Below, piece by piece: positions 1-64,000 of a stretch of 64,000 nt of DNA. Both the position numbers and the translations under genes were made by a program. Each line of letters opens with the position of its first letter. Positions within the stretch are counted from its first letter, which is position 1. The notes under the pieces are model-generated. The model made no database searches and was not told the DNA's origin. It was given only the letters and a program-made list of their open reading frames with translations. The stretch is from the sequence record ON568341.1; one strand, written 5' to 3'.

Positions 1-138
1 AGTACTGTAGTACTGTTGGACACTGGAAAGGTCGCCAATGATAAAGCGATTGCAGGTATATTAACGGATCTTGAGCCTGGTAGCAGTGCACCAATAACGT
101 TAAATGGTAAAGTGTTTAATATTTTACTCACTGATTAA
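1..138 (+). CDS. 3' end of a hypothetical protein, truncated by the window
   Basis: Frame 1 is open (STVVLLDTGK...LLTD*) to TAA at 136-138 and is followed by a terminator. Confidence 0.6.
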   Translation, partial: STVVLLDTGKVANDKAIAGILTDLEPGSSAPITLNGKVFNILLTD

Positions 139-144
139 GTACAT

Positions 145-166
145 AGCCCACCTGGTGGGCTTTTTT
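145..166 (+). terminator. Rho-independent terminator
   Basis: AGCCCAC-ctg-GTGGGCT stem followed by a T-run. Confidence 0.85.
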
Positions 167-371
167 GTTTTTGTAGTATCGTAGTACTGAGATACTTTGA
201 AAATAGTTTTAAGAAAGTAGTTGACATTACCGCAGAAAAGCGTAGAATGTATTACATCAAGACGGGGAGCACTAAGTAGACCGCCAGTAAGTCGAACGAA
301 AAACTGGACACGTCGAGAAAACTTTGATACACTAATAAACGTAAACTAAACTTTAATTGAGGATTTATAAA

Positions 372-854
372 ATGGCTAATGTAAAATCATTTCTGAAAGC
401 ACTGATTTCTAACGACACTGCTATTGCGGCTGAATTGCTGGCGGATCTGGATAGCGATACCATGAAAGCAGTACGCAACAATTTTAACATTGCGTACAGT
501 GAAGCTAAAGAACTGCAAGCCAAAAAGATAGCAGAACTGGAAGAACAGAAAAAAGCCCGTGAAGAAGAACTACAAGCAACGATTGAAAGTATTCAGGCGG
601 CGGTTGCAGGGTTGGATCTGGAAGTAGTTATTGAAATGGCACATAAAGCACTGGCAGTTAAGTACGGGGAAGATAAGCCAGTAACTAAACCTAAAAAATG
701 GATTCAGGAACGCGTAACGGTTGTTCTTGATAATGGCGAGGAACATTTAATTCCCGTGCGTGGTAACTGCATTGCGGTAGTTCTGGATGCTATCAAAGAA
801 AGCGGATTGACTCGCGAGGAATGGATCGAAGCTCACCGCAAAATTGAAGCATAA
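372..854 (+). CDS. H-NS/StpA-like protein with a divergent DNA-binding motif
   Basis: N-terminal coiled coil. The C-terminal VLDNGEEHLIPVRGNCIAVVLDAIKESGLTREEWI aligns without gaps to the E. coli H-NS segment [35 protein letters not shown] (recalled from memory). SD GAGG precedes ATG 372. Confidence 0.6.
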   Translation: MANVKSFLKALISNDTAIAAELLADLDSDTMKAVRNNFNIAYSEAKELQAKKIAELEEQKKAREEELQATIESIQAAVAGLDLEVVIEMAHKALAVKYGEDKPVTKPKKWIQERVTVVLDNGEEHLIPVRGNCIAVVLDAIKESGLTREEWIEAHRKIEA

Positions 855-875
855 CAATTAAAGTACTGAATCACT

Positions 876-902
876 AGCCCACTTCTTATAGTGGGCTTTT
901 TT
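876..902 (+). terminator. Rho-independent terminator
   Basis: AGCCCACT...AGTGGGCT followed by a T-run. Confidence 0.85.
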
Positions 903-1129
903 GTGTTTATCGTTTACCAGTCCACTAGCACCGCCTAGAATCGATTCTAACGCATTAAACTGATTATCTGATGAATAGCCCTAGCTGGTGGCGTTAATGC
1001 CGTTAGAAAGCGATTGAGGACGTTTAAAGTATTTTGCAAAAAGTAATAAAAAGTACTTGCACGATTAAGAGATTAGAGTATAATTAATTACATCAAGACA
1101 AGACACCTTAACTAACTGAGGATATAAAG

Positions 1130-1282
1130 ATGAATACTTATGAACTGGATTGTTTCACTTTACAAGTAATGTCAGTATGCAGTAAAAAAGATTGGTCATC
1201 AAAGGAATTTAAAGCAGTTATTGCGTGTGCAAAACACGGCAAGACTATCAATGAAACGGCATCAATCATTGATAAACTTTAA
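1130..1282 (+). CDS. Hypothetical protein (50 aa, not in the ORF track)
   Basis: Promoter at 1057, SD GAGGA, MNTYELDCF...IDKL*. Confidence 0.7.
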   Translation: MNTYELDCFTLQVMSVCSKKDWSSKEFKAVIACAKHGKTINETASIIDKL

Positions 1283-1354
1283 AAAATAGTTTGACAATAG
1301 TTTTAAGTACTGCGATAATACATACATCAACTACTGAATAGGAATAAAAAAACA

Positions 1355-1582
1355 ATGGCTATCATCATTACTTACGTATCTGGTACTACTGGCACTGCTT
1401 CAACTGTTGCTGTAATTACTAATAAGAAAGGAGCGGAATTACATTTTGCAATGGATAATTGGGCCGTGAAGGAGTTCGGACCGTGGGCAAGTGTAGCATA
1501 CATTGAAACCTATCAAGTGCCATCGATTAGCTTAACTGATTTAGGTGTAGATCGAATCTTATGCCTGGATGAATTAATTTAA
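1355..1582 (+). CDS. Hypothetical protein
   Basis: Own promoter and SD. Confidence 0.75.
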   Translation: MAIIITYVSGTTGTASTVAVITNKKGAELHFAMDNWAVKEFGPWASVAYIETYQVPSISLTDLGVDRILCLDELI

Positions 1583-1668
1583 AAAAGTACTTGCAAAGTA
1601 AATCGAATAAAGTATAATACATTACATCAAGGGGAGAAAATGGTTCTCCCCACTAAGAGGAAACTAAT

Positions 1669-1812
1669 ATGAAAACTTGTCAATGTGGTAAAAAATCTAT
1701 TACTGGTTTGAAACGGGGCGTTGCACTTTGCCAGTACCATTATAATTTACAAGTATGGGGTAAAGAATGGGCCGATCAAGTGGAAGCAATTAAGAAAGCA
1801 AAAAGTAAGTAA
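1669..1812 (+). CDS. Small Cys/His-rich protein, possible Zn ribbon (47 aa)
   Basis: Promoter, hairpin leader and SD GAGG; CQC...CQYH. Confidence 0.7.
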   Translation: MKTCQCGKKSITGLKRGVALCQYHYNLQVWGKEWADQVEAIKKAKSK

Positions 1813-1893
1813 AAATATTATCACAGTACTATTGACATAGATTGATAGTACTGGCATAATAGATTTTATCAAGACAACTAAGAGGAAATTAAA

Positions 1894-2238
1894 ATGGCTA
1901 ACATCAATACTATAGCAGCACAAAATATTAACCTGTCTTCTGTTGAAGTTGTACACATTGCCGCCCGGCGTTGGTTCCAGGCGTCTTATGGTAATACTTA
2001 TTTCTCTTTAACGGTAGATGTTGAAATCAATGGCGAATTTATTGAAGTAGTAAACGTGCCGTTCCAATATGGCTACGGGGATCATTTTGACACTGTAGCA
2101 ATGGAAGAATTTAGCAAGGTTATTAATATGGAAGGTAAAGAGTTTTTACGCGGTTCTTATCTTTCCCGTTTTTGCCGTGATAATAATATTACTGTTTATA
2201 GTTCTGTTAGTGATGTTAAACGCAAAAAAGATCTTTAA
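1894..2238 (+). CDS. Hypothetical protein, paralogue of 7732-8055
   Basis: Shared GNTY.S, YGYG and DVKRKKD motifs. Confidence 0.8.
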   Translation: MANINTIAAQNINLSSVEVVHIAARRWFQASYGNTYFSLTVDVEINGEFIEVVNVPFQYGYGDHFDTVAMEEFSKVINMEGKEFLRGSYLSRFCRDNNITVYSSVSDVKRKKDL

Positions 2239-2318
2239 TTAGCTTTACTTTATGCAGATACTTTGATATAGTGTCTGCATAGGGGAAAGAAATTAAATCA
2301 ACTTAAGAGGATAGTAAA

Positions 2319-2588
2319 ATGAAAAATATCAGTACTTTAATCGATGCAGGCACACATGTTCGTCGGTCTATGGTTGCAACCAGTTCTACAAAACAAGTAG
2401 CGAGCGGTTATCTTGTATTTGTGCACGATGGAAAACTCCTGGAACGTTCAATCAATTTTGATGTTAAAAACAATTGCCGTTTTATTATCTTTAAGCGTGA
2501 GCAATATAAAATTGATTTACCAGCAAAGCCCATTAGTGGGGCGTACAACGTGCAATCATTGTTTGAGCGTCAACCATACACCTATTAA
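2319..2588 (+). CDS. Hypothetical protein
   Basis: Promoter at 2244, SD GAGGA. Confidence 0.75.
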   Translation: MKNISTLIDAGTHVRRSMVATSSTKQVASGYLVFVHDGKLLERSINFDVKNNCRFIIFKREQYKIDLPAKPISGAYNVQSLFERQPYTY

Positions 2589-2639
2589 TCAAAACAACGT
2601 TAGCGGTCGATTTAGGCCGCTTATACTGGGGATTATATA

Positions 2640-2810
2640 ATGAATACTAATCAAGTACTGAACGAGATTGAAAGCATCATTAAACCGATGAAGCGTACTG
2701 ATGCAATGTTAACACCGGAAGAATGCCGCTTATATGAGCGTTACAGCGTCGAACAAGTCCAGGCAATGGCCCGTATCCGTCCGGTTGCCAGTACTGATAA
2801 GGCGGCGTAA
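2640..2810 (+). CDS. Hypothetical protein (56 aa, not in the track)
   Basis: SD GGGGA, MNTNQVLNE...DKAA*. Confidence 0.6.
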   Translation: MNTNQVLNEIESIIKPMKRTDAMLTPEECRLYERYSVEQVQAMARIRPVASTDKAA

Positions 2811-2811
2811 T

Positions 2812-3021
2812 ATGCTTACTGTACAGGATAAGATCGACATCTTAAAGGTTAATATGTATGTGATTGATGCCGTACCTGGTAAAGTATTTGCATACGATGA
2901 CACCACTGTAAGCAATTTCTACTATAGCCAGGACGTGGGGGATCTTTCTGTACAGTCGGTTATTGAAAATGTAGTTAATGCAGCGTATGAGCATTTACTT
3001 TCAAATAGTACTTGCAATTAG
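2812..3021 (+). CDS. Hypothetical protein
   Basis: ATG immediately follows the upstream stop; start corrected from 2734. Confidence 0.65.
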   Translation: MLTVQDKIDILKVNMYVIDAVPGKVFAYDDTTVSNFYYSQDVGDLSVQSVIENVVNAAYEHLLSNSTCN

Positions 3022-3090
3022 TTTTCAGTACTGTATAATGTTTTACATGAAGGGGAGAAATAGTACTCCCCACTAATTAAGGAATATGAA

Positions 3091-3237
3091 ATGAAAGCAT
3101 CAAAAAAGAGTAATACTAAGAAAGCATGTTCACCTTTCGCTGGGGTATTCCCTTTACGTTTCGTTGATGAAGTGGTTTCCTACCCGCCGGGCCTTACTCC
3201 TGAGATGGTAGAAAGTTTGCGTAAATCTAAAAAATAA
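3091..3237 (+). CDS. Hypothetical basic protein (48 aa)
   Basis: Promoter at 3012, hairpin leader, SD AAGGA. Confidence 0.65.
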   Translation: MKASKKSNTKKACSPFAGVFPLRFVDEVVSYPPGLTPEMVESLRKSKK

Positions 3238-3318
3238 TACTTGCAATTAGTTTTTAGTACTGTATAATGTTTTACATGAAGGGGAGAAATGATTCTCCCC
3301 AAGAACAGGAGAAACAAA

Positions 3319-3471
3319 ATGAAACAATACAACGCTCGGTTTGATGTTACTATCGGCAACGGCAAAGGTCAATTCTCTTTCAGTACTCGTAAGAGTTATA
3401 CAGAAAACTTCTTGCGTAATTGTGCACTGACCGCCGCACAAATTAAACATTATTTTCAGGCTAAAAAATGA
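3319..3471 (+). CDS. Hypothetical protein
   Basis: Promoter at 3241, SD AGGAG; start corrected. Confidence 0.7.
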   Translation: MKQYNARFDVTIGNGKGQFSFSTRKSYTENFLRNCALTAAQIKHYFQAKK

Positions 3472-3557
3472 AATCATTAGCTTATTATAGTTCGGCCCTG
3501 GTCGGTGCATTGATCGCGGCATTGTTAGTAGCTTATCTATTCTTTATGGTGATTTAA

Positions 3558-3695
3558 ATGAATCCTAACGGTATAATTTACAGTACTCCTAAAACGAAAG
3601 CAGATAAAGCTAAAGCACGTAAAGCGAAAGTAAAGGAATACATCAAGCAAGGCATGACACGAAAGGCGGCGATTCTAAAAGCTAAAAATAAATGA
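3558..3695 (+). CDS. Very basic small protein (45 aa)
   Basis: MNPNGIIYSTPKTKADKAKARKAK...; SD GGTGA. Confidence 0.55.
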   Translation: MNPNGIIYSTPKTKADKAKARKAKVKEYIKQGMTRKAAILKAKNK

Positions 3696-3800
3696 AAAAA
3701 GTGGTTGACTTCGGTCAGCCATTTTGCTATTATATAATCATTGAGAGATAGCTCACTAGCCCACGGGGTGCGGGAGTGTATCTATTATATAAGCATTGAG
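3695..3800 (+). ncRNA. Terminator/promoter/small-RNA cassette, copy 1
   Basis: Hairpin containing TTGACT-17-TATTAT, then an ORF-less stem-loop with a TAGCCCACGGGGTGC core. Confidence 0.5.
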
Positions 3801-3916
3801 TACTGAAAACTATTTTAAAAGTATTTGCAGAAAGTACTTGCAAACTATCTCAATTGGCGTATAATGTTTTACATCGCAAGGGGAAACGGTTTCCCCTAGT
3901 AATAAGGAATAAAATC

Positions 3917-4258
3917 ATGACTATTGCAATTGTACAATCTAACTTTGAAAATGAAATCATCGCCCAAGCACTGCGTTTAAATGATGGTCGGGCCGAAATT
4001 AATTACGGTTTCAATTCAGGCGGTTGTGAAAAATATCAGTACTTTATAACTGCTGATGGCGGTGTCCTGGGTATTAATACAGTTATTGTAAACATTCAGA
4101 AAATTAATTTCAATGATCCAGACGATAGCCAGTTTTACATTATAGGCGTAGACGTGAACTATGAGGATGACTCACTAACTGATGATTACACTGGCGAGAA
4201 GTTAGAAAGTGCATACGGTGAAGATGATTATCAGTCAGTACCAGAAGATTTCGAATAA
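3917..4258 (+). CDS. Acidic hypothetical protein
   Basis: Promoter at 3838, SD AAGGA; start corrected. Confidence 0.75.
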   Translation: MTIAIVQSNFENEIIAQALRLNDGRAEINYGFNSGGCEKYQYFITADGGVLGINTVIVNIQKINFNDPDDSQFYIIGVDVNYEDDSLTDDYTGEKLESAYGEDDYQSVPEDFE

Positions 4259-4358
4259 TATTAAAAAATAGTTTGACAATAGATTATAGTACTGTATAAT
4301 AGTTTACATCAAGAAACGGGAAGTAACAGTACTTCCCTACTAACAGAGAGAAAACAAA

Positions 4359-4571
4359 ATGGCTGATATCCGCACTTTACTGAAAAATGCAAAACGAGTT
4401 TTATTTTCTGATCACGAACATTTAAACAAGGATATTACTGGCGTTCGGAATATCAAAGATGTAAAACGTGTTATGGGTATCTATTGCAATATGAAACGTG
4501 TTGGCACGTTCGGTAATAAATTTCTATACCAGGCGGGGGATTACAATTTTACACTGACTATCATTAACTAA
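4359..4571 (+). CDS. Hypothetical protein
   Basis: Own promoter, leader hairpin and SD. Confidence 0.75.
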   Translation: MADIRTLLKNAKRVLFSDHEHLNKDITGVRNIKDVKRVMGIYCNMKRVGTFGNKFLYQAGDYNFTLTIIN

Positions 4572-4653
4572 AAATATTATCACAGTACTATTGACATAGT
4601 TTGATAGTACTGGCATAATAGATTTTATCAACTACACTACTAAGGAATTAAAA

Positions 4654-4833
4654 ATGGCTATCATCGCAAAAACTGAAATCATCGGCCTGGATTCTATCAT
4701 CATGACGTTTGAAGATCAAAAAGGTATGTATGTAGTTTCCTATGGTGATTATGTTCGGGAGTATGAAACAGTAGACGAAGCCTTTGAAAGTTACATTCGC
4801 CAGGTGAATAAAGCATACGACGATTACCGCTAA
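4654..4833 (+). CDS. Hypothetical protein (59 aa, not in the track)
   Basis: Promoter at 4591, SD AAGGA. Confidence 0.7.
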   Translation: MAIIAKTEIIGLDSIIMTFEDQKGMYVVSYGDYVREYETVDEAFESYIRQVNKAYDDYR

Positions 4834-4946
4834 AATATATTACCAGTACTATTAAAGATATTGACAACGTTTGATAGTACTGGCATAATAAGTTTTATAA
4901 ACAGTAGTCAAATAGTAGTTAACTTAACAAAAGAGAGAGAAACAAA

Positions 4947-5090
4947 ATGATCGCACTGGATTCATTCATCGATGCAGTTCTGGCAAAAACTGGCGAGGAT
5001 CTGACCGCAGAACAATACGCAATGATCGAGCAATGCCAGCAAGACGGTAAATCGGTGAAAGATACTGTTAAGATTATCCGCAAGATGTAA
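4947..5090 (+). CDS. Hypothetical protein (47 aa, not in the track)
   Basis: Promoter at 4861, AG-rich SD, terminator downstream. Confidence 0.7.
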   Translation: MIALDSFIDAVLAKTGEDLTAEQYAMIEQCQQDGKSVKDTVKIIRKM

Positions 5091-5096
5091 GATTAT

Positions 5097-5125
5097 AAGC
5101 CCATTAGTTAACGCTGGTGGGCTTT
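5097..5125 (+). terminator. Terminator hairpin containing a Chi site
   Basis: AAGCCCA...TGGGCTT with GCTGGTGG at 5113. Confidence 0.7.
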
Positions 5126-5196
5126 AATCATTTACCCTATACAATGCCAGTACTAAACCGTTTATCTCATTAGAATGCATTACAGGACGTTTAACA

Positions 5197-5394
5197 ATGA
5201 TTAGCATGAAATCAGTACAAAAACAAATAGAAACATTATCAAAAATTAAACGTAAACAGTACTCATTAGAATATAATATCAATGGTAACTATCATCTAAT
5301 GAAAGAGAATAATTTTATCGTCATTGATGAATCATTGCAAATTATTAGTATAGTACTGAAAGCATTAATTAATGATAGAAAAAGGTTAAAATAA
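5197..5394 (+). CDS. Hypothetical protein
   Basis: SD AGGA; coupled to the next gene. Confidence 0.6.
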   Translation: MISMKSVQKQIETLSKIKRKQYSLEYNINGNYHLMKENNFIVIDESLQIISIVLKALINDRKRLK

Positions 5395-5651
5395 TGGCAG
5401 TAGGATTCGCGAAAGATGGAGCCGAGCAAGATGAGATTAACGCAGTTATTCAAGCCGCCGTTAACCACGCTAGAAAGCAAATTAACGCACAAATAGAATC
5501 ACTGATACATTGCCTCGACTGCGGCGATAAAATCCCTGAGAATCGCCGACAGGCTGTTAAGGGATGTAAGTACTGCATTAATTGCCAAGTGGATCATGAT
5601 AGTACTTTTAAAAGAGATCCGCGTAATTGTTGGCATAGATCTATGAGATAA
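5394..5651 (+). CDS. TraR/DksA-family C4 zinc-finger protein (YbiI-like)
   Basis: MAVGFAKDGAEQDEI N-terminus and CLDCGDKIPENRRQAVKGCKYCINCQ zinc finger. Confidence 0.9.
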   Translation: MAVGFAKDGAEQDEINAVIQAAVNHARKQINAQIESLIHCLDCGDKIPENRRQAVKGCKYCINCQVDHDSTFKRDPRNCWHRSMR

Positions 5652-5715
5652 AAAGTAATTGACAGTACTGAAAGATAGTGTATAATGTTTTATATCTTAA
5701 CTGAGGATAGAAATC

Positions 5716-6072
5716 ATGGGAATACAACATATCACGCGGACCACTGACAATGGCGAGATCACTGGTTATCAAGTACAGGGCAAAGTAGCACAATTGCAGT
5801 ACTGGTTTGTTAAACGTGGAATCATTGCACCGGATCTTGATTATGACCGTGTAGCGTTTATTGATTCTCTTTATGTTGATCCTGATAGTCGGGGCAATGG
5901 TGAAGGTAACGAATTAATGAATGCCTTTATCGATGCCGCCGATGATTCAGATTGTATCATCTTAGAATGCGATACGGGAGAAGATAACGCCTTTAATCTT
6001 AAAGAATGGTACGAAGGATTCGGATTCGAGGTACTGATCGATAGTGAATATCCTATCATGATTTTATCATAG
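5716..6072 (+). CDS. GNAT-family acetyltransferase
   Basis: IDSLYVDPDSRGNGEGNELM (motif A) and WYEGFGF (motif B). Confidence 0.85.
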   Translation: MGIQHITRTTDNGEITGYQVQGKVAQLQYWFVKRGIIAPDLDYDRVAFIDSLYVDPDSRGNGEGNELMNAFIDAADDSDCIILECDTGEDNAFNLKEWYEGFGFEVLIDSEYPIMILS

Positions 6073-6150
6073 TACTTGCATTTAGTTTTCAGTACTGTTA
6101 TAGTACTTGCATCAAGGGGAAACATCTTCCCCTACTAAGAGGAAATAAAA

Positions 6151-6339
6151 ATGGAAAACTTATCAAGTATTTTAGTACAAGATGATTTCGGTAATCCTGG
6201 AAGTGCTATCATTGTTCGGGGCAATAAAGCAACGTTTGTTATTGCTGGTGGACCCGTACAGCGTAGCATTAAAAATAATGCTGTTACCATTAATAATGTA
6301 CGCTATCGCTTAGATAAAGAATTAATTCATAAACTGTAA
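6151..6339 (+). CDS. Hypothetical protein
   Basis: Own promoter, hairpin and SD. Confidence 0.75.
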   Translation: MENLSSILVQDDFGNPGSAIIVRGNKATFVIAGGPVQRSIKNNAVTINNVRYRLDKELIHKL

Positions 6340-6424
6340 AAAAGTACTGGACAATAGATTATAGTACTGTATAATAGTTTACATGAAGGGGAGAAATGAT
6401 TCTCCCCACTAAGAGGAAAGAAAA

Positions 6425-6637
6425 ATGCAAGGTCAACTAATCGTTCGTAAATGGTCTGATACTAACGAAAAACCGTGGGATGTACAATACATCGCCCCAA
6501 ATGGTGAATCCAGATATCAACCAGGTGTAACGCATAGTACTGAGCAATTCGCCGCCGCTCATCGCGAACGTCTGTTACAATCAATGCAGCACGGTTCCGG
6601 TGAAAAATTCATTCAGGATCATTGGCTGAAAGATTAA
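6425..6637 (+). CDS. Hypothetical protein
   Basis: Own promoter, hairpin and SD. Confidence 0.75.
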   Translation: MQGQLIVRKWSDTNEKPWDVQYIAPNGESRYQPGVTHSTEQFAAAHRERLLQSMQHGSGEKFIQDHWLKD

Positions 6638-6723
6638 AAAGTACTTGCACAGTACTGAATAAAGTGTATAATGTTTTATATCGGAAGGGGAATAGTTCCC
6701 CTCCTAACAAAGAGGAAAGTATA

Positions 6724-6897
6724 ATGGTCCAGGTAGAATTAACAGTACTGAAAGATCTGTTTTATCGGATTGGTACTACTGGCGAATATCCGAAGGGTGA
6801 TAATGCAAAACTTTACGTATCACTCGACTTATGGCAACGCGAACAATTAGCAACGGCCTGGCGTAAAGGCAAAGCAGATAGCGAGGTGAAAGCATGA
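6724..6897 (+). CDS. Hypothetical protein
   Basis: Promoter at 6645, SD GAGGA; start corrected. Confidence 0.7.
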   Translation: MVQVELTVLKDLFYRIGTTGEYPKGDNAKLYVSLDLWQREQLATAWRKGKADSEVKA

Positions 6898-7043
6898 AAG
6901 AATTCTTATTTGAAGTAGTGTTTCAAGGTGTCGGTAATAACCAACTGATTCGAACAAGTGGTTATAATGTTAACCAGGCATGGAATAACATTAAACAAAT
7001 GTACCCGAACGCTATCACATATCGCAACCCGAAAGAAGTTTAA
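6894..7043 (+). CDS. Hypothetical protein (49 aa, not in the track)
   Basis: ATGA overlap, SD GAGGTG. Confidence 0.65.
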   Translation: MKEFLFEVVFQGVGNNQLIRTSGYNVNQAWNNIKQMYPNAITYRNPKEV

Positions 7044-7052
7044 AAATAATTG

Positions 7053-7155
7053 AAAAAGGGATTGACTCCGGTCAGTCCCTTTGCTATTATATACGCATAG
7101 AAACAAATTAGCCCACCGGGTGCATAAATGTATCTATTGTTTGCTGGTGGCTAGT
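7053..7155 (+). ncRNA. Terminator/promoter/small-RNA cassette, copy 2 (with Chi)
   Basis: AAAGGGATTGAC-TCCG-GTCAGTCCCTTT, TAGCCCACCGGGTGC core, Chi at 7143. Confidence 0.5.
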
Positions 7156-7368
7156 ACTATCAAGTACTGAAAACTATTTTTAAAAAAGTACTTGCAAAGT
7201 ATCACGATAAGCGTATAATGTTTTACATCAGGACGGGGAACGAAATAAGTAACCCCGTTAAGTAGTCCAGGAGTAAGACATACGAAAAACTCCCCTGATA
7301 AAATAGTTTGACAATAGAAAGTAAACGAGTATAATACTTACATCAACCACTGATAAGGAAACATTAAA

Positions 7369-7644
7369 ATGCGGACTTTACTTACAGCTAACGAAATCGA
7401 GCAAGTACTGACTACTAATCTGGAACAATGGAAACGTGAAGCAGATATCCAGGCGGTTCAATGCCTTAACGATAAGTTAACGCCAGATGACTTAAGCACG
7501 ATTGTTGATCCACAATTTTATGAAGATATTCACGACACGTCTTTAAGCGTCGAGGATGTACTTGATAAGCACTACATTGATACTGATTTACATGTTTACG
7601 GTCGTAAAAACTTTATCACTATTCACGACATTTACAATACTTAA
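7369..7644 (+). CDS. Hypothetical protein
   Basis: Promoter at 7308, SD AAGGA. Confidence 0.75.
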   Translation: MRTLLTANEIEQVLTTNLEQWKREADIQAVQCLNDKLTPDDLSTIVDPQFYEDIHDTSLSVEDVLDKHYIDTDLHVYGRKNFITIHDIYNT

Positions 7645-7731
7645 GTATTGACAAAGTATCTTAGTACTGTATAATAGTTTACATCAAGCGAGGGGAATGG
7701 TTCCCCTCCTAACAAAGAGAGAGAAATAAAA

Positions 7732-8055
7732 ATGGCTATGATCCTTACCCAGAAAGTAGAACTGAAAATTGTAACCTCCTTTGACATTAAAGTTAATCGG
7801 TGGACTGATAGCCACGGCAATACTTACCACTCCTGCTACGTGTCCGCATTGATTGGTGATCGCTGGGAAGACCTGGGACACGAAACCTTTACATACGGTT
7901 ACGGCACACAAGGCGAGTACACGGGTTTAGAAATCATTAAGGAAACTGTAATAGGTTTCAACCCGAAAGAGAAAGTACTACACAGAATTGAGAAAGAGAT
8001 CAACAAAGAAATTACAGTTCGCTACTACGATGTAAAACGTAAGAAAGACATGTAA
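7732..8055 (+). CDS. Hypothetical protein, paralogue of 1894-2238
   Basis: GNTYHS, YGYG and DVKRKKDM motifs. Confidence 0.8.
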   Translation: MAMILTQKVELKIVTSFDIKVNRWTDSHGNTYHSCYVSALIGDRWEDLGHETFTYGYGTQGEYTGLEIIKETVIGFNPKEKVLHRIEKEINKEITVRYYDVKRKKDM

Positions 8056-8150
8056 TAGAATCCATTTAAAGTACTATTTGACATTGCCCAGATAGTACTT
8101 TATAATAGACTCTAACTTGTAGTACTAACTCAACTAATAGGATGTATACC

Positions 8151-8546
8151 ATGATTACTAAATTCTACGCTACCCGTGAAGCTGCCCGTATTGTTGCACG
8201 CGAGGAAGGAGCAGCATTTAAAGACATGGGCAAAGATGCAACGAAAGGTCAACGCTGGGCCGTACAGTTCAAAGAAATCTCTGATATTGTGAATTCACCT
8301 GAGCCAGTACTGACAGCAGCAGAACTAAAACGAGCGGATATGCTGGCGGCAATACTTGACGCACAAGATGAGTTTATCGCTGACTCTGATATCAAAGTAC
8401 AGGTAAACCACACCGCATGGACTCACGCGGATCACCTGGCAAACCTTAAGCGTCCAAGTGAACTGATTCGCAACCAGAAAGAGATCCGACATGATCGTAA
8501 GGGTAATCGTGTAACAGTATACAGTAAACGCCGCCAGGTTATCTAA
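8151..8546 (+). CDS. Hypothetical protein
   Basis: Promoter at 8078, SD AGGA, terminator downstream. Confidence 0.75.
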   Translation: MITKFYATREAARIVAREEGAAFKDMGKDATKGQRWAVQFKEISDIVNSPEPVLTAAELKRADMLAAILDAQDEFIADSDIKVQVNHTAWTHADHLANLKRPSELIRNQKEIRHDRKGNRVTVYSKRRQVI

Positions 8547-8568
8547 TAACTTGCAGTACTAACAACAC

Positions 8569-8593
8569 GGCGGGATCAGTTCCCGCCTTTTTT
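8569..8593 (+). terminator. Rho-independent terminator
   Basis: GGCGGGA...TCCCGCC followed by T6. Confidence 0.85.
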
Positions 8594-8607
8594 ATAGGAC
8601 AAACAAA

Positions 8608-8862
8608 ATGATTAAGGTTCAACTATATAAAGATAACATCTTACGGGTACACTATAAAGCACCTCAGAGAATCATCACAAAGGCCGTACAGCTTGCTAAT
8701 GAGTTTATTAATGGTAACCTATTACCTAGGAAGTTAAGCAACGGAAAACTGCGTGTAATCGACGTGGACACTAACAACAGGATAGTAATCGAGAACACAG
8801 GAAAAATAAACCTATATGAACACCAACAATACAATAAGAAAATAAAACTAATATCACGTTGA
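8608..8862 (+). CDS. Hypothetical protein
   Basis: SD AGGA. Confidence 0.65.
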   Translation: MIKVQLYKDNILRVHYKAPQRIITKAVQLANEFINGNLLPRKLSNGKLRVIDVDTNNRIVIENTGKINLYEHQQYNKKIKLISR

Positions 8863-9194
8863 CAGTACTCAAATGTTTTAGTATTATGTACACATACCAA
8901 CACGGGAGAAACAAAATGAAATTATCTAAAATCGAAAAGAAAACTATTGATGAAGCAGTTAAGCACGGTTATACCTTTCGTAATGATTCACATTTTACCA
9001 ATTTTCAACAGGGGTATCGTACTATTAAAAAACTAATTGACAAAGGTTTATTAGTTGAAGTCAATAATGGGAACGGTATCGAGTATCAGCCAACCCAAGA
9101 CGCATTATCTTTAAAGAAATATAATATTATCTAATTGACAGTACTCAAATGTTTTAGTACTATATGTACATACCAACACGGGGGAAACAAAATG
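8859..9194 (+). repeat. Duplicated ~60-bp promoter/RBS cassette (8859-8918 and 9135-9194)
   Basis: TTGACAGTACTCAAATGTTTTAGTA...CATACCAACACGGG.GAAACAAAATGA in both copies. Confidence 0.9.
8916..9134 (+). CDS. Hypothetical protein
   Basis: Start corrected; the track start lies inside the promoter. Confidence 0.75.
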   Translation: MKLSKIEKKTIDEAVKHGYTFRNDSHFTNFQQGYRTIKKLIDKGLLVEVNNGNGIEYQPTQDALSLKKYNII

Positions 9195-9434
9195 ATTACT
9201 TTAGAAAAACGTATCAAAGAAACTACATCGCTGGTGGAACTGTTAACAGTACTCAAATGTAAAACAACACCATTTAGCACGCCGGACTTTATTAATATGG
9301 TTGATGTTAATGGTCGCTATCGTATCACGGTCGAACAAGGAGCGGCGAAAGTATTCAGTACTAAAAACACGAAGGAAGTGATCCACGCCGTTAATGTTAA
9401 AAAAGTAGTTGCCATTGATAGTAAAGTACTGTAA
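9192..9434 (+). CDS. Hypothetical protein
   Basis: Start corrected; the track start lies inside the promoter. Confidence 0.75.
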   Translation: MITLEKRIKETTSLVELLTVLKCKTTPFSTPDFINMVDVNGRYRITVEQGAAKVFSTKNTKEVIHAVNVKKVVAIDSKVL

Positions 9435-9465
9435 TATAGTTTCATTAACTCAAGGAGAACATGCA

Positions 9466-10050
9466 ATGCGTAATTATACTAAATTCATCCGTACACTGTC
9501 AGAAATGGAAACCAACAAAGAGATCCTTTCAGCTTGTCGGTTAGCTGGCCTGGAGATCATCGGTGCTGGTTCTTCCCGTATAGTTTTCGCTTTAAATGAT
9601 CGGTTAGTGATTAAGGTCGCGAATTGTGATGCGGGTGTAGAACAAAATGAAACTGAATGTAAGGTATGGAATTTTTTAGACTATGACCGCCCTCAGTTGA
9701 AACAGTACTTTGCAAAGGTGCATATGCATTTATGCGATCCTGATAATATGTTTATCGTTATGGATCGGTTGAGTACTGCAAGCAAAGGTAGTGTGAAGCA
9801 CGTAAACGCGTGCAATGAATTAAAGTACAATATTAAACGTAATGCAATCGAACGCCATCACCGCTTTGCTGATGCACTACAACACGTCGATGATACATTA
9901 TCAACACTAACGATAAGAGATATCAGAAAACAGAATATCGGCCAGGATCGTAATGGCCTTATTAAAGTACTTGATTACGGTTTAACCTGCAATATCTGGA
10001 ATCAGTACTATAAAAAGCGTGATGTGGCAGCAAGTAAGGTAACACGATAA
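9466..10050 (+). CDS. Protein kinase-like (Ser/Thr kinase fold)
   Basis: Gly loop GAGSSR, VIK lysine, helix-C QNETE, catalytic loop RDIRKQNIG, DYG metal-binding motif; SD AAGGAG. Confidence 0.8.
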   Translation: MRNYTKFIRTLSEMETNKEILSACRLAGLEIIGAGSSRIVFALNDRLVIKVANCDAGVEQNETECKVWNFLDYDRPQLKQYFAKVHMHLCDPDNMFIVMDRLSTASKGSVKHVNACNELKYNIKRNAIERHHRFADALQHVDDTLSTLTIRDIRKQNIGQDRNGLIKVLDYGLTCNIWNQYYKKRDVAASKVTR

Positions 10051-10060
10051 AAAAGATTAA

Positions 10061-10165
10061 AAAAGGGATTGACTCCGGTCAGTCCCTTTGCTATTATATA
10101 TCCATTGAGAGATAACTCACTGACCCATAGGGTGCGGAAGTGTATCTATTATATAAGTATTCAGT
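10061..10165 (+). ncRNA. Terminator/promoter/small-RNA cassette, copy 3
   Basis: Same hairpin as copies 2 and 4; TGACCCATAGGGTGC core; body resembles copy 1. Confidence 0.5.
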
Positions 10166-10274
10166 ACTGAAAACTATTTTTAAAAAAGTACTTGCAAACT
10201 ATCTCAATGAGCGTATAATGTTTTATATCGAGAGGGGGAAATGGTTCTCCCTAGTACTAAAAGGAATCAAGACG

Positions 10275-10496
10275 ATGACTACTATGACCTGCGTTCACGC
10301 TTCAAATCTTCTGAATGATGCAGCATTTAAAGCAGGTGAAGAATATCAATGCTATCGGGATGAAAATAAAAAAGTTTTTGTAGTTGATAATAATGGTTTC
10401 CATATTGAATTACAATCCGGCTTCACTGGTTTAAATGGTAAATCAGTATGGGGCGTACAGGATGATAAAGGTACATATCATTTTAAACGTAATTAA
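10275..10496 (+). CDS. Hypothetical protein
   Basis: Promoter at 10192, SD AAGGA; start corrected. Confidence 0.75.
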   Translation: MTTMTCVHASNLLNDAAFKAGEEYQCYRDENKKVFVVDNNGFHIELQSGFTGLNGKSVWGVQDDKGTYHFKRN

Positions 10497-10577
10497 GTAT
10501 TGACAAAGTATATCAGTACTGTATAATAGTTTACATCAAGGGGAGAATGGTTCTCCCCACTAAAAGGAAACAAAATT

Positions 10578-10850
10578 ATGTCCAGCTACTCCGCTACTAT
10601 GATCATTAAAGATATGAACGGTAATCCTACTTCTGCTGGTGGATCATTTGGAAACATTAATTTAGATGGTCGGTTATCCATGCAATCAGCCATCGATGCA
10701 GCGAAAGAAGTTTTTAAGAATGAATGTACTGTTAGTAAGCTGGATTATATGGGTTTCGCTATCGAGAAAACTACTCGTTTTGTGAACTACAAAAATCCAC
10801 TGATGATTGATACTAACCTGAAAGCTAACGAAGTGGGGTACTTATTATGA
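10578..10850 (+). CDS. Hypothetical protein
   Basis: Own promoter, hairpin and SD. Confidence 0.75.
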   Translation: MSSYSATMIIKDMNGNPTSAGGSFGNINLDGRLSMQSAIDAAKEVFKNECTVSKLDYMGFAIEKTTRFVNYKNPLMIDTNLKANEVGYLL

Positions 10851-11038
10851 CAGTAGAAGAAGTAAAAAAAGTACTGGCAGTACTACGATATCATAATCAT
10901 TGCAAGGTGAAGAATGATCCTGATTATCTTGATTCATCCCTGGAGGAAGACACCTTGAACGCTATAAGCCATATGCAGACATTAGCAAAGCGTATGACTG
11001 AAAAGAACATGCCGGACTATATCGGAAATAAAATTTAA
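10847..11038 (+). CDS. Hypothetical protein
   Basis: ATGA overlap. Confidence 0.7.
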   Translation: MTVEEVKKVLAVLRYHNHCKVKNDPDYLDSSLEEDTLNAISHMQTLAKRMTEKNMPDYIGNKI

Positions 11039-11124
11039 AAAGTACTTGCATTGTAGTTAGATTAACGTATAATGTTTTATATCGAGAGGGGAAATGGTTT
11101 CCCCTCAAGTCCAGGAGATACACC

Positions 11125-11388
11125 ATGAACACTATCGAAATCACTATCAATGCACACGTATACGACAACGTAGTACTGCAAACTACTATGACCGCCAATG
11201 ATACCAGTACTTTGCGGAATACTGTTATTAGTGCTGTATGTGCCGCTATCGGTGATGTATCCCTGGAAAATTCAGAACACATCAACAACGGTTTCACTAT
11301 GTGCAAACGTGATAACGCAAAACATATCATCGTGGAAGGTTACGGCGGTGTAGAATTTAATGTTTATATGAAAAAAGTACTTGCATAA
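11125..11388 (+). CDS. Hypothetical protein
   Basis: Own promoter, hairpin and SD AGGAG. Confidence 0.75.
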   Translation: MNTIEITINAHVYDNVVLQTTMTANDTSTLRNTVISAVCAAIGDVSLENSEHINNGFTMCKRDNAKHIIVEGYGGVEFNVYMKKVLA

Positions 11389-11455
11389 TAACTAAAACAA
11401 AGTATAATGTTTTGCATAGGGGGAGATATCCTCCCCCACTAAAAGGAGTAATAAA

Positions 11456-11680
11456 ATGGCTAACTTTGATGAACTGATGCGGGAAGTAGCTTACCTGGCA
11501 GAAGAGAAGAAATCATTCGATTCTATCTATAACACCGCTCACCGTGATTCAGTACTGGCATGTAACCAGGATCAAAAAGATGAACTAATCGCCACCTATC
11601 ATGAAGCATGGAAGTACTACCGACAATGGGAGAAAGAAGAAAGTGAGTCTACCATTGACGGCCTCAATAATCTAATCTAA
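11456..11680 (+). CDS. Hypothetical protein
   Basis: Own promoter, hairpin and SD. Confidence 0.75.
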   Translation: MANFDELMREVAYLAEEKKSFDSIYNTAHRDSVLACNQDQKDELIATYHEAWKYYRQWEKEESESTIDGLNNLI

Positions 11681-11756
11681 AAGTTTTATTTCAGTACTAT
11701 TGACATAGCTTGATAGTACTGATGTAATAACTTTACTAACTACAAGGGGAAACATA

Positions 11757-12014
11757 ATGGATCAATTCACACAATATCGGGTAAATCCTCAAGCTATGGC
11801 CTACGTAGAAGACCATAAAACGTTACCAGTACTGCAACCAGTTAAAGGCCGTATCTATCGTGGCCTTGCCTGGGATACGGCCCAGGATGGATATAAAACC
11901 GTCGCCGTGGGTATGTATTGCGGTGATGGTGAATGGTTTGATCCAAATAATCCGGTATCCATTGACAGTACTGAAAAAATGAAATGGGCCGACTACATCG
12001 AAGATATTTCATAA
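11757..12014 (+). CDS. Hypothetical protein
   Basis: Promoter-like cassette and SD. Confidence 0.75.
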   Translation: MDQFTQYRVNPQAMAYVEDHKTLPVLQPVKGRIYRGLAWDTAQDGYKTVAVGMYCGDGEWFDPNNPVSIDSTEKMKWADYIEDIS

Positions 12015-12104
12015 AAACTATTTGACAGTACTAACCAGTAATGTATAATGTTTTACATAGAGCGGGGGAATAGTTCTCCCGCCAATAGTTTGGAGTAAAA
12101 CATT

Positions 12105-12305
12105 ATGTCTATCGCTATCGCCCTGGTTGAAGTACTGAAAGAAGCTAAAGCCAACCTTATCGACGTAAAGATCCAGGAACTACAAAACGGCTTAATCGGC
12201 TGTACTTGTACCGCTGGTGGAGCGGCAGACTATCGAGAACACGAATCACTCGAATCACTGGTTCGGTATCTTACCATGATCGTTGATGATTGGAGAATCA
12301 TCTAA
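12105..12305 (+). CDS. Hypothetical protein
   Basis: Own promoter, hairpin and SD. Confidence 0.75.
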   Translation: MSIAIALVEVLKEAKANLIDVKIQELQNGLIGCTCTAGGAADYREHESLESLVRYLTMIVDDWRII

Positions 12306-12320
12306 CAAAAAAGAATAAAA

Positions 12321-12450
12321 AAAGGGATTGACTCCGGTCAGTCCCTTTGCTATTATATACGCATAGACAAAAACTAGCCCACAGGGTGCATAGGTGTATC
12401 CAAAATATATAGTTAATAACGGTGAGTAACTATCTGCTGGTGGAACTAAA
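12321..12450 (+). ncRNA. Terminator/promoter/small-RNA cassette, copy 4 (with Chi)
   Basis: Same hairpin; TAGCCCACAGGGTGC core; Chi at 12436. Confidence 0.5.
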
Positions 12451-12550
12451 ACTATTAATAAAAAAGTATTGACAAAGTATATCAGTACTGCAATAATGTA
12501 TCTCGTAGGGCGGCAATGGTGCGACGGCCCACAAAGTTAGGAGATTCACC

Positions 12551-12883
12551 ATGAGTACTTCAATCGCTATCGTTAAAGCTTTCATCCGTACTAATGTTTC
12601 CTCTGTATTCATCGACGGCCTCGACCGTAACGTAGAATACTCAATCATTATCGCACAAACGGCAAACGGTTCTCGGTACATCCTGAATGATAGTGAAGCA
12701 AATCACTACTACTTCACTAAAGCCACTGGCTTTAAACGCATCGATGCTGATGTAGTATACGCTAAGATGAATAAGCTGGTAGACAAGATTAACGCGAAAG
12801 GTACTATCGATTTACAGTACTGGACCGAAACCGATCCAGAATATGGATCTCACCGCTACCTGAATCCAGGTATCAAAATGTAA
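12551..12883 (+). CDS. Hypothetical protein
   Basis: Own promoter, hairpin and SD AGGAG. Confidence 0.75.
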   Translation: MSTSIAIVKAFIRTNVSSVFIDGLDRNVEYSIIIAQTANGSRYILNDSEANHYYFTKATGFKRIDADVVYAKMNKLVDKINAKGTIDLQYWTETDPEYGSHRYLNPGIKM

Positions 12884-12972
12884 AAAGTACTTGCATAGTA
12901 CTTAGATTCATGTATAATGTTTTACATAGAGAGGGGGAAATGGTTCTCCCTCCTAAATTAAGGAGTTTTATC

Positions 12973-13374
12973 ATGACCTTCTCAATCACTTCCTTCGCTG
13001 ACGTTTTAGTACTGGCCCGGACTTTTGGTAAAGCTGGCCTTGAGCACGCTGTAAGTAATGGTCATATGCACCCTGAATATTGCCGCATCATCGGTAGCTG
13101 CAAACGTTGGGCCGTGTCCCGTAACATTGAGATTGAAAACTTCAATGACGGCAACAACGAATATACAGTTGATGCAGTATTCGAAGCCGTTGATCTCGGC
13201 GGTATCTATAACACTAACCTGAATGATGTGCGTATCGTTCGCACGGGGTTCGGTGCTTATGATGTATCTATCCGTGAAGCTATGGACAAGGGATACATTA
13301 GCAAGGACCAGTTAGCTTACATCATGCAGCAAACTAAGGAACGTAACGAAGCACGTACTATCTTAGGGTTGTAA
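12973..13374 (+). CDS. Hypothetical protein
   Basis: Promoter at 12891, SD AAGGAG; start corrected. Confidence 0.75.
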   Translation: MTFSITSFADVLVLARTFGKAGLEHAVSNGHMHPEYCRIIGSCKRWAVSRNIEIENFNDGNNEYTVDAVFEAVDLGGIYNTNLNDVRIVRTGFGAYDVSIREAMDKGYISKDQLAYIMQQTKERNEARTILGL

Positions 13375-13398
13375 GCGTTACACATCACCAAACATCAT

Positions 13399-13420
13399 AG
13401 GCCGCCTTGTAGCGGCCTTA
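13399..13420 (+). terminator. Terminator-like hairpin
   Basis: AGGCCGC-cttgta-GCGGCCT. Confidence 0.6.
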
Positions 13421-13442
13421 ACTATATCAGGAGTTCATACAC

Positions 13443-13652
13443 ATGAACTATACAGTATACAGCGTTCTAGGCACTATTGCAGGCGTACATGATAACGTCG
13501 ATGGTGCTATGCGTACAGTACTGCAACAGGTTCCACTAAAGCCTAAGACCATTAAGCAGATGACAGCACGACTAACCAGGGCGACGGCTGGCGTGGAAGT
13601 ATGGCAGGACTATGGGGATACACAGATAATCGTAAGCGTAACGAAGGATTAA
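13443..13652 (+). CDS. Hypothetical protein
   Basis: SD AGGAG. Confidence 0.7.
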   Translation: MNYTVYSVLGTIAGVHDNVDGAMRTVLQQVPLKPKTIKQMTARLTRATAGVEVWQDYGDTQIIVSVTKD

Positions 13653-13676
13653 TGCGTAAAAGGATTTAGTACTGAT

Positions 13677-13749
13677 TCAGAAAAAAGTCAAGGCGTTTTT
13701 TAAATTATGCGTTAAAAAAATGCATAGGTAATCCCTTGACTTTTTTGAA
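13677..13749. repeat. 13-bp perfect inverted repeat at the early/middle boundary
   Basis: AAAAAAGTCAAGG (13681-13693) and CCTTGACTTTTTT (13734-13746). Confidence 0.7.
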
Positions 13750-13843
13750 ATAAAAGGGATTGGACTATGGCAAAATGCGTAGGGGGCTAAAGGGCGGGTA
13801 ACCTTAGCGACTTCGTTAAAGGGGTATTACGAATAAAATGTTA

Positions 13844-13871
13844 TTGACTTTTTATATAAATCGTATAAAAT
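13844..13871 (+). promoter_or_regulatory. sigma70 promoter driving the LGTNYQE array
   Basis: TTGACT-16-TAAAAT. Confidence 0.6.
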
Positions 13872-14099
13872 ATGATTGATAATAATTTTAAGGGAGTCCC
13901 TGTGCGTATTTTAACTCAAGCAGAACACCACGAAAGACTTATCAATAACATGGCTATGATAATGTATAAGTCCCATGACCGTGGTATTGCATATAAGCGT
14001 GAATTAGTACTGGAACTATTCATTGGGACTAACTATCAGGAAAGGTATGTCAACGATTGGATTTGGTATTTAATTGAAGATATAACGAGTAAACTATGA
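13872..14099 (+). CDS. LGTNYQE-family paralogue
   Basis: FIGTNYQE. Confidence 0.8.
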   Translation: MIDNNFKGVPVRILTQAEHHERLINNMAMIMYKSHDRGIAYKRELVLELFIGTNYQERYVNDWIWYLIEDITSKL

Positions 14100-14290
14100 T
14101 AATTTTAACTAAAGAAGAATATCAATCACTGTTACGTAAAAACTACGTAAAGATTTACAATACAGCCACACACGTAGAACGAATGGAGTTATACCTTTTG
14201 ATTACATTGGGAACTAACTATCAGGAAAGATGGGTGATTCAATATATGGATACATTGAAAAATAAAATATTGTCCACGAGGAAACAATGA
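14096..14290 (+). CDS. LGTNYQE-family paralogue
   Basis: TLGTNYQE. Confidence 0.8.
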   Translation: MIILTKEEYQSLLRKNYVKIYNTATHVERMELYLLITLGTNYQERWVIQYMDTLKNKILSTRKQ

Positions 14291-14496
14291 AAATCATAAC
14301 ACACAGACAAGCATTGAGTCGTATGGTGAAGTATCTTGAATTGATGGTGTCTATACCAAAGAGCTTACCAAAAACTGAAAGAGAGATACATTCAGCAGAG
14401 TATCGTCTATTAGCAGTACTGAATACTAACTACCAAGATGAATATGTTGACGATTGGATTCTATCATTAATAGAAGATATAAAGAGTAAACTATGA
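14287..14496 (+). CDS. LGTNYQE-family paralogue
   Basis: VLNTNYQD. Confidence 0.8.
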   Translation: MKIITHRQALSRMVKYLELMVSIPKSLPKTEREIHSAEYRLLAVLNTNYQDEYVDDWILSLIEDIKSKL

Positions 14497-14708
14497 ATAT
14501 CATTGCGAACTCACATCAATATACCGAACGCGTCGCTGCCAGACAACTTGAAATCCTCATAATATACGAAGAAACTTCTGATTTAAACTTAGCTGAGGTA
14601 TTGGAAAATGAAATACTTTTGGGTGCATTCTTGGGAACAGACTATCAGGAGTATTATGAGGAAAAGTATTTGTCATCTCTTGAGAAATACATCAGGAGTA
14701 AACAATGA
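14493..14708 (+). CDS. LGTNYQE-family paralogue
   Basis: FLGTDYQE. Confidence 0.8.
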   Translation: MNIIANSHQYTERVAARQLEILIIYEETSDLNLAEVLENEILLGAFLGTDYQEYYEEKYLSSLEKYIRSKQ

Positions 14709-14932
14709 AACATTTAAGTATAAGAGAGAAGAATAAAATTATCATCAATGTCATGAACCGATATAATCAACTATTGGATAGAGAATACTCAAGTTCATAT
14801 GTGCACAGGATAAACACTACGGATGTACGCATGATGGCTGTACTGGGGACAAACTATCAGGAAAGTTATGTTCATGAGCACATAGTTGCACTCACTAATT
14901 ACATAATGGACAAATGTAATGAACATCATTAA
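14705..14932 (+). CDS. LGTNYQE-family paralogue
   Basis: VLGTNYQE. Confidence 0.8.
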   Translation: MKHLSIREKNKIIINVMNRYNQLLDREYSSSYVHRINTTDVRMMAVLGTNYQESYVHEHIVALTNYIMDKCNEHH

Positions 14933-15143
14933 TAACTTTGAATACGAGGCCCGTGTTAAGAGTGCCAGAGAAAAAGAGAACACCATTTACTTCACTATGA
15001 TGTACTTACAATGGACTGAAATTGAAGAAAAGGTTGCTGAAGTATGGATGTTGGAATTCATGGGGACGCAGTATCAGAATATGTTTGCGGGTGAGTATAT
15101 CAATGTTCTTATGAAACAAATAGAAAGGAAGGAAAAGAACTAA
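14919..15143 (+). CDS. LGTNYQE-family paralogue
   Basis: FMGTQYQN. Confidence 0.8.
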   Translation: MNIINNFEYEARVKSAREKENTIYFTMMYLQWTEIEEKVAEVWMLEFMGTQYQNMFAGEYINVLMKQIERKEKN

Positions 15144-15232
15144 TGGAGGGATGCTGTACTTTATTTGAACTTTTATATATTCATGAACACATAGTTGCCC
15201 TCACAAATCTAATAAAGGATAAATGTAAATGA
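15143..15232 (+). pseudogene. Truncated LGTNYQE-family remnant (29 aa)
   Basis: HEHIVALTNLIKDKCK matches the C-terminus of 14705-14932 (HEHIVALTNYIMDKCN); the motif half is missing. Confidence 0.6.
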
Positions 15233-15486
15233 AACACTTGACTGATGATGAACATGAAACTATAATTCGTAAACTAACCCCCATCACAAGGATAGTATAC
15301 GGTGATCCCAGCCTTACATGGAACCAAATGCAAGCTAAAGTTAATGAGCTATGGTTGCTGTACTTTATGGGGACTCAATATCAAGATAAGTTTTGCACAG
15401 AATATATCGAACAATTAACGAATGTTATACAGGATAAACTAAATGAACGAATTGTGGAAAAATATGAAAACTTTATCAAGCATTGA
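15229..15486 (+). CDS. LGTNYQE-family paralogue
   Basis: FMGTQYQD. Confidence 0.8.
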   Translation: MKHLTDDEHETIIRKLTPITRIVYGDPSLTWNQMQAKVNELWLLYFMGTQYQDKFCTEYIEQLTNVIQDKLNERIVEKYENFIKH

Positions 15487-15715
15487 GTATCAGACTGCCC
15501 TCTTCTCTCTTCTAAATACCCTCCGCACGAACAATAAACTTTATAATTCCCGTGAAGCTGATATTGTCAACGCTGATGTATATCTTAATAAATTCATTGG
15601 GACTAACTATCAAGAACTGTTTGTTTTACGATATATCTCTGCACTAAGAAACGAAATATCAGATAAAACCCGACAAGCCAGAAGAGAATGGAAGAAACAA
15701 TGCGACACAGACTAA
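15464..15715 (+). CDS. LGTNYQE-family paralogue
   Basis: FIGTNYQE. Confidence 0.8.
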   Translation: MKTLSSIEYQTALFSLLNTLRTNNKLYNSREADIVNADVYLNKFIGTNYQELFVLRYISALRNEISDKTRQARREWKKQCDTD

Positions 15716-15951
15716 ATCACAAAATGTATTGTAAACTATTACAGGAACTGACACAGAAACACTATAATACAATATCTTCCATATTACCCTATGATATCAT
15801 GCGTTTAATTCATAGTGAGGCAGAGATGTTAGTACTGATGACCGGTACTGATAAAATAGCAATCACCAGATCGATAGAGCAATATATTGATGCACACTGT
15901 CAATGTATTAGAACTGAGATATGGAGGCGAGTAAATGAAAGTACTGAATGA
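15700..15951 (+). CDS. Degenerate LGTNYQE-family paralogue
   Basis: MTGTDKI at the motif position. Confidence 0.65.
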   Translation: MRHRLNHKMYCKLLQELTQKHYNTISSILPYDIMRLIHSEAEMLVLMTGTDKIAITRSIEQYIDAHCQCIRTEIWRRVNESTE

Positions 15952-16150
15952 GTATCAGTATCATTGGAGGTTACAAACTATAAGAGGGAAAGTTGTTAGT
16001 ATTTCTTTAGACAAGTCTATTGCACAAGAGGACAAATGTGTTATAATAGCTGAAATGAAGTTGGGTGTATTTGTAGGAACAAACTATCAAAACATCTACA
16101 CTGACGTATTATTAAGTGCCTTACGCAACAAGGTGTTATCCAGAGAATGA
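15935..16150 (+). CDS. LGTNYQE-family paralogue
   Basis: FVGTNYQN. Confidence 0.8.
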   Translation: MKVLNEYQYHWRLQTIRGKVVSISLDKSIAQEDKCVIIAEMKLGVFVGTNYQNIYTDVLLSALRNKVLSRE

Positions 16151-16365
16151 GAAAATTAATAGGTTACGAATATGTTAAGCTTCTGAAAACCTGTAGTATT
16201 AGCAGGGTAAAGATTCAATCTGATAAGAGTATTCCTGTTGAACTAAAGTACGCAATGATGGCTGAACTTTATGTAGGTGCACTATTGGGGACAAACTATC
16301 AACAAATGTATGTAGACCTATGGGTTGACGCTCTACAGAAAGAGGTCCAAAGTAAATGCAAATGA
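16147..16365 (+). CDS. LGTNYQE-family paralogue
   Basis: LLGTNYQQ. Confidence 0.8.
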   Translation: MRKLIGYEYVKLLKTCSISRVKIQSDKSIPVELKYAMMAELYVGALLGTNYQQMYVDLWVDALQKEVQSKCK

Positions 16366-16577
16366 TTCATTTATCTTACTATGAATATCAAAAACGTTTA
16401 AATGCATCAAGAGGTATAAGGATTCAAATCTTCAATAACAAAAGATTGAAATCTGAAGCCAAAAAAATCAAAATCATAGAAGCAGAGTTGTGCAACTTTC
16501 TAGGGACGAACTATCAGGAAGGTAAGATAAAAAACTATCTTAGAGAACTAATGATTAGTATCAAGAGTAAATGTTAG
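16356..16577 (+). CDS. LGTNYQE-family paralogue
   Basis: FLGTNYQE. Confidence 0.8.
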   Translation: MQMIHLSYYEYQKRLNASRGIRIQIFNNKRLKSEAKKIKIIEAELCNFLGTNYQEGKIKNYLRELMISIKSKC

Positions 16578-16581
16578 GCAG

Positions 16582-16839
16582 ATGTACATGAAAATGATTA
16601 AATTATCTCAAGCAAAATATAAAGAACGCCTGGAAAAAATTACACCTAAACTTAATGAAATCCATCACGGAGAAGTCATTAAACACGGAAATAAGATGAT
16701 TATGAAACTTGAGTTAAAGGTGGGTGCATTCATAGGAACAAACTATCAGGAGTATTATGTAGATGAATACATAATCGCACTTAAGAGATACATTGGAAGA
16801 AAACTATATCTACAAACTAAAGAATTGTATTGCAAATAA
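16582..16839 (+). CDS. LGTNYQE-family paralogue
   Basis: FIGTNYQE; close relative of 16830-17120. Confidence 0.8.
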   Translation: MYMKMIKLSQAKYKERLEKITPKLNEIHHGEVIKHGNKMIMKLELKVGAFIGTNYQEYYVDEYIIALKRYIGRKLYLQTKELYCK

Positions 16840-17120
16840 ATGTGAGGTTGATGAACATGCAAATGATTAATTTAAGTAAAGATGAATATACCGAGCGTAT
16901 GACAAAAATTACGCACAAACGTAATACAATCTATCACAACCCAGAAATTCAACACAGTAAGAAAATGATTATGATGCGTGAGTTAAAGATGGGTGTATTC
17001 TTAGGAACAAACTATCAAGATACAGAAGTAAATCGCTTAATCGCGGAGTTACTACTGGAAATCAGAGGTAAGCTGTACTTTCATCAAATGACCCAACCAC
17101 TGAGGTGTACTAAGAAATGA
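16830..17120 (+). CDS. LGTNYQE-family paralogue
   Basis: FLGTNYQD. Confidence 0.8.
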   Translation: MQINVRLMNMQMINLSKDEYTERMTKITHKRNTIYHNPEIQHSKKMIMMRELKMGVFLGTNYQDTEVNRLIAELLLEIRGKLYFHQMTQPLRCTKK

Positions 17121-17332
17121 TCAACATCACATTGCAAGAAAGATTCATCCGAATCAACTATGCAATTACCAAATTAGATGCTACTATAGGATTCCAAAGT
17201 CTACCGTTCCAAACAAGAATGATATTAGAGTGCGAAGCTAAATTGGGTGTACTGTTAGGAACGCAACACCAACAACGATATGTGGAAATCTGGATTGATC
17301 TTTTAACCCAAAATGTACATGAGAAAATGTAA
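17117..17332 (+). CDS. LGTNYQE-family paralogue
   Basis: LLGTQHQQ. Confidence 0.8.
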   Translation: MINITLQERFIRINYAITKLDATIGFQSLPFQTRMILECEAKLGVLLGTQHQQRYVEIWIDLLTQNVHEKM

Positions 17333-17569
17333 ATGAAAAATGAAATGATATACTTAACGAATGAAGAGTTTCAAGAGAAGATGTTAAAAATCTATGATAA
17401 TACTCTTGAGTACGTTCCAAATCAATCAATATATGAAGTGTCTGCGAATGTATTATTTCAGAAGCTACCATACGTTCTTGGTACTGATAAACAAGAATTT
17501 ATGGTCAAAAATATGATTGAACATCTTATGATGAGTATTAAGGAAAAAGTAAATGCAAAAACAAAATAA
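17333..17569 (+). CDS. LGTNYQE-family paralogue
   Basis: VLGTDKQE; close relative of 17553-17816. Confidence 0.8.
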   Translation: MKNEMIYLTNEEFQEKMLKIYDNTLEYVPNQSIYEVSANVLFQKLPYVLGTDKQEFMVKNMIEHLMMSIKEKVNAKTK

Positions 17570-17816
17570 AATGATATACTTAACACCTGCTGAGTTAACA
17601 GAAAGACTAGTTAAATCCAGAAGATATACAAATCAACTTCCTCACAACCCAAATCAAAGCCCAGCGGAAAGGAGTGCAGAAGTTTTATTCCAATCACTAC
17701 CATACCTTCTTGGAACTAATAGACAAGAGTATCATATCGAACGTATAATTAAATATCTTAAAATTACTATTAAGGAAAAGATACATGCTCAAGAATTTAA
17801 AAATCCTAACAGCTAA
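17553..17816 (+). CDS. LGTNYQE-family paralogue
   Basis: LLGTNRQE. Confidence 0.8.
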   Translation: MQKQNKMIYLTPAELTERLVKSRRYTNQLPHNPNQSPAERSAEVLFQSLPYLLGTNRQEYHIERIIKYLKITIKEKIHAQEFKNPNS

Positions 17817-18027
17817 TGAATATCATAAGATTGTAATGACGACTAATAGTGCAATTTCTAAAAAATCAAATCCCAAATACATACTGGAACACACATTTGA
17901 AGAACGACAATTAACTTTAGTTGAAGCAAAACTTCTTGCACTCCTAGGAACAAACTATCAAGAAGAGTACGTTAGAAAACTAATATACCTTTTAACTAAA
18001 CATATTAGAAAAAAGAAAAACGCATGA
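17785..18027 (+). CDS. LGTNYQE-family paralogue
   Basis: LLGTNYQE. Confidence 0.8.
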   Translation: MLKNLKILTANEYHKIVMTTNSAISKKSNPKYILEHTFEERQLTLVEAKLLALLGTNYQEEYVRKLIYLLTKHIRKKKNA

Positions 18028-18254
18028 AACACTTGACAGATGATGAACATGGGCTTATAGTAATGGATGTAATCAACATCGAATACAAAAAGTTGATACG
18101 CTACCGTTGTTATGAAGATAAGCAACTCGTTCTAGAAGAACAGAAGTTGTTTCGACTCTTAAACACAAACTACCAAGCACAATACGAAGAATCGTATATG
18201 TACCTTTTGGCGAGGAAAGCAAAAAGAGATTATGAAAATTTTAAGCGAAGGTGA
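18024..18254 (+). CDS. LGTNYQE-family paralogue
   Basis: LLNTNYQA. Confidence 0.8.
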   Translation: MKHLTDDEHGLIVMDVINIEYKKLIRYRCYEDKQLVLEEQKLFRLLNTNYQAQYEESYMYLLARKAKRDYENFKRR

Positions 18255-18447
18255 TGCAGTAATATTACTTATCGAGAATTCACGTAAATTCGTAAACATA
18301 ACACTGTCTGATATAGATGAAGATGACAAAGAAGTACTGAGAGCAGATTTAAGAGTACTGTTACATCTCGGAACAAACCTACAAGAAAGATATGTAGAGT
18401 TCTACATTGATGAACTTAAAGAATCAGTACTGAAAAGATGCAAATGA
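18232..18447 (+). CDS. LGTNYQE-family paralogue
   Basis: HLGTNLQE. Confidence 0.8.
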   Translation: MKILSEGDAVILLIENSRKFVNITLSDIDEDDKEVLRADLRVLLHLGTNLQERYVEFYIDELKESVLKRCK

Positions 18448-18665
18448 AAATCATTACTGACGAAGAATACCTAACAATCATAAATGGACTGTTTTTGAAG
18501 CTATATGCTATTAACATATCAAACCTACCAGATATGGATAAAATTATTAAGAGAAATGAAATCTATGTTCTAGCTACCCTGGGAACTAACTATCAAGAAT
18601 ACGATATTAATGATTATATTAAGACACTTAAACGAGCGATTGAACTAAAATGCCAAAACCACTAG
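18438..18665 (+). CDS. LGTNYQE-family paralogue
   Basis: TLGTNYQE. Confidence 0.8.
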   Translation: MQMKIITDEEYLTIINGLFLKLYAINISNLPDMDKIIKRNEIYVLATLGTNYQEYDINDYIKTLKRAIELKCQNH

Positions 18666-18865
18666 GAACAGCAGAATACATTGAACTCATGGGATTACAC
18701 TTCTCATCCTTTCAGAAACTTATGCGAGAATCAAAGAATGATTTAGAATATACCATCAGAGGTTCAGATTTAAGAATGCTTCTCACCCTAGACACAGATT
18801 CCCAAGAGCGATTTGTCAATGAGCACATTAGAGCACTTTTAATGGAAATTCAAAGTAAACTATGA
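18650..18865 (+). CDS. LGTNYQE-family paralogue
   Basis: TLDTDSQE. Confidence 0.75.
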   Translation: MPKPLGTAEYIELMGLHFSSFQKLMRESKNDLEYTIRGSDLRMLLTLDTDSQERFVNEHIRALLMEIQSKL

Positions 18866-19077
18866 AGGAAATATCAAACCAAGAGTACTTGGCACTATTC
18901 AGAAAGAATAATCATAAATTTATGGCACTTGATACAAGAACTGATATAGGGGAACTTGAAAAAAATCTTTTGCGTTCAGAGATGATAGTACTGACACTTT
19001 TAGGAACACAGCATCAAGAGAGAACTGTTAATTCATATATTGAGATTCTTACGAAGCTTATACAGGAAAAACTATGA
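18862..19077 (+). CDS. LGTNYQE-family paralogue
   Basis: LLGTQHQE. Confidence 0.8.
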   Translation: MKEISNQEYLALFRKNNHKFMALDTRTDIGELEKNLLRSEMIVLTLLGTQHQERTVNSYIEILTKLIQEKL

Positions 19078-19295
19078 GAATCATAACACAAACAGACATA
19101 TTTAAGTTAGCAAGAGAACATACATCTGAAATTGATGCTATAGTATCAAAAAGTTACAATGACCCTTATACACAAGATGTACACTACAATGAATTATGGG
19201 TGTATATACTTTTAGGTACAAATTATCAAGAGCAAGCAGTACAGAAGTATTTGACAGCCTTAAGTACTGCTATTGCTAATGGAATAGGTGTTTAA
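19074..19295 (+). CDS. LGTNYQE-family paralogue
   Basis: LLGTNYQE. Confidence 0.8.
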   Translation: MRIITQTDIFKLAREHTSEIDAIVSKSYNDPYTQDVHYNELWVYILLGTNYQEQAVQKYLTALSTAIANGIGV

Positions 19296-19539
19296 AATGC
19301 TAGTACTGACAGAACTAGAAATGTATCATAGATTTAACAAGTACTATCATTTACTTAAGCCTATACAGAGGATTAAATGTCCATTTGAAGAGAAACAGGT
19401 ATTAATTTATGAGCATAAGTTATTTGTATCATTAGGTACGAATGAACAAGAGTATTATTTGAAGTTGTACTTAATTACTTTAATTGAATTGATTAATCAC
19501 AAAACTCAGAAAGCTAAGAAATCTAAAAATGAAAACTAA
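19288..19539 (+). CDS. LGTNYQE-family paralogue
   Basis: SLGTNEQE. Confidence 0.8.
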   Translation: MFKMLVLTELEMYHRFNKYYHLLKPIQRIKCPFEEKQVLIYEHKLFVSLGTNEQEYYLKLYLITLIELINHKTQKAKKSKNEN

Positions 19540-19867
19540 TATTCAACTCAAGGTATACATATCTTATGAATCTATATACATCAAATGCAGTCTATGTAAA
19601 GATGTAATGGATTATAAAGGTAAGCCATTCACAATTACTTACAGTCTAACAGGAGGTTTTTATATATCTTTTGTTGATTACGAAAATAAAATATACAAGC
19701 ACATTGATATTAAAGATTTAAGTACCTTGTCAGATGAGGAATACTTTCAAGAATCATTAGTATGGGATTTAGAGTTTCCTATGACATTAGTACACAAAAT
19801 GATAGTTCTAATGAAAGAAACTAAACCTGAGCCGAGTGGTTATGAAGAATTCATTATTGAGTATTAA
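19529..19867 (+). CDS. FQ-motif family protein (short type)
   Basis: LSDEEYFQESLVWD. Confidence 0.8.
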   Translation: MKTNIQLKVYISYESIYIKCSLCKDVMDYKGKPFTITYSLTGGFYISFVDYENKIYKHIDIKDLSTLSDEEYFQESLVWDLEFPMTLVHKMIVLMKETKPEPSGYEEFIIEY

Positions 19868-19879
19868 GAGTACTGATAT

Positions 19880-20095
19880 ATGAAAATATTATCATACAAA
19901 GATTATAGTAAGCTTATCAGTGCTTTGCAACCAGAAATTAGGAGAATTAATTCTCTTCCTGTATCTAATGCAGAATGTACAGTACTGAAAAAAGAGTTAA
20001 TATTAAAACGCACAGTAGGTACTAACTATCAGGATAATAGTGTTCGAGATTTAATTAGAGGGTTAATGAACACAATAAAGGCCAAGTGCCATTGA
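19880..20095 (+). CDS. LGTNYQE-family paralogue
   Basis: TVGTNYQD. Confidence 0.8.
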   Translation: MKILSYKDYSKLISALQPEIRRINSLPVSNAECTVLKKELILKRTVGTNYQDNSVRDLIRGLMNTIKAKCH

Positions 20096-20101
20096 CAGTA
20101 C

Positions 20102-20130
20102 TTGACGGAGCTTTTCATTACTGATATAGT
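20102..20130 (+). promoter_or_regulatory. sigma70 promoter
   Basis: TTGACG-17-TATAGT with TG extension. Confidence 0.65.
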
Positions 20131-20159
20131 ACACAAACGTTAATCATAGGGTAGAAATT

Positions 20160-20405
20160 ATGTTAAAATTTTTAAATTTCCTTATCGTCTTGTGTATTGT
20201 TCTTGGGATTGCACCGTTTGTACTGGTGTATATGGATTCAGATGAAATGCAAAAGATGAATTGCACAAAGACGGGACAGAGTAGAGAAGAGACGATTCTT
20301 ATGCCTGTTACCGTTATTGTTAATAATATGCCCATTACAAACATGGTCCCTAACCTAACGACAACGTACCAGTACTCTTGTACAGACGGGGAGAGGTGGA
20401 GATGA
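20160..20405 (+). CDS. Small membrane-anchored protein
   Basis: N-terminal hydrophobic helix FLNFLIVLCIVLGIAPFVLVY. Confidence 0.75.
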   Translation: MLKFLNFLIVLCIVLGIAPFVLVYMDSDEMQKMNCTKTGQSREETILMPVTVIVNNMPITNMVPNLTTTYQYSCTDGERWR

Positions 20406-20722
20406 AATTTAATATAGCAAAAACATCGAATGTATGTATATTTGGTTATGCAGATGAGTTAGGTGATCTTGACATTCTTTTGTACAAAAAGGATGGTGTT
20501 ATGCATTTCAAGTACCAGGATGAAGAGGCAGACAATTATCCTTTACCTAATTTAGTACAAATGCAGGAAGAGGAATTATTCCAGTACAGCTTAGTATATG
20601 ACATTGATATTTGCACGATGCCAGTACTAATTAATATTCAAAAAGTGATGCTCGATGTGTTTGATAGGCTAATACAAGGCACACAAGGAAGAACCATATA
20701 TGTCAATGTACAAGACAATTAA
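20402..20722 (+). CDS. FQ-motif family protein (short type)
   Basis: QEEELFQYSLVYD. Confidence 0.8.
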   Translation: MKFNIAKTSNVCIFGYADELGDLDILLYKKDGVMHFKYQDEEADNYPLPNLVQMQEEELFQYSLVYDIDICTMPVLINIQKVMLDVFDRLIQGTQGRTIYVNVQDN

Positions 20723-20915
20723 TCAAGAATGGAAGACCCAAAAATACAGAGAATTCAATAGGAATTTTACAAAAGACGAATTGAATATAAAAACAACAGA
20801 ATTTGATATGTTTATTTTTCTCGGAACACGTTCACAGGAGCAATTTGTTCATTATTATATAAATTCGTTGCGAACGGAGATAGTATGCAAAACAAAGGGT
20901 ATTATAAAAAGGTAA
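20700..20915 (+). CDS. LGTNYQE-family paralogue
   Basis: FLGTRSQE. Confidence 0.75.
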   Translation: MSMYKTINQEWKTQKYREFNRNFTKDELNIKTTEFDMFIFLGTRSQEQFVHYYINSLRTEIVCKTKGIIKR

Positions 20916-21151
20916 ACCAACATTTGTACGCTACAAAGTACAGGGATTTTTGTTTAAAGGGTGGTGATGAAGATTTTTCTTTGCGATTATCAGAATTTAA
21001 TCTGTTATTTTATCTTGGTACATCGGAACAAGAAGAAATGGCACAGAAATTTATCAAGCACCTTGTACAAAAAATTAATATGCAAATTTTGATGCTTAAG
21101 TTACAGAATGAGATAAATGAATATGAACCCAACAATAGTACTGGATCTTAA
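20885..21151 (+). CDS. LGTNYQE-family paralogue
   Basis: YLGTSEQE. Confidence 0.75.
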   Translation: MQNKGYYKKVNQHLYATKYRDFCLKGGDEDFSLRLSEFNLLFYLGTSEQEEMAQKFIKHLVQKINMQILMLKLQNEINEYEPNNSTGS

Positions 21152-21506
21152 AAAAGTAATATTTCTATTGAATGCCAGAAGTGAATTGTATACAGAGTTA
21201 AAAGAGATTAATGCATTTTATCAGAATTTTGTAATCCAAGAGTTCAGTGATTTAATTACAGATGCATTATTTGAATTCTCGGAGAAATACAAAGGAGCCG
21301 AGTTCAGTGTTAAGAATGTATTACGTCCTTTATCTAAGCGTATAATAAAATTGGATCATTTTAAATTTGACAATAAAGATTTATTCAGCTATAATCCTAA
21401 TACAGCTTTATATTTTATTCCTGATTCAGACAAAGATCACCCAATTCATTACGGATGGATTCTGTCGTACATAGAACAAGGAAAGGAGTATCCTATTAAA
21501 TGGTAA
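21117..21506 (+). CDS. Hypothetical protein
   Basis: Coupled ORF; EKYKG motif similar to the late small-protein family. Confidence 0.7.
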   Translation: MNMNPTIVLDLKKVIFLLNARSELYTELKEINAFYQNFVIQEFSDLITDALFEFSEKYKGAEFSVKNVLRPLSKRIIKLDHFKFDNKDLFSYNPNTALYFIPDSDKDHPIHYGWILSYIEQGKEYPIKW

Positions 21507-21661
21507 GATTATGGCGTTTAGATTATTACACAATTAATGTAAATTATTTGCTGAGTAATATAAAATCCGATTACAAAATATGGATAAAGAACAGAGATAG
21601 TATGTGTTATGAATTTTATTTAGATTATGCTATCAAACGATTTTTAAGAGAAGAACATTAG
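21500..21661 (+). CDS. Hypothetical protein (53 aa, not in the track)
   Basis: SD AAGGAG upstream; fills the gap between coupled genes. Confidence 0.55.
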   Translation: MVRLWRLDYYTINVNYLLSNIKSDYKIWIKNRDSMCYEFYLDYAIKRFLREEH

Positions 21662-21864
21662 TGCAAAATAGTAATACGATAACATTAAATGCATTACAGG
21701 ATTCATTATTAGATAGTATTAAGATGTATTACAATATACATTTGAGGGGTGGCATTGATGATTATAATTATTATTTGAGTTTAATTGTAATTGAGCACCT
21801 TTCAGTACAGGACAGGATTTTACATCCTACAAATCCTATGTATCCATCAATAGGTAAATTATGA
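21661..21864 (+). CDS. Hypothetical protein
   Basis: Coupled ORF, GTG start. Confidence 0.6.
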   Translation: MQNSNTITLNALQDSLLDSIKMYYNIHLRGGIDDYNYYLSLIVIEHLSVQDRILHPTNPMYPSIGKL

Positions 21865-22418
21865 ATGAGATAGAGTTATTAGCACACAAGATAAGTACAA
21901 TAATGCTTATCCTCAATAACAACCATCCTATATCGCAGATAGATGGAATCCTGAGTCAGAGGACAGGTGGTAGTTTATATTTGTCCATAAACGCAAATAT
22001 CGCAAGGAAATACATTGACATTGGTGATGTTGATGCTGAAATCGAATGTGATACAACTGGAATTGTTGATGTAGGTGCATTAATCAGTTCAAATCCTGTA
22101 TCAGTATCCCCATTGACCAAAGGTGTTAGTACAGGATTCGAAGGATATTTGTGGTATAATGCTAATGATAATTATTTTATATATCAGCATTCCAATACAA
22201 ATTATGATGAAGATAAATTTGAGTTCATTGACCCTTATGATGAAGCTGGAGTATTTCAACAATCATTAATCACAAAACCACATCAAATGATGTATCTAAT
22301 GTTATTCAGTACAATGAATTTGAATCCATTAATTAATGGTTTAAAGTTTTATATTCAATTGAATCTGGTTCATATAGTTTATGATTTATTAATGCAAGGA
22401 TATAGTTATGAAGTATAA
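21861..22418 (+). CDS. FQ-motif family protein
   Basis: DEAGVFQQSLIT. Confidence 0.75.
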   Translation: MNEIELLAHKISTIMLILNNNHPISQIDGILSQRTGGSLYLSINANIARKYIDIGDVDAEIECDTTGIVDVGALISSNPVSVSPLTKGVSTGFEGYLWYNANDNYFIYQHSNTNYDEDKFEFIDPYDEAGVFQQSLITKPHQMMYLMLFSTMNLNPLINGLKFYIQLNLVHIVYDLLMQGYSYEV

Positions 22419-22710
22419 AATGATGTATACTCCAGATATGATTTATGTTGAATTAGAAGACGATGACGACGGGTGGAATTTGATTTATTCAATTAGTTCA
22501 GGTTGGTACATGGCACATTTAAATGATAACAAAGTTACAGATTATTTTGTAGATTTCAACACCTTATCCGATGAAGAATTGTTTCAACAACAATTAGTGA
22601 TTGATACAGGTGGTTATGATGTGTTATTATTAAAAAAGATACAGAAAGCTGTTATTGATTTTAAGCCCAATATGTTGCAAAGGAAATATTATGACATCGA
22701 AGTACAATAA
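22408..22710 (+). CDS. FQ-motif family protein (short type)
   Basis: LSDEELFQQQLVID. Confidence 0.8.
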   Translation: MKYKMMYTPDMIYVELEDDDDGWNLIYSISSGWYMAHLNDNKVTDYFVDFNTLSDEELFQQQLVIDTGGYDVLLLKKIQKAVIDFKPNMLQRKYYDIEVQ

Positions 22711-23044
22711 TGTATTTGATATTAAGAAATTAAAAGAATGGGTTTATAGTATTGAAATTGAAGCAATTCCTTATCATAGATACAAACAATATGATTTATG
22801 TAATATAGATATTCGTGAGTTGTACGCATATTATCAGAGTGCATTAGAGATGCATAAGATATTTTTGAGTTCAAATTACATGACACGTTGTAATGATGCT
22901 TTTAAAGAATTTAATAATTATAATTTAGTACAAAAATATGTAGTATCAAAGTACATGTACAATCAAGGAATTAAAGGTTGTATTGAATTCAATTCGGTCT
23001 TTGCTTTAGTTGAGATAATTTTATGCAGTACATGTCTGATTTAG
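22691..23044 (+). CDS. Hypothetical protein
   Basis: SD AAGGA; coupled. Confidence 0.65.
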   Translation: MTSKYNNVFDIKKLKEWVYSIEIEAIPYHRYKQYDLCNIDIRELYAYYQSALEMHKIFLSSNYMTRCNDAFKEFNNYNLVQKYVVSKYMYNQGIKGCIEFNSVFALVEIILCSTCLI

Positions 23045-23520
23045 AGTTTAGTTTAGATGCTGCTTTTAAATTTGTACACAAGATAGAAACAATATATCGT
23101 ACATTATGTGCAATACGATTAGTAACATCTGAACTTGATGTTGGTAAAAGGTATCAGGTATGGAATAACACATTTCTAGACAAAGAGCGTTGTTCAACTG
23201 GGTTTAATATTTTATCATTTAATCCAAGTAATTGTTACCCAGAGAAGCATGAGCGTTATCCGAATGATGACATGTGGTTTGAGTACAAAGAAGATGGTGA
23301 TATGTCGTTCATTGAAGTTCCTGATGATTTTAATGCACAAGATTTAACTGAAGAATGGTGGTTCCAGCAGAATTTAGTCCACGATGATATTGATTTATTT
23401 TTTTATGTAGTATTTAAAATGCTTTATCATAACAAGATAGTACAAGATAGTGTATTTTTTTCATGTCTATATATTGATGATTTGTACAATGAAATTCAAA
23501 TCAACATGCCTGTATCGTAA
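23023..23520 (+). CDS. FQ-motif family protein
   Basis: TEEWWFQQNLVHD. Confidence 0.8.
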   Translation: MQYMSDLEFSLDAAFKFVHKIETIYRTLCAIRLVTSELDVGKRYQVWNNTFLDKERCSTGFNILSFNPSNCYPEKHERYPNDDMWFEYKEDGDMSFIEVPDDFNAQDLTEEWWFQQNLVHDDIDLFFYVVFKMLYHNKIVQDSVFFSCLYIDDLYNEIQINMPVS

Positions 23521-23574
23521 GATATGGGCTTTTTTTGTTTTGGTATTGACATAGAAGTACAAAACTGTTATCAT
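23508..23574 (+). terminator. Terminator followed by a sigma70 promoter
   Basis: GCCTGTATC...GATATGGGC plus T7, then TTGACA-17-TATCAT. Confidence 0.7.
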
Positions 23575-23600
23575 GGGTAATCATTTTAAAGGAGGAATTT

Positions 23601-24134
23601 ATGGCGAGTTTTATGGTTCCAAGTACATACGAAGATGCATCAAGTGCAGTGCATAAGGTTCATCATATTTTTAATTTAATTATTAATGCATCAAAAAATA
23701 AAATGTATGCACCTCTAGTGAAATTTAATAAAAATGAGGAAATTTTTGTTAGTACAGAACAAACGATTTTTCCATATTTCAATAAAGATAGATTATGGTT
23801 CATGCATTCAGTCGCATTACAAAGATATAATATAACAAGATCCAACGAAAATCATAATCCAAGATATTTGCATATATCGTTATACCATCCCGATATTGGA
23901 GAGGATGAATATTTTCAGTACAGCACAGTACACCACCATGAAGATATCTTTGCTGCTATGCTTATTGCTAAATTGAACACCGTTGATTTGGAGAAGCACA
24001 AATACAATAATAAATCATGTAAGATCATAATCCCTGCATTCATAGCTCTTTATGATTATGTGGTGCATAACAAAAAAGATGATACATATGCTTTCAATGA
24101 AGAGTATTTGAATTTTTTTAAGGAGAACATATGA
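23601..24134 (+). CDS. FQ-motif family protein
   Basis: GEDEYFQYSTVHH. Confidence 0.8.
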   Translation: MASFMVPSTYEDASSAVHKVHHIFNLIINASKNKMYAPLVKFNKNEEIFVSTEQTIFPYFNKDRLWFMHSVALQRYNITRSNENHNPRYLHISLYHPDIGEDEYFQYSTVHHHEDIFAAMLIAKLNTVDLEKHKYNNKSCKIIIPAFIALYDYVVHNKKDDTYAFNEEYLNFFKENI

Positions 24135-24661
24135 GCAGTACAACAGTACAGAAAGCAATGACATTCAATGAAATTGGTACATTTAAAGATAAGATCATTG
24201 ATTGCCTTGAATACATGATTTGTAGTAATATTGAGAGTATCGAAATATTTAACAAGAGAAATCGCTCTTACCATATGATGTACACTGCAAAAAATACTGG
24301 TATCATTCCATTTATTTCGGATAGCACAATATGGTACGCATGTGATACGAAAAAATACACAGCAGGTTCGTATAGCGTAGGGTCACATACGGAATTGATT
24401 ATTCCTGAGCATTGTATACAAGAAGAAGAATATTTTCAAATGCAATGTGTACATTCACCATTAGAGTTGTTTAGTTTATATATGATACCGTATATTTCTA
24501 AATGTGTTCATGAGAATAAAGCTCCGTGGAATCATGAATTTGTATCGTTGAAGTTATTGTATAATGTATTAGTAGAATATTATGATTACAGGCACAATGG
24601 TACAATCAGTGATGTATGGGATTTTGAATCGCTAAGGGTGAAAACATACACAGGTGAATGA
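24131..24661 (+). CDS. FQ-motif family protein
   Basis: QEEEYFQMQCVHS. Confidence 0.75.
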   Translation: MSSTTVQKAMTFNEIGTFKDKIIDCLEYMICSNIESIEIFNKRNRSYHMMYTAKNTGIIPFISDSTIWYACDTKKYTAGSYSVGSHTELIIPEHCIQEEEYFQMQCVHSPLELFSLYMIPYISKCVHENKAPWNHEFVSLKLLYNVLVEYYDYRHNGTISDVWDFESLRVKTYTGE

Positions 24662-25277
24662 TATGACCAGAATTAAAATGTATGATTTGATGCAGTACAG
24701 TAAAATTGCAATTCCAGTACTTAATAAAGTGCTGGATGCATTCATTGCCAAATACCCTGAGAATTCAGAGTTACGCATTCCATTTCGTGTACCAGATAAA
24801 GATGATATATTCCAAGTGAATGTCAGTACACGTGGTATTACATTGCAGCAGAAATACATGGATACAGAATATTATGGAATAAAGTTGGATTCAGTTCAGG
24901 GTTCGAAATCAGCCTATGATTTTTTTGTTCCTAATAATATAGAGTCATGGGAAACAAACATTTCAAAGAAAGATGAAAATGATGTTCCTATTAGCGGTGA
25001 ATTAAACAATAAAGTTTTTTATTATTACGAAACTGATAAATTCCCTGAAGAGTTATATTACAATTCAGAAATGAGTGAAGATGTAGATGCATTTATGTTT
25101 CAATTATCTTTAGTACATGATATCATCGACGTTCAAGAGTTAAGAGCAGAAATCAATTTAGCTAAAGAGTTGTCGGACATGTTGCCACCGTTTAGTATGA
25201 TTTTTTGTGAAGGAGGTTATTTTACAAAAGAAGTGTTTGAACATTTCGTAGATGTTGTAAAAGGGTTGGATATATAG
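24654..25277 (+). CDS. FQ-motif family protein
   Basis: VDAFMFQLSLVHD. Confidence 0.75.
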   Translation: MNDMTRIKMYDLMQYSKIAIPVLNKVLDAFIAKYPENSELRIPFRVPDKDDIFQVNVSTRGITLQQKYMDTEYYGIKLDSVQGSKSAYDFFVPNNIESWETNISKKDENDVPISGELNNKVFYYYETDKFPEELYYNSEMSEDVDAFMFQLSLVHDIIDVQELRAEINLAKELSDMLPPFSMIFCEGGYFTKEVFEHFVDVVKGLDI

Positions 25278-25278
25278 T

Positions 25279-25473
25279 ATGCTTACTGATGATATTAAAC
25301 AAAAATACCGTAAGTTTGATTGGTTCACCGACAGTTTCCAGCTTGAATTACTGCATTTGAATATAAGTGAGACATTATGTGCAGAAACACAAGATGAATT
25401 TGATGACAGAGTTCTTAACATAGTAATGCTTTCTTGCTTTAAACATTTTGGTTATTTTTTCGAACAGGATTAA
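25279..25473 (+). CDS. Hypothetical protein
   Basis: Coupled short ORF. Confidence 0.6.
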   Translation: MLTDDIKQKYRKFDWFTDSFQLELLHLNISETLCAETQDEFDDRVLNIVMLSCFKHFGYFFEQD

Positions 25474-25481
25474 GGTACAAA

Positions 25482-25997
25482 ATGCATCAACACAAGCATC
25501 ATTCATATGATTTTGCAATTAACATTATGAAGTTCATTCGAGCGTTGGAGGATGGGAAGCTTAGTCATAAGTACAGGAAAGAGGGTAACAATTGGTTCAG
25601 AAATGATTCCGAGTTCAGGAGTCATAACATCGTGTATAGCAATCAGTACAGTGCCAATTACCTACAAGATGTAGTGATGTGTTTTGAATATGTATTGCAG
25701 TTCAGGGGTACAATCCAGAATGAATTAATGGATCACATGTACATCCGATACCTTCCAATGCATAAAGATGAAAATGCATTATTAGGTTCAATATACCAAC
25801 GAGTAAGGGAAATTGAGTGCAGGGATATATTAGATACAGAAGAATCGTATTTCCAGCAATCTCTTATTACTGCACCTGATTCATTACAGGCACATAATTT
25901 GTTTAATACATTACGTCAGAACATCAGTACAGACATATTTTTGTCATTATTGGATTATGATACATTTGTCAAAGATTTAGAGGAAATAGGTTTATGA
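25482..25997 (+). CDS. FQ-motif family protein
   Basis: TEESYFQQSLIT. Confidence 0.8.
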   Translation: MHQHKHHSYDFAINIMKFIRALEDGKLSHKYRKEGNNWFRNDSEFRSHNIVYSNQYSANYLQDVVMCFEYVLQFRGTIQNELMDHMYIRYLPMHKDENALLGSIYQRVREIECRDILDTEESYFQQSLITAPDSLQAHNLFNTLRQNISTDIFLSLLDYDTFVKDLEEIGL

Positions 25998-26350
25998 GTA
26001 TATTTTCGGTTTGTGTGGTAAACATAAAAAGTGATGGTAGTTTAATTGAATTTGAACTAGTTGATGACGATTATAATGCATATGGTATTAAAGTACAGGG
26101 CAATGATGTACAGTTCAGTGCAAGAACAGATTATGAAAATCCAGTCCATGTTCCTAATTTCATAGAAGATGAAGCAACCCGATTCCAATACGAAACGGTA
26201 TATGACAATGTACATATGCATATTGTTATGCAACAAAGTTTAGTTCAATTAGTTCCTTTGTTCAGACAAAATATATATGTACACGAGATAACGATTGGTG
26301 GCATAAGTAAATCCGTGTTATTCCGTACAATTGATTCCTATGATATGTAA
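25994..26350 (+). CDS. FQ-motif family protein
   Basis: DEATRFQYETVYD. Confidence 0.75.
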   Translation: MSIFSVCVVNIKSDGSLIEFELVDDDYNAYGIKVQGNDVQFSARTDYENPVHVPNFIEDEATRFQYETVYDNVHMHIVMQQSLVQLVPLFRQNIYVHEITIGGISKSVLFRTIDSYDM

Positions 26351-26359
26351 GGAAGTACA

Positions 26360-26908
26360 ATGAGTTTATTAGATACATTAGAAAAAGACAGAAGTGCAAT
26401 TAAGCGTTTAAAAGAGCAAGTACAAAAGATTGTATACAACGTTGATAAGTTTGAGGTTCCCGGAAGATTTGGTGATATTTCCCATACGGAGATCAAATCC
26501 CTGAAGTCAGATTTGTTGATTAAAAATAAAAATGAGTTGATTTTAGTTTTGAGTTCAGATATGATGGGGGCAAGATATGGTTTTAATTCAATATCAGTAC
26601 ATCCTAAGAGTGAAGGGTTATATCTATCACAGGGTTTCAATAGCAACGAGCAGAAGTGTTTTTGTGATGCCGTGCATGATCCTATGAAGTTCAGGAGAAG
26701 TGAAGCCCAAGCGTTATTAGAGCTATCAGACGAAAGTTTGTTTCAGTACAGTACAATATACGACAATGACAAGCTTCGTTGTATGTACGCAGTGAAGCAT
26801 TATGCACATGAGTTCTCTGGATTTGAATACCTTTTAGTCAGAACCAATACAATGTATCTTGATATGTTAGAAGAATACATCGATAAAGTTGTCAATGAGT
26901 ATTACTAA
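26360..26908 (+). CDS. FQ-motif family protein
   Basis: SDESLFQYSTIYD. Confidence 0.8.
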   Translation: MSLLDTLEKDRSAIKRLKEQVQKIVYNVDKFEVPGRFGDISHTEIKSLKSDLLIKNKNELILVLSSDMMGARYGFNSISVHPKSEGLYLSQGFNSNEQKCFCDAVHDPMKFRRSEAQALLELSDESLFQYSTIYDNDKLRCMYAVKHYAHEFSGFEYLLVRTNTMYLDMLEEYIDKVVNEYY

Positions 26909-27069
26909 TGAAAGAGTTATTTGAAGATCAGTTCAATACCTATGTGGATAATATTCTTTATTCCAGTCGTGACAGTCAACGAGGGAATCGTGCTTACAAT
27001 ATTGATTACCTATTAGTGGTACTGAGTTCACAGTACACACACGCTGTACAGAGGATGTATTATGAATAG
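26908..27069 (+). CDS. Hypothetical protein (53 aa, not in the track)
   Basis: TAATG overlap; MKELFEDQ...MYYE*. Confidence 0.6.
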   Translation: MKELFEDQFNTYVDNILYSSRDSQRGNRAYNIDYLLVVLSSQYTHAVQRMYYE

Positions 27070-27265
27070 TTATCACGATATTGCAAAGGAGAAGTTGGAG
27101 TGCAGTTTAGATTACGGTTTAAATGATTTTCTTACATGCACAATGTACAGGAATGATGATTATGAGCAATCCGTAATTTCGTTGCACAGATATTTCGAAA
27201 TAATTTACGCAAGATATCTTAGAAGGTTAGAGGGAATAGGGGATTGGAATTATGATTACGTTTGA
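27062..27265 (+). CDS. Hypothetical protein
   Basis: SD GAGGA; coupled. Confidence 0.65.
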   Translation: MNSYHDIAKEKLECSLDYGLNDFLTCTMYRNDDYEQSVISLHRYFEIIYARYLRRLEGIGDWNYDYV

Positions 27266-27497
27266 AGAGCCGGAAACAATGAGTCCATATACGATGAAAG
27301 GTTTTGAATTCATGATGGATTCGATTTTGAAGAGTTCGTGTTTAGTACACAATCCTGGATGTGCTACAGTGAGGGAATATCAGGACAATGCATTGCATCG
27401 TGTAATGAATATGTACAGGAATACGAGCCGTAAGCTTTGTGCGATTAAAAGGATTAAAGAAATCAAGGCTTCTAAGATGAATAAAATCAATCCGTGA
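27252..27497 (+). CDS. Hypothetical protein
   Basis: Coupled ORF. Confidence 0.65.
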   Translation: MITFEEPETMSPYTMKGFEFMMDSILKSSCLVHNPGCATVREYQDNALHRVMNMYRNTSRKLCAIKRIKEIKASKMNKINP

Positions 27498-27542
27498 GAT
27501 TTTTGAAATCTTCGTATTCATATATCATAAGGTTTAATAAAA

Positions 27543-28271
27543 ATGAAATATAAAGAATTTTGTATAAAAACATGGATGTACACTGGTGAATTGCTTACGT
27601 GTTGTAATTTGTACAAGCGTGATGTAAACTTCACAAAGGACAAAGTTATCAAGTATGAAAATTCTCAATTTTATTTGATGGATTTTAGTACTGGGTTTCA
27701 TGGTAAATCAACCGAGATGCTGGATTATACATTAATGGATGAGGCGGCACTATTTCAAGAATCATTAGTATTTGATAAGAAGTACATCTGTACATTAGAA
27801 GAGATGATTGAAATTCAGAATAAAATTAAATGTGTTCACAGGGAATGTATTGATAAATGGTGTAAAACTGGTGAAACTGATTTTAGTAATCATTTTAATC
27901 TAGGAGAAAGAGTGATGGAATTTGATTTTTTAATATCAGTGCATACATTCAAGAATACACATCAGTACTTTTGTAATTTAAACAAAGGTGATTTAATGCA
28001 CAGTGCGAATGAGTATATTCATTTTATGGATGGTAAATTCACATTCATTGATTACAGTTCATTACAATATCCACATCAAGATATGCCGGACTATACAATA
28101 ATGAATGAGGCTGAACTATTTCAAGCTTCATTAGTATTTGACAAGAAGTACATCTGTACATTTGAAGAAGTAATTACTATACAAAATGAAATGAAGGAGT
28201 ATGCATCTTTGAATAAACCCAATGAAGGTATTAATCAAGAATACAAATTCAATATAGAGATTCCAAAATGA
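27543..28271 (+). CDS. FQ-motif family protein with two tandem modules
   Basis: DEAALFQESLVFDKKYICT and NEAELFQASLVFDKKYICT. Confidence 0.85.
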   Translation: MKYKEFCIKTWMYTGELLTCCNLYKRDVNFTKDKVIKYENSQFYLMDFSTGFHGKSTEMLDYTLMDEAALFQESLVFDKKYICTLEEMIEIQNKIKCVHRECIDKWCKTGETDFSNHFNLGERVMEFDFLISVHTFKNTHQYFCNLNKGDLMHSANEYIHFMDGKFTFIDYSSLQYPHQDMPDYTIMNEAELFQASLVFDKKYICTFEEVITIQNEMKEYASLNKPNEGINQEYKFNIEIPK

Positions 28272-28627
28272 CATATGATTACTCTATGTACTATTATAAG
28301 TTACCTAAAGGATGGGACTTGTGCTGTAATCTTATTAAGGGAGACTCGGAACATGAGTTGAATTTATATATGCACTACAAAGATTCTTGTTTTAAATTTA
28401 TTCATGTATCACATGATGACTATGACTATGAATCTGAGAGTCTTATAGATTATACAGTACTGGACGATGGCGAACTATTTCAGGAAGCATTAGTGTTTGA
28501 TAAGAATAAGTACTCCTGTACATTTGAAGAAATGGTTTCTTTGCAAACTGAAATGAAGAGATTTGAAAAAGAAAACGTATTTAATCCATCCCCATCAAGA
28601 ACGAATAATTATTATTTCAATATATGA
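28268..28627 (+). CDS. FQ-motif family protein (short type)
   Basis: DDGELFQEALVFD. Confidence 0.8.
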   Translation: MTYDYSMYYYKLPKGWDLCCNLIKGDSEHELNLYMHYKDSCFKFIHVSHDDYDYESESLIDYTVLDDGELFQEALVFDKNKYSCTFEEMVSLQTEMKRFEKENVFNPSPSRTNNYYFNI

Positions 28628-28636
28628 GATTATAAA

Positions 28637-29110
28637 ATGACATTACAGAGTTCATTGGAAAAAGCAAAGAAGATCCATGAGTACATGAATATGGCAAAAG
28701 AAGGTTCAGTTTACGGTGTTTTCAAAGACACAAGTACTCAATATTATGTGCCGGATAACCTCCTTTATAATGACTACTCAGATACAGAAACGTGCGTACT
28801 GGATACCGACCCTAAAGATTATGAATGTTTCATTGATATGCATTATGAGTACATGGTCTATATTAATGATGCAGATATTACCATCTACAGTACTGACAGC
28901 GATTCCGATGACATTATAATTCCGAGTGAAGTTCTGGAAGGTCCGTGGGATAGTGAAGAGTATTACTTCCAACAAAGTACTGTGTATGATGAAGAAGTTT
29001 TAGATGTTATTGTAATTATGTGGTATTTTAAAAGTATTGGTTCTGGGAACTTCTATTTCGATTACAAATACGTAAAGAAAACTGTAGATAACGGTATTAA
29101 CAGGGGTTGA
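28637..29110 (+). CDS. FQ-motif family, W.SEEYYFQ subfamily
   Basis: GPWDSEEYYFQQSTVYD. Confidence 0.85.
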   Translation: MTLQSSLEKAKKIHEYMNMAKEGSVYGVFKDTSTQYYVPDNLLYNDYSDTETCVLDTDPKDYECFIDMHYEYMVYINDADITIYSTDSDSDDIIIPSEVLEGPWDSEEYYFQQSTVYDEEVLDVIVIMWYFKSIGSGNFYFDYKYVKKTVDNGINRG

Positions 29111-29111
29111 A

Positions 29112-29582
29112 ATGAGTTTAGAAAGAGCATTAGAGATTGCGAAGTTAATTGATTTATGCAGCAAAGAAATTGTATCAAATTGTCTCAATGGATATCTATT
29201 CAAGGAAGGTAAATCATATTGTCGAATGAGATACGATGACAGTAGTGAGTATATTCACATGTATGAAGAAGACCTTGATGATTCCGAAATAACACTGAAT
29301 GGGTGTGATGTTAATCTGGAAGATAATTACATTTACTTCAGTCGTGGTGCTGATATTTTAATACAAGAAACATCAATTCAACATGTGAATCCAGATGTAT
29401 ATCTTCCATATTCAGTACTGGATAATGACTGGGGAAGTGAAGAGGTTTACTTTCAGCATAATACTATCTATGATGAAGATGTGCTTGACAAGCTTGTCAT
29501 TCTGTGGTACTTTAAGAACACTGATACTCCCAACTTCTATATGGATTTGGATCTACTACGAGTTATAAAAGAGGATATATGA
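29112..29582 (+). CDS. FQ-motif family, W.SEEYYFQ subfamily
   Basis: WGSEEVYFQHNTIYD. Confidence 0.85.
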   Translation: MSLERALEIAKLIDLCSKEIVSNCLNGYLFKEGKSYCRMRYDDSSEYIHMYEEDLDDSEITLNGCDVNLEDNYIYFSRGADILIQETSIQHVNPDVYLPYSVLDNDWGSEEVYFQHNTIYDEDVLDKLVILWYFKNTDTPNFYMDLDLLRVIKEDI

Positions 29583-30022
29583 GTTTAGCAAGTGCACTTA
29601 AACTGGCACACAAAATACATCACTTCCACGATAACATAAAAAGTGGGTTTTATGGTGATAAAGTACATACATATGGAAATGAATATTATCTATCAGGTGT
29701 GACAAGATACTCTAATGATATTTTACTTATGGGATGTGATAAAGATAACTTCATGCAGTACACGTCATGTAGCTTATACACTAATTTTATTGTATATATG
29801 CCTGGTGCTAATATTACATTTGACACATCAAATACCTCGGTAGATTTTGGAATACTGGATGGGCCGTGGGGGACTGAAGAGTATTACTTCCAACAGAGTT
29901 TTATTTTCAGCCAAGAAATGCTTGATTCCTTGGTTGTTTTGTGGTACTTTAAGGAATTAGATATAGAACCCTTCTTTATGGACTGGGGGGCGTGTGAGTA
30001 TTTAGAGACAGAGGTATATTAA
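29579..30022 (+). CDS. FQ-motif family, W.SEEYYFQ subfamily
   Basis: GPWGTEEYYFQQSFIFS. Confidence 0.85.
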   Translation: MSLASALKLAHKIHHFHDNIKSGFYGDKVHTYGNEYYLSGVTRYSNDILLMGCDKDNFMQYTSCSLYTNFIVYMPGANITFDTSNTSVDFGILDGPWGTEEYYFQQSFIFSQEMLDSLVVLWYFKELDIEPFFMDWGACEYLETEVY

Positions 30023-30510
30023 TGTCATTGCAGAGTGCATTAAAAGAGGCAAAGAAGATTCATGAGTACATGATTATGGTACAGGAAGGTTTAGTGCCTG
30101 GTGTATACAAAACATCAGATACGGAATTCTTTGTTCTGGACAGGGATGATTATGATGAGTCCGAGGTACATGCTGAAACATTAGTTCTGCACACTGATAC
30201 TGGTGATAGTGACAACTGTGAATATCATATGTACAATCAATACATTAGTTATTGCCGTAATGAAGATATTACCATCTACAACACAGATATTGATGCTGAT
30301 GACACTATCATTCCATATTCAGTTCTGGAAGGTCCGTGGGATAGTGAAGAGTATTACTTTCAGAATAGTACTATCTACAGTGAAGAAGAACTGGATGTTA
30401 TTGTGATTATGTGGTACTTTAAAAGTATTGACTCCAGTAGTTTCTATTTTGATTATGAATATGTAGAGAATACAGTAGGAGAAGGTAATGTCATTACAAA
30501 GTGCTCTTGA
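30022..30510 (+). CDS. FQ-motif family, W.SEEYYFQ subfamily
   Basis: GPWDSEEYYFQNSTIYS; 39-nt DNA identity with the 28637 gene. Confidence 0.85.
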   Translation: MSLQSALKEAKKIHEYMIMVQEGLVPGVYKTSDTEFFVLDRDDYDESEVHAETLVLHTDTGDSDNCEYHMYNQYISYCRNEDITIYNTDIDADDTIIPYSVLEGPWDSEEYYFQNSTIYSEEELDVIVIMWYFKSIDSSSFYFDYEYVENTVGEGNVITKCS

Positions 30511-30934
30511 AAAAGCAAAAGAACTACATGGATACTTTGAAGATATAAAGGCAGGAAAGTTCAAAGAAGTATACAAAACCGAGAACGGTAACTACTACAA
30601 AGATGAAATATATAATAATTCCGTTGGTGTAAGGGTTATTCTTGGGTTGAATTCCAATAGTCCTGTGTCGTTTTCTGAATACAATAGAGATGCAGAATTC
30701 ATTAGTTATGTTGAAAATGGTAGCATTCGTTTTATTAATAGACAAAAACCATTAATTTTGAATTATGAAGTTCTGGATGGTCAGTGGAATAATGAAGAGT
30801 ATTACTTCCAAAACAGTACTGTATACGACGATGAAGTACTTGAAGCATTAGTTATTATGTGGTACTTCAAGAGTATTAACTGTCCTCGATTTTATTTGGA
30901 TTTCGAAGAACTTGGTAAAGATCCAGAGGTATAG
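30488..30934 (+). CDS. FQ-motif family, W.SEEYYFQ subfamily
   Basis: GQWNNEEYYFQNSTVYD. Confidence 0.85.
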   Translation: MSLQSALEKAKELHGYFEDIKAGKFKEVYKTENGNYYKDEIYNNSVGVRVILGLNSNSPVSFSEYNRDAEFISYVENGSIRFINRQKPLILNYEVLDGQWNNEEYYFQNSTVYDDEVLEALVIMWYFKSINCPRFYLDFEELGKDPEV

Positions 30935-30935
30935 A

Positions 30936-31250
30936 ATGAAAAACTTATTCAGTGTTCAGTACGTTCCAGGTGAAATTAGTTTATTGTATCTCTTTGACCA
31001 TGATAATTCATTATTACTAGTAGTGAAGAAATGCCAAGCTAGTTCGTTTGTTGAATACATTCACGATAATGAATATATACCTGATTTTTTAGAGTGTGAT
31101 TATCACGATGAACATGAATCATTTATTTTCCAGGAATCGCTAGTATGGGATAAGTCGATTAACTTTTTTACGTTAATTGAATTACAAAAGCAGGTGAAAT
31201 ATCATTGGGATTACTTAATTACCCAAGACTACATAGAGATAGAAATATAA
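30936..31250 (+). CDS. FQ-motif family protein (short type)
   Basis: HESFIFQESLVWD. Confidence 0.8.
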   Translation: MKNLFSVQYVPGEISLLYLFDHDNSLLLVVKKCQASSFVEYIHDNEYIPDFLECDYHDEHESFIFQESLVWDKSINFFTLIELQKQVKYHWDYLITQDYIEIEI

Positions 31251-31558
31251 TGACTAAAAATGAATTTGATTCACTTTGTACGGTTTATAATTCATTGACA
31301 GCAATACCTGACTTTATTAATTATATTTCAGCTTTAAATCACATTATGCATAGTTTTGAACAATCATTTGAAGAGAAATATGCTGGAAGAAAAGTTCTAT
31401 GTCATATGACAATGTACTTAGGAGATGGTGAGCCTTACACTACAAGTACTACATGTGAAATAAAAAAATATAATATATTATTGGGAACTATAGAATTCAC
31501 AGTATCCAATGGCGGTAGTTATATGTACTTTAGAGATGGAGTGGTTGAATTATTATGA
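31250..31558 (+). CDS. Hypothetical protein (helix plus KY.G.K.V family)
   Basis: EEKYAGRKVL. Confidence 0.65.
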   Translation: MTKNEFDSLCTVYNSLTAIPDFINYISALNHIMHSFEQSFEEKYAGRKVLCHMTMYLGDGEPYTTSTTCEIKKYNILLGTIEFTVSNGGSYMYFRDGVVELL

Positions 31559-32004
31559 GTTACGAAAGTGCAATCAAGAAAGCAAATGATATTCTACGCG
31601 TCGTTCAATTCTTCAAAGAAAATCCTGAATACGTAGATGATAAAAACCAAGAGAACGATGAGAGATTGAGACGAAAAATTATCTCTTTATTTGACACTAA
31701 TAAAGATAATTGGAGTCTATGTGAGTTAGCATACGATTATATTTCATTGAACCGAAATGATGATGTAGTTAAGATAGAAAGGCATGAATCAGAAGAATCT
31801 TTTAAAATTTCAGATATTTTATCCCTGAGTACTGAAGAAGGGTACTTCCAGGGTAGCACTCTTTATAATGAAGAAACACTTGACAATCTATGCACATTCA
31901 GTGTAATATATCAGAAATCTGTACTAGATATATTTTATCTTGACACTGCTGAACTGCATACCCTAACCAATTTTGTTACTACCGAAGAGGCTACATTCGA
32001 GTGA
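31555..32004 (+). CDS. FQ-motif family protein
   Basis: TEEGYFQGSTLYN. Confidence 0.8.
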   Translation: MSYESAIKKANDILRVVQFFKENPEYVDDKNQENDERLRRKIISLFDTNKDNWSLCELAYDYISLNRNDDVVKIERHESEESFKISDILSLSTEEGYFQGSTLYNEETLDNLCTFSVIYQKSVLDIFYLDTAELHTLTNFVTTEEATFE

Positions 32005-32537
32005 TGAAAGTTAACATTAATGACTTTGATGCATTACAAGATTTATCAAAAAAGATTCGCACCATCGTACCAGTACTTAAAAAATGCAGTACTGGTTTAA
32101 TCGATCCTAGTACTGTTGTTAATGAGAAGTACAATTTTCATCGTGTATTACAGGGGACAGGTGCATTTCAGAAGTGTGAGGTACGTGAGAAACATGTAAT
32201 TGATACATCGTTGTTTTCTATTGGTGCACCTGTGTCAAACAATACTATTTTCCTGGATGCCTCTGGAAATATTCAACAATTAACATTTAAGAAAAGGAAA
32301 AAGAATAATAACATTGGTGTGTACGCGATGAAGTGGGGACAGCCAGCGTTGATGCGTGACATTCACATTCCTAAGTACAATTTCAATGCATTTGAAGAAC
32401 AGTGTTTTCAACTTTCTTGTACTGACCCTGACTATGCTATCATTCAATTCTATATGGAATTGCAGATTGCATTTAATAGTAATTTGTATATTAACTTATT
32501 GGCAATGAACATAGATGAAGTATTCAAAAACATTTAA
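32001..32537 (+). CDS. FQ-motif family protein
   Basis: FEEQCFQLSCT. Confidence 0.7.
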   Translation: MMKVNINDFDALQDLSKKIRTIVPVLKKCSTGLIDPSTVVNEKYNFHRVLQGTGAFQKCEVREKHVIDTSLFSIGAPVSNNTIFLDASGNIQQLTFKKRKKNNNIGVYAMKWGQPALMRDIHIPKYNFNAFEEQCFQLSCTDPDYAIIQFYMELQIAFNSNLYINLLAMNIDEVFKNI

Positions 32538-32733
32538 TCGAATTGAATACATGAGAACTGTGAGAGCGGTGTGGAATATATGGTACACTACTAAACCAAA
32601 AATGGATTACCATGATTTTAAGCTCTTGTTCTTTGTTGGCTCTAACAAACAGGATGTTGCAATGAAGGGTTATATTCAGCACTTACAGGAACTAATCCAG
32701 AAGAGAATATATGAAAATAATAGACCAAAATGA
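32515..32733 (+). CDS. LGTNYQE-family paralogue (outlier)
   Basis: FVGSNKQD. Confidence 0.65.
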   Translation: MKYSKTFNRIEYMRTVRAVWNIWYTTKPKMDYHDFKLLFFVGSNKQDVAMKGYIQHLQELIQKRIYENNRPK

Positions 32734-32902
32734 CATTGCTAAACTATTCAATATATATTCTACTAGAATGATGCAAACAGATTCATATAGTACTAAATTC
32801 AAAGAGTTGAAAGTACTGATGTACTTGGGAACACAATATCAGGAACAAGTTATTTTAGAATATATTAATTCATTAAAGAAGGATATCCGTGATGTACGAT
32901 GA
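32711..32902 (+). CDS. LGTNYQE-family paralogue (outlier)
   Basis: YLGTQYQE. Confidence 0.8.
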   Translation: MKIIDQNDIAKLFNIYSTRMMQTDSYSTKFKELKVLMYLGTQYQEQVILEYINSLKKDIRDVR

Positions 32903-33452
32903 TTTAGATCTTGCGTTTGAACGCATGAAAATTTTAATGCAATGCAATGAAATGCATGAGACAATCCGTCGCACCAAAGGGATTGAATATACAAGTAAAC
33001 TATTCTCATACGAAAGTCGTCGAGGGATGGATCATTTTTACTGCACTGATTGTTCAAAGTTTTCAGTACTGAAATATTATCATCCTACTGTTTCCAATAA
33101 TAGTTTAATATCCACATATGACGGTGATCTGTTTAGTGTAATGTATGACACATTACATCCATCAATTTCAATATATAAAGATTGCGATAGTAGTCTATCG
33201 TATATAATTGAAGATTACTTATCTCCTAATACTGAAGAGAATATATTTCAAAACAGTGTATTGCATGATGAATTAAGTATAAAATGCATCTATATGTTCA
33301 ATAAGTTAAAAGAATACGTTGATAATAATTACTTAATTGATGAGTTAGCTGTGTTTTCGGTTTCAGTTTTCAATACAAATGATGTTGATATGAAATACTA
33401 TAATGAAATTTGTAAAGTACATAACATGTATAAGGAACTCTTATGCTACTAA
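32889..33452 (+). CDS. FQ-motif family protein
   Basis: TEENIFQNSVLHD. Confidence 0.8.
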   Translation: MMYDDLDLAFERMKILMQCNEMHETIRRTKGIEYTSKLFSYESRRGMDHFYCTDCSKFSVLKYYHPTVSNNSLISTYDGDLFSVMYDTLHPSISIYKDCDSSLSYIIEDYLSPNTEENIFQNSVLHDELSIKCIYMFNKLKEYVDNNYLIDELAVFSVSVFNTNDVDMKYYNEICKVHNMYKELLCY

Positions 33453-34045
33453 ATGCCAATAAATGTTGTAGTGCAGATGTGCATTTGTTTTTTAAGAAAT
33501 TGGCAAATGATATTATATATATGCAGGAAATGATTTACCACAAACGAACAGATTTAGAAAAAGCATTAGTACAGTTCTCCTTTATGCTTGATGGTGATAT
33601 ATTTCTACATGGTGATACATTGCGAACAGTACTGGACGGAAATTCAAATAGAAGTTTCATTTGTACAAATAATAAATTTTCTTCCACGATGTGCCGTACT
33701 TTTTATAATCCTGATTCGGACTTATATCAAGTGTCGTATTCTAAAGGTGCAGTTGAATCATCATATTGTGATAGTTCAGCTTTAGGTAAAAGTCGTCCAT
33801 ATATGCAATCATTTGAAATTGAACTCATCAGTACTGATGAAGATGCAATGTTCACAAATGATATAACGATGGATCGTGAATCGGCAATGATATATATTAC
33901 AAATTCTATGCATACATTCTTTCAACGATTAGAATTTGATAATGTATATATATCAAATGTAAATATTTTCAATGATCTGTGTCAGTACTTGAAAAGTGTT
34001 TGTGATTTTGATGAAAGCTATTGTAAGCTTTATACTGAGGTATAA
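33443..34045 (+). CDS. Hypothetical protein, degenerate FQ-family
   Basis: DEDAMFTNDITMD at the motif position. Confidence 0.65.
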   Translation: MLLNANKCCSADVHLFFKKLANDIIYMQEMIYHKRTDLEKALVQFSFMLDGDIFLHGDTLRTVLDGNSNRSFICTNNKFSSTMCRTFYNPDSDLYQVSYSKGAVESSYCDSSALGKSRPYMQSFEIELISTDEDAMFTNDITMDRESAMIYITNSMHTFFQRLEFDNVYISNVNIFNDLCQYLKSVCDFDESYCKLYTEV

Positions 34046-34050
34046 AACAA

Positions 34051-34413
34051 ATGAACACATTAAGTATTACATACTATACAACTAAAAAATTAATTACTTG
34101 TTTAATATCATTGAAGTCAAAAAATGATGATATGTTTGATATGGCTGCATATGAATTAGAATTATCAGAAGATGGTTTCAAGATCTATGAAGTATATAGC
34201 TATGTTCGTGAAGATGTAATTGACACTACACTAATGCAAGAGGATGAGTTATTCCAAGAAAGTTTAGTATGGGATAATAAGTACGATTGTAACTTTGATT
34301 TCTTATGTTTAATCCAAAAAGAAATGAAAAGAATCTTTGATAATTATCCAATCAAACGTTTCAGTACTGCACCTGAGCAATATAAAAGGATTATATTCAC
34401 CTATGAAGATTGA
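34051..34413 (+). CDS. FQ-motif family protein (short type)
   Basis: QEDELFQESLVWD. Confidence 0.8.
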   Translation: MNTLSITYYTTKKLITCLISLKSKNDDMFDMAAYELELSEDGFKIYEVYSYVREDVIDTTLMQEDELFQESLVWDNKYDCNFDFLCLIQKEMKRIFDNYPIKRFSTAPEQYKRIIFTYED

Positions 34414-34780
34414 ATTTGAAGTTATTACATATAGTATAGGTGATGGTATCCGTTGCTACGTACAAGCAAGGCATATTGTTCCTGATGATAAACTGTCACC
34501 CAAAAGTTTCCTTATTACACAAGAACTCTTAGATATTAACAGAGAGAACAAGTATACATATTATCTCACTAAGGGTTATTGTGGTTCGCGTGGATTTAAT
34601 ATTGTAGCTGTTTCTAGAGATGAAATTGATGATTTAACTGAGTACGGTGAAGAAGAGATGTTCCAGTACAGTACTGTTTTTAATGAACTGGATGTGTTTC
34701 TGTTACGAAAAATACAACACATTATGAAAGAATGTTTGCATCATAAGAGAGGTATTGTATGCGACGTGAATCTGAATTAG
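34403..34780 (+). CDS. FQ-motif family protein (short type)
   Basis: GEEEMFQYSTVFN. Confidence 0.8.
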   Translation: MKIEFEVITYSIGDGIRCYVQARHIVPDDKLSPKSFLITQELLDINRENKYTYYLTKGYCGSRGFNIVAVSRDEIDDLTEYGEEEMFQYSTVFNELDVFLLRKIQHIMKECLHHKRGIVCDVNLN

Positions 34781-35100
34781 TTAAAGTAATGTACGCTACT
34801 CATATTAAACTACTACTTGTGAAATTTGATTATAATATAAAACATAATAATTTCTATACGTTGATTCGTGATGAAAATTCATTCTCATTGCGATGCAACA
34901 ATATACAGTGGACGATAAGTGATTTTACTTCACTTGACGAGGGTGAATTATTTCAAGAATCATTAGTTTTTAATAGTAATATAAAAGTTGATATAGAAGC
35001 AATTAAACAGTATCAAATATTATTAAACAAAATTATGGATTGTTATCCATGTGAAATAGGTGGTCATATGCAGTTCAAATCAAAAATGTACGAGTTATGA
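34759..35100 (+). CDS. FQ-motif family protein (short type)
   Basis: DEGELFQESLVFN. Confidence 0.8.
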   Translation: MRRESELVKVMYATHIKLLLVKFDYNIKHNNFYTLIRDENSFSLRCNNIQWTISDFTSLDEGELFQESLVFNSNIKVDIEAIKQYQILLNKIMDCYPCEIGGHMQFKSKMYEL

Positions 35101-35107
35101 GGTCTTT

Positions 35108-35644
35108 ATGTTAGATAAAAAAATGAACACTGGAACTCTATACAATCATCTTAAGTTGGATACTTTCGAATCAGCTATCAGTACTGCACAAGATATTATC
35201 GATATTATTAAGTACATTAAAGAAAATAAGTTAAAATGTGTGAAAACACCCGAACGTACAATGTATAAAGATGACTGTATTCACGTATCTGTTGTTAATC
35301 CAAAAGATAAGGATGGTAATAGAGATTTCTATAATAACAGTGAGCAGTTCGAATGTGAATATGATCCAGAATTCAGAGGTGGTTTCATGTGTTACAGTAT
35401 GAAGGATACCTCACACATTGAGATACGTTCATCTAAAGGTGGCATACGTACATTAGAGTTCATTGATATAGTTTTAAATCAGGAATACTACTTTCAACTA
35501 TCATTATTGTTTCCTGCATACGATTTAGGAGTTCTATTCATGTATAAGTACTTTCATGAGCACTGGAATGAAGACTTCTATCTGGACTTAGAAGATTACC
35601 AATTAGTTTGGGAAGAAATGGTAGAACTTCGCAACCACTCTTGA
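35108..35644 (+). CDS. FQ-motif family protein
   Basis: NQEYYFQLSLLFP. Confidence 0.8.
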   Translation: MLDKKMNTGTLYNHLKLDTFESAISTAQDIIDIIKYIKENKLKCVKTPERTMYKDDCIHVSVVNPKDKDGNRDFYNNSEQFECEYDPEFRGGFMCYSMKDTSHIEIRSSKGGIRTLEFIDIVLNQEYYFQLSLLFPAYDLGVLFMYKYFHEHWNEDFYLDLEDYQLVWEEMVELRNHS

Positions 35645-35670
35645 CACCCACCGATTTTTTGTGATATAAT
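35641..35670 (+). promoter_or_regulatory. sigma70 promoter
   Basis: TTGACA-18-TATAAT with TG extension. Confidence 0.65.
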
Positions 35671-35703
35671 CCCTTTATATTAATTTTAAAGGGTTATAAC
35701 ACA

Positions 35704-36180
35704 ATGTCCAACGAACTCACATTCACCAATGCACAAAAAATAGCAAAAGACATTATCAGGGTTTATAAATTCCTTGCGAATGTTACTGAAGATTTTTTAA
35801 TTGATAAAAATAAAGTTATTAAGCGAAATGGATACCTTTCCTTTATGGATGGGTTGCTCTATAGTTCAGATGAGTCAGCTTGTAGTATTAGAGTACTTGA
35901 TACTGTACCAAGTGGTGATTTTATTTCATACCATTTTCCAAGTTCAGATAAGTTCAAATACTACAATAGTATTCTCATAGCAGAAGACTTTGATACGATT
36001 GTAATTAACACTGAAGAAGAGTTCTTCCAGTACAGTACTGTGTACCCAGAGAGGATTGTTTTCAGTTCAGTGATTTACACTACCCTTAAAAATGAACTAA
36101 ATTCCGATAGTGATCATTTCTACTTGGACCTGAATAATATCGATTGTATTATTGAGTACATGGAGAAAAATGGTTTATGA
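35704..36180 (+). CDS. FQ-motif family protein
   Basis: TEEEFFQYSTVYP. Confidence 0.8.
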   Translation: MSNELTFTNAQKIAKDIIRVYKFLANVTEDFLIDKNKVIKRNGYLSFMDGLLYSSDESACSIRVLDTVPSGDFISYHFPSSDKFKYYNSILIAEDFDTIVINTEEEFFQYSTVYPERIVFSSVIYTTLKNELNSDSDHFYLDLNNIDCIIEYMEKNGL

Positions 36181-36680
36181 TTACTACAGAATATGATTAC
36201 AATAGTGTCCTTGAATTTGCAGAAAATATATATCGTATTGCAAAGGAGTTCAGAAGTCCTGAGCCGTTTGGTGGTATGTTCGAATACGATGAGTTTAGTT
36301 CATCAAAAGGAAGACTTGCATTTACTAATGGTAGAGGTAATCAAATCTACACAGAGTACTTTGATGACAATGACTTTCATCACAAAGCCGAATACATTTC
36401 ATATTGCCCTGGGTCTGATTTGAAGATTCATATTGAAAGAGATATAGAAAATGTATTTGTTCCATATACTGATTTAGTCTTCATGTCAGAGGAAATGTAC
36501 TTTCAGGAATCATTGATTCATGATACAAAAGTACTTAATACTATATTATTATATGGTACACTACTTAATCATTACAAATACAATCAAAGATTCTTTTTAG
36601 ATTTAGTAGTATACCATCAATGTGTGGATTATTTGAATGCAAAATCAGACAACAATTCAGTACATGACCGATGGTTCTGA
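36177..36680 (+). CDS. FQ-motif family protein
   Basis: SEEMYFQESLIHD. Confidence 0.8.
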   Translation: MITTEYDYNSVLEFAENIYRIAKEFRSPEPFGGMFEYDEFSSSKGRLAFTNGRGNQIYTEYFDDNDFHHKAEYISYCPGSDLKIHIERDIENVFVPYTDLVFMSEEMYFQESLIHDTKVLNTILLYGTLLNHYKYNQRFFLDLVVYHQCVDYLNAKSDNNSVHDRWF

Positions 36681-36999
36681 ATACTTTGTTTCAAGATATG
36701 TAATAAATCACAACCATTATGTAACCTATATTCCAGAGTACAATCAATTTTATATCCAGATTTATCAACATAATGGAAAGAGAAATGATATATATTCAGA
36801 AATAAAAATCCCTGATTATAGTTCTTTATCAGAAGAGGAATTGTTTCAGGAGAGCACTATCAGTACTGAAGATGTGTACGAAATAATGGAGTACCAGAAG
36901 GTACTTAAACATTTTCATGAAACAAATGATATACAAATAGATATTGTTAAACCGTGGTGTTACAATACATATGAGGTAAATTATGTTAGAAATGATTAA
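36637..36999 (+). CDS. FQ-motif family protein (short type)
   Basis: LSEEELFQESTIS. Confidence 0.8.
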   Translation: MQNQTTIQYMTDGSEYFVSRYVINHNHYVTYIPEYNQFYIQIYQHNGKRNDIYSEIKIPDYSSLSEEELFQESTISTEDVYEIMEYQKVLKHFHETNDIQIDIVKPWCYNTYEVNYVRND

Positions 37000-37396
37000 A
37001 ATTATGCAACGCTGTCTTATTGACAAATACGGGATATATGGATATCGTTTAAGTGCTCCTATTGACAAAAATAAAACAACCTATGTAAGCTATAATGCTG
37101 TACAAGGGTTTGATATATTCATTAGTACTAATTATCAAATCAAACAAGCTAAAGATGTGTCTATAATGACCCCTGATGAGTTATTTCAGTACAGCTTAGT
37201 TCTTCCTACATGTATCGATTTACAACGTCTAGGAGCGATACAGAAGGTTTTACGCGAACATAAAATACAACCCAATAAAGTTACACACATTCCAGAAACA
37301 ATCTTCAAAACAATAGAAGTAGAAACCCCTGATTATATGTTAAGTGATGATGAATTCTACGAGAAGCACTTCCCTGGTAAAGTTTGGAGAGACTAA
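36983..37396 (+). CDS. FQ-motif family protein (short type)
   Basis: TPDELFQYSLVLP. Confidence 0.8.
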   Translation: MLEMIKIMQRCLIDKYGIYGYRLSAPIDKNKTTYVSYNAVQGFDIFISTNYQIKQAKDVSIMTPDELFQYSLVLPTCIDLQRLGAIQKVLREHKIQPNKVTHIPETIFKTIEVETPDYMLSDDEFYEKHFPGKVWRD

Positions 37397-37878
37397 TGAA
37401 CCGAAAGTACAGAGAAACTATGAAGTTCGCTAAGGAGTGTTTAGAGACATTTGATTTCATTTTCGATAACAACGAATCACTAGGTCATTACTTCGTAATT
37501 ACAAAGGAAGAAGATAATAGATACAAGTGTCAAAGATTAGGATACAGTATTGAGTTATCCTTAATGAGTGATGGTTTGATAAACTCCGTCTATGAATCTG
37601 GTAAGACAGATTACATTTCATTTAGATCATGGAGTGATAATATAATGTTCTTGAGTCCTAATGGAAGTAAATATCCATTCATTAATGATTTATCAGAAGA
37701 AAGTTACTTTCAAAACAGTTTAATTTATACAGAAAAAGAACTCAAAATGTTATTCATAATGTCGTACTTTAAAAAGTACTGTAAATTTAAATCATTATCT
37801 TTTGAGATTTCTGCGATGAAAGTATTCATTAAAAATGTAAAAGAATTAAAGAGGGCTTTTAATGTACATAGAAAATGA
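37396..37878 (+). CDS. FQ-motif family protein
   Basis: SEESYFQNSLIYT. Confidence 0.8.
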   Translation: MNRKYRETMKFAKECLETFDFIFDNNESLGHYFVITKEEDNRYKCQRLGYSIELSLMSDGLINSVYESGKTDYISFRSWSDNIMFLSPNGSKYPFINDLSEESYFQNSLIYTEKELKMLFIMSYFKKYCKFKSLSFEISAMKVFIKNVKELKRAFNVHRK

Positions 37879-38404
37879 GAATGTAAAATGCATCACTGAC
37901 ATTTGTATAAAATTAATGAAAATTTTCATTAACCCAAAATACAAGACTCGTTCTTTACGTCATAATATTGATGAGCATTGTACCATTAATATCCTAGGTA
38001 GTATTCTTGATGTAAAATATGATGGTAAACTGTTATTCGGTATAAGAGAAGAGAAAATGGATGATGCATTCTTTTCTTGTAAAGATAAATTTGAACCTTC
38101 TGATTATAAAGTAATTATTCGTGATGATAGCATCTATATTAGTAGTGATTATTCAAATTACTTCGATAAAATATACACTGAAAACGTTGATTACCATTAT
38201 GAAATGCTAGATTTACCAGTAACAGACATTGATATGGAGAGAATCAAATTTTCATTATCAGATAATGAGTACTTAGGTATACAAACATATTATTCACTAC
38301 AAGGAAAGATTCCACCTGCTATGTATATAAGGATTGAGATTGGTAATGTATTCAATGATAAGGTTATATCAATTGCTGATAAAATATTGAGGGTTGAATT
38401 ATGA
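37862..38404 (+). CDS. Hypothetical protein, possibly degenerate FQ-family
   Basis: Same size and position in the array; motif not clear. Confidence 0.65.
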   Translation: MYIENENVKCITDICIKLMKIFINPKYKTRSLRHNIDEHCTINILGSILDVKYDGKLLFGIREEKMDDAFFSCKDKFEPSDYKVIIRDDSIYISSDYSNYFDKIYTENVDYHYEMLDLPVTDIDMERIKFSLSDNEYLGIQTYYSLQGKIPPAMYIRIEIGNVFNDKVISIADKILRVEL

Positions 38405-38964
38405 ATGGCCATGATTACCAATTCCATAGACTAGAATTTAGACACTGTGTTGCATATGCAAAAACATTAATGTGCATCATTGACACTCTTTCATCCGAAC
38501 AATTTCGTAAGGATAATGATTTATTGCTGAAAAAAGGTCGTATAACATCATCCGATATCGGTATTGAACTATTTGTTGAAATCAGTGTTGATACCGGAGA
38601 CAGTACAAGGGCTGGTTGTATAGGTCATATTGGTACACATTGTTTCACATGGAATCCAAATACAAGTCAAGTTAGAATTGATTATAGAAATTCACGTTGG
38701 GTTGATCTTAGTACTGAATCAGATTTAGAATCAGTTATGTTCCAGCTAAGTTTAATTCACGATCCTAATGAACTTCTTTATATTATTACTTTCAGTTATC
38801 TGTTACAAAACTACGATAGTCCATCAGGGTTTTTCATAGAATCAGATATAGATGAAATTATGGAAGAGATTCCTAGTTTAAAGAATATTCTGGAAAAAAA
38901 AGATTTCTATAATGACTTCAGAGATTTATACGACATGCACTTGGAGTTATTTAAGAATGGATAA
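38401..38964 (+). CDS. FQ-motif family protein
   Basis: LESVMFQLSLIHD. Confidence 0.8.
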   Translation: MNGHDYQFHRLEFRHCVAYAKTLMCIIDTLSSEQFRKDNDLLLKKGRITSSDIGIELFVEISVDTGDSTRAGCIGHIGTHCFTWNPNTSQVRIDYRNSRWVDLSTESDLESVMFQLSLIHDPNELLYIITFSYLLQNYDSPSGFFIESDIDEIMEEIPSLKNILEKKDFYNDFRDLYDMHLELFKNG

Positions 38965-39475
38965 AGATGATATTCTAATTAGACTAGTTCAAAGTTTGAT
39001 AAAGTTCGCAAATAATGATATCAATACATACAAAGTAGGTGATATTGAATTCAAATCATTTGGTATGTACGGTGATGACGAAACATATTATGCTTCAATG
39101 AAATTTCAAGAATTTCACGAGATGTTAATATCGTTATCATACGAAGATGTTGACCCAAGATGGAGTTCCAGTATTTCACTATCGAGAATGGTAATTCGTA
39201 GTAAGCATCGTTACATTTCGTCAAAGAATACTCCTAACTTGATTAATATTGTGTTGAATGAAAATACAAACCCCCTATCTAAATATGATATCGTACCTTT
39301 AACCGATGAAGCAATTTTTCAATTGAGTACCATTTGTGATGAAGATGTGATATCATGTATGAAAATTTATGAGAAAGTTGGGGGTGATATTCCCATGAAC
39401 TATTACCTAACTATAGATGAAACGTATCTCCAAGATGATGTTCTGGCGTACATTGACAGTGTTTTACCAAAATAA
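38957..39475 (+). CDS. FQ-motif family protein
   Basis: TDEAIFQLSTICD. Confidence 0.8.
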   Translation: MDKDDILIRLVQSLIKFANNDINTYKVGDIEFKSFGMYGDDETYYASMKFQEFHEMLISLSYEDVDPRWSSSISLSRMVIRSKHRYISSKNTPNLINIVLNENTNPLSKYDIVPLTDEAIFQLSTICDEDVISCMKIYEKVGGDIPMNYYLTIDETYLQDDVLAYIDSVLPK

Positions 39476-39536
39476 AGACCCGTTATGGGTCTTTTTGTGT
39501 TTATGGCTTTACAAGAGCATTCAGGTGTGTTATACT
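39474..39536 (+). terminator. Terminator followed by a promoter
   Basis: AAAGACCC...GGGTCTTT, then TTTACA-17-TATACT. Confidence 0.7.
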
Positions 39537-39563
39537 TGATTTCAAATAGAGTTGGAGGAATCT

Positions 39564-40130
39564 ATGAGTACTGAATTAATTAAAGAAGTTACCTTACTTC
39601 TGAAGCATTGTTTTAAGTTCATTCCTGATACTGGTTCACGCCAGTACATTAAAGTTAATGAGAAATATAACATCAATATCCTTGTATCTGAAACTGCGAG
39701 CAGCTATGCTAACATTGAGTTGGATTCTGAAGAAAAATATACAGTATTACAAATCATAGCAGATGTACAACGTAAACAAGATTATCGTTCTTCATTTGAC
39801 AACGATTATCTGTGTGTTTGCTCAAACTTCAGTGAGAATAAAATTGTGTATAAGAATTTATACACACATGAAGTGATTGATACATATAATTATAAAATTT
39901 CATCTGATGAATACAATGTGCTAATGTTCAACGCAAACCTTTTGTATGATGCCAGTACTGTACGCTGTTTAGAGTTAGCATATAAAATTCCAAAGATCAT
40001 GGAAAGAAAAGATTTGATTCACTTTAAAACTATTTTAAAATACAGTACAAAAGAATTAGAAGATTTAGTACAGGCTCTTAAGAATTTCATTAATGAACAT
40101 GTACCTGTTAAATTCGAGGATGCACAATGA
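39564..40130 (+). CDS. Hypothetical protein, degenerate FQ-family
   Basis: DEYNVLMFNANLLYD. Confidence 0.65.
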   Translation: MSTELIKEVTLLLKHCFKFIPDTGSRQYIKVNEKYNINILVSETASSYANIELDSEEKYTVLQIIADVQRKQDYRSSFDNDYLCVCSNFSENKIVYKNLYTHEVIDTYNYKISSDEYNVLMFNANLLYDASTVRCLELAYKIPKIMERKDLIHFKTILKYSTKELEDLVQALKNFINEHVPVKFEDAQ

Positions 40131-40711
40131 ACCATATCAGAACTAAAATTTTGAGACTCATGCATGACATTTCAGAACTTTCAGAGATTCATGACATTAC
40201 AGAAATTGTTGAATTTGATGATTATCGACTGAAAATTGAAAACAAATCCAAACATCGTTTTGGTTCAGTTCAGTTGGATGTATATAAAACTTATGAATTT
40301 TCTAAAAAAATTAAAAGTTCATGGGATACGATTACTATGTACATTCGCACATCCAGAAATCGTGAACGTATTGGTTCTATTTCTTCTAATATGATATTTG
40401 CGAATGCATTACATGAAAAAATGAATAAAATTGTAGAATCTGATTTCAGTAAAGATGATGGTTTTATTGGTTTGGATGTTCCACCAGAATTAGATCAAAG
40501 TGAAGATATTCGAGATGCATTCATTTTCCAGAAATCATTGTTGGACAATTACAAAGAATTCGAGTACTTAATGCTTTGTTACGATACTGCAAAAATTCTT
40601 GATTGTGGTGAACTAGTTATGTACAATGATTTTATCAATTGCAAGACTGATGTTCTGAATACACTACTTCAAAATATAGAATCTGTTAAGGAAAAATATG
40701 AACGCTTATAG
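40127..40711 (+). CDS. FQ-motif family protein
   Basis: RDAFIFQKSLLDN. Confidence 0.75.
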   Translation: MNHIRTKILRLMHDISELSEIHDITEIVEFDDYRLKIENKSKHRFGSVQLDVYKTYEFSKKIKSSWDTITMYIRTSRNRERIGSISSNMIFANALHEKMNKIVESDFSKDDGFIGLDVPPELDQSEDIRDAFIFQKSLLDNYKEFEYLMLCYDTAKILDCGELVMYNDFINCKTDVLNTLLQNIESVKEKYERL

Positions 40712-41276
40712 TTATATGACAGAACGTCATCAGATATTATATGATATCAGTGCTAAAATGTTATCAATTGTTAGTAGTACAAAAGAAATTGAAAAACAAT
40801 ACCTCATCCGTGATGTAGCAATTTCATCTAAATGTTGGTCCAATGAATATTACGATCACGGTATTCTTACTATTTCTGGGGCTAGAAATATTTGTATTGT
40901 AAAAAATAAGAAAAAATGCAATGAAGAGTGTGAAATTAGTTCTGATATCCAAATAAAGGATGATGGAAGCTTTTCTCATCATCCATTCCATATTAGTACT
41001 ATTGGTGTTTTATATAATATTAAAGTACTATTCGGTGATGAAGAGTATGTGTTAAAAGCTATCAATCCAGAATCAAGTACAGTTGAAGAAGAACTGTTCC
41101 AGATGAGCACGGTTATACCTGAAGAGGTTCTTAGTACTGTTATTTTTTGTAGTTTAATTTATCATGAATACAAAAAGAACCAGTTCGATTTCCACATGTT
41201 AGGAACGTACATCTTCAATAATTTGAGCGTAGATCGTTTAAAAGCATTAAATTCAGCGATGGATAAGGTTCTATAA
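40698..41276 (+). CDS. FQ-motif family protein
   Basis: VEEELFQMSTVIP. Confidence 0.8.
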   Translation: MNAYSYMTERHQILYDISAKMLSIVSSTKEIEKQYLIRDVAISSKCWSNEYYDHGILTISGARNICIVKNKKKCNEECEISSDIQIKDDGSFSHHPFHISTIGVLYNIKVLFGDEEYVLKAINPESSTVEEELFQMSTVIPEEVLSTVIFCSLIYHEYKKNQFDFHMLGTYIFNNLSVDRLKALNSAMDKVL

Positions 41277-41704
41277 TGACAAGAGATGATTGTTTGTACA
41301 TATGGGATGTAGTTGAAAATACACTTTCAAATCCAGAAAATTATAAAACACAAAAAAGACAGCGACACAAAACATGGATAGATTTGTTCGTTGAGGACAT
41401 ACATGCAGTGACTATTTGGGATTCACCGAGGGCATCAGCATCTACTCTATTGGACAATGAATGCATTGATTGCATTAATTCCACTTTTCATCTACACGGT
41501 TCTACAATTTTTGGTACATTTCTGGATATTGAAAATAAAGATGATATTGATTCACTTGCGTTACAATATCAAGTACTGTATAATACTAAATTAATTTACG
41601 ATTTAGTACTAGCTTCTTATGTGTATAAATTAATGATGAAATATAATCACATTTCTGTATCAGTTTATACCAAGGATATTCTTTCATTAAGAGACAAAAC
41701 ATGA
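41276..41704 (+). CDS. Hypothetical protein, degenerate FQ-family
   Basis: DSLALQYQVLYN. Confidence 0.65.
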   Translation: MTRDDCLYIWDVVENTLSNPENYKTQKRQRHKTWIDLFVEDIHAVTIWDSPRASASTLLDNECIDCINSTFHLHGSTIFGTFLDIENKDDIDSLALQYQVLYNTKLIYDLVLASYVYKLMMKYNHISVSVYTKDILSLRDKT

Positions 41705-42210
41705 GTTTATTAAATGCACGAGAATTAGTTGAGATGTATGAGATCTTATCTTCATATAAAAATTCCCCAAAAGATGTAATTCTCAACAAAAAGTTCCATG
41801 TCAATGTTGATCATATGAAAAATATAGATATGATTTCTTTAGTGGAAAGTAGTAAATCGGGTCTTGAGCGTGATATCATGCGTTTGATTTATATTACCAA
41901 ACCATCATATACTAATGATAGTTCAATTAGTAATGAGACGTTTTTGTACACTCCTTATACTGATTGTACTTTAGTTTCAGTGTCTAATCAGAAACAAGAT
42001 ACTATCCAATTCATCAATACCAGTACTGATAACATTGAAGAAAATGAATTCCAAAACAATACATTAAGTTCATGTAGTAGTGTTATAACCTTTATGTCAT
42101 ATCTGTGGTCAATAAAATCAAATGCAATTGTATATAGTTCTAATTACACACAAGATAGTATTGTTGAATCATATAAAGCTCTGAAGGAATACTATGAAAA
42201 TAACAAATGA
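41701..42210 (+). CDS. FQ-motif family protein
   Basis: IEENEFQNNTLS. Confidence 0.75.
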   Translation: MSLLNARELVEMYEILSSYKNSPKDVILNKKFHVNVDHMKNIDMISLVESSKSGLERDIMRLIYITKPSYTNDSSISNETFLYTPYTDCTLVSVSNQKQDTIQFINTSTDNIEENEFQNNTLSSCSSVITFMSYLWSIKSNAIVYSSNYTQDSIVESYKALKEYYENNK

Positions 42211-42775
42211 TTTTTTTAAATGTTTAGTACACCCTATGCTGAGTGTTATGAAAAAATTACAGAATCTACCGGAAGACAACGATTACAAGTTTAATCGTTT
42301 TGATTCAGATGTATTTTGTATTGAAATTGAAATGAATAATAATCGTAATTTGCATTTAAAATTCAAAGAATCGTCAAGTCCGTATTACAACTTTGATATG
42401 AATTTTAAAATAGATACTGACATTGAAGAAAACGTAATATCAAATCATACTAGCAAAAATGGTTTTAAGCATAGAACTACTATGTACAATAATAAAAATA
42501 GTATTATATCTAAATGGTTTCACCAATTCACAAAAATTGGTGAAATTGAATATAGTGATTTTGGTGAAGAGCAATACTTTCAGTTGAGTACAATTCATGA
42601 ACTTCCACCATATGATTATGTTAAAACATGGTTTGATATTCATAATATAATTGATGATGCAATCAAACTTCCATTTGGGGTATCAATATCATATACTGCT
42701 CCTAAAACATTTGTTTTTACTGAAGATATGATTATGAAAAAGATATGGGCAATTATCCCACTTATGATGGATTAA
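42194..42775 (+). CDS. FQ-motif family protein
   Basis: GEEQYFQLSTIHE. Confidence 0.8.
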   Translation: MKITNDFFKCLVHPMLSVMKKLQNLPEDNDYKFNRFDSDVFCIEIEMNNNRNLHLKFKESSSPYYNFDMNFKIDTDIEENVISNHTSKNGFKHRTTMYNNKNSIISKWFHQFTKIGEIEYSDFGEEQYFQLSTIHELPPYDYVKTWFDIHNIIDDAIKLPFGVSISYTAPKTFVFTEDMIMKKIWAIIPLMMD

Positions 42776-42779
42776 ATTT

Positions 42780-42818
42780 ATACCAGGGGTTGACTCTGGT
42801 ATTTTTGTATGATACATT
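42780..42818 (+). terminator. Terminator hairpin with an embedded promoter -35
   Basis: ATACCAGGG-gttga-CTCTGGTAT plus T5; TTGACT-17-TACATT. Confidence 0.6.
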
Positions 42819-42836
42819 ATCCTAAAGGAGAATTTT

Positions 42837-43388
42837 ATGAACTACAATCATGATCTTTTTACATTATGTGCATCAAAATGTGTTGATGGTTGGGCAGATA
42901 AAATCAATACCATAATTCATCGATATCTCGTCTTTAGTTCCCGTGCACGAAGTGAGGGGGCTATGGATTTCAAATATACACTATCTATTGATGGTGTAAC
43001 TATCCATGCAGACGAAGAACGTCTGAGCATTAATTTGTATGATTCCTGTGTATTTGCTATTCACCAAAAGATGGGGACAGGATGGGGTTGTAATAACATT
43101 AACTCCAAAGCTATCTTTTGGGTTGGTCACCATCAGACAGTACTTGATCCTTCAATTAAATCTAATCTTTTATCCGATAATATGGTTTATGATTTATTGT
43201 ACTCCGAAGAACAACATTTTCAATTAAGTACATTGCATGATCTGGCACAGTACGAGGATTGTTACAAAACATTAGAACTATGCCATTCCCTTGAACTCAA
43301 AGATAAATTGATACAAGTTTACCCTTCATTCTTTCATGAAGAAGTACAATGCACACTAGAACATATTTTATATGGGTACGACAAATGA
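42837..43388 (+). CDS. FQ-motif family protein
   Basis: SEEQHFQLSTLHD. Confidence 0.8.
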   Translation: MNYNHDLFTLCASKCVDGWADKINTIIHRYLVFSSRARSEGAMDFKYTLSIDGVTIHADEERLSINLYDSCVFAIHQKMGTGWGCNNINSKAIFWVGHHQTVLDPSIKSNLLSDNMVYDLLYSEEQHFQLSTLHDLAQYEDCYKTLELCHSLELKDKLIQVYPSFFHEEVQCTLEHILYGYDK

Positions 43389-43987
43389 GAAAAAGTTATC
43401 AAGAAACTATTGACCTAATTAGAGAAGTTATTAAAGTGGCCCCTGGTGCGATAGCATTCAAGAAGTCCCTATATAAAAAGTATGGCTCCATGTCAAATAT
43501 GTGTTGTCAAAAGAAACGTAGTAAATTCACTACGCAGTACTGGCATGATTCTATTATCCTTAGTAATGAACATCAGCGTATTTTAACAATCGAATCAGTA
43601 GATAATCAATATGGTGAAGGAATGATTTGTGTACCTGATTATGATGAAATTAACTTCAACTGCGGTGATTTTGAAACAACATTATTACTTCACGAGGGTT
43701 ATCCAGAAGGTGATGTATTAGCTGAGTACAATCCAAAAACTAAAATTCTCAAAAGAGGAATCCAGTTCACTATTAATAACAAAGATGATGTTGAAGCAGC
43801 ACTAATGCAACTGAGTACAAGTGAACCTATTACTATTAGTGTAGAAGAGTTATGGGGAATTATTTCAGTCCTCAATGAATGCTACAAAGTAAAATCATTG
43901 CGTAATCACACCCTTATATTGCATACTAATATGGCAAATATAAAATGTAAGCACATTCAAGAAATGGCGGTTCCAGATGGACTTTAA
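43385..43987 (+). CDS. FQ-motif family protein (degenerate)
   Basis: VEAALMQLSTSEP. Confidence 0.7.
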   Translation: MRKSYQETIDLIREVIKVAPGAIAFKKSLYKKYGSMSNMCCQKKRSKFTTQYWHDSIILSNEHQRILTIESVDNQYGEGMICVPDYDEINFNCGDFETTLLLHEGYPEGDVLAEYNPKTKILKRGIQFTINNKDDVEAALMQLSTSEPITISVEELWGIISVLNECYKVKSLRNHTLILHTNMANIKCKHIQEMAVPDGL

Positions 43988-44561
43988 AGAAATTGAAAGT
44001 AAATTAAAGTACTTCAAAGATATCAAACTTCTTTGGGAAAAGTATAAAATTGATTACAAATTCAGTGATGATGAGACAATAAAATCCATTGATATTAATA
44101 TCAAAATCAAGTTCAAGAATAATAATTATGGTGAAGTAAGCTTAAATCATACTGGTGTATCACTCAGGGACTATGATGGTTCAACACTCGCATATTTCGA
44201 CTTCATTCCAGAACCAGGTGAAACACTACTTAGTGAGATAAATTCCTATGATATGGAAATATTCGGCGGGAATCCGTTACTGTTCCGACTGTCTGAAGAG
44301 TGGAGTGAAGAATACTACACTTACAAAGATGGTGTAGTACTTGACATTAATGGAGAAGTTGTGAATGACTTGGAAGAACGTTTGTTCCAAGAATTGTGTG
44401 TTTCAAATACTTCATATGCATACAATCATATCCTTGACATGTTTGATTTATATAGTAAAATAGATGCTGAAATGAATGCACATGGTATTCATTACCTTAC
44501 AATTAACGACTATGCTCAACTCGAAACCGCTGTGAAAGCATTGACTAAAGTACTGAAATAG
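43977..44561 (+). CDS. FQ-motif family protein
   Basis: LEERLFQELCVS. Confidence 0.75.
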   Translation: MDFKEIESKLKYFKDIKLLWEKYKIDYKFSDDETIKSIDINIKIKFKNNNYGEVSLNHTGVSLRDYDGSTLAYFDFIPEPGETLLSEINSYDMEIFGGNPLLFRLSEEWSEEYYTYKDGVVLDINGEVVNDLEERLFQELCVSNTSYAYNHILDMFDLYSKIDAEMNAHGIHYLTINDYAQLETAVKALTKVLK

Positions 44562-44570
44562 GAATGAAAT

Positions 44571-44984
44571 ATGAAACTGTATCATGCGAGTACTGTAAAA
44601 ATTGATAACTTTTATATCCCGTATGGTGGTCTTCATATGGGAGGTAAACACAGTGCTTTGGAAGCTGCATTACGCAAGCTGAGAAGCCCACTGAACGTAG
44701 TAGACGCATGTACAGTATACTTGCATACCTTAGAAGTTGATGTTGATAACGTGCTTCTGTGTGAAGATTTAGGCAGTGATGATGAGTGGCGTTCACTTAT
44801 TGAGAATTGCACTGCTCAAGGTTATGATGCTGTTCAGTACAAAAATGATTACGAGCCAGACAATGTTCCTAGCTTTATGATTTGGGATGCATCTAAAGTT
44901 CGCATCATTGAAGTTGATGCTATGCATATGGATGAAGCTGAAATGATTATCGAAGATTTTCTTGATGAATATGAAGGTGTATAA
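44571..44984 (+). CDS. Probable ADP-ribosyltransferase-fold protein (ART-PolyVal-like)
   Basis: N-terminal LYHAS, GLHMG and GYDAVQYKNDYE...SFMIWD pattern. Confidence 0.55.
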   Translation: MKLYHASTVKIDNFYIPYGGLHMGGKHSALEAALRKLRSPLNVVDACTVYLHTLEVDVDNVLLCEDLGSDDEWRSLIENCTAQGYDAVQYKNDYEPDNVPSFMIWDASKVRIIEVDAMHMDEAEMIIEDFLDEYEGV

Positions 44985-45520
44985 TGACTGACCCGATGGT
45001 AGCACTGGCACGTACTAAGTTACTATTAAAGATTGGTGAGATTTTTACGGTTCTTCTGTCCAATAATATTGATATTACTGAGCTAGATATTAAGCAACCG
45101 TGGGAAGTGACTATGTTCTCGGCGTTCCACCGATTGTCATATAAAGGTGAAAGTGTTCTTGATTTTAACCCTAAAGCAAAATTCATAGATTATGCTGCGT
45201 TGTACAGAGAGTTGCACCGAAATATTTATTCCGGTTGTATAACCAATAACTTCAAAGAAATTAAAGTTCAAACTGCATCACATGAGTTCAATGATTTACT
45301 CTATCCAGAATTTAATCTAACTGAAGAATTACTTTTTCAGTACTCGTTAATTCTCACAAATCTAGAATCACTCGAGTACTACACAAAGTTAGTAGATATT
45401 TTTATGAATACACGACTTTCAAAAGATATTGTGATATTCTGGTATACAGAGCATGTTACGGAGGAATTGCTTACTGAATTTCTTCTAAATATGACAGCTA
45501 TAAAGGAGAAGTTATGTTAG
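44984..45520 (+). CDS. FQ-motif family protein
   Basis: TEELLFQYSLILT. Confidence 0.8.
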   Translation: MTDPMVALARTKLLLKIGEIFTVLLSNNIDITELDIKQPWEVTMFSAFHRLSYKGESVLDFNPKAKFIDYAALYRELHRNIYSGCITNNFKEIKVQTASHEFNDLLYPEFNLTEELLFQYSLILTNLESLEYYTKLVDIFMNTRLSKDIVIFWYTEHVTEELLTEFLLNMTAIKEKLC

Positions 45521-45987
45521 ATATTTTAGGAAACATCGATACTGCAAATTATTTTATCCAAGACGCACTGTTTAATACACTACAAAAAGGTTTAGAAGTT
45601 CGTTACAACGTATATCAAGGTGATGGATATTTTGTTGATATTCTAGAAACACGTAAAAATACATTTAATGTTAACATTACGACGTTTGGAAGACAGAACA
45701 TTGCACGAATTTTAGTAAGTAAAGATGAAATAGTACTGAGATACAGTGCTAAGTTTATGTTGACGTACAAGAAAAAAACAGACATGTTCAGTACTAATTT
45801 ATTTGATGAACCATTTGACCTTGTAGATATTGAAGCTACTTTCTTTACTCAAAGTACTATGGTAAAATACACTGATGTTCAATTTTCATCAGACGTTATG
45901 TCTGAAACATTACAAATGATCAAGGTATTATTTTATGCATTTGAGCAATTCAGAGAAGAAAGAAACAAGGTTAACAACCACAGATGA
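45514..45987 (+). CDS. FQ-motif family protein (degenerate)
   Basis: IEATFFTQSTMV. Confidence 0.65.
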   Translation: MLDILGNIDTANYFIQDALFNTLQKGLEVRYNVYQGDGYFVDILETRKNTFNVNITTFGRQNIARILVSKDEIVLRYSAKFMLTYKKKTDMFSTNLFDEPFDLVDIEATFFTQSTMVKYTDVQFSSDVMSETLQMIKVLFYAFEQFREERNKVNNHR

Positions 45988-46348
45988 ACTAATAGAGGCG
46001 ATCACTAAGGAGTCAAAATACCACAAAGGGATTCGTCTATATTTTATAGATCTTGGTTCGATGGAAGGTACATACATTTATGGTTCACAATCATTGTCTT
46101 ATGATGCAATGCCAGATAAACATGTTAAAATCTTTCTAGGTTCAAGTAATAAAACTTTCTTGACAATTAATGATAACAGTGTTATTATGAATTCCCTGGG
46201 TCATGACAAAGTAGAAATTGACCTAAACACATTAGAAGAAATGGATTTTTTTCAATACGAGTGTTTAGGCGTTGACTTACATGGTATCAGTAGTGATATG
46301 ATAAAATCATTAATTAAATATTTCGAAGGTGTTTATAAATGTATCTAA
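45935..46348 (+). CDS. FQ-motif family protein
   Basis: EEMDFFQYECLG. Confidence 0.7.
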   Translation: MHLSNSEKKETRLTTTDELIEAITKESKYHKGIRLYFIDLGSMEGTYIYGSQSLSYDAMPDKHVKIFLGSSNKTFLTINDNSVIMNSLGHDKVEIDLNTLEEMDFFQYECLGVDLHGISSDMIKSLIKYFEGVYKCI

Positions 46349-46845
46349 CTAAATCGATGAAAAATTCATTAGATAATATAAAGAGTGTAATTAGTGGTGA
46401 GTATATTGCTAGTGTAACACAAACTGCTGACCAGATACAAAGTAGTTCTAGTGATTGTACTGTGATTCTCGGTTTACACAGTCTACGTTTATCAATAGTA
46501 AATAATATTGACAACACTGCTATTGTAATCACACCATGTCATATTCAAAATGAGAATGGTGTATATCTTCATCACATGGGAACAGTATTTTACATTTTCA
46601 ATACAAACAATACACTCGAAACAATTGTCAAAGAATATAATACACTTAACATTGATCCGGGTGAATTATTTCAGATGAGTACGTTGTATTCATGTGATTT
46701 TACAGATACCTCACATATTTTACCATTTTTCTTGGAAATTCTAAAGAAAATGGAAAAATTAAATCGTGAATACAATAAAAAAATGGTTCCAGAAGCTATA
46801 TTAAATATTACTGATGCTATGAAAAAATATAAAGCAGTGCCTTAA
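46339..46845 (+). CDS. FQ-motif family protein
   Basis: DPGELFQMSTLYS. Confidence 0.8.
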   Translation: MYLTKSMKNSLDNIKSVISGEYIASVTQTADQIQSSSSDCTVILGLHSLRLSIVNNIDNTAIVITPCHIQNENGVYLHHMGTVFYIFNTNNTLETIVKEYNTLNIDPGELFQMSTLYSCDFTDTSHILPFFLEILKKMEKLNREYNKKMVPEAILNITDAMKKYKAVP

Positions 46846-46890
46846 TAAAAAAAACGCACATGGAGTGCATATGAAGATCAAGGATAGATC

Positions 46891-47364
46891 ATGGAGATTA
46901 AAACTGTTGAAAATGGGAAAATTGATGACATTTTAGACTTGGACGCATTCAAAGTTCATGATATAATGTTTAATGTGAAGGACATTATTCAATGTCTGTT
47001 TTTATGCAGCAAGACTATGCATGATTTTTTTCACAACCCGAATACTAATGTTTTTATACTTACAATCAGTACTGAAAACTCGTTTATCATGGGTATGCCC
47101 ATGAGTACAAATGAACAGTATATTGATTGTGTTATTCGCAATAATGATTGTATTACCCCACAATCTGAAGTTCGCAAAAAGAAAAACACTTACACAATCA
47201 AAGATGATAAAATCATGATGTGTTGCAGTAAAGGATTTATATTGGACAATTTCATCGTCAAAGATAGTTATCATGACTTTAAAATTTCCGAAAATCAATC
47301 CAATGTAGTTCTTTATGCTAGTGATATCGAAAGTTTAACAGTCAAAGATCCTAGTTTGGAGTAA
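46891..47364 (+). CDS. Hypothetical protein
   Basis: SD AAGGA. Confidence 0.7.
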   Translation: MEIKTVENGKIDDILDLDAFKVHDIMFNVKDIIQCLFLCSKTMHDFFHNPNTNVFILTISTENSFIMGMPMSTNEQYIDCVIRNNDCITPQSEVRKKKNTYTIKDDKIMMCCSKGFILDNFIVKDSYHDFKISENQSNVVLYASDIESLTVKDPSLE

Positions 47365-47366
47365 GT

Positions 47367-47498
47367 ATGGCTAAGAAAGTAAACAATTTCGTACAGAAAC
47401 ACATGAATGAGTTTAACAAGCCTCAGACACATGTGGATCGTAAAAAAGAAATGAAAAATGGTAAAGTAAAACACAAGTCGAGATTTATTCTCGACTAA
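47367..47498 (+). CDS. Small basic protein (43 aa, not in the track)
   Basis: MAKKVNNFVQKHMNEFNKPQTHVDRKK..KHK resembles a short peptide common in T4-like phages; SD GGAG; hairpin terminator over the stop. Confidence 0.7.
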   Translation: MAKKVNNFVQKHMNEFNKPQTHVDRKKEMKNGKVKHKSRFILD

Positions 47499-47521
47499 TT
47501 TTTTGTCTAAATTTTTGAGGA

Positions 47522-48376
47522 TTGTATATGTTGGACATTTCAGATTTTCTTAATTTTAAAAAGTATTCAGTACTTGAACATATCAACGAATTTCTGAATT
47601 CCCCAACACCATTTGGTATCAGTACATCAGATTCATACGATGGATATAGAATCTTCCCATGCAATGACTTTCAAATTTCTGTCAAAAAAGGTTTTACAAA
47701 AGAAGTTGCAATTCGTGATGTAGTAATGTATAGCGATTCTTCTATTTCTTACTGTCATGATGTGAACAATTTTGAATCTCTTTCAACACCTAATTGTTCA
47801 TACTACAAATCCCATGACACGATGATGTATAAAGAACAACATATCAATGGTGTTTCGTTCTACAAAACTAGCAGTGATAAATCATATACATCTAGAGATG
47901 ATTTTGGAAAATACACATGTACTATGCACACGGATAATGAAAAAACAAATTACACTCATTCATTCGAGTCCAAATTCCAAGAGAGTGAAGTTTCAAATAT
48001 CACTATACAAGAACAGGTTTCAGAAGGCATTGTATATCGTAGTACTGCATTCTTTCGCATGAAAGATGTTGCCACAGGCAGACCAATGATGTACAATATT
48101 GACATATACATGAAAGGTGATATATCAGAAGTAGTGATTAGTACTGGTTATCGTGAAAAATATACAGTTACAATGGAATCACCAGATGCATCGTTAGTTC
48201 ACCTCTTTAACAATTTATATACATTCCAATTCGAACTTAGTTTAGACTACAATGAATATCAAATATTCGATATATTAAAAAGTAATATTATTAATAAGTT
48301 AGAATATTACTACAAGTTAGGTGGTAAGATGTGCATAGTTAATACTATGTTACATAACATAAAAGAAACATTATAA
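47522..48376 (+). CDS. Hypothetical protein (284 aa) with a weak FQ-like C-terminal motif
   Basis: SD GAGGA, TTG start; YTFQFELSLDYN. Confidence 0.7.
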   Translation: MYMLDISDFLNFKKYSVLEHINEFLNSPTPFGISTSDSYDGYRIFPCNDFQISVKKGFTKEVAIRDVVMYSDSSISYCHDVNNFESLSTPNCSYYKSHDTMMYKEQHINGVSFYKTSSDKSYTSRDDFGKYTCTMHTDNEKTNYTHSFESKFQESEVSNITIQEQVSEGIVYRSTAFFRMKDVATGRPMMYNIDIYMKGDISEVVISTGYREKYTVTMESPDASLVHLFNNLYTFQFELSLDYNEYQIFDILKSNIINKLEYYYKLGGKMCIVNTMLHNIKETL

Positions 48377-48392
48377 ATCTGGAGGATTTGGT

Positions 48393-48686
48393 ATGGATAC
48401 TAAATTCAAAATTATTTTTAAAACTAAGCCGTATATTCCACATACAGCAGAACGTTTTATACCACATGATGCAGAGGAAATTATTCATCAAGATGGTACA
48501 AAGTTATATCTAGTGCCATGTTCATATGAACGTGCAGTAGAAATGTTACTCATGAATTCTAAATTATGTACAAACAAGTACATTAGTTACTTATATAATG
48601 AACATATTTTAGATTTTAATGATGAAAATATGTTTATTCTGGCAATTGAAGATTTTAATAATTGGTACAACATTATTAAAATCTGA
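48393..48686 (+). CDS. Hypothetical protein
   Basis: SD GGAGGA. Confidence 0.75.
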   Translation: MDTKFKIIFKTKPYIPHTAERFIPHDAEEIIHQDGTKLYLVPCSYERAVEMLLMNSKLCTNKYISYLYNEHILDFNDENMFILAIEDFNNWYNIIKI

Positions 48687-48756
48687 TAAAATATTGTGAA
48701 CATATTAAATCTTTATGATATAATGTTCACATCTTTTTTTGATAATGGAGATATAG

Positions 48757-49143
48757 ATGAATACAAGTTCAATCCTAAAAGCAATTGGTGGTGTTTTACT
48801 TATTGAAGTGAAAGGTGAACCAAAACTGTGCTGTTTGGAAGATATGAAGAATACAAAACACTTCAGTACTGGTCAGATTTTTAATGCCATTCGTGTTCTA
48901 AATGATAAATCAATCGCTGATTATGGTAAAGTTTGGCCTGTATATCAAAACGCAGATGGTGATATCAGTTCTGACTGGAAAACCATTGAAGCAGTCCGAC
49001 AAAGTTGTGATAGCGACTGGGACTTCATTGTAGAAGTATGTGACCAACTTCAAGAAGATGTACCAGAAATTGTGGAACGAAAGGAAGTTCTGGCAAATCT
49101 AGAAAAGTTCCGTCATGGAACACTACCATATGATACAATCTAA
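48757..49143 (+). CDS. Hypothetical protein
   Basis: Extended -10 TGATATAAT upstream, SD GGAG. Confidence 0.75.
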   Translation: MNTSSILKAIGGVLLIEVKGEPKLCCLEDMKNTKHFSTGQIFNAIRVLNDKSIADYGKVWPVYQNADGDISSDWKTIEAVRQSCDSDWDFIVEVCDQLQEDVPEIVERKEVLANLEKFRHGTLPYDTI

Positions 49144-49193
49144 TCTACTTATTAAAAAATAGCTAGTTAACATTATATAAAAAGGAATTTAAA

Positions 49194-49499
49194 ATGGAAG
49201 ATAATGGAATGAAATTTGATATGTTTGAGGGTGTACCTGAGTTTGATTTTAACAAACTAGAAAATGGTGAAGAGTCAGAACTCGTTAGTGTTACACTTAA
49301 AGCAGATTCTAAAAAGAAATATTCATCAACGGTACGTTCACGTTCACAAGAAGAATATGAATCTTTCATTGAGAGTATTCATTATGAAACATTATATCAT
49401 AAAGATGGAACTCCATATGAAGTACGTGTAACAGTACTGAAGCCTGAAGTGAATCCAATGGAAAATCTACGTCCTGTTTACTGCTGGGCAAGTCACTAA
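49194..49499 (+). CDS. Acidic hypothetical protein
   Basis: SD AAGGA; terminator at 49509-49537. Confidence 0.75.
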   Translation: MEDNGMKFDMFEGVPEFDFNKLENGEESELVSVTLKADSKKKYSSTVRSRSQEEYESFIESIHYETLYHKDGTPYEVRVTVLKPEVNPMENLRPVYCWASH

Positions 49500-49550
49500 T
49501 AAACCAATGGACGGGATTTCATATCTCGTCCTTTTTTATATGGAGATTTT

Positions 49551-50405
49551 ATGAAACTTTATCTAATAGTTGACTATAATAAGGATTATGCTGGTAACTT
49601 CACCGAAGATTCGGATGGATATTGCACATCGACTAATGTCAATGTACGTAGCAGTAGTGCTCATGAACATGAATCTTGTAAAAATCTAAAAGATTTTATC
49701 ACATACCGAGCATTTGAAAAGAACTTCTGCCGCAGTAGATATTCTAAGTTTGAGTACCCATTAATTGATGTTCCTGATGAATTGATGTTCCAGCTAATGT
49801 TAACTGGAGTTCAAGATTATGATTATATTGCTTATAATCACATAACAAAGAAGATTTACATTGGAACATCAGTACACGATACTTCCATGTATGCATCATG
49901 CCCAGATGATCGAATGAAGCATAGAAATTCATACTATAGTGGATCAGTTGGTTCAAATAATTCATCAAATAAAAATTCATTCTTTGAGTACGTGTATGAT
50001 TACCATCACGAGAAAAAAGAACGTGAAGATTACTGTATAGAGATTGATAGTACTAATGGATATGAAGACGTAAAAGAAGCTCTTATGCCATACATTATAG
50101 AAAAATACTACAAAGATTTTCAGTACTGTAGTAATTTTCTAATCAGAAATTCTATTCAAATCGGTCGTCAATCCACTGCATACGCTATGTACTACAGTGA
50201 TTCTCCAGTTGTAGCAGGAAATGAAAGGGGTGATATCCTACCAATTCCACGTGAAGATATGACATTCATTTTTACATCTTTTATTGAGGATGATGAATTG
50301 TACGTTAAAAATAAGCATCGTTTCATGCCAAGTAAAATTGAGATTATTAGAAGCATCAGTGTTGATATATTAACCAATTTTACTGAAAAAACTGAATATA
50401 ACTGA
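49551..50405 (+). CDS. Possible GIY-YIG (Seg-like) nuclease-domain protein with an FQ-like segment
   Basis: YIAYNHITKKIYIG...HRNSYYSGS pattern, preceded by PDELMFQLML. Confidence 0.4.
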   Translation: MKLYLIVDYNKDYAGNFTEDSDGYCTSTNVNVRSSSAHEHESCKNLKDFITYRAFEKNFCRSRYSKFEYPLIDVPDELMFQLMLTGVQDYDYIAYNHITKKIYIGTSVHDTSMYASCPDDRMKHRNSYYSGSVGSNNSSNKNSFFEYVYDYHHEKKEREDYCIEIDSTNGYEDVKEALMPYIIEKYYKDFQYCSNFLIRNSIQIGRQSTAYAMYYSDSPVVAGNERGDILPIPREDMTFIFTSFIEDDELYVKNKHRFMPSKIEIIRSISVDILTNFTEKTEYN

Positions 50406-50434
50406 GACAAAATAGAAGTTAATGATATAATGTG

Positions 50435-50463
50435 AGGTGACAGTATATACTGTCACCTTTTTT
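50435..50463 (+). terminator. Perfect 24-bp palindrome plus T-run directly after an extended -10
   Basis: AGGTGACAGTATATACTGTCACCT (50435-50458); TGATATAAT at 50423-50431. Confidence 0.7.
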
Positions 50464-51120
50464 AATCCTGAAAGGTTCCTATAAGGAAATGATTAAAAGC
50501 CTAATCCACTCGAAAATGTAGAGGGTAGATGAGTAGTCCTTTCAGTACGAACAGCAGAAGAAACCCGTCAGATGTGGGCATAGTTTGAACCCCTCACGGC
50601 AATGCGGCTCAGAAGAAACCCGTCAGATGTGGGCATAGTTTGAACCCCTCACGGCAATGCGGCTGTATAAAGAACTCCAATAGGATAAAGAGAGTTCCTC
50701 GATAGACATATAAGGATCGCACCTTACCAATTATCTAAGGGAGATTTCATAAGAAATATGCGGTCGGAATTATACAATATAGTTGCGTCCAAATTTTGTG
50801 AAATCAAATACAAGTACTGGTCATATGGTATTTGTATTATGTGTCGGGATGTTTAAGACCGACGACCGTTGCTACAAGAACCGCGATAGAGAGAAACAGA
50901 GCAACCCGCTTTCGTCTCGTAAGAGAATTCGTGATATGAACTATGTGAAGGCCACCAGCGTCAAACTTTTTTGTTCTTTCCCCTGCGGGGGGATGAAATA
51001 TGCTCAAGCAAACCTCGTCAATATTAATTAAAAGACTTTATAATACTTGTAGAATTGTACATGCACCGCATGGAGAATTCTACTGATGTTGATGTAATCA
51101 ACATCACGTATATTCATTGA
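50464..51120 (+). ncRNA. Candidate large structured non-coding RNA or origin region
   Basis: No credible ORF, higher GC than its flanks, many hairpins (see findings). Confidence 0.4.
50555..50664 (+). repeat. Perfect 55-bp tandem duplication
   Basis: CAGAAGAAACCCGTCAGATGTGGGCATAGTTTGAACCCCTCACGGCAATGCGGCT at 50555 and 50610. Confidence 0.95.
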
Positions 51121-51136
51121 TGTTTCCATAGGAATA

Positions 51137-51682
51137 ATGATGGCATTTATTAAAAAAGAAAAAACTATTACTTATAAAACTTTGAATTTTGATGATTGTA
51201 TTAATCAATCACAGGACGAAAATATTTTTACTGGATATGTGGTTATTAAAGAAAAAGGATGCATTTCTTATATAAAGGAATTGCAAAATGGCATTGAAGT
51301 CACTTCAGTTAAATTACTTCCTACACAAAAACCAACAATATCAAAAGCCCAGTACGGTAATTATTTCGAGGAAAGATACAGTAATAATTTAATAAGTGTT
51401 AAAGCTCATATTGTAAAAGGAGAACTAGAAGGAGAATATAGAAAATTCAACCCACAAGGAAAATGTGTTTGGGTTAAATACTACAATTCAGGTGTTGACA
51501 TAACATCTGAAATTATTGAGTTTTTAGGATTGACATGTACACCTGAAACTCTTCATGACTACAAATTTAATACTGAAGAAGAGTTTAATCTGATGATGCG
51601 TTATGGATCACATTTTAAATTTTTATATGAATATAACGTTGACAGTAGTATTTTTGATAAAATAGTACATAATTGTCTATAA
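51137..51682 (+). CDS. MORN-variant repeat protein
   Basis: KGELEGEYRKFNPQGKCVWVKYYNSG repeat-type motif. Confidence 0.65.
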   Translation: MMAFIKKEKTITYKTLNFDDCINQSQDENIFTGYVVIKEKGCISYIKELQNGIEVTSVKLLPTQKPTISKAQYGNYFEERYSNNLISVKAHIVKGELEGEYRKFNPQGKCVWVKYYNSGVDITSEIIEFLGLTCTPETLHDYKFNTEEEFNLMMRYGSHFKFLYEYNVDSSIFDKIVHNCL

Positions 51683-51698
51683 CAAAAGGATTTATATA

Positions 51699-52220
51699 AT
51701 GTCGAAGAAGGATACTTCGAATAAACATTCAGTACATTTCAGTACTGGAAAAGATAACTGGACAACCCCAAAAGATTTTTTTGAAGATTTAGATGAGTTA
51801 TGGGGATTTACACTTGATGCTGCTTGTGTAGATGAGACTGCATTGTGTGATAATTTTTTCACTCCAGAAGATGATTCACTGTCACAGGATTGGGGAAATA
51901 ATATAGTTTGGTTGAATCCACCATATAGTGACTTAAAAACATGGTTATCTAAAGCTGTAGATGCATATAATAACGGAGCAACTGTAGTTATTCTTGTACC
52001 CTCAAGAACCGATACAATTGCTTTTCAGGATTATGCTGCTAAAATATGTGATTGTATTTGTTTTATTAAGGGAAGATTGCGATTTGGTATACCAGAAGAA
52101 CCCGATAAGAAAACTGATTCAGCACCATTTCCTTCGTGTCTGATAGTTCTGGATAAGTACTTAACCACTGCTAAAATCAATTGTCTTAAATCTCTCGGAT
52201 TGGTGATGAAGAATTTATGA
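51699..52220 (+). CDS. Phage DNA N6-adenine methyltransferase (Dam-like, PF05869 type)
   Basis: WTTP..FF, FTLDAAC, WLNPPYS, VILVPSRTDT and IKGRLRF motifs. Confidence 0.9.
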   Translation: MSKKDTSNKHSVHFSTGKDNWTTPKDFFEDLDELWGFTLDAACVDETALCDNFFTPEDDSLSQDWGNNIVWLNPPYSDLKTWLSKAVDAYNNGATVVILVPSRTDTIAFQDYAAKICDCICFIKGRLRFGIPEEPDKKTDSAPFPSCLIVLDKYLTTAKINCLKSLGLVMKNL

Positions 52221-52750
52221 AAGAAACATGTATATTATCATTTATGAGATGTAACCCAGTCCACAATGGACATGGTTTAGTTTTTGAAAAGGCCAAAACA
52301 TTACAAGAACAGTACAATGCTGATTTAAAAATTTATCTAAGCACTAGTACTGACAATATAAAAAACCCACTACCACCTGAACTAAAAATGTATTATACAG
52401 AGGGATTCTATCCTTCAGTGCAAGAGAACATCTACACAGAGGACAATCTATTTGATATAATGAGAGAACTGGATGGAAAGTACTTAGATGTTCTCTTCAT
52501 ATGTGGTTCTGACCGTATTGATTCTTTTCAGAAAACCCTTGACACTTACAATGGGAAGTTGTATAATTTTTGTAATATAAAAGTAATTCAAGCAGGTATT
52601 GACCGCCAATCAAGTCGATATAGCTCAACACAAATGCGTAAGTTTGCCAAAAATGAAGATTTTGATAGTTTTCGTGAGTTTTTGCCTGGAAATGACGAGA
52701 ACTTAAAAATTCAATTATTTGAAGATGTTATAAAATACATGAGGAAATAA
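52217..52750 (+). CDS. Cytidyltransferase-like nucleotidyltransferase
   Basis: RCNPVHNGH (HxGH), GSDR and SSTQMR motifs. Confidence 0.85.
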   Translation: MKETCILSFMRCNPVHNGHGLVFEKAKTLQEQYNADLKIYLSTSTDNIKNPLPPELKMYYTEGFYPSVQENIYTEDNLFDIMRELDGKYLDVLFICGSDRIDSFQKTLDTYNGKLYNFCNIKVIQAGIDRQSSRYSSTQMRKFAKNEDFDSFREFLPGNDENLKIQLFEDVIKYMRK

Positions 52751-52752
52751 TT

Positions 52753-53046
52753 ATGTCAGTACTGTTCAAAACTAATCCAGTACTTTGGGAACAAAATGAA
52801 CAATCAGGATTTCGTTCCATCCATGTTGAATACAAAGGTAATACAGTAGTTGCAATTATTGCTAACAAAACTCTAGGAAAATGGACCGCACAGGTTGTTC
52901 CTATGGGCTATTCTTATACATCTGATGAGGTTCAATTTTTAGCTGAACTTTATCGTCAAGTTCCTTTTATTATTAATGTGTTAGAAGGCAATGATACATT
53001 ATCACATGAAGATGTGATTGATTTTCTTGGAAACTTACATGTGTGA
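52753..53046 (+). CDS. Hypothetical protein
   Basis: SD GAGG; coupled. Confidence 0.75.
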   Translation: MSVLFKTNPVLWEQNEQSGFRSIHVEYKGNTVVAIIANKTLGKWTAQVVPMGYSYTSDEVQFLAELYRQVPFIINVLEGNDTLSHEDVIDFLGNLHV

Positions 53047-53326
53047 TGAAATAAATCTTACAGGATATTTTTTACAAGAATCTATGATTAAATTTAGTGA
53101 ACATTTCCCAGTACTGGATGGTATCGAAATGTGGCATGTCAAACCACTGTTCCACACTTTCAGTAAAGAGCACAAAATGTTATTGACTGAGGCGAGTAAA
53201 TCAAATAACATATGTGAAATCAAAATTGGTGTAAATGTCTATAAAGGGATGGTTATCTTTTTTGACAATAACAGCAACTACTTTTATATTGTTAAGGAGC
53301 ATTACGTTGACAAATACAAATACTAA
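53039..53326 (+). CDS. Hypothetical protein
   Basis: Coupled; start corrected. Confidence 0.7.
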   Translation: MCDEINLTGYFLQESMIKFSEHFPVLDGIEMWHVKPLFHTFSKEHKMLLTEASKSNNICEIKIGVNVYKGMVIFFDNNSNYFYIVKEHYVDKYKY

Positions 53327-53915
53327 TACATACTTCCGTTATCTTCGCTTAGGTCTTTCCCTGCGACCGATCCGTGGAAAGTGCGATTCACTCGCGGACC
53401 TTGACTATGCATATGCATTACATCATGAAGGTGTACAGTATGTATTGGGTGATTATGGTGAATTTGAAGAAACAAATGACAGTACTGGAATTAATGCTGG
53501 TGTAGATAATCTCAACAACATTGCAAACAGTTCTCGTCATGATATTGTATTACAAATCCAGAACTTTATTGAGCAACACACAGGAAAACGTGTTTGGTGC
53601 TATGTCGGAACTGATGCACAAATGTCTATTTCATTCGGTAATGATGATGGATATGTCGCACAGCTAATTATGGATTTTGAATCTGAAGAGAAGTTTTTAG
53701 AATTTAAAGAGAAAATCATCAAATCACTCGTTGATATGGGTGTCCCCGAAAATAAAATGCCAGAAGTTCAAAATATTGATGAATTTGTTTTGATTCCATC
53801 TGATGAGAAATATGATGCAATGTTTACTGCTCTTGATATTCCTGGAGTTATTGTGGAGTACTTTGATGATGGTGATGATAGTATCTATATAGATCTAGAT
53901 GACGACGATGAATAA
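53307..53915 (+). CDS. Acidic hypothetical protein (TTG start)
   Basis: AAGGAG at 53294-53299, 7 nt before an in-frame TTG at 53307; terminator at 53919-53947. Confidence 0.7.
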   Translation: MTNTNTNTYFRYLRLGLSLRPIRGKCDSLADLDYAYALHHEGVQYVLGDYGEFEETNDSTGINAGVDNLNNIANSSRHDIVLQIQNFIEQHTGKRVWCYVGTDAQMSISFGNDDGYVAQLIMDFESEEKFLEFKEKIIKSLVDMGVPENKMPEVQNIDEFVLIPSDEKYDAMFTALDIPGVIVEYFDDGDDSIYIDLDDDDE

Positions 53916-53959
53916 TATATAGCCCGACATAAGTTCGGGCTATTTTTGTAAGGGGATAT

Positions 53960-54235
53960 ATGAATTATAAAGTTCTACAATATACATACAGTGTTTTGTT
54001 TGATTTACATCACAATGGAAGATATCTCAATACAATACGAGAAAACACATTTACTCATATGTTATGGATTGATTACTTAGAAACGATTCGTGCATATTTT
54101 GTTAATACTGAGATAATCATTCGTGGTAAAAAACAGAAGATTCAACATGTTAATAGTTATGGTGGTAAATTAACTCTAACATTTACCGATAATAATACTA
54201 ATGAAATGTGTTGTATCGAGTTGGTGAACATATGA
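53960..54235 (+). CDS. Late small-protein family (Q.TY.hL.D type)
   Basis: VLQYTYSVLFDL. Confidence 0.75.
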   Translation: MNYKVLQYTYSVLFDLHHNGRYLNTIRENTFTHMLWIDYLETIRAYFVNTEIIIRGKKQKIQHVNSYGGKLTLTFTDNNTNEMCCIELVNI

Positions 54236-54498
54236 ATTATAAAGATTTCCAATTAACATATAAGATTATTCGCAATCTAGCACACAACAATGATAGCCCT
54301 AGTCTAGAAGACACATGCACAGAAATGATCCATACGATTCGTGCAAAGATTGAAGAAAATTTCAGTACTGTTATTATTAATGATGACCATGCAGAATTTT
54401 CTGATATAATCATTAGACGTGATGGTAAAGTTGAGGTTCAGTACTACACTGATTTTGGATTTACAAGTGTACCGTTGGAGATATTCCCTTGGGATTAA
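54232..54498 (+). CDS. Late small-protein family
   Basis: DFQLTYKIIRNL. Confidence 0.75.
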   Translation: MNYKDFQLTYKIIRNLAHNNDSPSLEDTCTEMIHTIRAKIEENFSTVIINDDHAEFSDIIIRRDGKVEVQYYTDFGFTSVPLEIFPWD

Positions 54499-54800
54499 AT
54501 TTAAATGATATACAATTCACTTATAAGGTACTATATGATTTGTATGATGCATACCTTGTTAGTAACAAAATAGGTTCACATAACCCAACCAAAGAACAAT
54601 CATTTATTGATTTATATATTGAGTACTTAGATTCTATTGAAAACTATCTCAAAAAGAATTACAGTACTTTTATCGATGGAAATGATACATTCGATTTCTA
54701 TGGTGTGCAATCATATGATGGTATAATCCATGTTCAATTTCAGGAAAGAACCGATAGGGAATTTATCGAAATTAAAGTTGTGAAGTTGGTGAATTTATAA
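54489..54800 (+). CDS. Late small-protein family
   Basis: NDIQFTYKVLYDL. Confidence 0.75.
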   Translation: MGLNLNDIQFTYKVLYDLYDAYLVSNKIGSHNPTKEQSFIDLYIEYLDSIENYLKKNYSTFIDGNDTFDFYGVQSYDGIIHVQFQERTDREFIEIKVVKLVNL

Positions 54801-54810
54801 GAGGTTACAT

Positions 54811-55122
54811 ATGTTATTAAATGATATACAATTTACATACAAATTTTTGTATATCCAATTCGCAACGGTTGATGCTGGTCAATATATCTACAGTGAAGTT
54901 TATCGTTCGATATGGATAAAGTTTTTGGATGAATTACATGATTATTACCATGATTTGTGTATAGTTCGTGATAATAAAATATACAAATTCCGCGATATTG
55001 TTAGCCATAGCGGTAAGCTAAGATTGGAATTAAGTACTGATAAGGATGTTGATTGGATTGGTGTAAATTTACTGGAGTTGGAGAATGAAAAACAACTTAA
55101 AGGAAATACAAGTATTTTATAA
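54811..55122 (+). CDS. Late small-protein family
   Basis: NDIQFTYKFLY. Confidence 0.75.
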   Translation: MLLNDIQFTYKFLYIQFATVDAGQYIYSEVYRSIWIKFLDELHDYYHDLCIVRDNKIYKFRDIVSHSGKLRLELSTDKDVDWIGVNLLELENEKQLKGNTSIL

Positions 55123-55369
55123 ATTCTTATACTTATCATATGTAAAAGATGAGTATTATGAAAGTGTGTATTATTTTTTATGGCAACATTACCGTACTAT
55201 AGTAAGAGATTTATATATAGGAAAATCTATCATATCCAATGGTGAAAAATGTACCTGTACGGATGTAGTTAGTTTTAATGGTTCTTTAACACTGTGTTTC
55301 AGATGCGATAATAATAGTGGGTCATTTTCATTAAACGTATATCAGTTAGAAGGAATAAATTTTGAATAA
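55085..55369 (+). CDS. Late small-protein family
   Basis: EIQVFYKFLY...LYIGKSII. Confidence 0.75.
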   Translation: MKNNLKEIQVFYKFLYLSYVKDEYYESVYYFLWQHYRTIVRDLYIGKSIISNGEKCTCTDVVSFNGSLTLCFRCDNNSGSFSLNVYQLEGINFE

Positions 55370-55562
55370 ATGTCCATACTGTAACAGTACTCAATTAGCT
55401 CGTTTCCGTTTAGATTCAGACTGGGCGACTGGTGCTGGTGATTTCTTTCCTATTAATGATGATGCGGAATACACCGAAGAACAACTCAAAGATTTTGATA
55501 AATCATGGCGACCTGACATTGAGTGTATTTATTGCCTTAATTGTGAGCGTGTCCATGACTAA
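55362..55562 (+). CDS. Small Zn-ribbon protein
   Basis: CPYC...CLNC. Confidence 0.7.
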   Translation: MNKCPYCNSTQLARFRLDSDWATGAGDFFPINDDAEYTEEQLKDFDKSWRPDIECIYCLNCERVHD

Positions 55563-55818
55563 AGCTGAACTAATAGTTCATACATATAAAATGATATCAA
55601 GTACTGAGTCTTCGTATAGTGAAGATAATCCGGTACTGGATTATTTTGTTGAATTATTGAAAGAGCATTATATTGGTAAATCACTGATTCTCAATAATAT
55701 TAATTTCACGGTAAAGGATGTAGCACCTGGAAAAAACATACTAATAGTATGTGTTACTTCATCTGATAACCCAGTATACCCAATATCAATAATTTTTGAG
55801 ATATTAGGAGATTTATGA
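55555..55818 (+). CDS. Late small-protein family
   Basis: IVHTYKMI...HYIGKSLI; start corrected. Confidence 0.7.
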   Translation: MTKAELIVHTYKMISSTESSYSEDNPVLDYFVELLKEHYIGKSLILNNINFTVKDVAPGKNILIVCVTSSDNPVYPISIIFEILGDL

Positions 55819-56105
55819 ATATCATTTTAATGCAGAAAACATATGCTATATTGGTGAAAGATTATTCCATTACTTTCGATTTACAAGAAAGTGCTCTGCA
55901 TAACCTATACAAAAACGTAACACAAGAATACAGAAATATGTTTTCTGACTTAGTAGTAGGAAGGTATTTCAGAACTAGAAAATACCCAAAACTTCAAATA
56001 GTTGATGTTTCTTTTTATTTCAATGGTCATATTACTATTCATAGTTTAGACCAAGATTCAACAACGTACTTAAACTTTTCATTTGATGAGGTAACATTTT
56101 TATGA
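55815..56105 (+). CDS. Late small-protein family
   Basis: MQKTYAILVKD. Confidence 0.7.
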   Translation: MNIILMQKTYAILVKDYSITFDLQESALHNLYKNVTQEYRNMFSDLVVGRYFRTRKYPKLQIVDVSFYFNGHITIHSLDQDSTTYLNFSFDEVTFL

Positions 56106-56278
56106 GAACAGTATTTTTTATCTGGAGTCTTTTTTCATTGGCAGTACTGACAGTATGTGGGATTTGTTTCCTTTCATCAATTAATACTTGGTATATCAAT
56201 TTACTATTTCCATTTGTCGGTGTTGGTTTAGGGTTTACTTTGCATAGTGTATGTAAGGATTACAATGAGAACAAATGA
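56102..56278 (+). CDS. Small two-TM membrane protein (58 aa, not in the track)
   Basis: ATGA overlap, SD GAGGT, two hydrophobic segments. Confidence 0.65.
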   Translation: MRTVFFIWSLFSLAVLTVCGICFLSSINTWYINLLFPFVGVGLGFTLHSVCKDYNENK

Positions 56279-56543
56279 AGTACTTATTGCTGAAACAATG
56301 AAGATGATTTACAATATCACGTCAGCACAGAATATGCCCTATCCAACTAAGTCTTTATTGAGGACTGTGTATCTGGGGATAGTACAGGAGTACTACAAAT
56401 CCAAGCACCTAAGCATTATTAGTGTTTATCGTGATTATGAAAGGATTCGTATTTTATTCTGGAACAAGAATCGAGTACGTTCTGAATGTGACCTAGTGGA
56501 CTTTAAATTAGAGAATCTTTATTGCTATAAACAGGGACAATAG
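56265..56543 (+). CDS. Late small-protein family (divergent)
   Basis: IAETMKMIYNI. Confidence 0.65.
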   Translation: MRTNEVLIAETMKMIYNITSAQNMPYPTKSLLRTVYLGIVQEYYKSKHLSIISVYRDYERIRILFWNKNRVRSECDLVDFKLENLYCYKQGQ

Positions 56544-56601
56544 TTTAATTCATGATATAATAATGGGTAAGGAACAATAATTAACACAAGGAGTGTGTGA
56601 A

Positions 56602-57330
56602 ATGCTTGACCGTATCCGTTTCGCTACAGAGATGGCGAATGAATTAAACATGGCAAATTTCCAAATGTTAACATCAGTAATGGCTGAACATGCATGTGCT
56701 TATTCTGTAAGTGGTGTGCAGTGTGGTCAGGAGAATATGTTAGCAGATGTTTATAGTGAAGTGCAAAGTAAGCAATATAGTGTAAAGACATATAAGGATA
56801 AGTTTGTTAGTCTTTATATGAACGAAGATATTGCCGAAGACCGTAAATTCACTGATTTTATTATTGAACGCCGAGTATCAGGTGTATCTAATCCTAATGC
56901 ATCAAGCGAGGAAGTTTTTGCAGAAGTACTGAAAGATATATACGAAAATGAATTAAAAAGTAAGAATCATTACAATGTACGTGAAACTAACACAGTGCTC
57001 TTGGGATATGATGAAGACGAAGAATACTATTATTTTCGTATGACTGAAGTTCCTTTTGAATACAAATCTCCATATACAACTACAGTGAAAGAATTTACTG
57101 AAAAAAGTAAAAACTTCATGAAGCATGAAGGAAATCGTTGTAGTATAAATGGTTATGACGAAAATGGCATTCACATTTATGAATGGGTTCACCCAAATTG
57201 TCAGACATACACTCGTTGCTTGAAAAAACGTTATAATTTAGAAGAGCATGAATCATTCTATTTTAAAGTTAAGAAGCAAGGTTATACTCGCCCCGCCGAT
57301 TCTGAATTGATGGGTATGATATATTTCTAA
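56602..57330 (+). CDS. Hypothetical protein (242 aa)
   Basis: Extended -10 promoter upstream, SD AAGGAG. Confidence 0.75.
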   Translation: MLDRIRFATEMANELNMANFQMLTSVMAEHACAYSVSGVQCGQENMLADVYSEVQSKQYSVKTYKDKFVSLYMNEDIAEDRKFTDFIIERRVSGVSNPNASSEEVFAEVLKDIYENELKSKNHYNVRETNTVLLGYDEDEEYYYFRMTEVPFEYKSPYTTTVKEFTEKSKNFMKHEGNRCSINGYDENGIHIYEWVHPNCQTYTRCLKKRYNLEEHESFYFKVKKQGYTRPADSELMGMIYF

Positions 57331-57340
57331 GGAAACTTCT

Positions 57341-57622
57341 ATGGATTTTTATCTACACACATGGACATACGAACAATATATTACATTATATCTTGAAATT
57401 ATTAACACAGAACCTAGGTGTGGTTGTTGGTTCGCAGATATCATAAAAGAGTATGCTGACGAGTTCGAGTTTGTGTATCTTGGGTCTGATATATTTGTAA
57501 AAAGTGTAGGTAAAACCGGACGAATCACTGATATAGATTACGACACTGTTAGTGTCAATTTCTATGTTGATTTTCCTGATGCTGGCGTTGATGGTGTATA
57601 TTGTCTTTATGAAATAATTTAA
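57341..57622 (+). CDS. Late small-protein family (divergent)
   Basis: HTWTYEQYITL; terminator at 57629-57653. Confidence 0.65.
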   Translation: MDFYLHTWTYEQYITLYLEIINTEPRCGCWFADIIKEYADEFEFVYLGSDIFVKSVGKTGRITDIDYDTVSVNFYVDFPDAGVDGVYCLYEII

Positions 57623-57666
57623 ATTCTTAGGCCAGCGTTTGCTGGTCTTTTTTCGCAGGTACAAAG

Positions 57667-57969
57667 ATGTTCAGTATAGATTTAATTAACAGTACTATCA
57701 AAATGTTGGCTGATTTGGTGAGACAATCCAATGGAACTTTATATCCATCAATGTATAAAATGTTTGACCGATACATCAAGGATTGTAACATATCATTATA
57801 TGGACTTGCTGTTGATATAGACGATTACTATGGAATTAATACTTCATATGAAAGAGGAATTTTGATTGGTATTAATATAAAGATGGGATATTATCCTTAT
57901 TACTGTATAGGATTACCAGATAATACTTTTGTAGAATATCCAGCCAGTACTATTAAATTAAGAGGATAA
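57667..57969 (+). CDS. Late small-protein family (divergent)
   Basis: LINSTIKMLADL. Confidence 0.65.
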   Translation: MFSIDLINSTIKMLADLVRQSNGTLYPSMYKMFDRYIKDCNISLYGLAVDIDDYYGINTSYERGILIGINIKMGYYPYYCIGLPDNTFVEYPASTIKLRG

Positions 57970-57976
57970 AACTAAA

Positions 57977-58555
57977 ATGAATGTATTAGAATTAAGTACT
58001 AAGCTGATTAGTATGCGTAATGAGTGGTACGATTGGTTTTATAATGGTACTGATATGGATTTTTCAAAATATCCATTTATGGAATCAGGATGTGATGCAA
58101 GATACCGCTGGTTGAGCAAAGATTGTTCTGGTTTACATATTCTAGTTGACGATAGTGGTCAGGGAATTATAAAAGATTTACTTCAAGTTGAACAACTCGT
58201 CCATGATAATTGGTGTGATAACGATCCATACCTTGGAAATATGATTTATGTAAGTGAAGATGATTGCATATTCGTTATCCAGCGTCATGGTAATTCTATG
58301 TTTTATGTAGCAGATAGCAGTACTCCAGAAGGTGCAGCAGCCGATGGACTTATGCCTAAGATTGATATATTGGAATTTGGATTACCTGAGCACTTCCAGA
58401 TTAGTACTTTATACGATATTCCACCACTTGAGTTCTTTGAAGAATTTAAATTGTACTACAATGATCTTCAAAAATTGAGTACTGATCGACGCATTGAAAT
58501 AACTGTTAAGTACATGGACGGAACGAAATTAACTGATACGGGGATAGAATTTTGA
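57977..58555 (+). CDS. FQ-motif family protein (outlier)
   Basis: LPEHFQISTLYD. Confidence 0.75.
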   Translation: MNVLELSTKLISMRNEWYDWFYNGTDMDFSKYPFMESGCDARYRWLSKDCSGLHILVDDSGQGIIKDLLQVEQLVHDNWCDNDPYLGNMIYVSEDDCIFVIQRHGNSMFYVADSSTPEGAAADGLMPKIDILEFGLPEHFQISTLYDIPPLEFFEEFKLYYNDLQKLSTDRRIEITVKYMDGTKLTDTGIEF

Positions 58556-59241
58556 TTAAAGATTTAGATAGAATTTTATATGTACTAAGGGGTGTAATTA
58601 CATTACATCCACAAATCAATCGAATTGAAAGTACATTTCAGTTGGAGTCAAGAGAAACTCCATATTCACATATATCAAATGTAGTTGGTTCACTCAGTAC
58701 TGAAGACTCGTCTTACGATATTTGTGTATGTGAAGTACAACCAAGTTCGGATCTTGGATTTGCTATTTTTGATAAAGATCAAAATCTCATTAGTATGTTT
58801 CAGTGCAATAATCCTTTTTGGAAAACATGCCTGTATCCAGAGTGGGCTATGCTTGATCCAACCAAGAGTACCATTAAAGTTTATGACTCTAAAAATGATG
58901 AAGTCGTTATTGATTTGGATGAGTCAATGTCAGAGGAAGAACACTTTCAGCTAATGATGATGCGTGCTATGCCGGAATACAATGCAATGATTAACACTGT
59001 GCAATACATTAAGGATACCATGCCAGCGTTGCGTACACATGAGTTTTGTCATCCGGTATTGTATGAACATCTAGATTTAGACTTCAGTACTATTAAATTT
59101 AAAGATAGTGTTAAAAAATATATTCAAGAGAATGTTAAATTTGATTTTATTAGTACTATGAACAATAATCCAAAAACTAATTTTAGGCATCAGTACAATG
59201 AATCTTTGTCTAATGGACGTGATACCAGTTGGTGGAAATAA
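58552..59241 (+). CDS. FQ-motif family protein (outlier)
   Basis: SEEEHFQLMMM. Confidence 0.7.
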   Translation: MIKDLDRILYVLRGVITLHPQINRIESTFQLESRETPYSHISNVVGSLSTEDSSYDICVCEVQPSSDLGFAIFDKDQNLISMFQCNNPFWKTCLYPEWAMLDPTKSTIKVYDSKNDEVVIDLDESMSEEEHFQLMMMRAMPEYNAMINTVQYIKDTMPALRTHEFCHPVLYEHLDLDFSTIKFKDSVKKYIQENVKFDFISTMNNNPKTNFRHQYNESLSNGRDTSWWK

Positions 59242-59242
59242 T

Positions 59243-59506
59243 ATGAATATTCAAGATAGATTACAATTACTGTACACACTTGAACAGGCTGCTTATGATC
59301 TTGTTCGAAAAATCTCAGATGAACTACCTAAAGGAACTAAAGTTCGTGTACGTGAGATGAATTATTTTTCTGGAGTAATTGAAGAACAAGTACTAACAGT
59401 GAATAAAGTAACATACTATGAATCTGAGTTGTCTATTCAGTGTGAATCTGATGATGGATTAATATCATATTATGGAACTGATGTAGATATAGAGGTAATA
59501 AAATGA
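59243..59506 (+). CDS. Small helix plus beta-barrel-like protein
   Basis: ELPKGTKVRV; start corrected. Confidence 0.7.
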   Translation: MNIQDRLQLLYTLEQAAYDLVRKISDELPKGTKVRVREMNYFSGVIEEQVLTVNKVTYYESELSIQCESDDGLISYYGTDVDIEVIK

Positions 59507-60645
59507 CCCTTTTGCAAATATATGAAGATTTAATGCACTTATGTAATACAAACGATGCATTCTTTTATGTGGATCATAAAAGTCCTGCTGGTGGCACGTA
59601 TCGTGTATTCAGTTATCGCCTAGCATCATACAATGATTTCATGCAACCAAATGCACTAGAAACCCGTGGCTCTATGTGGGAAATTGATGAAGAAGGTAAT
59701 ATGATTCGTTGTGCTGCTCGTACTATGAAAAAGTTCTTCAATGCTTACGAGAATCCTGCTACAATGTTCCCTGCTAACACCACATGCGATGACATTGCGG
59801 TAGTGATGCCTAAATTAGATGGTTCAGTGATCAGTACTTACCGTGATAATGATGGTGAGATTCGTTGTAAATCACATACTGCATTGTATTCTGACCATGC
59901 GATTAACAGTACTCGACTTATTAACGAAAACCAGAATTTGTATCAGTACATCGACGAAGCTGAACGTTTAGGTTACACAGTTAATATGGAGTATACAAGC
60001 CCAGAGTACCGAATTGTATTACCATATCAGGTAGAACAACTGTTTGTATTGAACGTTCGTCATCGTGTGAGTGGTGAGTTGCTATGTGGTAAAGCACTAC
60101 GTGATAAGTTTCCATGTCTTGCACAGTACAGCACTAACATGACAGGCCAAGATATTCATCACACTTTTCCTGTACGAAATACATTCCGTGAAAGTGTTGA
60201 TGAAGTTCATAAAATGCTTGATATTGAGGGGTTTGTGTGCATCTTAAATAATGGGACAATGTGTAAAATAAAGACTGACTGGTACAGTTCATTACATCTT
60301 ACAAAAGATAGTATTATTATTGATTCTCATTTATATGAAGCTGTATTAAATGGTTCAAGTGATGATTTAAAACAATTGTTCAGTACTGATGAATATGCTA
60401 TGCAAAAGATATTAAGAATGGAACAGTTGGTTTTTTCGTGCTATAATGCATTACAAGATGAAGTAGAAAGCTTCGTCAATGAACACAAGCACTTAGAGCG
60501 AAAGGAATTCGCATTGAAGGTTCAGTCGTGTTTATCTAGTGAACTGAATCGTCAGGGCTTGGCATTTGCAATGTATAATAATAAGAAAGTTGATTATAAA
60601 GATACTCTTATCAAATACATGAAAATTATACTAAAAGATTTTTAG
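59503..60645 (+). CDS. rnlA: RNA ligase 1 (T4 Rnl1-like)
   Basis: KFFN, motif I KLDGS, EYTSP..RIV, EGFV and KIKTDWY nucleotidyltransferase motifs; 380 aa. Confidence 0.95.
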   Translation: MTLLQIYEDLMHLCNTNDAFFYVDHKSPAGGTYRVFSYRLASYNDFMQPNALETRGSMWEIDEEGNMIRCAARTMKKFFNAYENPATMFPANTTCDDIAVVMPKLDGSVISTYRDNDGEIRCKSHTALYSDHAINSTRLINENQNLYQYIDEAERLGYTVNMEYTSPEYRIVLPYQVEQLFVLNVRHRVSGELLCGKALRDKFPCLAQYSTNMTGQDIHHTFPVRNTFRESVDEVHKMLDIEGFVCILNNGTMCKIKTDWYSSLHLTKDSIIIDSHLYEAVLNGSSDDLKQLFSTDEYAMQKILRMEQLVFSCYNALQDEVESFVNEHKHLERKEFALKVQSCLSSELNRQGLAFAMYNNKKVDYKDTLIKYMKIILKDF

Positions 60646-60672
60646 TACTAACTAGCCTAAGCACAAGGAGAA

Positions 60673-60930
60673 GTGATGGCTAAACCTAAGTATAAAAATG
60701 ACGGTTCCCTTTCTCCAACTGAGTTCAGGAAAATACAACAAGAAATCGATGAATTACAGCACAAACGCTCAATGAAAGGTGTGAAGATAAGTAAGAAGAG
60801 AATCGAGAATACTTTCGGATGTAGTAGTACTGAATATAAGAAGAAAAGGAAACCGAAGGGTGTTAAGCCGAGAATACATGATGTAACTCGCTATACATCA
60901 AAACGTGAAAATAAATTTGATCCACTATAA
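60673..60930 (+). CDS. Basic hypothetical protein
   Basis: SD AAGGAG. Confidence 0.7.
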   Translation: MMAKPKYKNDGSLSPTEFRKIQQEIDELQHKRSMKGVKISKKRIENTFGCSSTEYKKKRKPKGVKPRIHDVTRYTSKRENKFDPL

Positions 60931-60939
60931 GGAGTTCAT

Positions 60940-61170
60940 ATGAAAGTTGAAGTTCAGCATAGTATTGTTCAAGATATGTCTGTAGTTAAATTTCTTTCAT
61001 TAAAAGATTACTTTAGATGTATCAAGTTCCTAGAAGAATCTCATTTAAAATGGACTCCATTAAAGTACAGTTCATCCAAAGACACTGCTAGTATTCGTTG
61101 TGATGAAGCTGTACTCGTAAAAATCTCTAAAAGATTTGGGATAGGTAAAGTGAATGAGCACAGTAAATGA
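60940..61170 (+). CDS. Hypothetical protein
   Basis: SD AAGGAG. Confidence 0.7.
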   Translation: MKVEVQHSIVQDMSVVKFLSLKDYFRCIKFLEESHLKWTPLKYSSSKDTASIRCDEAVLVKISKRFGIGKVNEHSK

Positions 61171-61408
61171 ACTAAAATACTACAACAAAATTGCGGATAC
61201 GTTTATTACTCATTTATATGAAGAATTCAGTAGTATCCGCAAGGAATATACAGGTAAATGTATTTTATATAGTTCTTATCTTAGTGGAAGAATTGAACGT
61301 GCTTACATTACTAAAGTGAAGTTTTCTGATGATTATCAATTACTATTTGAATTGGATGATTGTTTAGTCATTGAAGCTGATTTAATAGTAGATGTGCTGA
61401 ACAATTGA
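61154..61408 (+). CDS. Small helix plus beta-barrel-like protein
   Basis: KEYTGKCIL. Confidence 0.7.
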   Translation: MSTVNELKYYNKIADTFITHLYEEFSSIRKEYTGKCILYSSYLSGRIERAYITKVKFSDDYQLLFELDDCLVIEADLIVDVLNN

Positions 61409-61414
61409 GGACAT

Positions 61415-61729
61415 ATGAATAAAGAACTTGCATATAAGGGTATCGAAAAGCTAAAGTTCGTTGAAAAGGAACTAATAGAATCAGTTGAAACAATGGTTGA
61501 AGATTACGTTTTTGATTTTAAGAAAACATTAATTGGATGTAAAGTCAAATGCTGGGATCATACCATTAGAGAATGGTTCAGTGCTATAATTCTTGATGTT
61601 AAAGTATCTCGAACTGGTATTGGTAACTTAGTAAATGGTGAATGCTTTGTATACACTGAATACAATAACGGTACAAGACACCTTTCAAAAGGATGGCACA
61701 ATCTCGAAGATGTAGAATTCATTGAGTAA
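61415..61729 (+). CDS. Small helix plus beta-barrel-like protein
   Basis: KTLIGCKVKC. Confidence 0.7.
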   Translation: MNKELAYKGIEKLKFVEKELIESVETMVEDYVFDFKKTLIGCKVKCWDHTIREWFSAIILDVKVSRTGIGNLVNGECFVYTEYNNGTRHLSKGWHNLEDVEFIE

Positions 61730-61741
61730 CAAGGAGTAATA

Positions 61742-62674
61742 ATGCCAACTATCACCTTAACAATTGGGTTGCCTGGGTGTGGTAAAACTACATGGGCAGT
61801 GCAAGAGATTAAAAACGCCAAATCTAAGACTATCAACATCAACCGTGATGATATTCGTGAATCTATGGCGGGGTCACATGATGCTTACAAATTCAACGAT
61901 GCTAATGAGCAGTACGTAACTACTTTACAGTTCAGTGCAGCAAATTTAGCAGCAGAGAATGGTTGGAACATCATCATATCCGATACGAACCTTAAACAAC
62001 ATTTCCGTGATCTCTGGAAAGTATGGGCTAAAGATAATGATTATGATTACAAAGAAAAGAACTTCTATGATGATTTTGTACCTAATGAAGACCGTGGTGC
62101 AGATGTTCATGAATTCTTTAAGATTAAAGAGTTCGTAAAACTTTGTAAGAAATATAACCGCCAGCGTGAGCGTTCAGTACAAGATAATATCATTGATACG
62201 ATGGCAGATACTTACTATTATAGTAAAGCAATGCACATTGGTTACTATGGTAATTCAAGAGAAGCCTCTGTTATCGTTGATATCGACGGAACTCTTGCTC
62301 ATAAATGGGGTCGTAATCCTTACGATGAAAGTACTGTACTACAAGATACACCAGATGAAGAAGTTATTTTGTCTATTATCGCTGAAGCAGTTTTCCATAA
62401 ACGTAAGATTATTGTAATGAGTGGGCGTACTGAAGGGTGTCGTGCAGACACAGAACAGTGGCTTAAGAATTGGGGTGTTCCTTACGATGCATTGTTTATG
62501 CGAGGCATCGATGATAAACGACCCGATGATGTGGTAAAATATGAGTTGTATATGAATAACGTCGTGCATCATTACGATGTTAAAAAAGTATACGATGACA
62601 GATCACAAGTCGTATTCATGTGGCGTAAACTACTTGGATTAAAAGTGATGCAAGTTGCAGAAGGAAATTTCTGA
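61742..62674 (+). CDS. pseT: Polynucleotide 5'-kinase/3'-phosphatase
   Basis: P-loop GLPGCGKT, RDDIR, HAD motif DIDGT, SGR, RPD..VK and DDR. Confidence 0.95.
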   Translation: MPTITLTIGLPGCGKTTWAVQEIKNAKSKTININRDDIRESMAGSHDAYKFNDANEQYVTTLQFSAANLAAENGWNIIISDTNLKQHFRDLWKVWAKDNDYDYKEKNFYDDFVPNEDRGADVHEFFKIKEFVKLCKKYNRQRERSVQDNIIDTMADTYYYSKAMHIGYYGNSREASVIVDIDGTLAHKWGRNPYDESTVLQDTPDEEVILSIIAEAVFHKRKIIVMSGRTEGCRADTEQWLKNWGVPYDALFMRGIDDKRPDDVVKYELYMNNVVHHYDVKKVYDDRSQVVFMWRKLLGLKVMQVAEGNF

Positions 62675-62677
62675 CAC

Positions 62678-62705
62678 AAAAGGGATCAATGTATGATCCC
62701 TTTTT
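62678..62705 (+). terminator. Rho-independent terminator
   Basis: AAAAGGGATCA...TGATCCCTTTT. Confidence 0.8.
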
Positions 62706-62723
62706 CTTTTAAGGTATATTATA

Positions 62724-62900
62724 ATGAATGTAAAAACACAGATGTTATTACAAAAAGAATACTTAGAAAATATAGAAATGTTCTATAGATTGTCTTTATA
62801 CGAAAATAAACATAAAAAATATAACTTTTCTAAACAACTAACCACAAGTACTAATGATTATCTATTTTCATCAATGTTTTATGTGAGAGGTTTATTATAA
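62724..62900 (+). CDS. Hypothetical protein (58 aa, not in the track)
   Basis: SD AAGGT; TAATG overlap with the next gene. Confidence 0.55.
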   Translation: MNVKTQMLLQKEYLENIEMFYRLSLYENKHKKYNFSKQLTTSTNDYLFSSMFYVRGLL

Positions 62901-63157
62901 TGGATAAATTTCACACAGATATAACACAGATAGGTAATCTTATCAATAGTCTAATTACTGATTTAGAAGAAAAGTACTTAGGTCGAAATGTATACGTTGA
63001 AATGTATGAAACATATGGTGTTATTGATATGATTTATTACAGTGCATTGAAGTGTGAAATACGTTTAACAGTATGTTTGTTTGAAAAAGATACATTCAAC
63101 AGAAGTACTGCAATTCGTCAGGTTGGTGTAGATGACATTGAATTATATGAGGAATAA
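62900..63157 (+). CDS. Small helix plus beta-barrel-like protein
   Basis: EKYLGRNVYV. Confidence 0.7.
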   Translation: MDKFHTDITQIGNLINSLITDLEEKYLGRNVYVEMYETYGVIDMIYYSALKCEIRLTVCLFEKDTFNRSTAIRQVGVDDIELYEE

Positions 63158-63411
63158 TGATGTTTGAACAGGACGTAGAGCTATTCAAAAGACATATTGA
63201 ATATTTGACTGTTTTAGAGAATGATTTAACCACAAAATACAAAGGAATTAGAGTCCAGTGTTGGTATGATGACTGGGATTATAAAAGGGAACTTACTATT
63301 GACCGAATTTATTTCAGTGATGGTGTACTGAATGTACATGGTGTAAATGATTTTGGTCATTCATATACATATTCTAATAATGCTAAATTTAAAAGGATCT
63401 GCAATGAATGA
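63157..63411 (+). CDS. Small helix plus beta-barrel-like protein
   Basis: TKYKGIRVQC. Confidence 0.7.
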   Translation: MMFEQDVELFKRHIEYLTVLENDLTTKYKGIRVQCWYDDWDYKRELTIDRIYFSDGVLNVHGVNDFGHSYTYSNNAKFKRICNE

Positions 63412-63706
63412 ATATTATCATAATTTATTCGATTACATAAAACTAATAGATGATCTTTCTTTTGAATTTCTCAGTACTGAAAAAGTTGATGAACCTCTCT
63501 ATTATGATTGTATTAGTTCACTGTGTTTAGATGAAAAAGAGATATTAGCAAATAACTTACCATCCACGGTCTGTGTAATCAATGGTTCCAAGGCTGTGGT
63601 GTCTGAGGTTAATTTTCATAAATCACTTAATACAATTGTTTACAAGTTCGATAACACTTGGTTTAATCACGTAACTAGTAATATTAAATCTGTGAGATTT
63701 TTATGA
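63404..63706 (+). CDS. Hypothetical protein
   Basis: SD AAGGA; start corrected. Confidence 0.65.
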   Translation: MNEYYHNLFDYIKLIDDLSFEFLSTEKVDEPLYYDCISSLCLDEKEILANNLPSTVCVINGSKAVVSEVNFHKSLNTIVYKFDNTWFNHVTSNIKSVRFL

Positions 63707-63999
63707 ATATAAAAAAATTATTTGAACAAGTAAATTTATTGTACTTGTGTTCAGACGGCTCAGATAAGGAATATAGTGAAGTTTATTTAGAACTATTTAG
63801 AACTGAAATACATCTAATTCGAAGATACCTAATTGATAACAAAACTGAAGTAAAAGTTAGATACCATAATGGTACTTTAAAGAATGGTATAATTATTGGA
63901 TTGATAGTTACAAGAATGTCCAGTAATATTAAAGTTGCAGTAAGATTAATGACTGATGATGGTGTCTACACAATAGAAGCTAATGAGATTATATATTAA
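63703..63999 (+). CDS. Late small-protein family (divergent)
   Basis: LFEQVNLLY...ELFRTEIHLIRRYL. Confidence 0.65.
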   Translation: MNIKKLFEQVNLLYLCSDGSDKEYSEVYLELFRTEIHLIRRYLIDNKTEVKVRYHNGTLKNGIIIGLIVTRMSSNIKVAVRLMTDDGVYTIEANEIIY

Positions 64000-64000
64000 A

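What the first reader, a model, noticed from the sequence alone, without database searches (positions are those of the whole stretch)
19529..59241. About 45-50 hypervariable proteins sharing one portable acidic-FQ-x-S-(L/T)-h-(Y/W/F/H) motif
Seen in sequence: almost every 100-200 aa ORF from 19.5 to 46.8 kb, plus outliers at 47.5, 49.6, 58.0 and 58.6 kb, has the motif roughly 35-60 residues from its C-terminus (e.g. SDEEYFQESLVWD, SDESLFQYSTIYD, SEEYYFQQSTVYD, TEEEFFQYSTVYP, GEEQYFQLSTIHE, LPEHFQISTLYD), while the upstream parts look unrelated. Two architectures occur. A long type has an N-terminal amphipathic helix (LEKAKKI, FESAISTAQDI, FTNAQKIAKDI), a variable middle, the motif, a helix and often F(Y/F)(L/I/M)D. 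A short, beta-rich type is about 110-120 aa. A similar segment also appears on a GIY-YIG-like ORF (49551) and weakly on the MORN protein (TEEEFNLMM). Inference: about 27 kb of genome encodes a library of variable domains on a constant docking tag or scaffold. Candidate roles are adaptors to one shared host or phage partner, a capsid or injection targeting signal, or a diversified anti-defence arsenal. I know of no described system matching this.
Basis: partly seen in the sequence, partly recalled or inferred. Interest (0 to 1): 0.9.

Follow-up and report, generated by a model that had tools for sequence, protein, structure and literature searches.

The report
Forty-copy early protein family, jumbo coliphage
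A giant E. coli phage of the 121Q/PBECO4 group spends about 5% of its genome on some 40 very divergent copies of one small acidic protein of unknown function, and the shared motif is most likely the structural core of that one fold, not a portable docking tag.

Summary
The window is an Asteriusvirus jumbo coliphage, 99.5% identical to phage UE-S1.

**The motif is real.**
- 24 plus-strand ORFs match a strict pattern, against 0.04 expected from shuffles.
- An iterated profile finds 38 ORFs with 39 domains. Two more join through RaK2 homologues, and about eight are marginal.

**It is one family, not a tag on unrelated domains.**
- Short (about 11) and long (about 16) classes are each homologous over their full length.
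- The two classes align over 50 columns that run into the beta-sheet.
- AlphaFold models place the motif in a well-predicted helix inside a compact alpha/beta domain. The conserved S/T, acidic residues and D fit helix caps.
- In the long class the beta-meander is the variable part.

**No known relatives.** Nothing matched in Pfam, NCBIfam, PADLOC or the PDB, by sequence or by Foldseek. A search of 1.84 billion proteins found only 102 clusters, all small proteins.

**Distribution and evolution.**
- Counts elsewhere: phAPEC6 40, RaK2 at least 29, Salmonella phage 7t3 at least 16, GAP32 at least 3.
- Orthologues are 1:1 and under purifying selection (omega 0.23).
- The proteins are acidic, have no membrane segments and are absent from the phAPEC6 virion proteome.
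- The genes sit behind sigma-70-type promoters.

**Best reading:** an early, cytoplasmic, lineage-specific family of binding proteins for host takeover or counter-defence. The function is inferred, not shown.

The parts
19529..19867 (+). family member, short class (112 aa); AlphaFold target
   Evidence: HMM E 2e-17; model pLDDT 80.8, pTM 0.74: five strands, motif helix 69-79, helix 85-97, strand 106-111
20378..20722 (+). member, short class (114 aa; TTG start of longest ORF)
21861..22418 (+). member, third group (185 aa): only the motif segment is detectably shared
22408..22710 (+). member, short class (100 aa)
23023..23520 (+). member, long class (165 aa)
   Evidence: 137 columns aligned to the 28637 subfamily at 93%
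23508..23574 (+). terminator-like hairpin followed by a sigma-70-type promoter (11 of 12, extended -10) in the gap before 23601
23601..24134 (+). member, long class (177 aa)
24131..24661 (+). member, long class (176 aa)
   Evidence: 112 columns at 84%
24654..25277 (+). member, third group (207 aa)
25482..25997 (+). member, long class (171 aa)
26360..26908 (+). member, third group (182 aa)
27543..28271 (+). member with two tandem short-class domains (242 aa); an in-frame fusion compared with phAPEC6
   Evidence: two HMM domains. N half is 74% identical to the phAPEC6 gp447c ORF and C half 84% to gp444c; the genes between them are absent here
28268..28627 (+). member, short class (119 aa)
28637..29110 (+). 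member, long class (157 aa); first of five adjacent close paralogues
29112..29582 (+). member, long class (156 aa)
29579..30022 (+). member, long class (147 aa)
30022..30510 (+). member, long class (162 aa)
30488..30934 (+). member, long class (148 aa)
30912..31250 (+). member, short class (112 aa)
31555..32004 (+). member, long class (149 aa)
32001..32537 (+). probable member with a weakened motif (178 aa)
   Evidence: below the HMM threshold, but an iterated search from it recovers the whole family through RaK2 homologues
32889..33452 (+). member, long class (187 aa)
   Evidence: 82 columns at 75%
34051..34413 (+). member, short class (120 aa)
34337..34780 (+). member (147 aa); C-terminal half resembles the short class
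34759..35100 (+). member, short class (113 aa)
35060..35644 (+). member, long class (194 aa as longest ORF; the alignment fits a start at 35123)
35641..35670 (+). perfect sigma-70-type promoter (12 of 12, extended -10) in the gap before 35704
35704..36180 (+). member, long class (158 aa); AlphaFold target
   Evidence: model pLDDT 90.4, pTM 0.87: helix 7-25, eight strands, motif helix 104-111, helix 116-131, strand 138-142, helix 143-155
36177..36680 (+). member, long class (167 aa)
36637..36999 (+). member, short class (120 aa)
36983..37396 (+). member, short class with a C-terminal extension (137 aa)
37384..37878 (+). member, long class (164 aa); the only basic member (pI 8.8)
37862..38404 (+). 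probable member with a degenerate motif (180 aa)
   Evidence: its RaK2 homologue hits the HMM; hhalign E 7.7e-5 on the motif columns
38401..38964 (+). member, long class (187 aa)
38912..39475 (+). member, third group (187 aa)
39476..39536 (+). terminator-like hairpin with T-run, then a sigma-70-type promoter-like pair of hexamers 17 nt apart, in an intergenic gap
   Evidence: read directly from the sequence
40698..41276 (+). member, third group (192 aa)
42194..42775 (+). member, third group (193 aa)
42780..42818 (+). hairpin with a -35-like hexamer in its loop, a T-run, and a -10-like hexamer 17 nt downstream
   Evidence: read directly from the sequence; resembles the repeated hairpin-promoter element
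42837..43388 (+). member, third group (183 aa)
44984..45520 (+). member, third group (178 aa)
   Evidence: HMM E 2e-6
46339..46845 (+). member, third group (168 aa); last of the main array
46891..47364 (+). conserved non-family gene (157 aa) immediately downstream of the array in the four lineages examined
   Evidence: 65% identical in RaK2, 59% in 7t3, 54% in GAP32; 72 phage records; position seen; no Pfam or PDB match
57977..58555 (+). member outside the main array, third group (192 aa)
   Evidence: HMM E 3.5e-12; its 97%-identical cluster passes E 4e-4 against 1.84 billion proteins
58552..59241 (+). borderline member (229 aa); variant motif
   Evidence: HMM E 3e-4, partial; hhalign E 1.7e-4
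25994..26350 (+). marginal candidate. The other marginal candidates are 40127-40711, 41276-41704, 41701-42210, 43349-43987, 43977-44561, 45935-46348 and 49551-50405
   Evidence: hhalign E 0.001-0.02, always on the motif columns, against 0.09-0.67 for ten controls; none passes the HMM threshold

Best explanation
This is a lineage-specific multigene family of one small alpha/beta fold. It expanded by tandem duplication and unequal recombination in the early-type region of RaK2-like jumbo phages.

The shared motif is the fold's most constrained structural element. It is a short helix, a four-residue linker and the start of a second helix. The conserved S/T/D and acidic residues look like the capping box and first turn of the first helix. 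The invariant Phe and the hydrophobic positions probably form its buried face. The conserved D/N probably caps the second helix. In the long class, the length-variable beta-meander is the part that differs between copies.

The proteins are acidic, soluble and not in the virion. Their genes are probably transcribed by host RNA polymerase early in infection. Each copy most likely binds a different host protein, through its variable sheet and loops, to take over the cell or block a defence.

Shown: the family, its classes, the predicted folds, its distribution, purifying selection and absence from the virion list.
Inferred: the structural role of each motif position, early timing, and the binding function.
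For: One family and fold:
- Full-length homology within classes. Short and long profiles align at 91.5% probability, E 8.5e-7, over 50 columns that include strands before the motif.
- The two AlphaFold models share the order beta-meander, motif helix, second helix, strand. The motif lies in the most confident blocks.

Motif as structure:
- Column shares in 231 sequences: F 100%, Q 100%, S at +3 93%, E at -4 78%, E at -3 72%, S/T/D at -5 77%.
- Only hydrophobic or aromatic residues occur at -1, +4, +5 and +6. Positions -2 and +2 are free.

Variable meander.

Duplication and recombination:
- Five adjacent close paralogues.
- A fusion ORF, and three extra copies in phAPEC6.

Retained function: all 38 have 1:1 orthologues in phAPEC6. 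For the 36 that differ, median omega is 0.23 and none exceeds 1.

Cytoplasmic and acidic: median pI 4.8, median net charge -11, no hydrophobic 19-residue window.

Not virion. In the GAP32 record, none of the array genes GAP32_048-057 is annotated as a virion structural protein.

Early-type context:
- Terminator plus sigma-70-type promoter in the intergenic gaps.
- Dense perfect promoters upstream.
- The array lies in the same-strand block as the Dam methylase, RNA ligase 1 and polynucleotide kinase genes.

Faster evolution than neighbours across genera: 23-40% identity against 40-65%.
Against: - No binding partner, target or phenotype is known for any member. The function rests on context and analogy.
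- An invariant polar Gln and a 93% Ser are unusual for a purely structural motif and would also fit a shared binding surface.
- The F/Q invariance is partly ascertainment. Probable degenerate members have other residues there.
- For 11 third-group members, homology beyond the motif segment is not detectable and no structure was predicted.
- Timing rests on consensus promoters only. No expression data were found.
- Omega in the meander is 0.35, so there is no sign of the positive selection an arms-race arsenal might show.
Confidence: 0.55

Rival explanations
1. Adaptor library with one shared partner. The invariant face of the motif helix (acidic pair, Gln, Ser) docks every copy onto the same host or phage protein, and the variable meander recruits different targets to it.
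For: - Q is invariant and S is 93% conserved across copies that otherwise share 12-20% identity.
- Short-class members also conserve a Gln in the second helix.
- One conserved non-family gene (46891) sits directly after the array in the four lineages examined.
Against: - The conserved polar residues fall where helix caps are expected.
- The motif is part of the folded core region, not a separable tag.
- No fusion to other domains was found in 1.84 billion proteins.
- No partner is identified.
Confidence: 0.2
2. Packaged or injected proteins. The motif is a capsid-targeting or ejection signal, and the copies are internal virion proteins delivered with the DNA.
For: phAPEC6 capsids have an inner body (abstract of PMC7247149). 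The proteins are small and acidic.
Against: - None of the phAPEC6 orthologues appears among 62 virion proteins detected by mass spectrometry.
- In the GAP32 record none of the array genes is annotated as a virion structural protein, although other genes in that region are.
- The genes lie behind sigma-70-type promoters in an early-type block, away from the structural genes.
Confidence: 0.03
3. Catalytic family. The conserved E, E, Q, S and aromatic/His positions form an active site, and the copies are small enzymes with different substrates.
For: Several polar positions are well conserved.
Against: - Only F and Q are invariant. The acidic positions are 72-78% and the aromatic position is mixed.
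- There is no match to any enzyme family by sequence or fold.
- The domain is only about 100 residues.
Confidence: 0.04
4. Largely redundant copies. The array is kept for dosage or as raw material, without distinct targets for each copy.
For: Copy number differs between close relatives, and one fusion exists. Omega is somewhat higher than in neighbouring genes, 0.23 against 0.15.
Against: - Every copy has a 1:1 orthologue under purifying selection.
- Paralogues are far too divergent for dosage (12-20% identity).
- The arrays in RaK2 and the window remain roughly collinear.
Confidence: 0.1

Closest known systems
Lineage-specific expansion of a zinc ribbon (about 35 copies) in Bacillus phage G, described by Iyer et al. 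2021 (PMC7824862)
   Same: Tens of copies of one small domain in a single jumbo phage genome, restricted to one lineage, with function only guessed.
   Different: A different fold with no metal-binding pattern; acidic rather than nucleic-acid-binding in character; present across several phage genera instead of one phage. That paper's text does not mention this family in the passages searched.
[quoted passage not shown]
   Same: This is probably the same set of genes in part. At least 29 members lie in RaK2 at 245-276 kb of the record.
   Different: That paper gives no family definition, motif, structure or distribution.
PHROG families of unknown function, such as phrog_12674, 9317, 13866, 15629, 32253, 30978, 30243, 34636, 38478 and 37163
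   Same: Window members match these at E 1e-52 to 1e-137, with weaker cross-hits between them.
   Different: PHROGs splits the family into many unannotated groups and does not unite them.
Poxvirus ankyrin/PRANC and cellular F-box substrate-receptor families (my own knowledge; not tested as homologues)
   Same: A model for the adaptor reading: many paralogues with a constant partner-docking element and a variable target-binding part.
   Different: In those families the docking element is a separate module appended to repeat domains, and the partner is known. Here the motif lies inside one domain and no partner is known.
SUKH and other immunity-protein superfamilies in tandem arrays (my own knowledge)
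   Same: Small, very divergent alpha+beta proteins in long same-strand arrays that act by binding other proteins.
   Different: No Pfam SUKH or SMI1_KNR4 match at E up to 1, no Foldseek match to any solved structure, and no adjacent toxin genes.
Early host-takeover gene blocks of large lytic phages, such as the T4 early regions and the SPO1 host-takeover module (my own knowledge)
   Same: Same-strand blocks of small genes behind strong host-type promoters, non-virion, mostly of unknown function.
   Different: Those blocks hold mostly unrelated genes, not some forty copies of one fold.

Membership tests
Any Pfam-A, NCBIfam or PADLOC family | Match at or above the curated cut-off | tested here: not met
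   All 37 aligned members were scanned. No family was hit by more than one member and none was near its cut-off.
PHROGs unknown-function families | Significant match to the family profile | tested here: met
   Eight of the ten members scanned match one PHROG of unknown function at E 1e-52 to 1e-137; the tenth, 19529, only at E 5e-7.
Any protein with a solved structure | Sequence-profile match or fold match | tested here: not met
   Profile searches of the PDB: best E 0.1. Foldseek: best E 0.14 for the short model (TM up to 0.33) and 1.4 for the long model (TM 0.17).
SUKH / SMI1_KNR4 immunity proteins | Pfam SUKH-type match or fold match to solved SUKH proteins | tested here: not met
   Absent from the Pfam lists at E up to 1 and from the Foldseek lists.
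T4 MRH-like family (PF24070) | Score of at least 24.4 bits | tested here: not met
   One member only, 15 bits, E 0.024.
DUF2283 (PF10049), the name UniRef gives to a close homologue | Score of at least 23 bits | tested here: not met
   P0031 scores 13.9 bits, E 0.063. No window member matches.
   No Pfam family at E up to 10. PHROG 15199, unknown function.
   No MORN match at E up to 10. PHROG 16210, unknown function.
Virion-packaged or injected proteins | Detection in purified virions | tested here: not met
   The phAPEC6 orthologues are absent from the published table of 62 virion proteins.
Portable docking motif on unrelated domains | The motif occurs on different folds or as a separable module | tested here: not met
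   Homology extends beyond the motif within and between classes. All 102 clusters in 1.84 billion proteins are 49-241 aa. Still inconclusive for the 11 third-group members.
Portable docking motif on unrelated domains | A common binding partner | not testable with these tools
   No complex prediction tool or interaction data were available.
Lineage-specific expansion of early phage genes | Tandem same-strand array, restricted to one clade, with deep paralogue divergence | tested here: met
Lineage-specific expansion of early phage genes | Early transcription | tested here: inconclusive
   Sigma-70-type promoters and terminators lie in the gaps, but no expression data were found.
Targeted hypermutation (diversity-generating retroelement type) | Orthologues differ sharply at a variable region while the rest is identical | tested here: not met
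   Orthologues are 1:1 with median 91.6% identity and omega 0.23. The meander has omega 0.35. A reverse transcriptase and template repeat were not searched for.

The most novel reading that the evidence does not exclude
The family is a phage-encoded set of substrate receptors. Every copy uses the invariant Phe-Gln-x-Ser face to dock on one shared partner, either a host machine or the conserved 157-aa gene that follows the array in every lineage examined. The variable beta-meander brings a different host or defence protein to that partner. This would be a bacterial-virus counterpart of F-box or PRANC receptor families, built on a fold with no solved relative.
Probability: 0.15. Interest if true: 0.85.

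Novelty: new member of a known kind. Interest (0 to 1): 0.55.

Why it matters
About 18.6 kb of a 358-kb phage genome, roughly 5%, is kept under purifying selection to encode some forty versions of one small protein. No database names that protein and no solved structure resembles it. The copy number is on a par with the roughly 35-copy expansion in Bacillus phage G that Iyer et al. (2021) called unprecedented.

The family is shared by jumbo phages of Escherichia, Klebsiella, Salmonella and Cronobacter that are being considered for therapy. In those phages more than 80% of genes have no assigned function.

Defining the family gives these genomes one annotation in place of many 'hypothetical proteins'. 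It provides a profile for finding further members. It also gives a bounded set of candidates for proteins that act on the host cell early in infection.

Tried and rejected
- **Named families.** Pfam, NCBIfam and PADLOC scans of all members gave nothing consistent.
- **Solved structures.** PDB profile searches with three alignments gave nothing. Foldseek of both models against the PDB gave nothing significant. The MHC-like platform, EPCR and p32 hits have TM 0.16-0.33, and I treat them as topological noise. BFVD returned only the family's own members.
- **Weak leads.** The DUF2283 and T4 MRH leads are below threshold.
- **Literature.** Searches on 121Q, PBECO4, RaK2, phAPEC6, UE-S1, Sharanji, fEgEco12 and jumbo-phage comparative genomics found no description of this family.
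- **Positive selection.** Whole-gene and per-segment omega are all below 0.4.
- **Not possible.** The structure-prediction cap (two models) prevented a model of a third-group member. Model coordinates are not exposed, so I could not measure burial of the motif.
- **Correction.** My first notebook entry said 26 strict matches; the correct number is 24.

Full report
**What the window is.** A 7.9-kb piece of the region is 99.5% identical to Escherichia phage UE-S1. It is about 92% identical to 121Q, PBECO4, phAPEC6, G17 and Sharanji, all jumbo coliphages of the genus Asteriusvirus. Nearly all ORFs lie on the plus strand, and G+C is 30-34% across the region.

Residue shuffles give 0.04 on average and never more than 2.
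- A profile built from the motif region and iterated on all ORFs of both strands converges on 38 ORFs and 39 domains. None of the 42 minus-strand control ORFs is hit.
- 36 of the 52 ORFs of at least 100 aa that start between 19529 and 46845 are members.
- ORF 32001 recovers the whole family when iterated through RaK2 homologues. ORF 37862 is linked in the same way.
- Eight more ORFs align on the motif columns at hhalign E 0.001-0.02, whereas ten control genes give 0.09-0.67.

So about 40 members are well supported and about 48 is an upper estimate.

**Outliers and labels.**
- The labels GIY-YIG (49551) and MORN (51137) have no Pfam support even at E up to 10.

**Are the upstream parts unrelated?** Mostly not.
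- Profile-profile comparison of orthologue-enriched subfamilies shows a short class of about 11 ORFs, 100-147 aa.
- It also shows a long class of about 16 ORFs, 147-194 aa. Members of each class align over 100-146 columns at 93-100% probability.
- The short and long profiles align at 91.5% probability and E 8.5e-7 over 50 columns. These include about 35 residues of strand upstream of the motif.
- Eleven 'third-group' ORFs (168-229 aa) share only the motif segment detectably. Their orthologue clusters still pass E below 0.001 on their own in a search of 1.84 billion proteins.
- These eleven also begin with a helix-like amphipathic N-terminus and carry the motif at a similar position. I could not model them.

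**Structure.**
- AlphaFold on the short member 19529 gives pLDDT 80.8 and pTM 0.74. The model has five strands, the motif helix (69-79), a second helix and a final strand.
- The long member 35704 gives pLDDT 90.4 and pTM 0.87. The model has an N-terminal helix, eight strands, the motif helix (104-111), a four-residue linker, a second helix, a strand carrying the F-Y-L-D element, and a last helix.
- The motif lies in the most confident blocks of both models.
- Foldseek finds no solved structure for either model (best E 0.14 and 1.4). In the viral predicted-structure library it finds only the family's own members.
- Sequence profiles find nothing in the PDB, Pfam, NCBIfam or PADLOC.
- PHROGs holds the members as many separate families of unknown function.

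**What the motif is.** I computed column shares over 231 family sequences.
- F is 100% and Q is 100%.
- S three residues after F is 93%. The two acidic positions before F are 78% and 72% Glu.
- S, T or D one residue before the first of these two acidic positions is 77%. D or N seven residues after F is 62%.
- The positions at -1, +4, +5 and +6 hold only hydrophobic or aromatic residues. Positions -2 and +2 are free.

Set against the predicted secondary structure, this pattern reads as follows.
- An N-cap and acidic first turn of a short helix.
- A buried face formed by the hydrophobic positions.
- A C-terminal Ser, and an extended hydrophobic linker.
- The N-cap of the next helix.

This is inference. 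I could not measure burial because the coordinates are not exposed. The invariance of F and Q is partly ascertainment, since probable degenerate members have other residues there. The invariant Gln is the one feature that a purely structural reading explains least well.

**Where the variation lies.**
- In the long class the motif segment has 42% mean pairwise identity and the helices keep fixed lengths. The beta-meander has 12-16% identity and varies from 63 to 92 residues.
- Between the window and phAPEC6, the meander takes 18.4 amino-acid differences per 100 sites, against 7-9 elsewhere. Its omega is 0.35, against 0.21 for the rest.

**Evolution.**
- All 38 members have a 1:1 orthologue in phAPEC6. 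For the 36 pairs that differ, median identity is 91.6% and median omega 0.23, and none exceeds 1. For 84 other genes, median omega is 0.15.
- The copies are therefore old and individually maintained, not hypervariable in the sense of ongoing diversification.
- Turnover does occur. ORF 27543 is an in-frame fusion of the orthologues of two phAPEC6 genes with the genes between them missing. phAPEC6 has three members with no counterpart here. Five adjacent genes (28637-30934) are close paralogues.
- Across genera the family changes much faster than its neighbours. RaK2 members are 23-40% identical to their best window match, or match only at the motif. Flanking genes are 40-65% identical.

**Distribution.**
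- An exhaustive profile search of 1.84 billion representative proteins finds only 102 clusters. All are 49-241 aa, with the domain in the C-terminal part, and none is a larger fusion protein.
- The named clusters come from Escherichia, Salmonella and Klebsiella jumbo phages, or from about 350-kb contigs filed under E. coli.
- In syntenic regions I count 40 members in phAPEC6, at least 29 in Klebsiella phage RaK2, at least 16 in Salmonella phage 7t3 and at least 3 in Cronobacter phage GAP32.
- In the four lineages examined, the array ends at the same conserved 157-aa gene. The same block of Dam methylase, cytidylyltransferase (so annotated in the phAPEC6, RaK2 and GAP32 records), RNA ligase 1 and polynucleotide kinase lies further downstream in the window, phAPEC6, RaK2 and GAP32.

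**Context and properties.**
- Members are acidic (median pI 4.8, median net charge -11; other ORFs pI 5.9 and -1). They have no hydrophobic segment long enough to span a membrane.
- Genes overlap by a median of 4 nt.
- The true intergenic gaps at 23.5, 35.6, 39.5 and 42.8 kb each hold a sigma-70-type promoter. Three of these are preceded or overlapped by a terminator-like hairpin.
- The first 13 kb of the window carries seven perfect and many near-perfect sigma-70 promoters.
- In the GAP32 record, similar promoters and terminators are annotated in the equivalent region.
- None of the phAPEC6 orthologues is among the 62 virion proteins identified by mass spectrometry.

**Best explanation and rivals.**
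- I conclude that this is a lineage-specific expansion of one small alpha/beta fold, expressed early in the cytoplasm.
- The motif is the fold's conserved helix-linker-helix core. In the long class, the variable meander is the likely binding surface.
- The most probable role is binding of different host or defence proteins.
- The family and fold part of this statement is well supported. The function is inferred from context and analogy.
- The main rival is that the invariant polar face docks all copies on one shared partner. It is not excluded, and I give it about 0.2.
- Packaging into virions is contradicted. Catalysis and mere redundancy have little support.

**Novelty.**
- No paper I could search describes the family. 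The RaK2 paper notes only that nearly 10% of its gene products are paralogues.
- The comparative study of 224 jumbo phages calls a roughly 35-copy expansion in phage G unprecedented, and does not mention this family in the passages searched.
- Expansions of small early genes in large phages are a known kind of thing, so I file this as a new member of a known kind. It is notable for its size, its spread over several genera, and a fold with no solved relative.

**Rule check.** I noticed no breach of the operators' added rule. Alignment tools printed consensus lines on their own, and I used none of them.

Noticed in passing
window 13872-21151, plus 32515-32902: A second, separate paralogue family of about 30 ORFs of 63-96 aa in a tight same-strand array. 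It lies directly upstream of the FQ family and is interleaved with its first members. One member matches phrog_4148 (unknown function); there is no Pfam match. Orthologue omega is 0.33. RaK2 has homologues.
   Followed up: partly
window 53960-55369: A third small family of five adjacent ORFs of 91-103 aa related by BLAST. One member matches phrog_21004 (unknown function); there is no Pfam match.
   Followed up: partly
window 3698-3725, 7055-7082, 10062-10089, 12321-12348; similar at 42780-42802: A repeated 28-nt perfect hairpin with a -35-like hexamer in its loop and stem, followed by a -10-like hexamer. Three of the copies are identical. It looks like a combined terminator and promoter element between early genes.
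   Followed up: no
window 1-13000: Seven perfect sigma-70 consensus promoters (at 4273, 5659, 7308, 7648, 8078, 10500 and 12022) and many 11-of-12 matches, all on the plus strand. In total there are 100 promoter-like sites against 75 expected, and 18 terminator-like sites against 10 expected. Nearly every small gene seems to have its own promoter.
   Followed up: partly
window 46891-47364: A 157-aa gene of unknown function that is far better conserved than its neighbours (54-65% identity across genera, 72 phage records). In the four lineages examined it sits directly after the FQ array. No Pfam or PDB match.
   Followed up: partly
window 51699-52220, 59503-60645, 61742-62674: Dam-type adenine methyltransferase, T4-type RNA ligase 1, and polynucleotide kinase/phosphatase. 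The last two form the tRNA-repair pair that the phAPEC6 paper links to countering the Prr system. All lie in the same strand block as the family.
   Followed up: partly
window 49551-50405, 51137-51682, 58552-59241: Three larger ORFs share a variant segment: acidic residues, then F, then Q or N, then L-M-M/L. In 58552 it aligns to the motif columns at E 1.7e-4. This could be a distant branch of the family or convergence.
   Followed up: partly
L001 13010-13387 (phAPEC6 gp447c): This family member is annotated 'amidohydrolase 3' in the phAPEC6 record. Nothing in my searches supports that name.
   Followed up: no
proteins P0031, P0012, P0017, P0020, P0028: Close homologues are filed in public databases under Actinomadura adrarensis (named as a DUF2283 protein) and under Escherichia coli, on contigs of 350-380 kb. 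These look like phage sequence in bacterial assemblies, and the DUF2283 name is below the Pfam cut-off.
   Followed up: partly
window 31205-31558, 62900-63157, 63157-63411: An iterated search from 31205 links it to two small ORFs near the end of the window and to nine ORFs in related phages. This is another small paralogue group.
   Followed up: no

Follow-up and report, generated by a model that had tools for sequence, protein, structure and literature searches.

A predicted large, pseudoknotted non-coding RNA family of Rak2-like jumbo phages and enterobacterial mobile elements

To our knowledge, few large and intricately folded RNA classes have been found in bacteria and phages. RNase P, tmRNA, group I and group II introns, OLE, GOLLD, ROOL and raiA have each opened lines of work in biochemistry and structural biology. 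In the immunity system of satellite phage P4, seqB of the CI RNA pairs with the direct repeats seqA and seqC. The element described here shares with the P4 immunity RNA the presence of two same-sequence direct repeats per transcript and an immunity/integrase location, but no complementary "seqB" was found in it and it is about seven times larger. It lies in Escherichia phage UE-S1 (ON568341.1; 358 kb, Asteriusvirus, Rak2-like jumbo-phage group), which the region matches at 100% identity. The window, as we call the whole stretch of 64,000 nucleotides that was analysed, is numbered such that a window position is the record position minus 124,000. Positions 50404–51036 of the window are best explained as a self-contained gene for a predicted large non-coding RNA that belongs to no catalogued class.

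GOLLD and ROOL (PMC12286853) resemble the element in their length of 500–800 nt, their many helices and several pseudoknots, their conserved junctions and variable peripheral stems, and their setting as stand-alone genes of phages and prophages with no obligatory protein neighbour. However, neither the GOLLD nor the ROOL covariance model matches the element, even at E ≤ 10. The element is found in Enterobacterales whereas GOLLD and ROOL belong to Firmicutes or to lake and rumen taxa, and, unlike them, it has four to five paralogues per genome with no tRNA-cluster association seen. A precedent from the same broad clade is the related jumbo phage PA5oct, in which ORF-free, promoter-driven putative lncRNAs (ncRNA001–004, 236–619 nt) were reported, two of them making up 2–5% of phage reads (PMC7318152). 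The PA5oct RNAs were defined by RNA-seq, with no structure or covariation reported for them, and no homology to the element was found by nhmmer --max at E ≤ 100 or by motif search.

Searches of the whole window against Rfam 15 at gathering thresholds gave no match. In sensitive mode, applied to 50000–51600 and to five loci with paralogues or bacterial copies, only noise well below threshold was seen, the best score (35.5 bits versus a 99-bit cut-off) falling outside the element. The families covered included GOLLD, ROOL, OLE, raiA, RNase P, tmRNA, group I and II introns, HEARO and 6S. ARAGORN found no tRNA or tmRNA at the locus. Hammerhead (CUGAUGA), RNase P CR-V and HDV-like topologies were compared by eye and set aside, since sequence or strand order differs and Rfam gives no match. 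A group I intron was also rejected, as the element has its own promoter, lies between complete ORFs and has no Rfam Intron_gpI match; its order of helix strands presumably differs as well from the group I scheme with its P3–P8/P7 core. In the literature that we found, including the Minerva preprint, the survey of 224 candidate RNAs by Weinberg 2017 and the CBB genome paper (PMC5259590), the family is undescribed.

The locus and its promoter

The interval 50406–51136 carries no annotation and is flanked by the hypothetical genes UES1_368 (284 aa) and UES1_369 (181 aa). An earlier reading made from the letters alone (the sequence-only reading) had singled it out as a GC-rich island, and its GC fraction is indeed 0.39–0.44 versus ~0.27–0.35 in the flanks. 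That it is the longest ORF-free gap holds for the annotated 12.7 kb inspected, whereas for the whole window the mechanical ORF lists are ambiguous. The neighbour described as GIY-YIG-like was not borne out: no Pfam family is matched at E ≤ 0.01 by the 181-aa ORF downstream, whose PHROG is phrog_16210, of unassigned function. For flanking ORFs, Pfam, PHROG and PADLOC returned nothing informative. Within the island the cassette runs from an extended −10 promoter through an RNA core of ~510 nt, a U-tract and a GC hairpin to a tail ending at ~51036 (Table 1).

The extended −10 and the perfect 24-bp palindrome noticed by the sequence-only reading were both recovered. The first, TGATATAAT, has a −35-like hexamer upstream, and the promoter scan gave the site a score of 10/12, with TG. 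In the family TATAAT is invariant with TG before it, and the consensus TG(G/A)(G/A)AC(A/G)-N17-TGnTATAAT precedes the copies in 26 RNA clusters. This consensus agrees with a promoter class known from phages CBB and GAP32, the "TGAAACG −35 variant", members of which were reported upstream of DNA-synthesis genes in CBB (PMC5259590). The palindrome, a 24-nt perfect inverted repeat at 50435–50458, has a T-run after it and was scored by the scan as an intrinsic terminator, the sole terminator-like site in 50200–51300. Orthologues of the window copy (copy A) in several other genera have a different hairpin and T-run at the same place after the −10. Judged from this arrangement, the hairpin is probably the terminator of the upstream gene, the 5′ stem-loop of the RNA, or both.

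Contigs of four sequencing runs, which carry no strand information, were compared with the locus. Those of runs X2 (a wastewater metatranscriptome) and X11 (RNA-seq, "whole organism metagenome") cover 50613–51033 at 97–99% identity and depths of 11–16, and include other paralogues and more distant family members. Matches to the flanking genes in these two runs are only ~87% identical. The X2 and X11 contigs are suggestive in that they are compatible with transcription, but DNA carried over into the RNA libraries, along with a core that is better conserved than its flanks, would explain them equally well.

Covariation and architecture of the RNA core

The core is modelled as a 5′, a central and a 3′ domain built of helices P1–P12 and four pseudoknots (Table 1). 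In UE-S1 it measures ~510 nt, or ~453 nt without a duplication specific to this phage. The 55-bp duplication, which the sequence-only reading had pointed out, is a tandem repeat (50556–50610/50611–50665) with 54 of its 55 positions identical. UE-S1 is alone among 33 E. coli phage records in having it, and it is absent in all other records; contigs in runs X1 and X11 join 50559 to 50615, that is, without the duplication. Junction sequences of the core are nearly invariant and its peripheral hairpins vary in length and sequence, a pattern typical of ribozymes and RNP cores. The PK3 strands vary together, as UCAUAU/AUAUGA, UUGUAU/AUACAA, GUCGAAU/AUUCGAC and UUCAUGU/ACAUGAA.

Table 1. Features of the predicted RNA gene and its surroundings (window coordinates; paired strands are separated by a colon; stems listed in the sequence-only reading are given in DNA letters)
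Feature	Position	Strand	Remarks
Promoter	50404–50431	+	GAGACA (−35-like, 50404–50409), 16-nt spacer, extended −10 TGATATAAT (50423–50431)
Hairpin, 11 bp, and T-run	50434–50465	+	Between −10 and RNA core
Structured RNA core	50468–50975	+	Helices P1–P12 and four pseudoknots; covariation
5′ domain	50468–50548	+	P1 (50468–75 : 50538–45), enclosing P1a and P1b
P1a	50476–80 : 50484–88	+	Inside P1; TTCCT/AGGAA
P1b	50506–11 : 50521–25	+	Inside P1; conserved loop GAAAAUGUA
PK1, 3-bp clamp	50533–35 : 50546–48	+	Pair 50534:50547 MIp 1.19, 100% canonical
Central domain	50551–50726	+	P2, P3, PK2, P4, P5
P2	50551–55 : 50662–66	+	Central domain
Extra tandem copy of P3 sub-domain, 55 nt	50556–50610	+	Only in UE-S1
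P3	50620–23 : 50651–54	+	Central domain
PK2	50657–59 : 50707–09	+	Covaries as AUG/CAU, AUA/UAU, ACA/UGU
P4	50672–77 : 50692–97	+	Central domain; GAACTC/GAGTTC
P5	50711–15 : 50722–26	+	Central domain
3′ domain	50743–50940	+	P6–P12, PK3, PK4
P6	50743–46 : 50802–05	+	3′ domain
P7	50807–18 : 50827–38	+	3′ domain; CAAATAC/GTATTTG
PK3	50820–26 (P7 loop) : 50934–40	+	99.6% canonical; 6/7 pairs compensatory
P8	50842–47 : 50859–64	+	3′ domain; GTCGG/CCGAC
P9 = PK4	50868–72 : 50901–05	+	100% canonical
P10	50882–86 : 50929–33	+	99.5% canonical; top MIp pair 50882:50933
P11	50889–93 : 50909–13	+	3′ domain
P12	50915–18 : 50923–26	+	GUAA loop; TCTC-GTAA-GAGA
Direct repeat R1	50952–50964	+	CCACCAGCGUCAA; family block CCAYCAKCGUCAR
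U-rich tract and near-invariant GC hairpin	50966–50997	+	CCCC-UGC-GGGG core at 50980–50990; CCCC/GGGG
Direct repeat R2	51009–51021	+	CAAACCUCGUCAA; family block CAAAYCNCGUCAR; high conservation ends ~51036
Spacer outside family core	51037–51136	+	Two local hairpins, RBS of downstream gene (annotated)

Covariation was assessed in three ways. RNAalifold, given an alignment of 27 sequences below 97% identity, predicted 66 pairs, 41 of them with compensatory double changes. A manual 96-pair model built from helix scans was scored on 38 sequences below 95% identity: 94.3% of the cells are canonical, double-sided changes occur at 75 pairs, and 650 compensatory cells were observed versus 176 ± 13 in column shuffles (maximum 213). 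Sliding the partners by 1–3 columns left only 35–43% canonical. The third measure, an MIp ranking of 71 sequences (effective number ~43), is independent of the manual model, and nearly all of its top pairs with canonical pairing are modelled helices, including PK1 (50534:50547), PK2 (50659:50707), PK4/P9 (50872:50901) and five PK3 pairs between the P7 loop and 50935–40. The pairs of the model rank highest, and their canonical share is 100% or close to it. The single-sequence fold of the element is not significant (z = −1.17) and thus uninformative; the hairpins were accepted as real because covariation supports the helices.

Six of the eight stems listed in the sequence-only reading are covariation-supported helices or the GC hairpin (Table 1), whereas the remaining two, at 51050–51106, fall in the poorly conserved spacer outside the family core. 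Its proposal of a structured RNA of unknown class is upheld by the compensatory changes, far above those of the shuffles, by four covarying pseudoknots, by the want of a conserved ORF and by the finding that no Rfam 15 family matches the window copy, its paralogues or the bacterial copies. In our judgement it is close to certain that the element is a structured, non-coding, promoter-driven RNA family.

The protein-coding reading was discarded because no ORF is conserved: the longest ORFs of the 38 homologues (median 63 aa) differ in strand, frame and position. A DNA repeat without an RNA role (a site of recombination, packaging or protein binding) or a decayed protein gene would accord with an element that is multi-copy and dispersed, with a GC hairpin conserved in sequence rather than by covariation, and with the small hypothetical ORFs that records of other phages annotate over the element. 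However, covariation is strand-specific, with Watson-Crick and G-U exchanges at 75 pairs including the long-range pseudoknots, and thus contradicts a reading at the DNA or protein level; moreover, the promoter is kept at every copy. We consider such explanations highly improbable.

Homologues, copies and genomic contexts

By blastn the element occurs in 62–71 jumbo-phage records, at four to five places per genome, the hosts being Escherichia, Salmonella, Klebsiella, Erwinia, Yersinia, Serratia, Pectobacterium, Cronobacter and Xanthomonas. Pattern scans and nhmmer gave a homologue set drawn from jumbo phages, metagenomes and four bacterial genomes, with 68 unique full-length members in 28 clusters at ~85% identity. 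The unannotated genome of phage ECO103 4-12-1, assembled from eight loci, has four full-length copies on one strand, at ~18, 128, 208 and 262 kb of 352 kb; none of the other three copies lies within the 64-kb window. The synteny of copy A (a ~285-aa gene, the RNA, a ~180-aa gene, dam and a cytidylyltransferase) extends from the E. coli phages to RaK2, in which this copy is too diverged for blastn and was found by nhmmer (E = 3.7e-46). Across genera, the genes around a given paralogue are conserved and particular to it, indicating that the duplications are old and that all copies have been kept. UE-S1 and ECO103 are 98.3–98.9% identical over the unit 50468–51036 (98.6–98.9% over the core, 50468–50975), as compared to 90–93% for flanking genes and 79–90% for adjoining non-coding DNA.

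The family is present in the growable E. coli phages 121Q, PBECO4 and UE-S1, and offers four to five natural paralogues per genome plus prophage versions, four pseudoknots and co-evolving repeats. With growable phages, paralogues and a supported fold in hand, genetics, probing and cryo-EM can be applied to it directly in the best model host. The family also shows that in every published Rak2-like genome four or five conserved genes are missing from the annotation or wrongly entered as small hypothetical proteins.

Full-length homologues (E = 1e-68 to 1e-77) were found in 4 of 185,579 species genomes scanned, those of Serratia fonticola, Serratia sp., Silvania hatchlandensis and an Enterobacteriaceae MAG. 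They either have a large serine recombinase on one side and a convergent CI-type S24 repressor on the other, or are found at an island edge, after a recombinase and two ParB/RepB-like genes. In E. coli, 2 of 5,426 complete genomes carry the element, in an island between ffs and ybaA, where it has no annotation in RefSeq (PGAP). In the bacterial copies, as in the copy of Xanthomonas phage XaC1, the RNA begins just 5′ of P1b, and P1 and P1a are missing; the promoter, core, GC hairpin and both repeats are retained. No protein family is common to the neighbours of the paralogue groups, or to the phage and bacterial contexts. The role appears to be one useful to Enterobacterales mobile elements in general, with lytic phages having four to five diverged copies and prophages or islands one.

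Models for RNA-primed replication are provided by ColE1 RNA II, the T4 oriF/oriG transcripts and the mitochondrial LSP/CSBII primer. At T4-type oriF/oriG a middle-type promoter precedes a DNA unwinding element, at which the transcript remains hybridised. The sequence-only reading had offered a replication origin as its alternative. A persistent hybrid of the transcript near the U-tract and G-run would then prime DNA synthesis, with R1 of the RNA pairing to the template strand at R2, and the copies would be origins of the 350-kb genome. The dispersal of the copies in one orientation agrees with this, as do a GC hairpin and R2 that follow the terminator and equal the RNA in conservation, covariation of R1 and R2 in identical letters (as annealing of RNA to template would demand) and a bacterial island composed of an integrase, two ParB/RepB-like genes and the element. 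The promoter also belongs to the class reported upstream of the CBB DNA-synthesis genes (PMC5259590). Like the transcript predicted here, RNA II is a structured RNA of ~550 nt with its own sigma-70 promoter and a G-run and C-run near its end, and needs no initiator protein encoded by the element itself. However, there is no homology to RNA II; neither RNA II nor the T4 origin transcripts resemble the compact fold with its four pseudoknots and conserved junctions; half of the family terminates before the G-run; and no conserved antisense regulator, that is, no RNA I-like unit or promoter, is seen in the alignments. The TGAAACG/−10 class promoter is followed by a GC-enriched, highly structured RNA rather than an AT-rich unwinding element. 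The prophage element sits between int and cI, outside any replication module, and no match was found among 72,556 PLSDB plasmids. GC skew has no inflection at any copy, although the test is weak for T4-like replication. The skew, plasmid and terminator results lend the origin alternative no positive support, and we judge it unlikely.

The 3′ end and the proposed working of the RNA

The hairpin CCCC-UGC-GGGGGG is near-invariant in the family, and in the whole 352-kb genome the motif is confined to the cassettes. The U-tract and GC hairpin (50966–50997) are 98.3% identical to ECO103, and the spacer at 51037–51136 is 89.7% identical, versus 98–99% for the core. Just before the U-tract and GC hairpin, 36 of the 71 members have a 30–50-nt insert in which a terminator hairpin and U-run are seen; the UE-S1 window copy has no such insert. 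In about half of the family the GC hairpin and R2 are 3′ of a terminator, yet they are conserved as much as the core. This conservation fits a function at the DNA level or upon read-through, beyond a simple released-RNA model.

R1 and R2 covary letter for letter, not as complements, among the 71 members. Their first letters are C/C, A/A or G/G, and one pyrimidine position is U/U or C/C in 71/71 members. RaK2 has CUUCA in both repeats, and Serratia sp. has CGACA in both where its close relative has CGUCA in both. No complementary strand common to R1 and R2 was found consistently inside the molecule. Pairing of R2 with GAUGAG, which is invariant, or with the GAUGA that follows the G-run was rejected, there being no covariation support. 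R1 shows modest partner-specific pairing with upstream GAYGN or else with sequence 3′ of the G-run (8 bp in a copy from GAP32; mean helix 4.87 versus 4.64 ± 0.06 with partners swapped). The pattern of the two repeats would fit a conformational switch in the region of the terminator, a single trans partner with two sites, or annealing of RNA to template.

The first of these would make the element a cis-acting leader that controls read-through of its own terminator and sets downstream expression, either by processive antitermination (as by HK022 put and EAR) or as an attenuator in which R1, R2 and their partners would take part in a switch between 1:2/3:4 and 2:3 pairing. A terminator hairpin and U-tract embedded between conserved blocks would be expected of such a switch, as would parallel covariation of R1 and R2 if both compete for one strand, and the two alternative pairings of R1. 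In the phages, same-strand genes follow every copy. In contrast, the RNA extends into the 3′ end of the convergent cI in the prophages of Silvania and the MAG, and thus there is no downstream operon to control. Downstream genes also differ between paralogues, the next gene of the window copy has its own candidate promoter (51015–51044 in the promoter scan), and ~500 nt with four pseudoknots far exceeds the known antitermination RNAs. A role in cis therefore seems quite improbable to us.

On balance the element is probably a stand-alone structured RNA that would act as a folded molecule, as GOLLD and ROOL are thought of here. Host sigma-70 RNA polymerase would initiate at the extended −10 promoter and the transcript would fold compactly, its ~12 helices being locked by the four pseudoknots. 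In about half of the family the transcript would reach an intrinsic terminator; the U-tract, the GC hairpin and the repeated CGUCA motif would close the conserved unit. The RNA would then be released from its locus to serve, in the sense of GOLLD and ROOL, as a scaffold, as a binder of protein or nucleic acid, or as a ribozyme. Conservation, structure, lack of coding, promoter and terminator signals and distribution come from the analysis itself, whereas transcription in vivo, action in trans and any biochemical role are what we infer. The stand-alone RNA is favoured because the fold is compact and pseudoknotted and half of the family terminates right after it, and because the contexts share only mobility and include prophages without a downstream operon. 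Counted against it are the terminator-like hairpin between the −10 and the core in the window copy, the parallel covariation of R1 and R2, the conservation beyond the terminator, and neighbours that are uninformative on function.

A bolder version, possible but doubtful in our view, is a new functional RNA class exchanged horizontally among jumbo phages, prophages and islands, in which a pseudoknotted catalytic or assembly core would be joined to a DNA- or RNA-templated step set by R1 and R2. Such a class may comprise, for example, RNAs that process themselves or form oligomers, or RNAs that act at their own locus as primers or guides of a reaction.

Note that R1 also overlaps the only minus-strand Chi of the window (CCACCAGC at 50952), which had been remarked on from the sequence and is there. 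The conserved block at this position reads CTATCATC in most other copies, and the Chi at 50952 is incidental.

RNA copies in bacterial genomes

When the RNA copies of two Serratia loci (L146 and L147) were compared, the middle of the RNA was identical, whereas many positions differed in the P3a hairpin and in the entire 3' part, the differing 3' part starting just before direct repeat R1 and running onwards. This pattern of an identical middle with a divergent P3a and 3' part suggests that the 3' module was swapped as a block by recombination.

At L147 and at a further Serratia locus, L169, the genes for a large serine recombinase and two ParB_N/RepB-like proteins form a compact module together with the RNA, which is oppositely oriented; beside this module is a second copy of rof. 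In the E. coli LR-29-1 island, the RNA copy lies inside a 1.4-kb unannotated gap. Other contents of this island are a tyrosine integrase disrupted by IS3, a small recombinase, and genes of the DUF4326, DUF488 and dual-OB-domain types; one neighbor gave a weak match to the PADLOC candidate family PDC-M01B.

Features of the window and of the bacterial RNA loci
Feature	Location	Details
'tRNA-Cys' call (ARAGORN)	window 30070-30154	85 nt; anticodon ACA, unusual
Candidate sigma-70 promoter	window 51015-51044	TCGTCA-N18-TATAAT; -35 overlaps repeat R2
Compact Serratia module with RNA	L147 1-4200; L169 8445-13114	adjoins rof/tilS
RNA-bearing island, E. coli LR-29-1	L168, between ffs and ybaA	~10 kb

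Promoter signals

The candidate sigma-70 promoter could drive the 181-aa gene (UES1_369) directly downstream of the window's RNA copy. This arrangement is not conserved in other RNA copies. Extended -10 motifs (TGnTATAAT) numbered 13 on the coding strand versus 1 on the opposite strand in the window, and 77 versus 18 in the genome of the related phage ECO103 4-12-1 (L002-L009), a strong bias suggestive of many host-polymerase promoters.

Repeated elements elsewhere in the window

Positions 4500-5250 appear ORF-poor, yet small annotated genes are present. The central part (~4635-4900) has matches in 234 phage records, among them those of rV5-like E. coli phages and some labeled Campylobacter phage, and is found four to eight times in Asteriusvirus genomes; it appears to be a family of small genes present in multiple copies. 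The 'tRNA-Cys' call, which has ATGATTATGG-like direct repeats on both sides, is possibly spurious or else marks a degenerate tRNA. Plus-strand Chi (GCTGGTGG) occurs nine times in the window versus ~0.2 expected from base composition; eight sites, in unrelated sequence contexts, lie within the first 12.5 kb (984-12436) and one lies at 59587. The minus strand has a single Chi site.
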